DNA of 64,000 bases from Bugula neritina (Eukaryota > Animalia > Bryozoa), in NCBI GenBank assembly GCA_964035545.1, contig OZ037766.1, positions 6,438,722 through 6,502,721 of the forward strand, read 5' to 3'. Below the pieces are notes generated by a model. The model did not search any database. It was not told the origin of the DNA and saw only the letters and a program-made list of their open reading frames with translations. Below are positions 1 to 64,000 of the stretch, piece after piece (positions within the stretch are counted from its first letter, which is position 1; the number at the start of each line of letters is the position of its first letter). The translations under genes and the position numbers were made by a program.

Positions 1-244
1 TTTCTTTAAGCATAGTTTTGTGAATAACTATTATGTGCTGTTTTATGTAATACTGTATAAAAAATTTAAGAGTTTGCTTAAGTTTATGTGTGAAGTACTA
101 GGACATTTTTATCTGTTTTATTATTTTTTTTGCTTTATTATATGTATTTTGTGTTGGCTCTATATGCTTATTTCACTACAACAATTGAAACTTGAAATCA
201 AGATTATTTACCAGGTTGTTGAAAAGTAAAGCATTATTTTTTAG

Positions 245-373
245 AATGCCAATGGAAAAATCAGCTACAGAATTATAGGCTCCACACCGCTACAAGGTAC
301 AGACCATTTCTACATGATACCAGATACAGGGGAGATAATCACTAGAAGTAGTTTAACATCAAACATCTCACAG
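245..373 (+). CDS. First visible cadherin exon (internal)
   Basis: TTTTTAG|AAT GCC...TCA CAG|GT; reads NANGKISYRIIGSTPLQGTDHFYMIPDTGEIITRSSLTSNISQ; joins in phase 0 to YVLSLEATDNGKPPL at 679. Confidence 0.8.
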
Positions 374-3300
374 GTTTAACTCTAGTTTTAATAATCACCA
401 TGTAGTTTACTTTTACTGGTTTTACCTTACCTGGTTTTGCCTTACCTGGTTGCCTTACCTGGTTGCTTTACCTGGATTTACTTCATCAATGATGGAGTAA
501 TTTGTGAGAGGGTAGCCATCAGTTTAATGTTTGATAATACCACAGTGTAAGTTGTATAATCAGTATCGTCAAGAGGTTTCAAGTAACCTGTTATAAGTTC
601 AACACTCATTATCCAATAGCCAAAGTGAATAGATTATTAAGTTAGTTGTTTATTTGTGTCTTTATTTCTGCCTCACAGTATGTATTGTCACTGGAGGCTA
701 CAGATAATGGAAAACCACCTCTCACTGGAGAGACAACTCTTACTATCAACGTAGTTGGACTCGGCGAAAGAATGGAATTCATTGGGGCTCCTTATTCTCT
801 TGCCATCAACTACACAGTTCCACTCGGTGCTCAAATATTTACTGTAAGTTGTTTCAATTTTATTGATTGATATGATTGCAAATTACAAAGTCTAATTTTT
901 AGTAGGGTGTTTATGTTTTATAACATAAGCCTATGCATATTTTAAATAATATTTAGTTGTTCTTCCAAGGGAATATTTTTTGATACCCACATTGCTACAA
1001 TGTAGCATAATTATTGATTGCTGAAATAACATCATTCTGAATTTCACTAGCTTCTATGTATGTGATAGTCTAGTTTTAATATAGCTTTCAATGAAATGAA
1101 GTTTCTTGTTTTGGTACTCCATTGTTCTAATTTGAAAGAATTATCAAGTCAGGTAATCTACAGTAAATAGCGTGTTGATATTTAACTATATGGTAAATTC
1201 ACTTTATTAGCACACATTTACATGAAGCATCGGTGGTTCAGTGGTAGAATTCTCGCCTGCCACGCGGGAGGCCCGGGTTCAATTCCCGGCCGATGCATTT
1301 TTTGCCAAATTTATATTCTTTTTTTTGTTTTCTTAAAAGCCTCCTTAATTGATATTTACAGTGTTATAATACATTTTATTCATTAAATTTATTTGTTTGT
1401 CTTTTGAAATTTTGTTAATCCAACCTAAAGATCATTTATAAGTATTGAATTGAATGATAGCTAGTTGGCCAACTTAACCTGTTTTTTTTGTAAAGTATAT
1501 TGTACTATTTCAAAGGTGCCTGGCATAAGAAATGGAAACGGTGAGATTACCTACTCTCTGCAAGGGGTTGGCACTTCTGGTCAAATATTTGACATCAGTA
1601 ATGATGGAACTGTAACTGTTAGAGGGAACTTAGGAAGTGACACAACACAAAGGTATATCTAGTTAATTCATACTCATTACATTTGCGTGGAAACCCACTT
1701 GGCAGAACTGATGATATGTTTCTAATTTACAGGTACACAGTGTATATAACAGCAACAGATAGTGCTGGCTCTACTGCCACTGCACAGCTTACCATATCTG
1801 TCACCAGAAATTTGTTCTCGCCAATTATACAGCCACCACTAACTACAAACATCAACATTAGCAGAAGTCTTTCTCCGGATGTGACAATCATAAAAATCAC
1901 TGCTACTGGTAAGATATTTAATGGGTAAAATCAACTACATAAGAATTTAATCAAGAAAAATGTTTTAATAGTAAAGAGTTGGTAATTTAGCATGCAAGCA
2001 AGCCATAAATCTATAATTTTATTGTTATTAATTTGTGTGGTACATAGAAGTTACGGACATATTTTTTATTCAATGTAGTTTAATGTATAAATGCAATAAA
2101 ATATAAAAATAATTATCGAAATAAGAAATGTTGTCATGATGATAAGTTTTTTAATTAAAAACGGAAAAAATTATTTCCCAGACGGGGAATCGAACCCCGG
2201 CCACGGCGGTGAGAGCGCCGGATCCTAACCACTAGACCACCTGGGATCTGCTATATAGCTGCGTTAAACTGTATTTCATTATAAACTAAAAATATTGCAT
2301 TATATATTTCATATAAATATTTCATATATTTCACGAAATATTTCATTATCAACTTAAAATATTACTTGCAGCCTAATTTTTTCCGATTGCTTTGCATTTA
2401 AGCTTTTTAATCCTTAGAAGCAAGTATTTTAAAATTCAATTTTAATTTTGAAAACTCTTACTGAACTGAAAAACATTTTACCAACATATCATTTGAAAAT
2501 GAAACTTTAGGCTGTAGCTATTGTGCACACAATTCATGCCAGTTAGGCTATAAGCATGTGCAACTAGCTCCAACTAATGATAGTTAGGTTGTTTACTTCT
2601 TCTGCAGATGAGGACTCCTTCTCTCCAGGTAATGTCATAGAGTATTTTATCAAGAATCCCAGCTCATCAATAATTCACCAGTTGTTTAAAATCACTGGCA
2701 ACGGAGAGTTGCGTCTCAGAGCTACTCTGACTCAACAATCAGAATCAAGGTAGTTGTTTTCAAATACACTATAATATGCCTGTCAGCAAATTTCATATCT
2801 GAATTTGAGTATAAAATGGTAAAGAGTTGACAGTTTTTTGGTTAGCATGCGGTAGGCAATCAGCACAGAAAAGGTGTTGTATATAGTTCATTAAAACTCT
2901 AAATGAATATAATACCTATTATAAATATAGTTATACTCATTGATGCAAATACATAAAGTTATATGACTATGTTATTAGAAACATTTGTAAAGTTGAACAC
3001 TTGGTAAGAATAAAAAGAATGGTTTTTCATTTTGATAGCCCTGTCACTGTTGATATTGCAGTTACCAGGTATTGGTTGGGGTGCGTGATCAAGGCAGCCC
3101 ACCCAAGGAGTCTAGTCAGACCGCCATAGTAAACATAAATATTCTGTCTATCAGCAACTCGGCGCCTGTGTTTGTTGACTCGTATAGTGCTGAGCTCAAC
3201 TCTACCGTCCCGACTAATACATTAGTTGTGAGAGTTCAAGCTGTTGACTCAAATCCAAGTTCTGTTCTGACATACAGGATTGTTTGTAAGTTATTCTTTC

Positions 3301-6300
3301 ATATTTTGAAAATGAAGTTTTAGGCTGTAGCTATTGTGCACACAATTCATGCCAGTTTATTTTTTATTAAAAGTTGCTACATTTAAGTGTATAATAATAC
3401 TCAGGTGTTTTGGTGTGAATATAACAAATATTGATAATTTTATTGAAACCACTTGATATCTGTTTGTCTGATAATTGCAGCTACAGATAACTTGTCCACT
3501 TTCTTTAAAATGGATAGTAATAGTGGTCGTATTACTACTAATGGAACTCTATCCTCCTTTGATGAGAGCTCAGTTACACTATGGGTAGAGGCTAAAGATG
3601 AACAGGGAGCCATTGCTAATACTGTTGTTAGAATAACTGTCATCAGGTTAGTTGGTGTTTATAACTTCAGAAAAAAAAATTAAAAAAAGCTTTCCCAGAC
3701 GGGGAATCGAACCCCGGCCACGGCGGTGAGAGCGCCGGATCCTAACCACTAGACCACCTGGGAGTGCTGAGGGAACGTGCTAATATAAAGTATTTTATAA
3801 AGTACAGTATGTTTATATAGCCGTATCGTTACATTAGTTTAGTGTGTGATAATTTAGGCATTAATTGTTCAATTTGCTTTGAGCTGCCAATAGCAAAGTT
3901 TGTAATGCCGTGGAGAAGCTTGAAATCATTTTTCAGCTTTTCATAGATTTATCAAAGCCAAGTGACTTTTTTTCTCGGGTAAAACATGCATTTAAGACAA
4001 CTAATTAATTAAGTTAACTTCTGAACTAAGCACAGTGATTGGAACACAGCGCAGCAGTAATGAGCCAAAGTGTAACTTTGCTCATAATTTCACATTTGGA
4101 GTAAGCATGTTACACTGGTGCACTGTGATGTAATGCTCTATATAGCACGGCAATGAGCCGTAGCATGTAGTAATAGACTGAGTACCCCCTCAAACTAAGC
4201 AAAATATGCTCTTGTGGGGGGGGGGCTCTCACAGGTTGAGAAGCTGCAAATATAAGCAGTTTGTTTTTCTTAGTCGTTTATATTATATTTATTACTTATA
4301 TTTTTGAAATACTTTATGAAAATTGTTATAAAAATTCCATGATGTTGATGTACATATGTACAAATTTATAAATTTAACAACCAACTTAGCTTTTACTTAC
4401 AAATAATTGCCAACATGTACTCTTTTAGATAAATAATTTCTAATAATTGTTGATATTTTTATAGGAATCAGAACTGCCCTGTGTTTGAGAGAACGCGCTA
4501 TGTGGTTACTGTAAGGGAGACGATTCCCTTTGGAGAGACTATTCTGACAGTTACAGCCTCTGATGCTGACACCATTGATCTCTACAATCAGATAGACTAC
4601 TCGGTACTCCATCTTGTAAACTTATATAATATGACTTATATAACACAGTTTCCTCTGATTTTTCTCACATTGGTGAGCATAGTTATTTCCTTAAAGGTAC
4701 ATGATTTTATGGATAAAATAATTTTCAGATTGCTGGTGATGGTATTGCTGATGATTATTTCACTATTGATGAAGATGGACGAGTATCTATTAGACAGAGT
4801 TTACAGTTGGACACACAGAAGAGAACCATCTACAATGTACGTAATACAACCATCTATACTGTATGTTATACAACCATCTACAATGTACGTAATACAACCA
4901 TCTATACTGTACGTAATACAACCATCTATACTGTATGTTATAGTACAACCATCTATAGCACATGTAATGCTCTGTTATTGTTGGCGCGTCTAGTAAAGAA
5001 TATACATGAGTTTTTTAAATAAATTAATTTGCAAAATCAGATTTTTTTTTAACATTAAATGTAGAACTTTTGGAAGGTTTCGCTCTAAACATTTTTTGTA
5101 CCCAGATGAGTATTGAGTGTCAGCTCGACTAAGCCAAATTATATTATATTTTTATATTATGTTATATTATTTGTATATTATTAGCATTGCGCTTTCTCAT
5201 TTATTGATTGAAGTGTTTGAAAAATACTGAAGTTGTTTCTTTTCTAGTCACTGACTATCTAGTGCCCTTCTGGCCTGCATTAATGTTTATCTGTACTCAA
5301 AGCCTAAACAGACAACCATATCTATATATAATATATGTATTACATATTACATATTATATAATATATGCATTACAGCTGGTGATTGGAGCTAGAGATCGGG
5401 CTCCTATAAGATCATGTGAAGCCATCAACCAAGCAGAAGTAACTGTTAATGTCTACCGCAATCAACATGCTCCCGTCTTTATCAACGAGCCATATGAAGT
5501 TAACTTAGGTATGTTTTCACCACCCATCTTTGATTTCCTTTTCACTGTCATATAGTTACAGGAGTTATAAATGTTAAAACCTATTTCATGCTGCTACATT
5601 CTATTCTGTAACAAAAAGTTGAAATATTAGCATAAAGTGTACTTTTATGAAGTCTTGATGTAAAAGAATCACCTATGCACTAAATTCATAATACAACTTG
5701 CTGTTAACTCACTCACAGTGTCTGTTGTGTAGCTGTGTTCTATGTTGACCCCAGGGTTAGGGAGCTCCGTCAACAGCCCCGTTGTGACTGTAACAGCCAC
5801 TGATGCTGATACCCTATACTACAGGAACATCAAATACAGTTTAGTTGGGGATTCAACAGCCCTTAACTTTTTCAAGATTAATTCGGGTACCGGAGTTGTG
5901 TCCCTTAGCGCAGACATTACGGCACAGGAAGATGCTGTATATAGGTATGCATTGTGTCTTCGCACACACTACATAGCATATGAATTTATATTTAGGTTTG
6001 TTCTACACATATCGAGAATCAACAGCATAAATTTGGTTATCACTGTCTTGTAGATTAATACTGCAAGCCACAGACGATGGTATACCGGCACTATTAGATA
6101 CTACGGTGGCTACTGTAACAGTCAACAGGAACAACTTTGCTCCCAGATTCAATCCTTTAGACTATGGACCTATCAGGATACTTGAGACGGAGGTAATTAA
6201 ACTTCATTTGTATGTAAAACTAAATAATGTTTGGAAAGAATTTAGGCTAATGACTTGAATATATCACATGTGTTGCTCGGCTTTGTAGGCGATAGGCAAG

Positions 6301-9300
6301 AAGTTGGTGACTGTGGTAGCTACGGACAGAGATGGTGACCAGGTTCAATATAGAACGATAGGTGACGGTAATGCCCCGCAGTTCTTTCAAGTAAACTCAG
6401 TGACGGGAGATGTCTCTGCTGTCCAGGATCTGAGGCTAGATGACAGACTAACGTACACTGTAAGTAGCTGGTCCTTAGACTAAACACTGCAGCTGTAAAT
6501 GTTGCTTCGCATTTAGTGAAACTATTGACTTTCTAGCTGTTATGTGCCACTAGAGCAAATTTATTTATTGTTTGACTGGCTTTTAGTTTGAGTGCATTTG
6601 GTTACACCAGTCTATAATATGTTATAAACAAAAGTGTCTGTAACAATTTCTCTCTATTTGGATTCATGTCCATATTGGTGTCACTAGTAGCCTATGTATT
6701 GACAACTCCCACTTTCTAATTTATATAAGTTAACTTGCATGAGTGAATTTTTTGTTGAGTTTCAGCTGACTCCTGTCGTTCTAATATTTTTAGAACTAAT
6801 TTTACTGGTTTAGCCCCAAGGTTTTGCTACTCAAGGTTCCATGGATTTTTGCTTGACCTGAGTTTTTAATATTTGGGTGGTCCTAGGGTTTCATTTTAAT
6901 GCATGCAGACAAATTTTCATGCTAGAACAGTAGCTAGAACTATTGTTATATAAGTATAAGTCAGTACATACCTCAAATGTTGTTGTGGCCTATGGGTAGC
7001 ATAGGCCATGGTTTTCATTGCTGCTATAGGCATTTGTCATAGTGTCTAAACATACTTGTAGACAAGGTTAGCCAGAGTGTCTAGGTTATTCCATGAAAAA
7101 TAAATACTTTTTTTGAGCAAATCTGATGGTTTTCTGTAATAAATATTGATTGAAAGCTGAAAGCTGCAGTCAGGACAGCCTAACACATAATCAGATTATA
7201 TCATGTCATAGTATTATTGGTAGGAGAGTTCATCAATTTATGAAAAGTAAAGTCTAAATCACAATTTCGGTGATAGATTTTCAATAATACGAAGCATAGT
7301 GACACTAGTGGCTTGCAGTGTATTCTGCAGTATTGCAGCCAAATCTGATATTGATAGCTATTGTAAATTACAGCCAAATTGATTGAACCTAGTATTTCAT
7401 CATGCTTTGACAAGTAGGTAGCGTGGCCGAGCGGTCTAAGGCGCTGGTTTAAGGCACCAGTCTCTTCGGAGGCGTGGGTTCGAATCCCACCGCTGCCATA
7501 TCTTTTTCTTTACTTTTACATTGAAAGTGGCTGAAAACAATAATATTATATATAATGGGTGAGCCATTCAAATGTATAGAGTGAAATTATTTGGTAATTC
7601 TACGCAACAAGTGGAAACTGTTAATATTTCAGTAAATATGGTAGGTTTCATCACCAAATTTTTCATTCTTTTTATATACACTTTACATAGAAAATTTATT
7701 TAATATATAATTGTATGTGCAAAATTTCTTTAGATGCAAATTATGTGTTACTTTTATATAGCTGTAAATTTGTTTGTTAATATTGAATAAAGAGTCTCTT
7801 TCTTTTGACAGGTTAATTTGAATTAGATTGTTTGTGACTGACTGTAATATCAAATAACATAACATGCCTTAATAAGAAATCAAGAGCTTTTTTCCAAATT
7901 GCATTTGAGTTTTTTTCGTGAGAACATTATTAAAAGGTTGGTGGTAATTTTTATTTTACAGCTAAGGTTGATGGCATCTGATGTCGCATCATTTTCTCAG
8001 GACACAGCACAACCAGCCATAGTAACAATCACAGTAGCCAGAAATTTGTACAGCCCACGCTTCTTTGGTGCGAGACCGTACGTTGCCACTGTCAACGGTG
8101 ATGTCAGTATCAGTGAGGAAGTGATTAGAGTGTTTGCAAATGACTCTGACTCAGATGTGAGTATCAACTTGAGTTCAAATGTTTGTTGAGTAGATGCTTC
8201 AACCTTGAAGTTTTTACCCTCCTAGCTTGTTTCTTGTGACTTATTAAATTTGCCCAAGTCTCGTAGAGCTGGCAACTACTTATAATGAGAAATGAACAGT
8301 AATATATGAGTTGTTTTTCTTACTCTAGTCTCCATTCAACCAAGTCACATACACCATCATTGATGGCAGCGATAAATTCGCCATCAACACATTCGGGCAG
8401 ATTACGTTACGTCAAGTGCTGCCAGAAGGCCGATATACTGGACGGATAAGAGCAGCAGATGGCGGAGTGCCAAGTAAATCTACGGATGAAGTCTTTACAG
8501 TCATTGTGGGCAGTAGCAACACCACCCTGGAGTGTCCTGTATTTGCTTCAAGTTCTCGGACTAAATCCGTCACCATACTGGAAACACACGATCCTCAAGT
8601 ACATACAATATTTCTAGCATACTGGCTAACATTTGATATTAAAACGGGTGAATTCATCAGCAATGAGAAAAATGTACCTGCGCTGCAATCAACCATTTTT
8701 GATTTGCTATTCATTTCTTTGCCAGTTCTTAAAGCTGTCTAGTTTGTGTGCAGGTGCAGTCCATAGCACGAAACTTGCTCGTTATATCTATTGAATGTCA
8801 AGCTTGATGGAAATGATAAAACTCTAGCTGTATTTCCAGGCAGTGATTACAAGCATAGAGGCCGCACTTACCACATCCGGGAGTTTTGCATACAGAGTAA
8901 CGGCAGACAGTGTTGCTGTCACATACTTCTTTGTTGAAAGAGGAAATAATGGGGAGGGGCAGATTAAGTTGAAGCAGACAATAGCTGGGTTACGTCAGAA
9001 CTCTTACACACTTACCATTCATGCCGGTTCTCTCAGCTGTGATACACTCCAGGTAGCCCACTGCATCTCCTTTAGCTTTCATCTAGCAAGAGATTTTTAT
9101 AGTAACTAATCAGCACTATTTGATGTTATACTTAGTATTATCCACTGCACTGGTATTTTTTGTTATTGAAGGTTTATATTTCATTTATGTAACTAGAGGA
9201 CACAATTCTTAATCTAGTGGCGGTGGATTTCTTAGGTGTTTCAATGCTGCATTTGAATTCCTCTGTGTTCCTATGTAAATAACTAAATATCTGGAGTATA

Positions 9301-12300
9301 GAAAATTGTTTTTTATTATTGTAGATTCCAGCTGTTGTCACTGTGAATGTGGTGAGAAATCTGCACTCACCTGTGTTTGAGACTGTGTCTTATGACAAAT
9401 CTATTGGAAGTCTACTCGCTGTCAACAGCGTTATTGTCACACTTCGGGCTATCGATAATGATGTTGATCACTTTGGTATTGTTAAGGTATATAAAGTTAC
9501 TTTTGCTAGCTTTTGCACACAGTATAAAAGTGGTATAAAACTTATAATATTACCCACACAATCTATAACGCTCATTTCGTAAAGATTTTTTTAATTTATC
9601 GTATTTGTATTTTGAAAATATTACTTCCTGCATAAGTATAGGCAAGTAGGTTTTATGATTGTTTTAATCACATCATAAAGGAAACTTACACACCATTACT
9701 TTTAGCAGTTAAAGTTTTATGAGATTAAAATTACGGTTTATTTTTTTTTGTTATATGAAAACTGATTTTGTTCTATAGTATGAGTTGCTAGGAACTACAA
9801 ATGCTCTGGAATACTTCTCTGTGAACACCGAGAATGGAGAGATAACTCTGACAAAGTCCCTGGCTAATACTACATCCTCGACGTTCACACTAGTGGCAAG
9901 AGCTTATGACATGGGACAACCTGCTAAATATGATGTCATCACATTTACTTTCACTATGGAAGAGAACCTGTTCTCACCTGTCATAAGTCCACTCACATAT
10001 ACAGCCACCATTTATGAGACACATGATATAGGTACTTGCTACTGTACTTGTGGTGTGACTAATTTGGTAAATGAATTTTTTAAAACATTTACACTGTAAG
10101 GCTCTCAATATTTTTATGGGTAAAAACACGAGTATATGACGTATATTAGTGATTGCTGATGTCAGGAAGAGCATTTAATTCTAATAGTTTCTGTGCCTAT
10201 AACAAAAGTCCTCAAACCTTGTTTTCAGCATGGTGAGAGGTGTAGTCCTTAGCTTGCCTAACTTCTGGTCATCAGAAGTTTTCACAGAGATGAAGACTTT
10301 ACACATACATGAGTTTTTTTCTAGCTATGACTTGATTTCTTGTGAATCAGCTACTAGGAGAGTTCAAGTTCTACTCACTGAGAAGTCAATGATGTCCCAG
10401 ATAGAGCAGACAATTTCCCAATGTCAAATGTATTGCATATAATTACAGGAATACCTATAATACAAATAAGTGCAACGGACTCTGATAGTAAGGCTCCATA
10501 CAATAGGCTGACATACCATATCACTACTAGCTCTGCTCCTGGGATATTCACCATCAACAGCGACGGTCAGCTTAGTCTGCTGCAAGAAATATCAAACAGG
10601 TGAGTCGTAAGAACCACATTGTTGTCTTTCAATCACTTTTGATACTCATTTCAAGAGAGCAGCTCAATTAATCACCAAAACTATTATTCTTTCCTAAAAA
10701 TCTTGATTCAGCAATTTCTATATAACACGTTTATGTTTTATGCTAATAAATGCTATACTGCCATTAATGTCCATAATGCATGCAACATTCTTGTTTATGC
10801 TTATTGGCCAATATTTCCCATCTTGCAGCTCTCCAGATGAGTTCACTGTGAGGATAGTGGCGAGAGATCAGGGTCCCGTACCACGGGAATCTCAAGAGGC
10901 AACCGTCACGGTCTCAGTTACGAAGAACCGTTATGCTCCAGTGGCTCGTATTGAACCTTCCACAATTACTATCGGTAAGCAGTCTACAAAGTCAAAACAA
11001 CTTTTAGTAAAAGATATAATGATAACCTGTATTAAAGTCTCACGAGTTTTGTCAATTGTTCTCACTTGTTACTCAGTTTATGTTTATATTTTTAGTCTTG
11101 ACATAACATATATGTGAGTAGCTTATTTGAAATTGACAAATTTAAAGTTACTTAAGTTTGCTGTAAATTGTATTCCTTTATCAAGTTCAAATTTTATCAA
11201 AATTTAAATGCTTATGCGTGATATAGACATATCATGTACATCATACATGTTATCACAACTATTAACATCCAAGACTGTAGATTGTGTTTACACTGTATTT
11301 TGCAAAACCAATTATCAAATATATTTTACTATTAGATACTGGAGGTACGTAAACCCTGAAACATTTTTTCCTATTTCTGAATAGTTTTAATCAACCCTGA
11401 CCAAAATTATCTTTAAATAGTTAGTTTTCCTTTCATTTCTTTAACTAGAATACTAATTTTGTTTTATTCTTGCTGTAATGCATGATGACTATTTTGATTT
11501 AATTAAAGTTGATGATAGATGCTGTTTTCTTCTGCGTTAACAATTTAATTATGGCAAAACTCTCAAGTGGGACACAAAGCATAGAGCTGTGTCATAGCAA
11601 TATTTTGTAAACGAACTATTTACCTCAGACTATCTTCTCTATGCATGATTTCGCTTACTTATTCAACCTTTTTTCCAACTAAAATTAGGAAAACTTTAGC
11701 TACATTAATGAGCTCACACTAGGCTCTAGGGCCTAGGCTGTATTGTAAGGATCATATATGTATACATACTAATAAATCTACAGTTTGAAACTGCACATCT
11801 ACAAAGAATTGCCTGTTATAGATGGGAGTGTTACTGTTGGAAGTACAATAGCAAGAGTAGTCGCCACCGACAATGATCTCCCACCGTTCAACAGAATCCA
11901 GTACAGCCTGACAGGAGAGGATAGTGCCCCGGTGTTCTTTGATGTCGACTTCAATGGAAACATATTTGTGAAGAGTGCATTGTCAGCTGACACAAGCACT
12001 GAGTACAACCTGCGCCTAGTTGTCAGTGATTCTGGCAGACCACCCAAATCTTCAGTTGTCTCCGCTACAGTCCAGCTGACTAAAAATAGGTAATCAGTAG
12101 TGCAGTGTCCCTGATACTGAATTTATAATTAAAAGTTGTGTTCCCCCTCCCCCCCTTCCCCGAAGGTACATAATTATTTTAACCTTATTATATAAAGCAT
12201 TCTCATCAAAAGTTCGAAGTTTGATGCTACAAAAATCAGTAAGTACTGCAATTAGCATGAGGGTTTCTAATGCCCACATGGTAATAACATATTCAAGTTT

Positions 12301-15300
12301 ATAATCTCATAAGCAGCAATAAATCATTTTAATTTTTGCTTTACCATGATATTGTATAAAACTTAGTTAAATGACTAGCAATTAGAAGAAGCTCACTAGT
12401 GTCTTTAACCTCACATATGTGATAGTTCCATCTACTCAAGCCACTCTTACATATTTGAATTATTTTACAGGTATGCCCCTGTTATAACAGGCCCTTGGAG
12501 TGTCACCATCAATGAAAACCAAGCATTGGGTGAGCCTGTATTAACACTGACTGGCTACGACAATGACACAACGTCACCTCACAATCAGTTCACGTACGAG
12601 ACGACAGCTAGCAGCTTGCAGTGGTTTGACATCACTTCTGACGGTGCAGTTTATGTGAAAAGAGTAAGTGTAAATCAAAATAACTATAATTATATAGAGT
12701 CTACATAGATGATTTAGAGAGATTAATGTGTCCAAAGATTATTAACTTTCACTTTATTGAAATTCTAGAAGCTTTTATTTAATATTTTAATTTTAACCTT
12801 TGTATGCTACCTTTTTGCTGCTCTACTCATGTAGTGGTAACATGTGACATGTTTTAGTGGTGATGTACTGTTTATGATGCTTGTATTTTAGGATCTACGC
12901 CCAGGAACACGAAATGTGTACCGGTTTAACATTCAGGCGAAAGATCGTGGAACTCCGTCAAAATCCTCCGCAGTTGGGAGAGTTACTGTCAATGTGAACA
13001 GAAACAGCAATAGCCCCTTCTTTGTCAATACTCCGTATCTCAAGTCTTTAGACAGAAATACTTCTGCTGGTTTGTTTTTAGAATACACAACAGTTGATTT
13101 AAAATTATTATTTGTAGTAAAATTATTAATAAGCTGTAGAATTTTTAGAGTAATAAATTTGCTTTTTTTCTAATCATTTAAAGTAAAATTTTATTGAGCT
13201 ATATAACATGCCAACATCATTTTAGTCTCGATAGACTGTAGATGTGTTACTGGGAAAAGTATATTAAAATTTGTGGCTTAATAATGATATTTCACTTGAT
13301 TCTAAAAGCAAGAGTGATAATGAGTTTTCCAAAAAATCAAAAGCTAAAATTAGCATACAAAAAGGTTGCAAGGGGGCACTGGGAGTTGAACCCAGGGCCT
13401 ATCGGACTGCAGCCGATTGCTCTACCACTGAGCTATACCCCCTTGTGTTAGTATAAGAAATATATTTACTGTGCACTCATGTTATTATGAATAAAATGTT
13501 GGTAACGGCTTGCATTTTTGTATTGCCTAATCAAGGAAACTAGTGATTGCGATATCACCAGTTTTATTTGCAAGTTGTTGCAACAGCTAATTAATGGGAC
13601 AATTTTATATTATTGTCAATGCCAACTGAATTTATCAGTAATATGCTATAGCACAATAGCACAATAGCTAAAGCTATTTCTGCGTTGTATATACTAAATC
13701 CTGGAGTTTAAAACCTAATTTCCCTAATTCAGCTATATTCTGTAATGTTCATGCAGCTTTTTTTCCCACGTAATGTCTTGTTTTGACTAGTCTATAAAAA
13801 AGTGGAATTGAAACTAAAATACTTAAATTTTTTCCCCCGTCATGTTTTATATTACACTGTAGCTTGAGGAGCAAGTTGTACACAAAGTTCATCAGTATTG
13901 CGTAATATTCTGTATGTAGTGCATTAAACTTGTATGTTTGTGTTAAGGGGATGTGGTGTTTACTGTGGAGGCACAAGACAATGATGTGACTGCACCATTC
14001 AACACTATCACCTACTCCATCATAGGGGATGAGGGGGTTGCAGGAGTGTTTGTCATCAATCCTAGCAACGGACAGATACGTCTCATATCTTCACTATCTA
14101 CTACGTCTCAAAGTGTGTTCAGAGTGAGTTACCGGACTTGCACCACAGTGACTGTGGTTCACAGATCACAATGACTCATGGTTTAGAGTACCAGTTGCTT
14201 TAAACATACATCTGATTTAGATCTCATCCACTACTGTCCTCTAAATGTTCACCATTTTCCATATTACTCAAAGCCTGTGTTCTAGATTAGAAATGTAGCA
14301 TAAAAAGTTATGTTCTTGCGAGAATTTCAACCCGCATCCCAAACCAAAATTTATAAAGAAATTGAAAGAACTTAGGCTATCTCAATTTCTCCACTACTGC
14401 TCCTAAATGTCTAAAATCTAAATGTTTATCATTTTCCATGTTACTCAGGACCATGCTGGCGCCTAATCCTTTCATTTTTGGTTTACTTACTTCATGTGTC
14501 TCGTCACAGGTTCGTGTACAAGCCAGTGATGGTGGCGCTCCTTCAAAGTCAGCTGTGGAGTCAGTGTACATCAACATTACATGTGCCGCCTCATCTTCCG
14601 TCACTCAGCCGAGTCAGCAGGTACAGCTCTTGGAGACGGCAGCTGTTGGTAGTTATGCCAACCTGACTGTCACAGGAACAGGAAGTACCGTGTTCCGGTT
14701 AGATGATCCTCTCTTCTATATAACTACTGATGGTGAGTATAGATACACATCATAGTGTATTGTGATTGTTTACAGCATATCCAAGAGTAACCTTGGCAAC
14801 AATATCAACAGCAAATAATAATGCAAAGACTTTGTCATGGAAAATTGCTATATGCAGCACAAAACTTGGGGTTTGGGCAATAATGTGTAAACAGACAACC
14901 TACGGTACTCAGCGACATCAAGCTCTATGCTTCATCTATCGATTCCCTTGTCATGCTGTATCATCCTCAGATATTATAATGCTCTTCCAGGCAGAGTAAT
15001 GGTGCGCCAACCCCTGTATGGCAGAGAGGAGAGCCAATACACTTTTAATGTTTATATTGTTGATGATTGTGGCTCGGCTTCTAGCTATGTTCCAGTAGTT
15101 GTTACTTTCCTTCGCAATGTGAATGCCCCGAGTTTTCAGGTTTGGCGATTTACTTACTAATTATTTATGCTTATTTTGTACATAAAATTCCATGATTATA
15201 ATATATACCAACTTATGTAATTAGCATTAAATATTAATATGTGCTATTTAGTGATTGTATGAATATTTTTACCCATAGATGAAAGCTTGTGATTTTGCGA

Positions 15301-18300
15301 AGTTGTTATATTGTACAACTTTTTGTGAATTGAGAGAAAGTAATATGACAGAAAGCTTGTTTCACACTCTCATCCTAAAAGTTCAGACTGGAATCTTACT
15401 TCTACCACATTAGCCATTGTTCCTTGATTTTATAGTAGCCTTTTTTCTTAATCTGGTTCATTTGATTAATAGATTATTTGACAATAAAACTGAAACGTGT
15501 TGTATTAATGTTTGTTTAATGTGTCAGCGTTTTTATTTTTGTCACTCAATTGTTTGAAGAATGAGCCATACGTTGCATCAATAACAGACCGACACTCAGG
15601 TGCTATCATCACAGTACTTGCCACTGATGCAGACACCACCTGGCCATTCAATGCTGTGACTTATGAGATAATTGGGTCTTCAGGATTGTTTACCATCAGC
15701 TCTAATGGTGTAATCACTGGAAGAAATCTTGGTGGGCCTTATTCTGCTGTCACCTGTGTGCATGTTTTTAACGCTAGTCTCCTTATTTCTGTATATACAT
15801 GTAAATGTTTTTAGATTTGCTTAAGTACTTTTTTAGTTTTTAAACTGATTTTAAACTTTTGATTTTTTTTCTAATTTGAATTTCTTGCCCTGTTTTGCAG
15901 GTTTTTCCCGCCAAACTTCCTTCACTTTAGAAATTGTGGCTAAAGACGGCGGTTTACCGCAGAAGTTTGATGTGACCACTGTTCAGATTAATGTGACTCG
16001 TAACAACTACTCGCCTGTGTGGAGAGTAGCGAGCACTTCCTCTCTAACCATTCTTGAAACACAGCCTCTTTCTGAATCTATCGACACTGTGAGTAGAAGG
16101 CCATTGCAGTTGTGGCTAGAGGACCATCTCGAAATATTGAAAATTTTAATTAAGCTTTGCTAGTTTCCTGTTATTAACTATTGAAGATCTCAACTTGCTA
16201 AACTCATTTTTATTGGCCGATTACTGTGTGAAGCCATAGTATTGGTTGTCAATGCAGGTGGTGGCTACAGATAGTGATCTTACAGAGCCATATAATATCA
16301 TAGTCTACGACACAGCAGGAACCTCTAGAGCTGAACAGTACTTTGATGTTGATGTTAAAACTGGAGACATCTTTGTGAAAAGAGATTTGAGATATCCAAC
16401 GAGCCGGACGTCGGAGACATTTGTTCTCTATCTTACAGTAAGTATAGTTGGCAACATTGTGACAAATGGTATCTTATATAATGCATGTTTCTGAAATGGT
16501 CAACAAATATTCTGGAATATACATATTGGTACTGTTAAGATATGATTTGTTTCATAAAATCACTCTTGAAATATACTTCATTGTCAACAGTAATTATTTT
16601 TATTATTATTATATTATTTTCTATAAAATTTCATTTGCATTCCAATACCATTTGAAGGTAAATGCATATGTTGCCACTATTTGAAGGTTGATCATGCATA
16701 ACTTAAGCATTCTAAGCGCCTCAAAATCATAATCTGCATTGACAAAGTTTATTATTTTTATTGCTTTTGTTTTTTATTTGATCTTTTTTAAAAACTCCCC
16801 AACCAAAGGAGCTTGAGAAATAAATAGTGTTAGGTTTTAGGACTTTATTTTGTTTAATTTTAGAGACTTGCTATGAGTTTGTAGAGATGGTAATCAATTT
16901 AGATTAAGATCAAAAAGCACTTAACAATCCCTCACCCTTTCAATACACACTTTTACTACTCATTTTGTTTTACTTTAGGCGGCTGACAATGCTCCATCTC
17001 CTCTCACTGTTTCATCTGATATCCGAAGAGATATAACTGTTTACCACAATGTGCACACACCAACATTCACCAACACCAATGAGTACAGTGTAACAGTTAG
17101 GTGAGTGGGTATCTGCATTATAATAAGAGAAGCAAGAGTAATGGGGAATATCTGCAGAAAGTTGTTTGTCCGCTATAACGTTTTGCTCTATGTGGCATTT
17201 GATTGGCTATAAAAATAGGTTTTAGTAAATAGATATTTTTACCTCATCTTGTTTAGTGGTTAACTAGTGGACAGGGTGAAGCTCTGCTGCAAGTCAAGAT
17301 TCTCTCTGTATAGTATATGAATCTGATTTTATTTTTTCTAATTTCTTTTCTTACCTTTTCTTATTAATGTTTTTTGTATGAAGTTTCAGTACAATTACGA
17401 GCAGTTTAAATAGTTTTCACATTTCGTGTCAGGTTAAATTAAAATACAACCTTTCTAAAATTCTGTATAATACTATTTAGACCTGATGAGACTTCTGGTA
17501 CGACTATCTTCACATTCACTGTGACTGACAATGATGTCATAGAGCCATTTAACCAATACACCTTGAGTATTGAGTTAGGGTTTGATAAAGCTCACGAGTA
17601 CTTCTCCATTAACCAGAACGGAGAGGTGAAGGTCAAGAAAGACTTCAATACAGACAGCACTGATGTGAGTGAAACTTGCGTTAGAATGCAGTTATACTTT
17701 ACAAGGGAGGCATTGCCCACACTGTTGTTCAGTATTTAAAATAGAAATATTATAGATTAATGTACGAGCACACTGTACTGGTGTTAATATCAGTAGCCAT
17801 GTCTGTCACTAGAGATAATATGAACTCTCATACACATAATGCATTGGAAGCTGATTGAATTAAGTTACTTGGTTACTATTGCAATATGACCTTATTTTAT
17901 TTATTTTTGACATTGCGACCAATATATTATGTTATTTAAAATATAAAGTAGGCCGTCATTGTAAAAAGTCATATATGTAAATTTTTATACTCAAGCACAC
18001 CTATGAGCCTAAATTTATGAAATTTCGAGTGTAGCTTCGACAACTGAGATGGTATTTTGGAGTTATTTAACTTTTCAAGAGCTCTGAAATACCCTGGTGT
18101 CACAGTATTACTGTAGCACAGGACATGATATAGTGGAACTTGTCATAATACTGGTGCTGTGTTACAGGTCTACCGACTCTTAGTAAAGGCCACAGATGGA
18201 GGAACTCCTGCTAAGTTCTCTTACCAGCAGCTGGTGATCAGAGTGGACCGACCAGCTCCAGTGTTTCAGCATGACATCTATAATGTTACCATCTCTAGGA

Positions 18301-20682
18301 AGACTCAGTTACAGACACAAGTCTACAGGGTTGTAGCTACAGTGAGTATAAGTATTATATATAGACAACCTGTGCATATTTCTTCCAAACAAATCCTTCA
18401 ACAAATATAGGAAAAAAATTATATGACACTTCCTACAATTTGAATAATATGTGCTATGAATAATATTCCTAGCTTCAAAGCAGTACAATATTTATATTTT
18501 ACTTGCATAGGAAATGGTGTAATTCAAATCTTTTGCATTCTTTACAATAGGTAACAAAAGTACACAGTTGCTTGTCATATTGTATTCTATGATACATAAC
18601 ATATAATTAGGCATATGATGGCAAGTGAAGTGGTCTTTAAGTTGTTCATATAAGATATCAATAGTAAAGAATCTGTTTACTGTATGCTAAATCAAAAAAG
18701 CCGCATAAAATTTTGTCACTCATCAGAGCTTCTACAGAAAATGGGAAATAATTTTGCTTTAAAGAGTCAAATAACACCAAAAACTTATAGCAATTAGAAC
18801 AATACCTAATAGTATATCTCAGCTATGCAGCTGCAATTATATTATTGTAGCAATACTATATCAATATTTTATTATAGCAATACTATACCTGTACTTTACT
18901 GTAGCAATACTATACCTATACTTTACTGTTGCAATCATCTACCAATACCTTATTGTAGCAATACTACACATTAGTCATATTATCTCTTTATTTGTCTGAT
19001 GTTGCAATTTTCATTTTAATTGACGTTAGTTTACATAATTAAACAGAGCAGTATGTTACTTTTGTGCAGTTTTGGTTTCAAGTCACTAATATTATTTTAT
19101 ACCTTTAGGATATTTGATTTTGAAAATGCCATACAAGTTTTCACCTTAGCGGCTCTGCAGTTTGTAGTGGCTTGTGTCAAGTTTACAGACATTGAAAGCT
19201 TAGATACTATTTTAAAGAAAAACCTTTGCTGGCCAAGTTGCATAGGTTTTTATTTGAAAATGAATAACTACTGTTAATCTATGAATTTAGTATCTTTGTT
19301 GTAATCTATAAATATGGTGAACAATATTTTTTGGAAAGTAAGTTCATTAACAAAATTCCAAAAGTTGCATATAAATTATTATATTGCATACGTGAACAGT
19401 TGTTGGGGCATTCATTCTATTAACAACTGGATCTTCAAGTTGGTTATCGGGTTTCATCAATTTTATCAGCATTGTGAAGCGTATAGGGGGTGTAGCTCAA
19501 ATGGTAGAGCGCTCGCTTAGCATGCGAGAGGTACCGGGATCGATACCCGGCACCTCCACAGTTTTTACCCTTTTTTTCCTTGATTGTGAGCATAATACTA
19601 GTAGCATATGCTGCTAGTTGGATTGGAATGCCTCCAATGTACATTTTATTCTGCACACCTAAGTCTATTCAAGAACAAAAATTGGTCTCTTTCTAATAAA
19701 CAAATTTTTTTTTTCTTTTCACAGTCTAGTCAAGGTGCTCTTACATACTTACTGGAGGGAGGAAACTCCGAAAACACATTCTTGCTTCAACCAGATGGTA
19801 ATTTGCTGCTAGTTGCTGTACCAAGTCAAGATTCCTACTCACTCCGAGTACGAGCAACTGACGGTGGTGAAATACCAAAGTTTGCCTCTGCAACAATTAA
19901 CGTCATCGTAACTGATGACGGATGTGCTACATTTGACACTACTATAGTGTAAGTAGTTTGACACTCAGAAATTTAGCTAAATAATGTTTAACATATAGAA
20001 AAAGTATGCAGTTGATAGGCTCAGGGAAGCCTTTTTTCAGTATTTGTTGTTTTATTGTCTTTGTTTCAAGTTGAAAATATTTTTATTCTGGGTAATTATT
20101 CAAACTTTGAAATTCCTATCATCTGGCAATTGATTGCAATTCTTGGTGCATATTTTGAAGTGAAGCATGTACAATGGAATAAACTAGTTAGGGTGTAGTT
20201 TAAATTAGCATAATTAACATAGTAATGACAATTCTAAGAAAAATAGCAACCGTTATTGAATGACCCAATTAGTTTTGCACCGCTATTCATCAAGCCATGA
20301 TAGTATAGTGGTTAGTACTTCGCGTTGTGGCCGCGAAAACCCAGGTTCGAATCCTGGTCATGGCATTTTTGTCACTTCAAATTTTATTTTGATTTTTTTT
20401 TTTCTCCGACTTGTGTGTGTTTTATTGTAGTTTCTTTTTCTTAGGACATAAAATATCAACGATTTGTAGCAAAAATAGCATGAATTTAGTTTGATTTATT
20501 TTCATGCAATTTTACTCAATACTCAATTGATTCATCCTGTATGTTTCTGATGACTAGTTTGTGTGAGTACATACACTGCCGAAAATAACCCAATCTCCAT
20601 GCATTACCTTTCAGTATTCATTTAATTAAATTTATTCATTTGTAAGTGTTGTAAGAACTTTAATAACAATTTTTGTAAAGAA

Positions 20683-20717
<35 letters not shown>

Positions 20718-23700
20718 CATCTATCTATTTAAACCTGAACACAAGTCTTTAATTCCATGTTGTTTAATTTTCTTGTTCTCTGTGTGCTCAGGGTGGAGGT
20801 TGATCAGATGGGAGGTATATTCACTCTGACTCAGCCTGTATCTGATGTAACCTGGAGACTGGTGGGAATTGGTAAAGCCTTGCAGTACTTCTCTGTGGAG
20901 AACTCGACAGGAATTGTTAGAGTTATCAAGCCACTGTCTGAAGACGATTCTGAAAAATACACTCTCAAGGTTTGAGGATTATTTGATAGAGAATTAGTTA
21001 GTGAGCCCGCGTCTAAGTCTGATTGGGAGTTGTCATCTTTATGAGAAATCCTGATACCATCTGGTTTTGAAACTGAATTAAAATAACATACTATTTATTA
21101 TTTCAATCTAAAATACAATATGAATGCAATACAAATGTTATTTACACGCAGTGTGCGTGGCATATAAACACGCAGTGACTGCCCGCGTGTTTATATGCCA
21201 CGCACACACACACTCATACATAATATGTTGCGTAATAGAATATTTATAATACAATATGATATTTACGTATATTATATGCAGATTGAGGCATCTAAACGCA
21301 CAGGAACCCAGTGCTCAGTGTACGGATACTTGAATGTGTCAGTAAGCCGATATGTGAACAGTGGACCTGTATTCACCTCATCACCCAGCTGGAATATCAC
21401 TATAGCTGAGAATTTCCCCTTGTATACCCAGGTGTGTGTATAGTCATAATATTTCTGTACATACACCTTTCATCTCTGTGTTGTTATAAATGTGGTTATA
21501 GATGTGAAAGTGGTAATACATGGTATAGTCGAGCTGTATTGCAAACTGCAATTGCTATCTCCTGCAGTAATTGTAATGAGTTTTTTGCTTAAATTTAGGA
21601 CACCAAATTGTTAGTATACTTTAAAAACAGTTTTAATTTTTTCTTCACTAAAATGGATTTATCTATGTAAGACCGCTTGTTTGAAAGTAAATAATACGGT
21701 TTTAAAGTGATTTTCATTAACAAAAATCAAAAGCCATAAAATATTTATTCGTAAGTTGTCACCACATGCTTCAACCAAACTACATCCTTTGAGTAAAAAG
21801 CTCATTTTAATTTTGTTACTGCATAAAGTTTTCTACCATTAAGCTTATTTTGTTTCCAATGTTTTCTATTTGGTTGATATCTTTGTAACTTCAACCATAT
21901 AACCATATAAAGTTTATATATTTGCAATCTTACCTGGTTCTTTTTATTGCCTTTACTACAGTAAGCTCGAATACTAAGCTCAATATTATATAATCTCATA
22001 TACTTATTTTACACTTTGAGGAATAGAAAAGTGCTAAAATGAAAAATATTTTTAGGGTTTCATACAAAACAGTGAATACGAAGTAATTCCCATTATGTAA
22101 GCTACAAAACTCAATTACTTAGTTGTGTATAATTCACATCTACTAGAGAGTAGAGTCTAGGCCAACCATTCTTGTTTTAAAAGTTCTATTTTTGCTTAAA
22201 ATAAGTCATGTTTTTAATTAATGTTCAAGGTCACACACTGTTTGTTATATACACTACACCTTAATCTTCAGATATTATACTTCTGGCTTTCAGGTGTTTA
22301 ACATTGATGCCTCCGACCCAGATGGTGACGCTATAGTCATCTCAATGAGATCTAGTGGTGGTCTCGATGGTTCCCAGTATTTCTTCATGGTGCCAGATGG
22401 TAGAGTGATACTTCAGAAGCCTTTGCTTGGCACAGCTGGAAATGTTTACATGTTCAATGTCACTGTAAGTTTTATATTCAGAGAAAGACGTCTTTCTCAA
22501 GTTTCTATTTAATTTGTATTATTTATATATTAAGATAGTTCCCTAATTTTTTTTGCAATTGGTAAGCATTTTAAAATAACAAGTTACTTTTACTGAGCGG
22601 TTTCATATTGGCATTTGTTTTTCTGTTTTTGCTAATCACAATTTATTTGATCAACAGTAAGTTCAAATCACCTTATTTTACTTTTCATGACTTTTTTAGG
22701 CTACTGACGGAAAATCCTTTGCCACCGGCTTGTTATACATTCAGATAGCTGCTAGCAGCGGGTCAAGCCTGAGGTTTGTAAATGAGCCATATAGGTTTGA
22801 CCTAGATGATGGAACTGAAGCTAACCAGATTGTATTTAGTAATGTACAAATAGAACAGAATAATCTGAAAGGGGAAGCAAGATTTGTAGTCACTGGCATC
22901 GTGCCAGCTCCCAGTTTCTTCTCTGTTAATGCATTAACAGGTATGCAAAGTCTATGAATTACAAAACTTCATATTCTCCTGAAAGATTAGACAATTAATA
23001 TTTATATTTTATAGTTTTAGATGTCTATTTGTATGTATTGAAGTGTAAATTTGTCATGTATACTGGATTAGAATGACATGCTAGTCCATGATTGCCATAT
23101 ATCAATTGCTATATTCATATAATAGTAATATAATAGAATACAATATAATGTAGTCAGTAGTGTAATATAATATAATGTAAGATAATATAATGTAATACGA
23201 TATATAGTCTGTGTAATCCTGAATTATTGCTGTTCCATTATGCTCATCGAGGTTGAGAAAAAGTTGTCAAAATGATTTGCAAAACAAGTGTATGTATTAC
23301 AGGTGATCTTACATTGAAGAGATCATTGAAAGTGGATGTAGCTAATCAATACATAGTACAGTTAGAGGTCTATGATACTGGAGAACCCTTGAGACGTGAC
23401 ATAACTAATATAACAGTCAGTATAAGTACCAGTCCCCCCTGCATTGCGGATAGTAGCAACACTTGCACTGACTGGGAAGATACAGTTACCATTCCTGAAA
23501 CCCAGCTAGGAGGAATTTCATTTTATACTGTGAGTTTGTGTGTATATATAATAACATTTTGTTTGGTGATGTAAATGTAGTTCAACTACATGAAGTATGC
23601 AGTTTTGTTATGCCTTTATCTGATGGTAGCTGAAGGCACAATATTTCTGTTTTATTGACTCATTGGTTCTAGCTATCACAGTGGTTTGTAGACTTTACTA

Positions 23701-26700
23701 GATATATTTTACAGTTCAGGAAGAAAAAATGCTTCAAACAGTTATAATTTGTCATTTCTCATTCACCCATATGACTTTCGTTGCACGCCTACACTTTTAA
23801 TGCCTTTATGCTTATTAGTCAACTTAAGCTTAAATTATATATAAGGAAGTGCTAAATGATGAAAAACTTTTAAAATTCTTAATGTTAATCATGACTAACA
23901 TAATGAATTATTAACATTATTATTATTATACCAATATGAATTTTACCTTTGGCAGCTAGAACCTCTATGCGTATAAAAAAAATTCGTTTATTTATTCTAA
24001 CAGATTCCTGGCAGAGAACCGAATGGTGAAGAATTGGTCTACTCATTAGTCAGTCCAACATCTGATTTAGCCAGAGTTCACTTCTATGTATCTGCTGGAG
24101 AAGGTGGGGAGGGGCATGTGTACATCTCCTTGTCTCTCACACAGACTGAGTCTAGTGGATTTACTCTGTTCATTGTCGCCAATGATGTCTCCAGCAGAAG
24201 TCAAACAAGTAACACTCTCAAGGTAACCTGTGACTTCAAACTTTTAAACATTGAAATCACTAGCTATGATGATTTAATTCTAGTAACTTTGATATTGATC
24301 TTTTTAGCTAATTCTAGTAACTTTTGCATTATTTCTTAGCTGAATGTGGTGGTGGTACGGAATACGTGTGCCCCTGAAGTACCGCAGCTATATGAAGTAA
24401 CTGTGCCGGAGAATAAGCCAGTAAACAATGAAGTGGTCAGAGTGCAGGCAACAGATTGTGACTCGCAGTTTAGTTATGGGTATCTGACGTACACTCTGAT
24501 TGGAGATGATAATGGTCCAGTAAGTCAAACTATTGCCATTTGTTGTTTAACTTACAATAATTTTTTAGAAGTAAAAAAACTGTTTCTTGAAGCTGTAAAG
24601 TTAAGTAAATTCATTCTGTATTATTAGATTACATTTTAGTGTTTTTGGAATTTAATAAAATATTGACACCATGCCCATCATAACTATGTTCAATTTTGTC
24701 ATCAATTTTGTACATTCATTTTCTTCAATGCTGAGTACAAAATTCTAGCTGTTTCTAGCTGTTTATATCCTTTAGTAATCCAAATATTGTCTCTTGACTA
24801 AACCGATTATACAATTTTATTTCGAAATCTCTGTAATAATGGTATTGCAGATATTTTTCCGAATTGACAAGTATTCAGGACGAGTCAGGGTGAACAGGGA
24901 TCTGTCAGGGGACACGTCAGAGGACTACCAGCTACGAGTTCTTGTCACAGATGGGGCAACTCCTGGACGAACCAACTCTACTATTGTGAAAATCCGTATC
25001 AACAGAAACATATGTGCACCTGAGTTCCAGGGAACTGCCAGCTACACGTTCACTGTCCCGGAAACTCAAACACTAGGTACAAACTGTGCTATTTTAAACT
25101 CTAGATGGTTATATGTTCATTTGTTCACATAGCATCTCGTTTAATAGGGTCAGTTATTATCCTTGCTTTCACAAAACACAATTCTAAATGCTTTTATTCT
25201 CGTAATATTTCCAGTGCGATTTTTGCAGCAGATTTGAGATTTTTTCTGGTCTTGAACTTGCTTCAGGCTTGTACAATGTTGTCGGTTTATATAAACCTTT
25301 TTTTAGCCAGTTTTGTAGATTATGTATCTATTTATGAAACAGGTGGTTGGTTATTTTTGTGATGGTATAAAAAAGTAAATTCTACAAACTGGCTGCTGAT
25401 CTGAAGCAAGATTTAATCAATTTTTGTATTTATAATAGACACACCATTTACCATTTATTAAATATCTGTAGCTTACTAAAAGGAGTTTTTCCAGAGTTTT
25501 AAATACCATTTGATGTTATAGTCAGCCTAATTTTCTTATTATGTAATATTTTTGGAGACTTTATAACAACTAAACGATACTTCAATGTTATATTGAAGCA
25601 CCTCCTCTATGTTACTCATCCTCTGCTTACTATTAACTGTTCATATTACTTTGCAATAATAACACCATAGTAGAGTCATTATGAGAGTTGCTTTTGAATT
25701 CAGGTGACACTATCGGAACTGTACAGGCAGCTGACTGTGACAGCAACATACCATTCAACACCATCCAGTACTTTATCAGTCAGAATTCTACCTCCCTGGC
25801 TAGAGAGTACTTTGGCATCAGAACCAACGGGGAGATTTATGTGCGACAATCGCTCCTCAAAGACATCAGAAACACCGGCACTTACACTGTTAGTCCATAG
25901 CTAGTAGCCGGTACAAAATATATAGTGTTATACTGTGCATATTTGTATCCCTTGGTATATCTTTCTAAAAGACCTACTAGAACATTATTTATATAATGTG
26001 TGTATATTCTTTCCATACTGCTATTTTAGTTAACAATTTACGCTGTTGATGGAGGTAGTCCAGGAAGATGGAGCTCGAACTTAGCTACTATCACAATATA
26101 TGTATATAGAAACCTCTATCCACCATCTTTCAGCAATGGTAGGTGGCTTGCTCTACCCTGATCTATAGCACCTGTACGCTACTATTATTAGTTTACAAAT
26201 GTCACGCATTCTATAGACTGGGATATATGGCTTGAAAAAATGAAGTGATAAAGTTTTTCCCCTTTCTATGTGTATTGTGTTAGTTTTATTCTTGAGAAAA
26301 TTTTCAAGGTAGTCTGCAAAGTGTTGTTTTGTTGGCTATTCTATGCATGTAGGTTGAGTAACAATGTCTTAAATCAGAACTGTTGATAATTCCTTAAAGT
26401 TTGAGTTTTGAAGATGTGCTGTCTAATATGTTGTTATGTTTGATAGACTGCAGCTACATCATAATATAACTTCTATAACTTCTATTCAGAAGTTTTTGTT
26501 CAAACTATTAAAGCTCATGTTGATGGTTTTTAAACCTGCACATAGCTACAGCACCCATCACTACATGTATTTCTTTAATATCATAACACTTATTATTATA
26601 AACTTACATTTGTACCTACAATACGAAGTAACACTTACATCTCCCATCCTATACACAGGTACGTACCACACCCAGATTCCCGCCACTACAGTTGTCAATA

Positions 26701-29700
26701 CGGTAGTATTCACTTGTGTTGCAACTGATCGCGATACTCAACCTCCGTTCAACACTCTAACATATGAGATGGTGATGTTAGATAACACAGCCGGCCTGTA
26801 TTTTGATGTCAGATCTAATGGGGATATAGTTCTCACCAACTCCATATTACACGACAATCTTGACAAGTACCAGGTATTGTATTACATTGTTACTAATATT
26901 ATTAGGTACTGCTTCATCTCGTGTGAACTTGGAAATCTAACCCTCATGGAATAAGCACTTGTAATCATAAACAGTTATTGTATTCTTTTGGGCTAGAAGG
27001 TTTTGTGTTGAGCCCTGCCGTGATATTGAGAAAGATTTTTTTACCAGAAAGAGAGTTAGTTTTAGTTGCTATACAGTTCAATAGTTGAAACATGAGGAAT
27101 ACAGGAAATTAACAGTTATGCAAATAATAAAGAAAATTATACAATGAGAAATAAGAACATTGATTATTGTAACAAGAAGTTATCTACTCTTGATACTTAG
27201 ACACGATAAGACAATTACTAGTATGAGTGTTTTTAACAGAATTGGTAATTATATAAATAGTATGTATATTGTCATTAGAGTGGAAGATTGCGTTCTATCA
27301 GTATTTTCTAATAATATAAATAGTTACAGCTGAAGCATACCGTAAATTACACACTTATTTTCATTCCATTGGCTGCAACAAATCACATGTGACAATACCT
27401 GCAATCTGCATATAAATAGCCTACTTTGTTCTTGTAGGTCCAGTGTTTGGTTCGAGACGGGGGTGAGCCCTCCCTCACTCACACAACTAATGTTTATATT
27501 AGCGTTAGAAGAAACATCCAGGCTCCAGTGTTTGTGCAGAATGTCTCAGCTACCATATCTGTTTGTGAAGAGAGGTCATTGGGAGATCTCTTTGCCTATG
27601 TGACTGCCACAGACGCAGATGCCACTGTAAGTTTTATGTCAAAGTTTCTTATCAATACCACAGCTACAAGATTACTTTTCAATAAAATTTTATTTTTCGC
27701 AAATTAATGTTGATCAAAGTGCTTTTTTCCCAAATTATCACTTCAAATTCTACACAGCCAACAGATTTATGTGTGACTACCAAACCTACATGTTTTATAA
27801 CTTTGTATTATTACACGAGCCAAAATTTCACAATGTGGTTTTGGCTAAAAAACTAGAAACTAGAAATTTAATGAGTTTTATCAACTCTGTTGAAGAGAGC
27901 CACAGAGCTGTGAAGTTTAAATATTACTTGCAATGAACATGGATGCAAACAACTGAAATAATACAACAACAGCCTCAAGCTGTTATTGTATTTTGCAGCT
28001 ATTCTGTTATTGTATGTAGTGCTCCTTCTGTATAATACATAGACTGTGTGTATTGTCTCCCTTGTACACAGACACATGTATAAGTTGACCTATATATAGG
28101 CACCATGGAACACTCTAACGTACCAACTACTGGGTGACACAGCTGCTAAGCAGTACTTTGACATAGACTCTCACTCTGGAGGATTGTATGTAAAGAGAGA
28201 TCTACGCACAACTTATGAAACAGAATTTACAGCTGAGATCCAAGCAACAGATGGGGGTGGACGTACAACCAACCCTAATATTTACGTAAAACTGTCTGTG
28301 AGCCACAACAGCTATTCACCTGAGTTCTCTACTATTTCTTGTGACAGAACGGTGGGGGCTACAGGTGTCGGTACCGTAGTCACTGTTCAAGCAACTGACC
28401 TAGACCAAGGTTAGAATTACAGCAATAAATTTGTTTCATGTTTCAACCAATGCTTGAATTTTTATTTTAGTGCAAATATGGTATTACCCAAGTATCAACA
28501 AGCCAGTAGTCACCTACACTTTAACTTGTCATTATTTTGCATTTTGTGTTCAAATTTAAATTAATTTTGTCGTTTCACTGATGCAGCATATCAAAAATGA
28601 AAACTTACCATTGGATGCACTCTGAGTATGGAGTGCCAAATGGTCAAAAATTCCATACTCTGAGTGCATATCTAGAACTGCTCTACTTTACATTTTATGA
28701 AATATTCTCAACACTATAAGTTGATGTATGAGAGCTAGCTATTCTGGAAATGCATCATTTGCCACTGTATACGAATATTCAATCTATGGGTATCAAGGCA
28801 TGAGCTGAACGTTCTCATTTTTGTTGGCCTTCATATCTTCTAATCAGACATCTACTTTGTAGGCTGCAATCACTCTGTGATAAGCTACTCTATTGTGGGA
28901 GACCAGGCATCTCTGCAAGCGTTTGGTATCAACCCCAGGAGCGGTGCAGTGTTCAGGAAGCCCGGGATCACCCAGTTGAACATAGACCTGTTTAACTTGA
29001 GGTAACTTACTAGCAACCAATACTATTAATAGATAGCATCAATATTTTTGATCTCTACTATTGGTCAATATCATTAGTCTAGTTAGTTGTCTTGTGTCTT
29101 ATCAGGCTGTGATATGTTGTACGTGTTTGTAAATAGCTCAAATTCTTTATCTTAGGTTTTGTAATTTTGCCTATGTTTAAAATAGTGGTATGAGAATAAT
29201 AATTATAAGATGTATTATACGTAGCATTATTTGTAATATATTCCTTAAATAAACTTTACACTGCTTCATACTGTTACAATGTTAATTAGAAGGTTTATTG
29301 TTTAAATATCTGCAGTTTCTCTGTGAAGTATTATTAAATAGTTGAATCAGAGCTATTTTATTCTAAACTTGAAATTCTCTTGTTGCGTCTAAAGAGTAAG
29401 AGCTCAAGATAATGGACAGCCACCTAGATCTATAGAGAAAGTTTGTGTAATAAAGTTGGAGGGGCTAACCTACGTCCCCATAGTTATCTCACCAGGACCT
29501 TATAGTGGGGTAGTGAATGAAACAGATCCTATTGAGTATCGAACCGATCTACAGATTCCCCGAACACCAACAGGTAGAATATGTTGACATGCATGAGTGA
29601 ATTCATTTATTTATTTTCATGCAATAATATAAAAAATGCACAAACTACAATAAAATATACAAAAGATTGTCTTTCATGTTGCTGCTTCAATGATCGTCAG

Positions 29701-32700
29701 TCAAACTATTTCTCACTTGCCATTACGTCTTACAGCTTTGAAATAGCTTGTATAATTTTACAGTCACATTTTACTTGACATAATGTATGGTGTAATATTT
29801 TCTATTTCTAGTCGGAACATATATGAGGATAGTTGGTAGCCATGACTGTTTCTATATTGACCCCCTCACTGGATATATTCACGTTAAGGCATACTTGAAG
29901 AGCTCAGCCTGCTCCGCCAACAGCTACACGTTTTATGTGATAGCTGAGGATTTAAGTAGGCCACCCCGGCAGTCCAATCAGGCTCAAGTTACTATGGAGA
30001 TCAGACGATACAGCAATATCATATCTACTGGTTACCCCAACAACGTCACTATTGGTAAACAATGTCTCTTTATGTTTATTTCCGTAGGAAATGTTTTAAA
30101 CGTGCTCTTTTATAAATTTTCTATATTTTTAAACTTCTCTTTTTATTAATTGTAGTTTTTTTAAACTTAGAATAATTCAAAAGCCATATTGTCACTTATA
30201 GGACAACTCCTAATTTCGTTCATGCATTATCCATTGTAAGCTCACTAGTTCTATGGTTCCATTTTAAATGCTTATGAGTGCTTCCTGTCACAACTACTTG
30301 CAGTTGTTTATGATTTTAGTGCACATAAAGTATATAACATGAGGTGTTTAGAAATACAATTTTATTGTTATGCACCATCTATGGTGGTTTTAATTTTTAT
30401 ACACCCTCTGACATATTTTGTTGATTTTAAATGTAGACTGTGACTATGAGGGAAGCATATTAACACTAACAACGAGCTCAGTGAGCACCACTACCTACGA
30501 GATACTGGGTGTTGGCTCAGCTGCTCAGCACTTCACCATAGTAAACAACCAAGTGAGGACAACTTCTAGTTTGAAGAATAACTGCAACTCTGATTATCAA
30601 CTGTACATCAGAGCTGTAGACCAATTAGGTAAAGGAAAATAACTCAGTCTAAAATAAATTTAGAGGAGTTCATTTTTCGTAAGAAATTTAATCAAGCATT
30701 TTATACTTGTTTGCTATTTTTAGATGACAAATTATATTCTTTGCTTTTCACTCAAGTTTTATTTTAGCATTCTTGTTGTTACTACTGATTAATCATATTT
30801 TTAGTTTTGAAATTTTTACTCACTGTGGTCTGCCTGTTTGTCAGTTTCTTGGTTGATTTGTGTCATAATCTTGTTTTGTAATCTATTGACATGTCAAGTT
30901 GGTATTTTTTAAACTATAATATAATAACCATAGTCATTGAGTTGGGCAACAAAAACTCAAACATAAAGCTGACTGAAACCTTCTTAGCATTTTATTGAAT
31001 GTTGATGCCATGTGTTGCCTATTAGCGTAAGTCATGGAAGTCAGCTGTGCTTATCGCTAAAGAATATGCAACTGATTTAGGTGGATACGGTGAGATATGG
31101 CTGTATGTGTTCATCAACAGAGTTGCCCCGCCCCCTCCTAAACCTAGCACATTCAGTATCACAGTCTACGAAGATCAGCCTCTCTACCTCGCCATCTTCC
31201 AGTTTACTGATGCTGCATCCGGAGTTGTCTACACTGTTACCGGCAGTGCGGGCTCTGACTCATTCTTTGGTGTGATAGACAACTCCTTGGTGGTTGTCAG
31301 ATCTCTTGTATATAGAAACACTGGACAGAACCTGTAAGTGAAACAACAGATAGGTGTATGATGTATCTATTTTTAATTTTATAGCAACTAAATAGAACAT
31401 TCTAAGTTGAAATTTATGCCGTTTTATTTTTATTTAGTATAAATGTTTGTGCATCAAGCCTATCATTTCTGTGAACTTGATTAAAGTAATGGGAACATTA
31501 ACTATATGCAGCTGCAGTAAATTATAAATTATATGTAACTGTAATAAATGCAGTAAAAGTAGCATATGTCATGAATGGTGTGTTAGAAATTTCCTTGCAG
31601 GTTACACCTTCAGTTAGGCATCCACTTAAGTTTCCTGTTGCAGATTTACTATCGTTGTGAGAGCGTGTTATCAACATCCAACATCACTTTGCTCAGAGCC
31701 TATTGAAGGAACTGTCAGGATACTAGTTAACAGCTGCCCAACCTATTCCGGATCTACACAAGCCACTATCCTACCAAACATTGGGTCGGGCGGGAAACTG
31801 TTCTCTCTCATAGTCCAAGATCCTGATCAGCGAGATGCCGGCAAATCAAGTTTCCAAATCATAGGAGATGCTGCTTCTGTGAATGATTTCACAATTGATG
31901 ACGAGGGAAATGTTAGAGCTAAGGCTACTTATAAAGATAGTAGCGTGTCACGCTACAACACACAAATTATTGTAAGAGATAACGCAGGTTACAGTCCATG
32001 TTTCTTGCCAGTCAGTCTAACTCTAACTGTGGAGAGAAACTTGTACCAGCCGCAGTTTTCCAACTCTTCTAGTGAACTTACAGTCCTGGAAACTCTAGCA
32101 TTCTACAGAACGATTGTCACTCTAAGAGTAAGTGAACCACACGTCTGCATTTTATTACATTAATTCTTTTACTAGTTTCAAACAGTTGTAAGTTGTTACG
32201 CTATTCAGTTGAAAATATTTTTTCTTTTTACGTTAATATTGTGGATGATTACACGCTGTTTGTTTGTATAAATCAAAAAGAAGGGTTTGCTTGTATAAAT
32301 AAAAAAGAGGAGTTTGCTTGTATAAATCACAAAGAGGGGTTTGCTTGTATAAATCACAAAGAGGGGTTTGCTTGTATAAAACACAAAGAGGGGTTTGCTT
32401 GTATAAAACACAAAGAGAATGTGTTTCAGGCTATTGACAGGGATTTGTCTGCTCCCCACAACACTGTCAGATATTCACTGCTGAACAACTTTGACCAGTT
32501 TCTGCTAAACTCGGTTACGGGAGAGTTGGAACTCCGTAGAAGTTTAATTGGAAGTGGAATAGACAGGTCGGTGTAAACTAGATACGTGAGATATCTGTAA
32601 ATAGCAAATTTATAACTTGATAACTATGTCCAGTATGGCCATTATGTTATTCTATATCTCTTCTATATCTATTCTATATCTCTTCTATATTTCTTCTATA

Positions 32701-35700
32701 TCTATTCTATATTTATTCTATTTATTTCCTATGTCTTTTCTATATCTCTTTTATATCTTTTCTATATCTATTTTATATATATTCTATACCTGTTATATCT
32801 ATTCTATATCTCTTAAATATATCTCTTCTATATGTATTCTATTTTCTTCTATATCTTTTCTATATCTTTTATATCTATTCTATATCTCTTTTATATCTCG
32901 TTTATATGTTGAATGAACTAGAAATAATTTATATCAGATGTACAGCTGGTTGCAGGTAAATTTCAGGTGTCTCTTTTACTGTCTGCAGATACGTCATTAA
33001 AGTGAATGCGTATGATCTGGGGTTGCCGCAGAGAAACTCGTCCGAGTACGTCGTTGTTCTTCACGTGTCGAGAAACAAGTTCGCTCCAACGTTTCCAAGT
33101 TCACCTTACACCTTTCAGGTGAATCGCACCGCAACTGTTGGCAGTAACATAGGTCAGGTAAATGTGCAAGATGTTGATACAGTCTACCCGTTCAACACTT
33201 GGAGATTGAGTGTGACTGGAGACGGAAGTGCTACGACACTCTTTGGTCTCAGGAGGAATGGAGAGATTTACGTCAGAACTGACTTGAGAAATGTCGTTGG
33301 TGATGAATTTTTGTAAGTCACAAAGTTATTTGTGTTTACTAAAGTTTAGTTTTCTAATGAATGCTATCAATACAATTTATTTTGTTGTTTTTGTTTATAA
33401 CTATTTATGTGTGGTACAGCTTGAGAGTGCATGTCATGGATTTTGGACAACCTAGCAAGACAAATGAAACTTTGGTGAGACTGGTGCTGTTGAGTCACAC
33501 AACTTCCTGTACAGGTCTTGACTCATTTGAAGGGATATTACTCGAGACACAATCTATTGGTAAAAGTTATCCAAGTTTTATATTTTTGTATTATTTTTTC
33601 ATTTGTTTATTAATTCTAACTAGGGCAGCATTTTTAATTACACTAAAATATGTTGTTAGTTAATGCAAGCCAAATTTTACAACTCTCATATATAATATGA
33701 TTTTACAAGCTACATATACATAGACATTAAGTGTTGGTGTTTTAATCATTTATTAATAAGAAGAAATACAAACATTTATATGTAAATTTACCTTGTTTGA
33801 TTCATTCTTTTTTTACAATAATTTGATTTGCATATTAAACTTGTAGTTTTAAGGCTTGACTTAATCTTATTAAAACATTCAAGTTTATATTATTATTATT
33901 GTAGGTGTACCATTTCTTTTCCTGAACAGTTCCAATCCTAGTCAAGTTCGTTATAGTATCGTGCCAAAAACTTTCTTTCCTTCTCATGTAAACTATGTCT
34001 ACGTCACACCAACAGGGGGAGTAGTACTCAGCCGCCCCTTGTGGGGTACTACGTTTACTTCTCTGCAATTTGTTGTCAGTGTTAGCTCTGGTTCTACAGC
34101 TTGTACTACAGATGTTACTATGGCTATAAGACGCAATACCTACCCACCCGTTGTTATTCCGGGACAGAAAAATATTAGTATGTATGACATTCTGGTCTGT
34201 TATTATCATGTCATTTGTGAAATTGTAGATTTATATAATTTTTGGTTAAGTTTTGCGTTTAAAAAATAATATTGTGAAAAATATTTAATACTATCTGCAT
34301 CCCAAATTCTAAAACGTGGTCACTACAGTTCAAGGTGTCAACATCAGTGACTGAATGTTGAAATTATGATTGGTTTAGCTTTAATAAGATGTCTATAACA
34401 TGGTGTCTGTAGTTAAACATCAAGAAAATGGATTTACTATACAGTGCATTGTTTGATGTATAAAACTAGTAATATTTTTTCCATCAACATGGTTTTGCTT
34501 GGTAGCTATTTGTGCATCCAAAAGGAGTCGAGTTTTTATTGTATTTACACTTTTATTAGTCACCATCAATGAAGATACTCGGAACTGCGTGTGGACAGTG
34601 GTGGCATCTGATGGTGACATTGTACCAGAGTTTGGTTTTTCATCTCTTCGGTATTACCTCATTGGTGACTCAGTCTCAGCCAGGTGAGTATTTCTCACAG
34701 AAGTAGAATCCAAAATGTCTAAGATTTTCTGCCTGTGTGACTAATTTTATTTACTTCTCATCAAACCTTTTTAAATATTGCAGGTACTTTGACGTAGATG
34801 AGTCAAGAGGCGCAGTGTGCATCAAAGACAATCGATTTCTAAACAATTCCATAGAACGCTATATTTTACAAGTGAGGGTGGAAGATGGTGGCATCCCTAG
34901 TAAGGTCAGTTCAAGGGATTAGAAAACAGCTCTAAATTTAGCATAATTTGTGTTTGCTTTTGTTTTGTTTTAGTTCTTTAAGTGAAAAGAAAAAATACAT
35001 ATAACTGATACAGAAAATCTTTGTGAAATAGCACTGGGGATATCGATGCAGGCTTATAAATATATTTAGACTGAGGAATTTACCACTAATCATTATATTG
35101 ATGCGAAAGGGAGCAGCCGTGGTCTAGGGGTTAGAGCATTTGCCTAGTAAGCACGAAATTATGAGTTCGAACCCTGACAAAGGCTATTGGTGATGTTAAG
35201 AAGAGCATCCAGGCATAATTGCTCCTGTGCCTCATCTTAATAAGTCCTTAGCCCGATTTATAAAAAAAAACCCTTCCATCAGGGGTTTCTCACAGGGATA
35301 GTCACTATAAACTTGTGTGAGTTTTTTATTATATTGATGCGAAGTTGATAATATTTGGCAAAATTTCATTTGCAAAAACATTCATTTGGCATTTTCATAG
35401 TTTATTGTTATTTGCTTGAGTCTTTGTAATATAGACACTAAAAATTTCAATTCCACTTAATTCAATAGATATGGTTTCTGGTGTAGGAAATAGTATATAA
35501 CATGTTACTGTAATATCTTAATAACAATACAGGTTGGAGTTGGTGAAGTGGTGATAATAGTCAAGAAGAACAATTATCCTCCCTCCTTCCAGCAGAGTAA
35601 CTATGTGGTTAACATCTCCGACACCCACCCAGCTGGTACTCAGGTCATACAAGTTGAAGCATTAGACGATGATATTAGCCCTCCTTACAACTCCATAAGG

Positions 35701-37075
35701 TGATTCATATATATTAGCCCTGACTGAAGGTTTTATTGAGTTGGTAAAATGAAGAGTGAGTTTTGACCATCTTATATCTTACGTATGAAAATATTAGTAA
35801 AGTGTTTTGAAAATAAATTGATTTAGGTTATAATTAATATATTATGTGCATGTGCGTGTGTGCGTACATGCGGTGCGTGTGTGTGTGTGTGAGTTTGTGC
35901 ACGTGCGTGCATGCATCTATGTGTGCGTCTATGTGTATATAGAATGAGTATTGAGCGTATATATTTAATAAACTGCATGCTTCACGTTTTCCAGGTACTA
36001 CCTGGAGAGTGGTGGAGTGGCTGCAGAGACGTTCTATGTAGATGACAGAGATGGCCGTGTCATACTGAGAAGAAGAGTACAAGCTGGAGAAACATATCGC
36101 CTCGTGATCAGAGCTCAAGATGGCGGGGAGGTGCAGCTCAATGATACAACATACGTCACTGTGAATGTGATAGCAAGTCAGGGTGATCTTGTCTTTGGTA
36201 AGATTTTATTCTCAATAATTACTTCAGGAAACTCTCTAATCTTAAATGTAAATCCCACAAAAGTAGCCCAATTGTTTATATGCTAATTCTTGAATTTGTA
36301 TGCATATTTTTAACTATGTTAAGCACAAAATAATAATCTGAAAGTTTTCTAATAAGAAATAAACGAAGCAACCAAATATGTGGGTTGCCAAATATGTAAA
36401 CTTTCTAATGCTTAATACAATGTGAAGTTTTGCTCAAAAAATGACCAGCTGTTTTACCAGCCGTGCCATAGAAGACTACCACTTAGATAAATTAAATGCT
36501 TCTGTTTATTCTTTGAAGTTTATTAGAATTTTTTAGAAAAACGTTCTATCATACCATCAGAATTCAGCCAATGTTGACACTAAAATTTTATTCAAATTAA
36601 ATGCAGTTTCGAGTTACTAAATAAGTTATATGTAAAAAATTACTAATAATCTACCCATTAGGTGTGAAAGCCTATTGGTTGGTTGAGCTCTTTACTGATA
36701 AAATTAGTGTAAATACTAAAGTATAGTGTACTGGGTTTTACTTCTTGTTGCAGGTACATATATTGTCAGGGTAGATGAAGACATTGCTGTAAATGAAGTG
36801 ATTGCCACTGTGTCAGCGTATCCTGGCTCTAACATCAAATATGACAAGATTGAAGGCAGCGGCACTGGCTGGACCTACTTTGTTGTGAGTATCACATTTT
36901 AATAACTATTTTATTTTGTCAGAAATAAGTTCTTCAACTCAGGATAATAGCATTACAGCACTATTTGACACATAATCACTTCTACTGCTTAGGATTAGTG
37001 CTTACTTTATGAATTTATATATATGTATACACACCACACACGTGCACGCACACACGCACACACGCACACACGCAC

Positions 37076-37114
<39 letters not shown>

Positions 37115-40100
37115 ATTAGAATAAGTTTTTCATACAGTTGATGGAAAAGTTCTCAAATTATTATAAAATTAATAATAAGCATCTATATAATCAATAAATA
37201 AAGCAACTTGTAAATGTATATATTTAGTTTAATCTGAGTTTTAATTTGTGTATCTTATCAACAATTGATTGCCTGTTGCAGATAAACTCTGTGACTGGAG
37301 CTGTTTCCGTAAGTCGTCTGCTCTCGGGAGATACAGAACAGCCTTCTCAGTATATTATGGATATGAAAGCTACTCGTCAGAATGATGGCGCCATTGCATA
37401 CGGGAGAATCGTTCTAACAGTAATAAGAAATACCAGTCCTCCGAGATTCATCAACACTCCATATTCTGCTAATATTACATCTGAGACCCCAATATGTATG
37501 TTACCTAGCAAAGTCATCTCTATTTATCCAGAGTTCATGCTATTTATTTTATGGTGTAAATAAGACGTTTTTAATTTTTTTATAAATATTCTTCACAAAG
37601 CTCCATGGACAGTTGAGTTTTTCAATGTTTAGTTTTATTGCTTTACAAATTTTTAAGAGTTATCTTTCTTTTTGTGTTTTAAGTTTGGCCTCCTCTACAA
37701 TTAATTTATGTATGTGTGTGTGTAAGATAATGTATTTTATAGCCCAATCCAACATTTACTGTGCAGGTGCATGTGTATTTAGTACAGTTTTTAAAAAAGT
37801 ATTTACGTTATTTTATGGTATGTACTATGAATATGCATGCATTTGTATGTAAGATAATTCATTTTGTAGCCCAATTTAACATCCACAGTTCAGGTGCATG
37901 TTTATTTGCAAAAAAGTGTATTTACACTATTTTATGGTATGTGCTATGATTATGTATTTTTTATTTTGCTAACCACACAACTATCAAACTGTGACTCCAT
38001 TGTTACTATAGATGAGATAGCATACACAAGTGTAAAGGCGGTAGATGAGGATAACGATGCTTTAGTATATTCTCTCACTTCTGAATATTTCTCCATCCAC
38101 CCTTCTACTGGTGTGATCTACGTAGCCAAATCCTTGCTCGACTCCCCCACAGGTCAGAATAAATACTATATTGTAGCTCTTATTCAGTATAAGTATTAAA
38201 TAGTATAAATACTGGAACCGTTATGCAATATAATGAACATATTTAAGCAAGTTTTAAGGAGATGCCGTGATCTAGGGGTTAGAGCATTAGCTTAGTAAAC
38301 ACGAGGTAATGGGTTTGATTCCTAGTGAAGGCCATTTTTCATGTTAGGAAGAGCATCCAGTCATAGATTCTCATTTGCCAACATTTGAATAAGTTCTTAG
38401 CCCGCTTTAAAAACATTTTTTTTGCAGGGGTTGGTAACTATAAGCCCATGTGATAGTTTTTCATTTAAGAAAATTTTGGTTATTTTTTAAAATTGCACAA
38501 ATTGTAATTCAGAAACTATAAGTTCATCATTGATTGTTACCAATGTTATTTGTAGCATCTGTTATCTAATTTTGTTGGTATGCTTGTGGGGTTATAGCAC
38601 ACAATATAAGATAGCATTACATCACCTTGTAAGACTGTTATTATTGTTTAGATTGTACAACATCCGAAGTAAAGGTCTCTGATGGGAAGTATAGTGATAC
38701 AGAGCAGCTTGTTATTTGTCTAACTGGCGATAACTTGAGGCCATACTTTGTGAACGAGCCTTATGTCAAAGAAGGGTTACCCAGTACCGTTCCCAACAAC
38801 AGCTTAGTTCTGGTAGTCGAGGCTAGAGATGATGACAGGCAAGGCACTATAGTGTATACGGTAAGTTATAACTTATGCTTGACTACTGTCTATAGTTTAA
38901 TTCTGATTCTGAACAGAAAAGAAATAATAAACACAAATTTTGGTATAAACTGCCTTGGTTTTACATTTATAATAACACAGTAATTGATAAAAAGGAATAT
39001 TACAAGTGTTAATTTGATATATTTGTACATGAAGTGTTCACAGATTCATTGTAGGCTATACATGCACATGACTTTGACTGTTTTAGATGGAAGGCTCCAG
39101 TTACGCTGCTCGGTTCTTCTACATTGATGTGGCAGGGAGACTGAAGGTCAAGGACTCTGCTGGATTGTCTGCTGATGCCACAGATCTCTACAGTGTACAG
39201 ATCAGTGCTCATGACTCAGCTTTTCCTCAAATGAAGGCCTTCACCTTTGTGACTATCCGCGTGGACAGGAACCCCAACGCACCTCGCTGGACGGCCAACA
39301 GCTACACGTTCAACATAACTGACAGGTTCGCAAGCATCATTTTATAAAGATATCAGATATATGCTTTACATGCTGATATTAGCTCACAATGACTGTCGTA
39401 ATGTTACTTTTTCGGGTTACCAATGTAGTTATTGTTTGGCTTAGATTTTATATAGTGCTGTTATTTATTTCTTAATTCATTAGCTAATGTTTTTACTCTA
39501 GTTTTTGATTTATTTGTTAAATAATCTTTTCGGTGCTGTTTTCACTTCAAGTACTGTACTCTTGATGAAACTCAATCACCCCTCATTTTTCTTTATATGA
39601 GTCACCCATCAGCTGACCTATGTGTACAAATCAGTTTTGTTGCCATGGTGATATAAACATCAACTGTTATTCGCTAGATATTACACGGGTCAAGAAATAG
39701 GTCAAGTGGGGGCCGCAGACGCTGATGGTGATGTCATCACGTACACCATTTCATCAGAAGGTTCTGGAAGATACTTTGTTGATAACTCGGGAGTTGTCTA
39801 TCTAATCCAGTCTCTCAGTGCCACTACCGACATTAGAAATGAATTTATTGTGACAGCTACTGACAATGGAACCCCTTCAAGATCCACCAATATAACAGTA
39901 CGTTTATTAATACATATTATACTCTATAGAGAGCACCTTGCTTTGAATTTTGAATGTACTGTAAAAATTTCATAGCTGGTTGTTAGTTGGGCTACATAAT
40001 TAAAGACTCACAAACCATAAATGCATATATATTAATTTTAACTTTAATAATTTAATTAATACAAGTTTGATTATTCTCAAATGTTTTATAATTTAACATA

Positions 40101-43100
40101 TTTACTCGCATGTGTAAAAATGGTACCCAGCAAGGCTTCATTCTTTACCAAAACTAATTACTATTTTAGATTGTGGTGAACATTCTAAGAGATCAGGGGG
40201 CACCTGTATTCCAGAACCTTCCTTACTATAAGCCAATAGTTCACAGCTACCCTGTGAACTCACTAGTGCAGGTTGTTAGAGCTGTGGATGCAGACCTCAA
40301 AGGAGAACTCGTTTATGAGATCACTGGGGATGTTCCTTCTACCAGTTTCTTCACATTGACCAATGAGAAATCAGGAAGGATAATTCTTAAAAATGACCTC
40401 AAAATGGACACCTTCAGCACTACAAGGTAGCAAAGCCACGCTTATTTATTTTATTTAACCTCTTTCAATTAATTATATAAACAATAAAAATTCTTGACTC
40501 ACAATATATGTACAGTACTTTTTACTGAATAGTGTATTATTGCATAACCATGTCTTTACATAAGGGTTCATGCTCATCCTAAACCAAGATTAGTGCCGGC
40601 ATGCGTGGGACTTTTTCAAACAGTTCCGTTCTCATTTCTAGTGCACATACTCCAAAATAATTAGTCACTTAGCAATCATTTAGATTTTAGATCAACACAT
40701 CAACATTAAAAACTGTTGAGAATTTCTGACAAAGTTTGCTATATTGTAACAGGTACATAATAAGAGTAGTAGCGTATGACACTGCCTACCCCAACAATAG
40801 GGCTACGGCAACTGTTACTGTAGACGTCAACAGAAACCCCAACCCTCCTATTGGACCAACCAGCTATGTCTTCAATGTGTCTGTTGGAGATCCTATCGGC
40901 ACAACAGTATGTTCTGTCATATCTATGTTTAGCTGTTTATTTGTGTTTTTGAACAACTTTTGAAAAATAAAATTAAATTGGTGAAATTTTATTTACAAAA
41001 TGAGGTGCACACGCACAGGCGTGTTGCAATAAATAGGATTTTACACTTTCGTTGTGCTGTATTCAGTTGTTAGGAAGACATTCTAGCACTTTGTTTATAA
41101 GCTACTACATAGTCAACACAGTGCGTTTATGACTGCTGTCTTTAGGTGGTAGACATGGAAGCATCGGACGCTGACAATGATTCTTTATCCTACTCTATGG
41201 TTTCCACGACAGCGGGCAATGCTGCCACATACTTCTACGTCTACGAGAACACAGGTAGAATTGTTCTCATCAAACCCTTACCTGCAGACTACGATCAAGA
41301 CTTTGATTTTCAAGTTAGAGTTGCAGACAACAGTATTCCATCCAAGTCTTTTCTCGCTTCTGTTAAAGGTGAGAAGATTGGCTAGTTTTGGTTTTGTTTA
41401 ATATGATTATTTCTCATAGTTTTTACATTTAAAGTTTTTTAAATATGTATTACTGTAAATAAAAATTTTAGAATAATTAATAAATCAATAAATTTGGCTC
41501 ATCTTTCCTTGAACACTAGAATAAATATTTATTAATGTACTTGAAAATGTTAGAATAATCAGTGTCATATTTCAAAATAAACTTTTCTCAAATTTTCTTA
41601 AACATCAAAATTACAACACTTATTGCTTATATTAATAAGTTCTATTTCTATTTATATAAGAAGTTAAACAACTGAAAGTACAAAGTAATCCAATCATCTT
41701 GGATAATATTTGTTATAGGTTTTGTTCGGAGATGTCAAATAACGCTGACTCAGTCAGCATTTGTTGACAGCGTCAATGACTTTGATCCTGTTGGCACTTC
41801 CATTCTCACTGTCCAATCACACGGCAGCAACAACCTCTCTTACTCAATACCCGACACTGGGGTAGTCTCCAACTTCTTTGAAATTACTAACTCCGGTGAA
41901 ATTAGAGTCAAGTCTGACTTGAAGTCAGGCACAGTATTAAGTTACACGTTTGATGTGGCTGTAGCAACACCACAGTGCTCTGTAACTGTTTCCGTTACTA
42001 TCAGAGTGAATAGGAATACGTTACCACCAGTTATCAATATTGAGGGTGAAATGGGTAAGATTTGGCTTTTATTTTGTATTTGAATGAACTAGAAAATTAT
42101 GTATATTCTCATGCAAATTTAGTAACTCTCATGTGTTGTTAACTCAGTTCAACTTATTACCAGCTCTATTGTGTTATTTAACTTGAGAAATATTCATAAG
42201 GTATATAAAGAACTTTCTTATATTTTTGCAAAGGACCTAATTGTGTAAAAAATTAATACCATTGTTTAAATTCTGAAAAAAAATTTTAAAACCTTGTAGT
42301 ACTCTTTCTCGTGTTATGTTTTTATACTCTTTTTTTCACATGAATATCTAAAAGTCATCTGTTTGTATACTATTTCAGGAACAAATTCATTGGTGACAAC
42401 AGTTAATGAAAGCATAGCACTATACACCGTTCTCTTCAAGTTCAACGCCGAGGACGGAGATGGTGATGACGTGACCTTCACCCTTGCACCCGATGACAGC
42501 AGCAATGCTCTCACTTACTTTGCTGTATCTCAAGTTGACAATGAGGGTAGCATCTGGGTGCGACAGGACCTGAGGCTAGATCGACCTCAAGTTCTGTATT
42601 TAATGAGACTATTGGCCAGTGATGGTAGCAATACTGTGTCTGTGCCAGTTTCAGGTACATCTTATTCTGATACTATCTCTACCTTATTACTTATCTACAT
42701 CATCGTGACTCTTTTGCTTAGCACTTATTCAACATATATTGCTTATTTGTCTGCTTGTTACTCTGACACACTCTTCATATCTTCTTACTCATTGCACAAT
42801 AATGATTCTATAAAATATCATGTGTTGCTTGTTGAATGATTAAATTAACTGAATAACTGAATAAATTTGGAGAAATGCGGAATACAGCTGGAGTTATTGT
42901 AAGGTGACTGCTCAAGCCTAAACTAAAATTGCTTAGTTGTTGACTTGTATTTCATTAATTTGTTAAACATTCTGTTAGCTTTGATTAAAGCAATATTTTA
43001 AGCTTTAACCTTTCAGTGTCAAATGCCATGCTGCTGATATTGAAACACTATTATTTTTTAATAGCTTTCTTTGCTACTTACCCTTCATGACTGCACTTTC

Positions 43101-46100
43101 CCAATCTCTACCTGCACTCAATAATTTATCTTTCTGATGGTTTTTTAAAAAATATTGTTTCCACACTCATATGCAATATACTATAAGGTTATTTCTGAAT
43201 CATTGTAGTGACTGTTATAAGAGACCAGTACGCCCCAACCTTCCTTCAGACCAGCTACTCTACCATTGTGTTGGAGAACGTCACCGTACCATCTGTACTT
43301 CCTCTGCCTGACTTCCGAGCTGTAGATTCTGACTTGAATGGAGTGATAGTCTACAGGGTGATAAGCAGGGACTTGTCTTCTGTGTTCTTTGGTTTGAATG
43401 ATGACAACAAGTTGTTTGTGAGAAACAGTCTTACTCAAGCACCTCTTGATCAATATACGGTATGTTTTAAAGTGACATGCTAAATAAAATAGGATAAAAA
43501 CCTCTTATGGGTTTTGTCTAAAGTATTTACTTGACTCATTTGCTACTTTTCCTTCTGGCATATTGTACTAATTATGTCAGACCTAAATTTTTAATCATTA
43601 AAAGTTACTTGCACACATGATAAAACTTTTTAATAAATTGCACCAATTAACCATCAGAGACACTGCATATCGATATTTGCAAAGTGTGAGTGAAAGTTCC
43701 TATCTTTCTTAGTGTTTATTTCTTACTATAAGTTTGTTATGATGTAGCTGAGAGTACAAGCCTATGATTCGTCATACCCTGACAATGTGGTAGAGACTAC
43801 AATAAGAATAGACATTATTAGACTGACTGTCAGTAACTCTACTCTTTCAAAGACTATCAGTGAGAATACTGGTGAGTCAACCATTACAACCGTCTGCTGA
43901 TTAATCTCTTTGCTAGTTAAAAGTTGTCTTCTTAACTATATCAATACTGTCTGCTAATAAAGCTTCTGTTGATTAGGAGTTGTCTTCTTAACTAGTTTAA
44001 TATTATGTTTTTGCTTTTAGTCCGATTCTCTGCAGTGTACCGGCTGTCTGCCGACAACCCCCGCACTCAGCTGACGTACAGTATCTCTCAGTCTGATGAC
44101 GTATTCAATGAGTTCTTCATAGTGGACGGTGCAGACGGCACAATCTATTTGTCTAAATCGCTAGCTGGACACAATGTTACATCCACCTCTTGCGTTATAA
44201 AGGTAGATTGTTTTAACAGACTAAATGTGTTACTACAATATTTTTGTATGAGTTGACAAATATTGGTAACATGCTGCTTGCTAAAGTTTTTCAACAGTTG
44301 AGCTTAAGCCAGAAGTAACCAACATTCTAAGTCTGATAGTGCTACAACAATGCCTTTAGATGTTGCTAAAGTCATTCAGTTTGTTGATATAAATAAATTA
44401 AATAAAGTAATGAGGTTTTAAGATTTTTATGAAAGCTTAATTTTATCAATTTTTGTCTACATGCTACTATTTCTACATGTTAGAAGTATTTGTTGAATTA
44501 GTGTCTAAATTTTACGCTCACAGCTGTGTCGCGTGTTCTAGGCGTGTATAGGAAGTCGGTGCGGCTACCAGTCCTTGACCCTGACTATCATCCCGGGTAG
44601 AAAGCCCTACTTCACTGATACACCTTACAGAACACAGCTGAGTCTCAATCACCCTGCTGGGAGTCACGTATACACTGTGTCAGCGCAGGATGCTGACCTT
44701 CAAGGTCAACTCATCTACAGGTCAGCCTAGTTTGATTTATAACTATTGTGATAACTGCCTAAAATACCTGGAAAGGTATTTTAGGCAGTTATCACAAAAA
44801 ATAACCTCAAAAAATATACAGAGGTTTTGAGAGCACAGTATTATACACAAGAACATGAGTTCATTTCTATTGGCGTAAATTTCAACTGAGTCTGTTATTA
44901 TAACAGGATAGAAACTTGAGCTAATGGGATGGATGTACAAGTTTTGTAAAATGTTAGAAAAAATAATTTTGTGAAACCTTCCTGTCATATTTCTTCGCAT
45001 GAACAAAGTTTGCGCACAGCAGAACGGTTCTGTTAGAATGGCTGCTTTTTCTCATCAGAAGTGTTTCTACAGTTATTAACTCAACCATGTGCTTATTGCA
45101 ATAATGCAAAGTTGGAGTTATCAGGATTTGCTTTTGGTTTTAGAGTTGTTGGCGTTTATCCAGCTCAACTGTTCTTTGCTGTGGAAGGAAGTGGAAAAGT
45201 CACATTAACTAACAGTTTGAGAGAAGCTGTTAGCAGACAGACGGAGTACCAGGTTAGCCAATTAGAATGTCTCTTCAACATTATCTTTCACATCGAGCTT
45301 GGTGTCTATGATTTATATTGAAAATATGTCTTTATGCCCATCTATTTTATTTAGTAATTGCATAGTTGATTGTTCAAAAAATATTTATTTACTAAAATCT
45401 ACCAAACTTGTCGTATACTTTCAGTTGTCATATTTAGATGATTTGAAGACTTTTAAGCACTCAGATTTTTAGGTTCTCAAGCTAATTTTTTGTTTTCCTT
45501 AGGTTGTGATTCAAGTCTATGACTCGTTACTGCCCAGCCAATCAGCTGAGGAGACTCTAGTCGTCTCTGTAGAGAACTCGTCACCCAGACTTGGTGTTTA
45601 CTCTGACAGCATTAGTGTCAGCGAGTACCAGAATCTGGGTATTATATATACAGTCAACGCCACTGATGCAGACGGCGATGAGTTGACGTACACATTCGCA
45701 GACGTAGAGGGCGTGGTCAACAACTTCCTGTGGCTGAATCCGAGTACCGGAGAGATTGTGTTACAGAGATCTCTAACCACCATATCTACTAGCACCTTCT
45801 CAGTAAGAAGCGTTTAGCACCCCCCCCCCCTTTCTATTAGATTATTTTTGTGGAATTAAAGTTAAAGTAAATTAAGCAAATAATTGAATGACAGTTGCCT
45901 AGTGTATGTGTAAGTGTTAAGTACAACTAAATACTCCTTAGTTACTAATGTGTAAGTAGAAAATTTTATTAGGTGTTTATTAGTTTGTTGGAGTAGCTGT
46001 GATGCAAAGACGTGTATATACTACTAGGTGAATATTAGAATATGTGATACACATGTATATATTATTACTAGGTGAATGTTAGAATATGTGATGACAGAAC

Positions 46101-49100
46101 CCCACCTGCCTGCACTGATGAAACATTCAGTTTGACTATCAGAGTAAACAGAACCCTTGTGCCTACCATATTAAACCTCCCTAATAAGGTTACTATTGAT
46201 GATGATCGACAAGTCGGTAAGCAAGATGGTGAAGAGATTGTTTTATTCATTATGGAAACAGCAATTGTTTATGTAATTCTAATGCGTTTGTGTTTTCCTT
46301 CTACTTGATTATTTTTTGCAATTGAAGTGTTTTTAAAACTATTTGGTATAAGTGTATCTGTTTTTCATTAAATAAATTCAAGATAGTTTAATTAAATTCA
46401 AATTATGTCAATAATATATACAACTAAATTAAATTGCACATATTTTTCTCTTTGTTGCAGGTAGTGATGTCTACACAGTAATATCAACAGGTGCAGACCT
46501 ATCTGCTGATATTATCTATAGTACGATAGGCGTCTCACCCGCCCCCACCTACTTTTCTATTGACAATGAAGGGAAGGTTAAAGTGCAGACGTCGCTGATT
46601 CAAGACAAGACAGTTAATTATCAAGTGAGTATTGAGACACTTGTTCATACTACTTGTTGCCATCTTAGCATGACGTCTTGGTCATTAGTTAGTGCGAGAT
46701 GGGGGTGATGTGATAGAAGCAGATGGTAAAGTGTTGGGTTGGAACCTCATTATAAAGCAAATAGAAGTTTACTTTTGATTTAATAAAAGCATTGCATAAA
46801 ATAATGGTGCTGTATAGTCTATTAGCCTCTTCTATTTTAAGCACGAATATATAAGCGTATGATTATGATTATTGCTTTTAATTCATGCATGCAGGTGGAG
46901 GCGAATCTAATAAAAAAGTCTCTCTATTCTTTACATTAAAGCACATTTGCGTGGTTCTATACATTATTCTGTTTGATAGTTGGTTGTGAGTGCAGCGTAC
47001 CGACAAACTCCTCTAAAGTCCAGCACAGGAACTCTGACTATCAGTGTGATACGTAACGAGTTCTGTCCGCAGTTCAACAGCGCTGTCCAGGTCACCATCT
47101 CGGAGACGATCGCTGTCGGGACGACTGTTATTAGAATGAATGCGACAGACGCTGACGGAGATGATGTCATCTATTCTCTGGTCAATCAGGATGCACAGAC
47201 TCGAAATCTTTTCTTTATTGAACCTCACACCGGTGAAGTTATCACTCGCAATCTGCTATCGGTAAGTTTTAGGGTATAAACAAGTATGGGTGGCACTTTT
47301 TCATAGTTTGATTGAGTGGAAAGAATAAAATTTTAATATCTTGTGCATTTTGATTGTGCATTCAATATGATGAGGTAATATATGAGTGAAGTAATAATAT
47401 GTGTAACTGTATTGCATAAGAAGACAATGCAATATGTGAAAAGTTTACAATGAAATATAACAAGGATAGATGACTTCAATTCTGTTTCTTTCTCTGGACT
47501 AAAATAGTAGCATATATACTGTATAACCTATTATTATAATTGCTTGTATACTCAACCTAATGTGTTACATTACTAACTACAAGTAAACTCAAAGCTGTTA
47601 GTCAGGATAATAATTAGTAGGATTTTAGTCTAACATAAGCAACCAATAGCAATTCCATTTTATATGTTTTCTACTTTGTAAAATAACTGCTGCAGTCTTT
47701 TATTGCTAGATAACCCGATGCATTACTTTATTTTAATTTTCTGCAAGAAACTGGTTAAAAGATGAGTATTAAAAGTATTTTCAAAAAACTAAACTGTATG
47801 CATTCAACTAATTCACTCTTGAATCTCATTGCATAGTATGAATTTTCAGCTATTTTATGATGTGCTGTTTTGCAGCAAACTCCAACTGGACAGCAGTTTG
47901 CTTCGTACACACTGACTGTTGAAGCCAGCGATCAGCAGACGCCACGAGCCTGTAGAACTCAAGAACAAGTGACTATTGTTGTGTTGAGGGACAGGTTGTT
48001 GCCCACCCTGCAATATTCTAATGCGTAAGTTTTTATAACTACTAGTTTTTATGAAAAAATAAGTAGGAACATTAATAAATTGACATTATTATTACAGAAT
48101 TGTAAATTCTCATGAACTGTATATTGCCAGTGCATTTGATAGCAATACATCGATTAATAAAAATAAGCAGTTACTGTACAATATATTATAACAATATAAT
48201 AATTTAAAGTGTTTTCATAAGCCATATTTCACTTTACTGAATAGTTGTTAGTTTTTAAATACTTCGGATAAGCTTTCACTCTACTGTAACTTTGCTATAC
48301 TCTGTTGTAGAACTATTAGAGCTACCCATGCTGTAAACACAACTGTTGTGGAGCTGGTAGCTTCAGATGATGACCTTGAAGGTGACTTGACCTTTGAACT
48401 GTTGGGAAGTTACCCGGCCACTGAATATTTCTATATACAGGAAGTTGGTAATGCGGAAGGGAAGACTCAAAGAGTGTCTATTAGATTGAAGAAACAATTA
48501 GCTGCAGACCCGCTAGAAAGCCTAATATACTTGGTAATACATGCTTATTAGTAATATTGACTCTGTAGTAGAAATATCTGTAGGCATTGGTTAAAAACGC
48601 TAGTGTGATCTTTTAATCTTGTTTTGTTTTAGCTGCGGGTGGCTGTGTTTGACTCCCTGTATCCTACACACAGAGTCGTGGCAGACCTCTTCATTACTGT
48701 AATTAGAAACCCCAACCAGCCAATATTTCAGCAGAATCCATACCGAGCTACTATCAAAGACACTCTGCCATCTGGTGGGATTTTTATGCGTTTAAACTGA
48801 ACTTGAATACAATATTGTCATTTATATTCGTTAAAGTAGCTACTTGCTAATAAAACATTCACTTATAAGTTAGAAAAACACTATAATAACATCATACAAA
48901 TGATTTTGTGCCTTAAAAATATGATATTGGTGATGAATAACATATTTTCCTATCAATTCAGTTGATATATAAAATAGTTATTTAGTTTAGCGTTGCAAAA
49001 TAGCCTTTGCTATGGTGTTATGGTAGCTTTTAGATGTATTTATATCTAGCAGACTAATATATGATAACTGATTATAGCAGAATTATGTGTAAAACAGTCA

Positions 49101-52100
49101 CCAAACATAGAGATTCAACTTTGTATTTTTACTTGAAATAACAGGTGGGTTAGTAGTAAAGGTAGAAGCTACTGATGAAGATGCAGGGGACACAATTACC
49201 TATGAAGTGGTCGGCTCTTCTGGAGACGGTACAGATCTGTTCCTTGTTATACCTTCTACTGGAGAAGTGAGGTTAAAGAAGCCAGCTACTGATTCGACTA
49301 GTAGCCTGTATAACGTAAGGCTTTTTCCTATTAGTCTTCTATGCTACTATCTATTGCTTTAGTGAAATCTTTTCTTTAGTAATGGCTGTAGTTGTTCAAA
49401 ATTTTGAGTAAGCAACTCCCTATGCAACCCTTTCACTTAAATGAGTTTTCTTTTAACAAATGTATTGTGGAAAAGCTTTTCTATGCCTACTTCATAGTTG
49501 CAGATATTTCCAGGCTCGTATATTATCAAAATAGAAACTTGTGTATACACATCATAATTATTTTAGCTTACAATAATTATTAGTTTATACCTAGTTGTGA
49601 CAAACTGGGTAAATATCACTTTTTATAGTACTATTATATTACATAACAGTCTAACATGGTATACAGTCATTATATAACAATTTCACACAATAATATATTA
49701 TATAATAACTTTAGGTGGTGTTGAAAGCATCAGACAATGATGGTAGATATGATACGGCAACTCTCATAGTAACTATTAGAAGAGACGAGCTCCCTCCGTA
49801 CTTCATTGGTCTGCCTTATGTATTCCCATTTGATGACAACAGGCTACCTGGTGACATACTGTTCACTGGAATCATAGCTCGTGATCCCGATGGCTCTGTA
49901 AGTTAGCCCAGTTCTCTGCTGATATTTTTGGACAGCGTGTTTACCCTATTTTAAAATGTGCAAATTTCTTGTAAAAAATACTGCTTTTTAGTTGTAGGCT
50001 TCATTATTGGTGGTTTAGAAAATACTTGATATGGAGAACTTTGAAAATGTTAATTTTGCACTTGCTAAATTCAAGCTGTAAAATACTAATTTTTCTATCC
50101 CATTAAGTTGCTGTTGATGAAAAAAGTGAAACAAGATTTAGGGCTAAGACACAAACCTTACTTACAATGATTTTCACAAGTTTTTAGCAGTTATCACACA
50201 TCTATATTCTGGTAGTCGTGACAGGAAATAGCCATTTATTTGACTCGTTATAGGGACGTCTGCAGTACACAGTGGAAGGAGACTATCAGGCTCGCTACTA
50301 CTTCAACGTTTCCAGCAGAGGTTTTGTGCAGCTGAGGAATTCGGTTAAGTTTGATGCTTTGATCCCGGATCAATACAACATCAACGTGTGTGCCTATTCT
50401 GCAGATTTCCCCTCTAACACTAATTGCACTGTGGTAAGCAATTACTACTAGAACTCTGGTGAACTACTCTGTAGCATAACAAGTGATTCGTGGTGTTAAT
50501 TTAGCACACTGCTAACTATTATATATTATAAATCAATTACTTCTATGTCTATTTATAAAGGTCATAGCCAATGTCAGAAGAAATCCAAATGCTCCAGAAT
50601 TTTCCAAACCTCAATACTCGCGTACCCTGCCTTCTTCCTATGAGCTTTACACAGATATTAGGCTAGGAGTTTCAGCCAGTGACCTAGACAAAGTGAGTAA
50701 TATTTTCACATTTTTACATTCATGTACATTATTTCATCTTAAAACTAATTTGTTTTTATGAAGGCTTCAGTTTAGTTCTAGATCTGTAAAATCAGCCTAA
50801 CCAGTGTCCAAGTGTTTTGCAAACAATCTTAAATTTCAGTTTATAACTAGAGTTTTTTTTGGTAGCTTTTGGGATATGAAAATTATTGCAAATTAAATTT
50901 TCAAGTTTTAGTCTAAGGTTTTGTTAGAAAAATGTCGTTTGTTTTGCCTTATCTATTGCTTGAAATTACCTGCAATGTACAGCTGTTATATTATTGTATT
51001 ATATTACATATTATGGTTCCTAAACTTTCTGCTTCCTATAGGATGAGTTGCAGTACTACATTCAAGATGACCAGTTTGGAAAAGTGGCCTCCAAATTCTT
51101 CCACATGGACTCTGATACGGGTGTTGTTTCACTTCGCCGACCTCTAAACAGAACCGACCCTGAGTTCCCTGCTAACTCCATCTTCTCATTCAGAATAGTG
51201 GTTAGAGATCAGGTACCAACCAATCAGAAGTCTGGAGAAGCCTCAGTTTCCATAACAGTTGTGGAGGGGGGCGATGCGGCTCCCCGATTCAACCTTGGTG
51301 TGTATTCTGTTGACATCAATGAAAACTACGGAGTTGGTGCAGTGGTGGTGAACACTAGAGCAGTGGATCCTGACAACGACGGACAGGTAGGGTGAATCAT
51401 AAGCATGCAGCATAGCATTATATTCCTCACCAACTAGTAGAATATTCTGAGCAAAGTTTTGCATGCTTTTGCCACTTGAAATAATGTGAGGCAGAGAAGT
51501 TTGAACGGGTCATCATCAAACTTTCTAAAATTTTATACATTTCAATTATTTTAATGAATAATTGGATAAATGATTTATCTAATAATATTTTTGTCTATAG
51601 CATGTTATTTGTTGCATCAACACAGAATCTATGTTTCAATAAGATTGTGACTCTTACATACCATTAACACGGCTGCACATGTTATACCTCATCTCATTGG
51701 CAGGTTATGTATTCTCTCGCGTCCACAAGCAGTGGCCTTCAACTCTTTGATATTAATAATATCACGGGAACTGTATTCGTGAGCAGCAGTTTAAAAGGAC
51801 CCAACATGTTTGCACAAGAATACAGGTTCGTATAAGTTGTTGACATATTTATTGCATGGGATTGACACACAAGTATTATTCTAAAGCCTAAAACTTTACT
51901 CGATTACTTAAAATACTTTCTAAAACCAATGTTGGTTGTGTTTTGCTAATAGACAAAAGTTTCAGAAATAATTTTTTAGTCAATTTGATATCTATTGGCA
52001 TATAAACAAAGAGTATAAAGGTTCATTCAACAATAAAACAGTGTCAGTTATTGTTTCATACTTGTATTGTTATGTCATCAAAATTCATCCAGCATTTTAT

Positions 52101-55100
52101 ATCAATTCATACAATATTATTGTAACTTGGGATTGTGTTTCCTTACAGATTTAGCATCAAAGCATACAACATACTGAATCCTTCTAAAATTGGACTCGCT
52201 ACTGTAGCAGTTAATGTAGACCGTAACATCAACTCACCAGTGTTTACTGGTGACTATACGACACAGGTCAATGAAAATATTCCTCTTGGCACGAGAATCA
52301 TACAAGTGCAGGCATCTGATGATGACGGGGTTTGTCTATGAAGTTATATAAATAATCATGTATCAAAAATATGTTGACACTATTGAGTTAACAATGTCTA
52401 TGCAACTGTATTGTATGAAATGTGTTTTCTATGATTGTTTTATATCGCATATTAGAAACCCATAAGCTCTGATTTTTCAATTATTCAAGTTTTAAACAGT
52501 TAATTAAACAAAGATAGGCCTACTACATTATTTATAAATTAGCTCATTTATGAATAATAACCTTGAATGTGGCTTAAAAGTATGTTTATAGTTGCAGTCA
52601 AAAAGTATTTAGATTTTTAGAGCTAACTGCGTAACATGTAGAAAATTTTTAATATCTATATAAAGCATTTAAGTACTATTATAGTATTTAGTTGTTAAAT
52701 TTATAAGTATTTCATGTAAACAAGTGTTGTGTAAATGTTTATCAGGATGAGCTGATATACTATCTCGATGGACCTGGAAATATAGAACAATGTTTTTTCA
52801 TTGTACCAACTACTGGAGTTATCCACTCTACATCTCTATTGTCCGGCTCCAACCCTGCTTGTTCAGCCAACACCTATCAGGTTTATTTTAAACCTAATTT
52901 TTGTACAATTTACTCAGTTGAAATGTTGTGAAAGCTTTTGATTTTTTTTTGCAAATTTTTGTATTGCTTATGAGTTTTAATTCTGTAGTTTAATTGAAAT
53001 TTGATAAAGTTTCATTTAGAATTTATTTTTCAGGGTATATTTTAGAGTTTATTGCATGCTAAAATGGTGTATATTTAGAGTTTATTGGATGATAGAATAA
53101 TGTGAATTTTAGAGTATATTGCATGCTAGAATGGTTTATATTTTATAATTTATTGCATGCTAAAATGGTGTCTACTTTTAATTTTATTGCATGCTAAAAA
53201 CCATTATATATTTGCATCTACAGATCAGAGTAAAAGCCCGAGACCAGAGAATACCAGAGAAAGTTGGTGTGGACTATGTAAGCTTGTTTGTGGCTAGAGA
53301 TAGGTCGACCCCCTACTTTGTTGGTGAACCTTACAGCGTGATCATCAACTACACTATCCCTGTATCCACTCCTGTATACACTGTACAGGCTATTGATAAC
53401 AACCTCAGCGTAAGTTTTGCCTCACCCTGTCTGTCTGTTAATAAGGAGCAGTAGTGGAGAGATTGAGATAGCCTAAGTTCCTTAAGTTTTTTTATAAATT
53501 TTGGTTTGGGGCGTGGATTGAAATTCTTGTGAGAAAATAACTTCTTTTGCTACTTTTCTAATCTATAACGCAGGCTTTTCTCAATTTCTTCATTGCTGTC
53601 TCCATTTTGTCTGTTACATGGGAGAAGGTTGTGAACATTGTATAATTTAGTAAATGTTTACCATTTTAAACTAAGTTCTAAGTCGATGAAACTTTCAGAT
53701 TTTCAGATTATAAATTTAGCAATTAAAATTTAATGCTAATTTACTTTAGTTTTCGATTTATTGAGAATGTTTAACCAATGGATGTCATGGCGTTTGTAGG
53801 GTAGTCTAGTTTATCAGCTTGTGGGAGATTTCTCTGCACCAAATTTCTTCTCCATAAACGAGACGTCTGGAGTGATATCTGTGAGAAACAATCTTGACCT
53901 CGGAGTTTCTACAACTTACAACCTCCGAGTTCAAGTACGCCATTTAAATATATATGTCTACAATACACTTTATTCAAGTTAGACTTATGCTCTCTTTATC
54001 TAATTATTAATCTTTAAAAATAAAAGTGATAACCCTTTCTTCCTTCCAGTATATTAGCCAATCATCTGCTTACAGGTGTACGACTCTGGAGCGCCAGGGA
54101 TTATCAACACCACGTATGTTCAAGTGATTGTCAATCGCAACCCAACGTGTCCTAAGGTCTCCGTATCACAACAGCCTTTAGAATGGGAGGAGATAACTCC
54201 AGTTGGTAGTGTGCTACTCACTGTACAAGCTACAGATACAGAAGATGTGAGTGTAGCCTGTAGCTCTGAGTCTTTATGCAGTTACTAGATGTATCTCTAT
54301 AAACCAACTTGAGTTAAATATTTGTTTCTTCATATTCTGAGATCCAAAAATATTTGTGTGAGAATTTTAATTTTTCCTTCTGTTATAATTCACAGTATTG
54401 AAACTCATTTACTGTTGCTCCATTAATTTCATCCGTTACACAGCCTATCATTTTCATTTATTGCATTGTAAGCATTAGTTTGCTAAGCTCTGCGTTTACC
54501 CATTTATATGAGGGGATACAATTTTGCAGCAACATGTGACATATATGCTAAGAAATCCATCAGAATATTTCTTCATTAATCCAACTTCTGGAGACTTGAT
54601 ATTAGTAAAGCCACTTACAGCTGACCCTCAGCGTCGCAGTGAATATACTGTAAGTACAGCACTGTTTATATCTGATGTGCAATCAGGTTGTTACTGTAGT
54701 TTTTTTTATCTAGTGTTGTGATTACTCAGTAGTCCCTGTGGTGTAATGGTTGTCACGCCTGCTTGCAAGCTAGAGGTCTCAGATTCAAATGCTATACTTT
54801 ACTGTTTATTTATGTTAAGATATTTATTTTTAAACCTATTTTAGTATAAGAAATTATTGGGAAACTAAATTTGCTCTTCTTTGATCACTCCTGGATTAAT
54901 ATACATGTAGACCTACAAGTTTCCCAATAACAGTGGGGACAACTCTATCATTCTGTTGGTTTTCTGGCGAACTAAATTGCTATAAATAGACATCTATGTT
55001 GAAAATTATAACTTCACTTGCCAGAAACCAATTATGTAGTTTTATATGTGCATGCTGTATATGTCAATACTTCTCTAAAGTCAAAACTAATGTTTATAAA

Positions 55101-58100
55101 CATGGCTTACACTTAGCACTTAGTTGTAAAAGAGAAATTCCATGACTAATACTTATTTTATTTTTGAAAGTACACAGAACATACTTGACATAGCTTTGTT
55201 CTATGAATTTAGCTGAGAGTACTGGTTCGAGACAGTGGCATACCACCCTGTGAAACAGCAGTGTTAGTCAGCCTTAGAGTCTCAAGGAATGTGTATAACA
55301 CAACCTTCCTCAATCTCCCGTCTACATTAACCATCTCTGAAGACACTTCTGGTACAATCTTTAATGTCCGAACTTCTGATCCGGATTTAAAGGTGAGTAG
55401 AATACTGCATTACGCTGTCATCACAAAACATACCCTTATAAACATATAATAGTTGTTGTTATTTGTGTTGCTGTAATTTAAATATTATTTGTTATTTAGT
55501 TTTGAAATATACTTTATTTGCTTAGTAATATATAAGTTATGTAATATTCAGATTAGATGTTGATGTATATTTTTTCACATTACTAATTGCTTTTTCTTCT
55601 ACTTGAACTGCTAGCTACTGAAAACTATAATTTGAGCAACTAGTAACTTTCAAGTTATAGCTTAAGTTTTAAAGTCTGGCACACATTAAGTTTCAGCACA
55701 TCATGAGGCTGTGTGGTGTGTGTTTCGTACATTTGTGTGATTAGAGTTAGTTTTTAGGCTACCTATTCAAAGAAGAATATGATTTGAGAGGACTCCTGTA
55801 GTATTATTAACATAGTTGCCAATTTTTCTTAAAGGTTTTCTTTACAAACCATCCCACTAATATGGAGCTAAACTTGCAAATATTATCACGAGTAACGCGA
55901 CATTGCTTTATTTTCAGGGAGATATTGTGTATGAATTGGTGGGAGATTTTGCAGCGATGCAGTTTTTCCAGATCAACCCCACAAATGGTGCAGTGTCAGT
56001 TAGAAGGTCACTGGTTGAGGATCGTGCTTACGCCCCCTCCTACCAGGTCAGAGTTATAGATTTTAGTACAAGTTTTACCATTTAATATACGTGAGGTCAC
56101 GATTGAATCTACGATAAAACTTAAACAGGTTGTTATATTAACTGAAATTCTGTATGAATTCTTAACAGTTGGTGATCGTAGCCTATGATGATAAGTTCCC
56201 GTATGAGAAGACGGAAGGTGAGCTGACTGTGAATGTGAACAGAAATGATAATCCCCCCATCCCTTCGCAAGTAGTGCAAGTTACTGTGTCTGAGGACTTT
56301 ACATTAGGTGGAGTTATCACGGAATTTAGTGTCACTACCAGCTCCAGCAGGGTAAGATAACTGCCCATTGATCCATTTTAAGTGAACTATTTTGCTATAA
56401 ATTATAAAAATTATTTTATGGTTATAATTCAATGATGTAATAGTAATAATTATTTTGAATATATTCTGGCGTCATTTCTGCCTGTCATACATGTATTATA
56501 GTTTGTCTCATATAAAATTACCTTAATAGCACCGCTACTCCTTAGCTTGTTTTTTATCACTATATTCAGGATGTGAGGTTCCGATTGGTCAATCCTATCA
56601 ATTCTGAGTTTTTCTGGTTGCAAAACTTTGAGAACGGGAAAGCAGCAATACGTCTGCAAAAGAAGCTGTCGATGAGCAATCAAGATCAGCACAATGTATG
56701 TTCATCTGTTGCATTCAAAACTATGTTATTTATGAACATTTGCACACTTCAACTTGTTACATAGTCTAAGTATATAGCTATACCGTGCAAGTTGCGAGCA
56801 TATTTAATGGAATGTTTTGTGTCATTTTTATGTATTAATAAACAGACAAACAGACAGACAGTTGATGCAGTATGTGCTCAGTCAAATTGATAAAAGTTAT
56901 CCTTATTTGAACATCATTTGCATTTATATTTACAGTAAATCACAGTTTATATATGATACATGTTTTAGCTGACTATTGAAGCATATGACAATGGAGTCCC
57001 ACCGCAAACTGCAGAAATATTTGTGATAATCAACGTGATAAAGAACACATACTCTCCAGTATTTATTGGCCTTCCTTATGTTGTCAATATCTCTGAAAAT
57101 ATCAACGCAATATCCGCCATTTTTACAGGTTTGTTCACATATATGCATTTATTGCGCTTACTATTATTTACTATGAATACATTTGACTTAGCTCTTTGGT
57201 CTCGGAGGAAACTTAGTAGCTGTTACTGCTACTTGAATGGTATTTATCTTGTTGACCTTGTAGCTAATATCATGGCATTATTTCATTATGAGTTTAAATA
57301 TTTCAGGTTGTAAAATTTCAAATATATCTCTCAAATGTTAGATTCACAAAACCACTGTGGTTTAGCAAGCAGCTGACTGTGTAATGGCTTCTCTAGCATT
57401 TCACAAACTTTACTGCGCATATTCTAAAGTGTCATCACTTGATAGCTTTGATTTGCACTGCTTAAAATTACCAAGAATTTTCATTGCTTCTGAGGCCACG
57501 ATAAACTGTTGCATTCAGTAATTGAAATGAAGTGCATGAGTAAAAGCATTTTGTGACGTGTGTTTATAGTTACTTCTGTTCCATAAATAAACTTTATCTT
57601 TCAAGTTCAGTTATAGTTTTCAGATTTGTTTCTTCAACAGCACAGAGTACCATTTCTCATGCCTCCACAATGACAAACGAACTTCTGTACAATATAATAT
57701 AGTATTCTGTGAGACATCATGCATCTCCTATATATATGTATGTTACAGGCATCTCAGTGGTGGACGAGGACCTGAGAGGTCAAATTAAATACGAGCTGAC
57801 AGGACATGGCATTGCCCCGACTCTGTTTAGAATAGATGGTGTGTCAGGTGCTCTTTACCTGAGGAACAGGTCCTTACTGAGAGATGATAGCAGTCTTTAT
57901 TATACTGTAGGTTTCTATACATTATAGTCTAGCTGTTGTAGCTGTCTAGCTTACACATTGTTCTTGTAATAATAATACGTATTACTAATATTTATTACTA
58001 ATATGTATTACTAATATTTATTACTAATATGTATTACTAGTCTGTATTACTAATATGTATTACTAATATGTATTACTAGTATGTACTACTAATGTGTATA

Positions 58101-64000: not shown

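What the first reader, a model, noticed from the sequence alone, without database searches (positions are those of the whole stretch)
245..64000. Giant cadherin: ~65-70 tandem EC repeats in this window alone, with neither terminus visible
Seen: about 113 same-strand exons, summed by hand to about 21 kb or 7,100 aa, all cadherin-like. I found no EGF, LamG, TM, signal peptide or stop, and phases are consistent wherever checked. Known: Fat has 34 EC repeats, Dachsous and CDH23 have 27, and each EC is about 4.5 nm long. Inference: the product would be a filament of about 300 nm or more, longer than a hair-cell tip link. It could act as a long-range tether (inter-cilia or microvillar link, cuticle or adhesive matrix). 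Automated pipelines would probably label it 'Fat4-like' or fragment it.
Basis: partly seen in the sequence, partly recalled or inferred. Interest (0 to 1): 0.85.

Follow-up and report, generated by a model that had tools for sequence, protein, structure and literature searches.

The report
Megadalton cadherin gene with atypical linkers
Nearly all of its repeat junctions lack the usual three-calcium motif, so it is probably a long, flexible cell-surface tether rather than a rigid rod.

Summary
On the + strand the window holds 113 phase-consistent GT-AG exons (245 to the window end). They carry 21.6 kb of coding sequence, 7,196 aa and 68-70 cadherin repeats, with no start, stop, TM, EGF or LamG.

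Both termini lie in the flanks. My model has 149 coding exons over 89 kb and encodes 9,428 aa (about 1.03 MDa). It runs: signal peptide, about 8 canonical ECs, about 73 non-canonical ECs, 2 membrane-proximal ECs, a MAD-like domain, TM, and a 209-aa tail.

One spliced 26,255-nt RNA contig from a public run confirmed 10 GT-AG junctions in the 6 kb tested. This supports a single transcript.

No linker in the window has DxNDN. Half carry a conserved Arg-Asn ("RN") that co-occurs with the next repeat's DxD and top-Asp, which suggests single-calcium linkers; this is inference.

Relatives with the same RN repeats and the same C-terminal module occur in molluscs, a brachiopod and a nemertean. They are labelled "protocadherin Fat 4-like", and the Patella models are visibly fragmented.

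It is not Fat, because it has no EGF or LamG. A relative's EC-MAD-TM end folds like PCDH15/CDH23. Function is untested. I rate it a new variant of a known kind.

The parts
245..64000 (+). Central part of one giant cadherin gene: 113 coding exons, 21,588 coding nt, residues about 963-8158 of a 9,428-aa model, 68-70 EC repeats. The gene continues on both sides. Window-relative, the ATG and signal-peptide exon lie at -11849..-11789 (L008:8151-8211) and the stop at 77460 (L018:7460).
   Evidence: HMM hits on the + strand only. Exon chain. Domain tiling.
28100..34177 (+). Eleven consecutive exons whose junctions are seen in spliced RNA contigs: 28409|28863, 29001|29395, 29573|29812, 30054|30437, 30628|31081, 31333|31644, 32127|32430, 32566|32989, 33312|33420, 33559|33905.
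   Evidence: Run X2 record 3 (26,255 nt) and run X1 record 2 (2,587 nt) skip these GT..AG intervals. DNA run X3 shows none of the joints.
11822..12089 (+). Exon carrying almost a whole EC repeat, with ATDNDL, no LDRE-type acidic motif, and a 'LTKNR' linker. It served as the seed of the repeat HMM.
   Evidence: PF00028 E=4.7e-14 over profile positions 10-92 of 93. Sequence read.
31645..32127 (+). Largest exon in the window (161 codons), spanning one and a half EC repeats. It is RNA-confirmed at both ends and single-copy in the genome.
   Evidence: for the junctions; the only match in G000 at E<=1e-6 is itself.
45000..60000 (+). Stretch where EC repeats alternate between two sub-types, 'D.D..xGxLxYxLxGxxPAxxFF' and 'ATDADG---DxLTYxL'. 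This forms a two-EC super-repeat covering units about 46-74.
   Evidence: Alignment. Mean identity at even offsets is 0.28, 0.24, 0.26 and 0.26, against 0.24, 0.21, 0.23 and 0.23 at odd offsets.
63788..64000 (+). Last exon touched by the window (63788-64042). The array continues for 16 more cadherin-coding exons, followed by the MAD-like, TM and tail exons.

Best explanation
Shown. The window is the interior of a single, expressed, multi-exon animal gene at G000:C2, window-relative -11849..77460. The + strand carries 149 coding exons over 89 kb with a 28.3-kb CDS. The product is a type I membrane cadherin of about 9,430 aa and about 1.03 MDa. Its parts run in this order: (1) a signal peptide; (2) a short N-terminal region and about 8 EC repeats with canonical DxNDN linkers, collinear with the N-terminus of a bivalve relative; (3) about 73 divergent EC repeats (24% mean pairwise identity) that all lack DxNDN and the LDRE-type Asp, including every repeat in the window; (4) two membrane-proximal ECs, one behind a canonical DINDNKP linker; (5) an alpha/beta membrane-adjacent domain of about 130 aa; (6) one TM helix; (7) a 209-aa tail with an 'SLxMYVPPE..LGEINFxF' motif shared with relatives in molluscs, a brachiopod and a nemertean. 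Inferred. Half of the stalk linkers carry a conserved Arg-Asn. It co-occurs almost perfectly with DxD and the 'top' Asp of the following repeat, which are the ligands of calcium site 3. These junctions therefore probably bind one Ca2+ instead of three, and the remaining junctions are probably Ca2+-free. This would make a semi-flexible stalk of up to about 0.38 um contour length, taking about 84 ECs at about 4.5 nm each. The canonical, rigid N-terminal ECs would act as the binding tip. The EC-MAD-TM end is the arrangement found in PCDH15 and CDH23, so it may pair the molecule in cis at the membrane as PCDH15's does. The most likely role is a long extracellular tether or link on an apical or protrusion-bearing cell surface. 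Partner, tissue and function are untested.
For: Strand-exclusive repeat hits: 109 on + and 0 on -. One exon chain has no stop and EC domains tile it back to back, with 84 hits, 81 at i-E<1e-3. A spliced 26,255-nt RNA contig matches at 95-96% identity. Ten GT-AG joints were seen in the tested 6 kb and are absent from the DNA run. The retrained model reproduces 10 of 10 of them. The window's + strand has 0 DxNDxxP. The whole protein has only 5, at aa 155, 515, 723, 926 and 8906, all outside the window. Column statistics for the core repeats: XEX Glu 39%, LDRE-type Asp about 3%, DxD 78% and 73%, top Asp 81%, linker R38/N36 of 74. An RN linker predicts ligands in the next repeat: D32 35/36 against 21/32 (p=8e-4), D34 33/36 against 19/31 (p=4e-3), D85 36/36 against 21/33 (p=4e-5). 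The C-terminal exons align collinearly to the relatives' profile: MAD start E=1.5e-4, TM 5e-6, tail motif 3e-6. A fold search with a relative's C-terminus puts only PCDH15 EC-MAD12 and CDH23 EC25-MAD28 on top, at E 7e-14 to 2e-10, with the next cadherin at 5.5e-7. The signal-peptide exon MLFYRLLLLSTLGSFVYAQQ has the right phase. The N-terminal 8 ECs are collinear with Potamilus KAK3608192 residues 138-942. Canonical motif definitions and the bending effect of Ca-free linkers are from PMC5120219. The MAD description and its occurrence next to the TM in PCDH15, CDH23 and PCDH24 are from bioRxiv 10.1101/460097.
Against: RNA support was read directly for only 6 of 89 kb. That the contig spans about -10,050 to about +70,000 is extrapolated from my exon lengths. 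The contig is from a related strain or species, and the run is labelled RNA only by its record. The signal-peptide exon, the exon at 73400-73507, the 3' end of exon 4729-4932 and the last exon with its stop are model choices without RNA evidence. The AF2 model used for the fold search is poor overall (mean pLDDT 51, 64-70 in the MAD part), and it is of a relative, not of this protein. A MAD-only sequence profile found no PDB match. Calcium stoichiometry is inferred from motifs only. No expression site, partner or phenotype is known.
Confidence: 0.72

Rival explanations
1. The array is several tandem cadherin genes, or mutually exclusive transcripts, rather than one gene.
For: Only 6 kb was checked against RNA. 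NCBI models of the Patella relative are split into adjacent genes of 2,190 and 2,892 aa.
Against: One RNA contig of 26,255 nt is nearly as long as the 28.3-kb CDS. No internal stop, signal peptide or credible TM was found. The only hydrophobic stretch came from a read-through exon variant that I rejected. Phases are consistent through 149 exons. In Patella the 'intergenic' gap is itself full of EC-coding ORFs, so the split there looks like an annotation artefact.
Confidence: 0.06
2. It is this lineage's orthologue of cadherin-23, or another Cr-2/tip-link-type cadherin, whose EC number expanded. On that reading it would be an orthologue of a characterised protein.
For: The EC-MAD-TM end matches only the PCDH15 and CDH23 EC-MAD structures at the top of the fold search. 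The gene has no EGF or LamG. The canonical ECs sit at the tip.
Against: It has about 84 ECs against 27. The conserved RN linkers and the tail motif were not seen in any canonical hit among 167 proteins examined. The best sequence relatives are a distinct RN-type group. The genome has other large canonical cadherin loci that could be CDH23, Fat or Dachsous. No phylogeny was done.
Confidence: 0.15
3. It is a Fat/Fat4 orthologue, as the database names of its relatives say.
For: NCBI calls the relatives 'protocadherin Fat 4(-like)' or 'Fat 1-like'. Faint Cadherin_FAT4_N hits are on record.
Against: Pfam finds no EGF or LamG on the exons between the last EC and the TM, nor in the C-terminal 590-690 aa of four relatives. 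The MAD-like domain abuts the TM directly. The tail shows no similarity to the canonical giant cadherins retrieved.
Confidence: 0.03
4. It is a decaying or non-functional repeat array, that is, a pseudogene or an assembly artefact of repeats.
For: Ca-binding motifs are lost in most repeats.
Against: The reading frame stays open through 28.3 kb and 149 exons. Repeats are only 24% identical to each other, 43% at most, so they cannot be collapsed or duplicated assembly copies. The DNA run covers the tested stretch at even depth. The gene is transcribed and spliced. The RN, DxD and Asp pattern is non-random and is shared across phyla.
Confidence: 0.02

Closest known systems
Uncharacterised 'protocadherin Fat 4-like' predictions of Lophotrochozoa: Tubulanus XP_074647699, Patella XP_050391949, XP_055954920 and XP_055954929, Lingula XP_013411494, Haliotis XP_046564129 and XP_046561621, Potamilus KAK3608192
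   Same: They share RN-type linkers with almost no DxNDN (0-1 DxNDxxP against 9-24 RN per protein; Potamilus has 5 against 13). They share the canonical DVNDN EC before the last EC, the MAD-like domain, the 'WW.D' plus TM, and the tail motif QSLxMF.PPDE..LGE[IV]N.F. The N-terminal 8 ECs are collinear with Potamilus.
   Different: Those models have 22-37 EC hits in 1.9-4.1 kaa, against 81-84 EC hits in 9.4 kaa here. Identity is only about 30-45% and there is no collinearity along the stalk. Most of those models start inside an EC without a signal peptide, and the Patella ones are clearly fragments, so their true sizes are unknown.
Cadherin-23 and protocadherin-15 (tip-link cadherins; Cr-2/MAD-bearing cadherins including PCDH24/CDHR2)
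   Same: All have a long all-EC ectodomain with no EGF or LamG. A ferredoxin-like membrane-adjacent domain sits directly before the single TM; the fold search top hits are 6bxz, 6c10, 6eet, 6c14 and 8tri. They mix canonical and non-canonical linkers (PMC5120219).
   Different: They have 27 and 11 ECs against about 84. In CDH23 and PCDH15 most linkers are canonical and Ca-free ones are exceptions; here the canonical ones are the exceptions, 5 of about 84. There is no tail similarity. The C-terminus of the model (..NRKFY) is not an obvious PDZ ligand, though the last exon is uncertain.
Fat / Fat4 and Dachsous
   Same: They are giant atypical cadherins, and some of their linkers lack Ca-binding residues and bend the ectodomain. 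That last point is from my own knowledge of Tsukasaki et al. 2014 and was not re-read here. The Fat4-Dchs1 structure paper is PMC9935876, seen by title and abstract only.
   Different: Fat has EGF and LamG modules and 34 ECs, and Dachsous has 27 ECs. Neither module is present here. The RN motif and the tail motif were not found in the canonical giants retrieved.
Very large canonical cadherins already in databases: Nematostella LOC116612238 (7,723 aa), Sycon ciliatum XP_065195209 (6,691 aa), Salpingoeca urceolata (6,906 aa)
   Same: They have ectodomains of 50 or more tandem ECs and are uncharacterised.
   Different: They keep DxNDN, for example 43 DxNDxxP in the 7,285-aa Nematostella isoform. 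They are shorter, and they give 51-55 EC hits with the same HMM against 81-84 here. That HMM is biased toward this gene's repeats.

Membership tests
Cadherin superfamily | Tandem extracellular cadherin (EC) repeats recognised by PF00028 | tested here: met
   PF00028 hits on 9 of 10 long exons, best 4.7e-14, and on 14 of 48 sampled exons at E<=0.01. PF00028 hits fall within the locus in the genome scan. There are 84 back-to-back hits with the derived HMM.
Cadherin superfamily (canonical Ca2+-dependent linker) | [quoted passage not shown] | tested here: not met
   In the window there are 0 DxNDxxP and 0 LD[RYF]E. Core repeats: XEX Glu 39%, DRE Asp about 3%, linker RN; only DXD (73-78%) and the top Asp (81%) are kept. 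The motifs are met only in 4 N-terminal linkers and 1 membrane-proximal linker, all outside the window.
Fat / Fat-like | EGF-like and laminin-G domains between the EC array and the TM | tested here: not met
   Pfam finds only a weak Cadherin hit on the ten exons from 69,876 to 77,406. It finds only Cadherin in the C-terminal parts of four relatives.
Dachsous | 27 ECs and the conserved Dachsous cytoplasmic regions | not tested
   The EC number differs (about 84). No Dachsous reference tail was compared, and no tree was built.
CDH23 / PCDH15-type (MAD-bearing, TM-adjacent) | Ferredoxin-like membrane-adjacent domain between the last EC and the TM | tested here: inconclusive
   Foldseek on the AF2 model of relative P0025's C-terminus gives only PCDH15 EC-MAD12 and CDH23 EC25-MAD28 as top hits, E 7e-14 to 2e-10. 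The model is low-confidence, and a MAD-only sequence profile finds nothing in the PDB. This gene's own MAD exons align to the relatives' profile only weakly (E=1.5e-4 and 0.037). They could not be folded, because the domain is spliced from three exons.
CDH23 / PCDH15-type | Orthology: 27 or 11 ECs, a tip-link EC1-2 handshake interface, a harmonin-binding tail | not tested
   The EC number differs. Interface residues and tail motifs were not compared, and no phylogeny was done.
Lophotrochozoan RN-type 'Fat4-like' cadherins (unnamed group defined here) | RN linkers replacing DxNDN, a canonical EC plus MAD-like domain plus WW-TM, and the tail motif SLxM[FY].PP[DE]..LGE[IV]N.F | tested here: met
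   Among the 167 proteins held, the tail motif occurs only in RN-type proteins with complete C-termini.

The most novel reading that the evidence does not exclude
This is the largest member so far of an unrecognised, phylum-spanning family of megadalton cadherins. Their stalk is built from a distinct, conserved linker type: Arg-Asn in place of DxNDN, with only calcium site 3 retained. The molecule would be a tether of about 0.4 um with tunable flexibility, a canonical adhesive tip and a PCDH15/CDH23-like membrane anchor. It may be the invertebrate counterpart of protrusion-linking cadherins, at ten times the reach.
Probability: 0.35. Interest if true: 0.78.

Novelty: new variant of a known kind. 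Interest (0 to 1): 0.62.

Why it matters
If the model holds, this is the longest cadherin seen here: 81-84 ECs and 1.03 MDa, against 34 for Fat and 51-55 hits for the largest database entries scored with the same HMM.

More importantly, it shows a regular, conserved alternative to the canonical three-calcium linker. About 37 junctions of one protein carry the RN form, and the same form occurs in molluscs, a brachiopod and a nemertean. This offers a natural test bed for how calcium occupancy sets cadherin stiffness, a question so far studied on single odd linkers of PCDH15, CDH23 and DN-cadherin.

It also flags a systematic annotation problem. These genes are named 'Fat 4-like' and cut into pieces, which hides a whole cadherin subfamily from comparative studies.

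Tried and rejected
1. A search of the 1.84-billion representative library with exon L010:3945-4430 found no close orthologue. The best hits were 33-37% identical, and neither the gene's own product nor the 26-kb RNA contig's product was found.

2. The search for homologous proteins with the C-terminal region of P0025 returned only P0025 itself.

3. A MAD-only profile against PDB sequences found nothing relevant.

4. PDB sequence searches with a canonical exon and an RN exon do not discriminate between cadherin families. CELSR1 ranks first only because it has many ECs.

5. The first version of my exon chainer mis-set one acceptor and missed one exon in the RNA-tested stretch (8 of 10 junctions). 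It was replaced by the retrained version.
   - The retrained version added two 27-nt exons that lie inside tRNA-Glu genes, and a 102-nt read-through at 42655-42756. I removed all three.
   - The chainer's far-upstream exons (-29652..-20715) belong to a PAP2/lipid-phosphate-phosphatase-like neighbour.
   - Its far-downstream exons (83460, 86135, 92731) were dropped in favour of the in-frame stop at 77460.

6. DNA matches of window 12103-12238 to contigs C5 and C3 lie in an intron. They are a dispersed repeat, not paralogues.

7. No paralogue of the tail-motif exon or of the largest exon was found in the genome.

8. Literature searches found no description of an RN-type cadherin or of one with 80 or more ECs.

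9. The search of earlier findings returned nothing for this place.

Joined step left out. The spliced (joined) protein has no reference, so it was never sent to any search, fold or family tool. All such calls were made exon by exon, by reference. The joined model was used only inside my own scripts, for counting repeats and motifs.

Full report
**Source and setting.** The window is G000:C2:6438722-6502721 (+) of a 216-Mb, 35% GC eukaryotic assembly. I fetched 60 kb on each side. The organism is coded. Its nearest protein relatives are lophotrochozoan.

- A repeat HMM iterated from one PF00028-positive exon gave 109 hits in the 184-kb region. All were on the + strand. They ran from window -6218 to +70037, with none beyond and none on the - strand.
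- I wrote a splice-aware exon chainer using codon log-odds, GT-AG weight matrices and phase bookkeeping. It returned one chain.
- After one round of retraining it reproduced 10 of 10 junctions later seen in RNA.
- Two 27-nt exons fell inside intronic tRNA-Glu genes, and one exon variant read 102 nt into an intron. I removed these.
- The final model has 113 exons in the window, the first at 245-373, with 21,588 coding nt and 7,196 aa. By the same HMM, 68-70 EC units are centred in the window.
The window part has no stop, TM, signal peptide, EGF or LamG.
- Pfam's generic model recognises only 14 of 48 sampled exon fragments at E<=0.01. The repeats are divergent and are split by introns.

**One gene or several?** I laid public runs on window 28001-34000.
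- Two runs recorded as RNA-Seq of a 'symbiont metagenome' hold spliced contigs that are 95-96% identical to the window.
- One of these contigs is 26,255 nt long, and its nt 11051-13311 cover this stretch.
- Ten GT..AG joints are skipped in the RNA contigs. None is skipped in the DNA run of organism A.
- Using my exon lengths, the contig would reach from about window -10,050 to about +70,000 (adjusted for the later exon edits). That would be nearly the whole 28.3-kb CDS. This span is an extrapolation, not an observation.
- There is no internal stop, signal peptide or credible TM.
- The repeats are on average 24% identical to one another and at most 43%. They are old, so assembly artefacts are excluded.

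**Termini, all outside the window.**
- *Downstream.* A canonical 'VVDINDNKPYF' linker lies at 71301-71480, followed by a last EC. Then comes an alpha/beta segment of about 130 aa starting 'RMVLVLNKAELSAEEIESYRLLLQKIIG...'. The TM exon is 74735-74859 ('WWPFLLLAALILALALLGIFLLLCC'), followed by a basic 'WRRHYK' exon at 75745-75877. Next is 76485-76630, carrying 'SLCMYVPPEGNNELGEINFAF'. The last exon is 77118-77460, ending at an in-frame stop.
- *Upstream.* About eight ECs have DVNDN linkers at -7029, -5116, -2266 and -837. They are collinear with residues 138-942 of Potamilus KAK3608192.
- Exons at -10111 and -9557 resemble that protein's N-terminal region.
- A 61-nt exon at -11849 encodes 'MLFYRLLLLSTLGSFVYAQQ'. 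It has the correct phase and a good donor, and I take it for the signal peptide.
- Further upstream lies a PAP2-like gene.
- *Totals.* The model has 149 coding exons over 89.3 kb and encodes 9,428 aa (about 1.03 MDa), with 84 EC hits, 81 of them at i-E<1e-3.

- The window has no DxNDxxP and no LD[RYF]E.
- The whole protein has five DxNDxxP, all in the flanks.

Status of each canonical calcium-ligand motif in the 73-74 core repeats:

| Motif | State in core repeats |
|---|---|
| XEX Glu | kept in 39% |
| DRE Asp | kept in about 3% |
| DXD | kept in 78% and 73% |
| Top Asp (XDX-top) | kept in 81% |
| Linker | reads R (38) N (36), typically 'V.V.RN..[AS]P.F' |

- When aligned on the following Pro, the Asn sits where N102 of DXNDN sits, and both Asp positions are lost. 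This alignment is my own reading.
- An RN linker predicts that the next repeat keeps its ligands:
  - first Asp of DXD: 35/36 against 21/32, p=8e-4;
  - second Asp of DXD: 33/36 against 19/31, p=4e-3;
  - top Asp: 36/36 against 21/33, p=4e-5.
- These residues are the site-3 ligands. I therefore infer that about half of the stalk junctions bind one Ca2+ and that the rest are more degenerate. No measurement supports this yet.
- Repeats about 46-74 alternate between two sub-types, forming a two-EC super-repeat.

**Relatives.** The representative-library search with one 162-aa exon gave 5,408 hits but no close orthologue; the top hit was 33% identical.
- Eleven of the top 150 hits share the RN pattern with almost no DxNDN.
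- The named ones come from Haliotis, Patella, Tubulanus, Lingula and Potamilus. All the NCBI-annotated ones are called 'protocadherin Fat 4(-like)' or 'Fat 1-like'.
- Those with complete C-termini share several features with this gene: a canonical DVNDN EC, the post-EC domain, 'WW.D' plus TM, and the tail motif 'QSLxMF.PPDE..LGE[IV]N.F'.
- This gene's exons align to that profile in order.
- None of the relatives has EGF or LamG, and neither does this gene. It is therefore not Fat.
- In Patella, two adjacent 'genes' of 2,190 and 2,892 aa lie in one uninterrupted field of EC-coding ORFs. That field also runs across the annotated gap and at least 7 kb upstream of the annotated start. The public models are fragments, so the family's true sizes are unknown.

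**Membrane-adjacent domain.** An AF2 model of the Tubulanus C-terminus is poor overall: mean pLDDT is 51, rising to 64-70 in the post-EC part, which folds as beta-alpha-beta-beta-alpha.
- Even so, Foldseek ranks only PCDH15 EC10/11-MAD12 and CDH23 EC25-MAD28 entries at the top, at E 7e-14 to 2e-10. The next cadherin scores 5.5e-7.
- A profile of the last EC, post-EC domain, TM and tail also aligns in a single stretch through PCDH15's EC11-MAD12 chains. A MAD-only profile finds nothing.
- A MAD directly before the TM is known for PCDH15 and is predicted for CDH23 and PCDH24. PCDH15's MAD induces parallel dimerisation (10.1101/460097).
- I therefore say the protein works like these cadherins at its membrane end. 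Membership of their orthologous groups was not tested.

**Mechanism proposed.**
- *Shown:* a single-pass membrane protein with about 84 ECs, a canonical tip, a canonical membrane-proximal junction, and a stalk without canonical linkers.
- *Inferred:* the tip binds a partner. The stalk is a semi-flexible spacer with a contour of about 0.38 um, taking 4.5 nm per EC from general knowledge. The MAD may pair molecules in cis. The molecule tethers or links apical surfaces or protrusions to each other or to extracellular material.
- Ca-free linkers bend cadherins (PMC5120219), so a straight 300-400 nm rod is unlikely.

**Limits.**
- RNA was read over 6 kb only, and that RNA is from a related strain or species.
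- Several terminal and small exons are unverified.
- The joined protein was never sent to a search, family or fold tool, because it has no reference. All such calls were made exon by exon, and the joined model was used only in my scripts.

**Verdict.** I rate this a new variant of a known kind, with interest 0.62.

Noticed in passing
window 1227-1297(+), 2175-2246(-), 3692-3763(-), 7417-7498(+), 13370-13443(-), 19486-19559(+), 20294-20365(+), 63227-63298(+): Eight tRNA genes (Gly-GCC, Glu-CTC twice, Leu-AAG, Cys-GCA, Ala-AGC, His-GTG, Gln-CTG) sit inside introns of the cadherin gene, on both strands. The two tRNA-Glu copies fooled my gene finder into calling 27-nt exons.
   Followed up: partly
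window 60781-60954: A 54-nt unit is repeated 3.2 times in tandem at the 3' end of exon 60656-60934. The unit contains a donor-like CAGGTGAGT, so the exon end and its splice donor are triplicated in frame, with 'TDISCQ' repeated in the peptide. Alternative donors are possible.
   Followed up: no
window 4824-4957: A 24-nt tandem repeat (5.5 copies) overlaps the predicted end of exon 4729-4932. The EC unit there lacks its C-terminal third, so the true donor is probably near 4842.
   Followed up: no
L007:5154-5324 and neighbours (window-relative -24848..-20715): The upstream neighbour on the same strand looks like a PAP2/lipid phosphate phosphatase gene ('KLFTATPRPYFISVCQP'). My chainer wrongly fused it to the cadherin.
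   Followed up: no
L016 (Patella vulgata OW026349.2:14514983-14577560): EC-coding ORFs run without a break through the annotated gap between XP_055954920 and XP_055954929, and at least 7 kb upstream of the first annotated start. The public gene models there are fragments of one larger gene.
   Followed up: partly
window 12103-12238; L002 (G000:C5:3267724-3267844), L003 (G000:C3:8906075-8906140): An intronic stretch is 73-81% identical to places on two other contigs. It is probably a dispersed repeat.
   Followed up: no
runs X1 and X2 on window 28100-34000: RNA-Seq runs filed as 'symbiont metagenome' (2016) carry this host transcript at 95-96% identity, with many synonymous-looking differences. 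The sampled animal was a related strain or sibling species of the sequenced one.
   Followed up: no
window 32258-32417 and 32650-32907: Tandem repeats with 27-nt and 11/33-nt units lie in two consecutive introns. The DNA run shows extra depth and broken contigs there.
   Followed up: no
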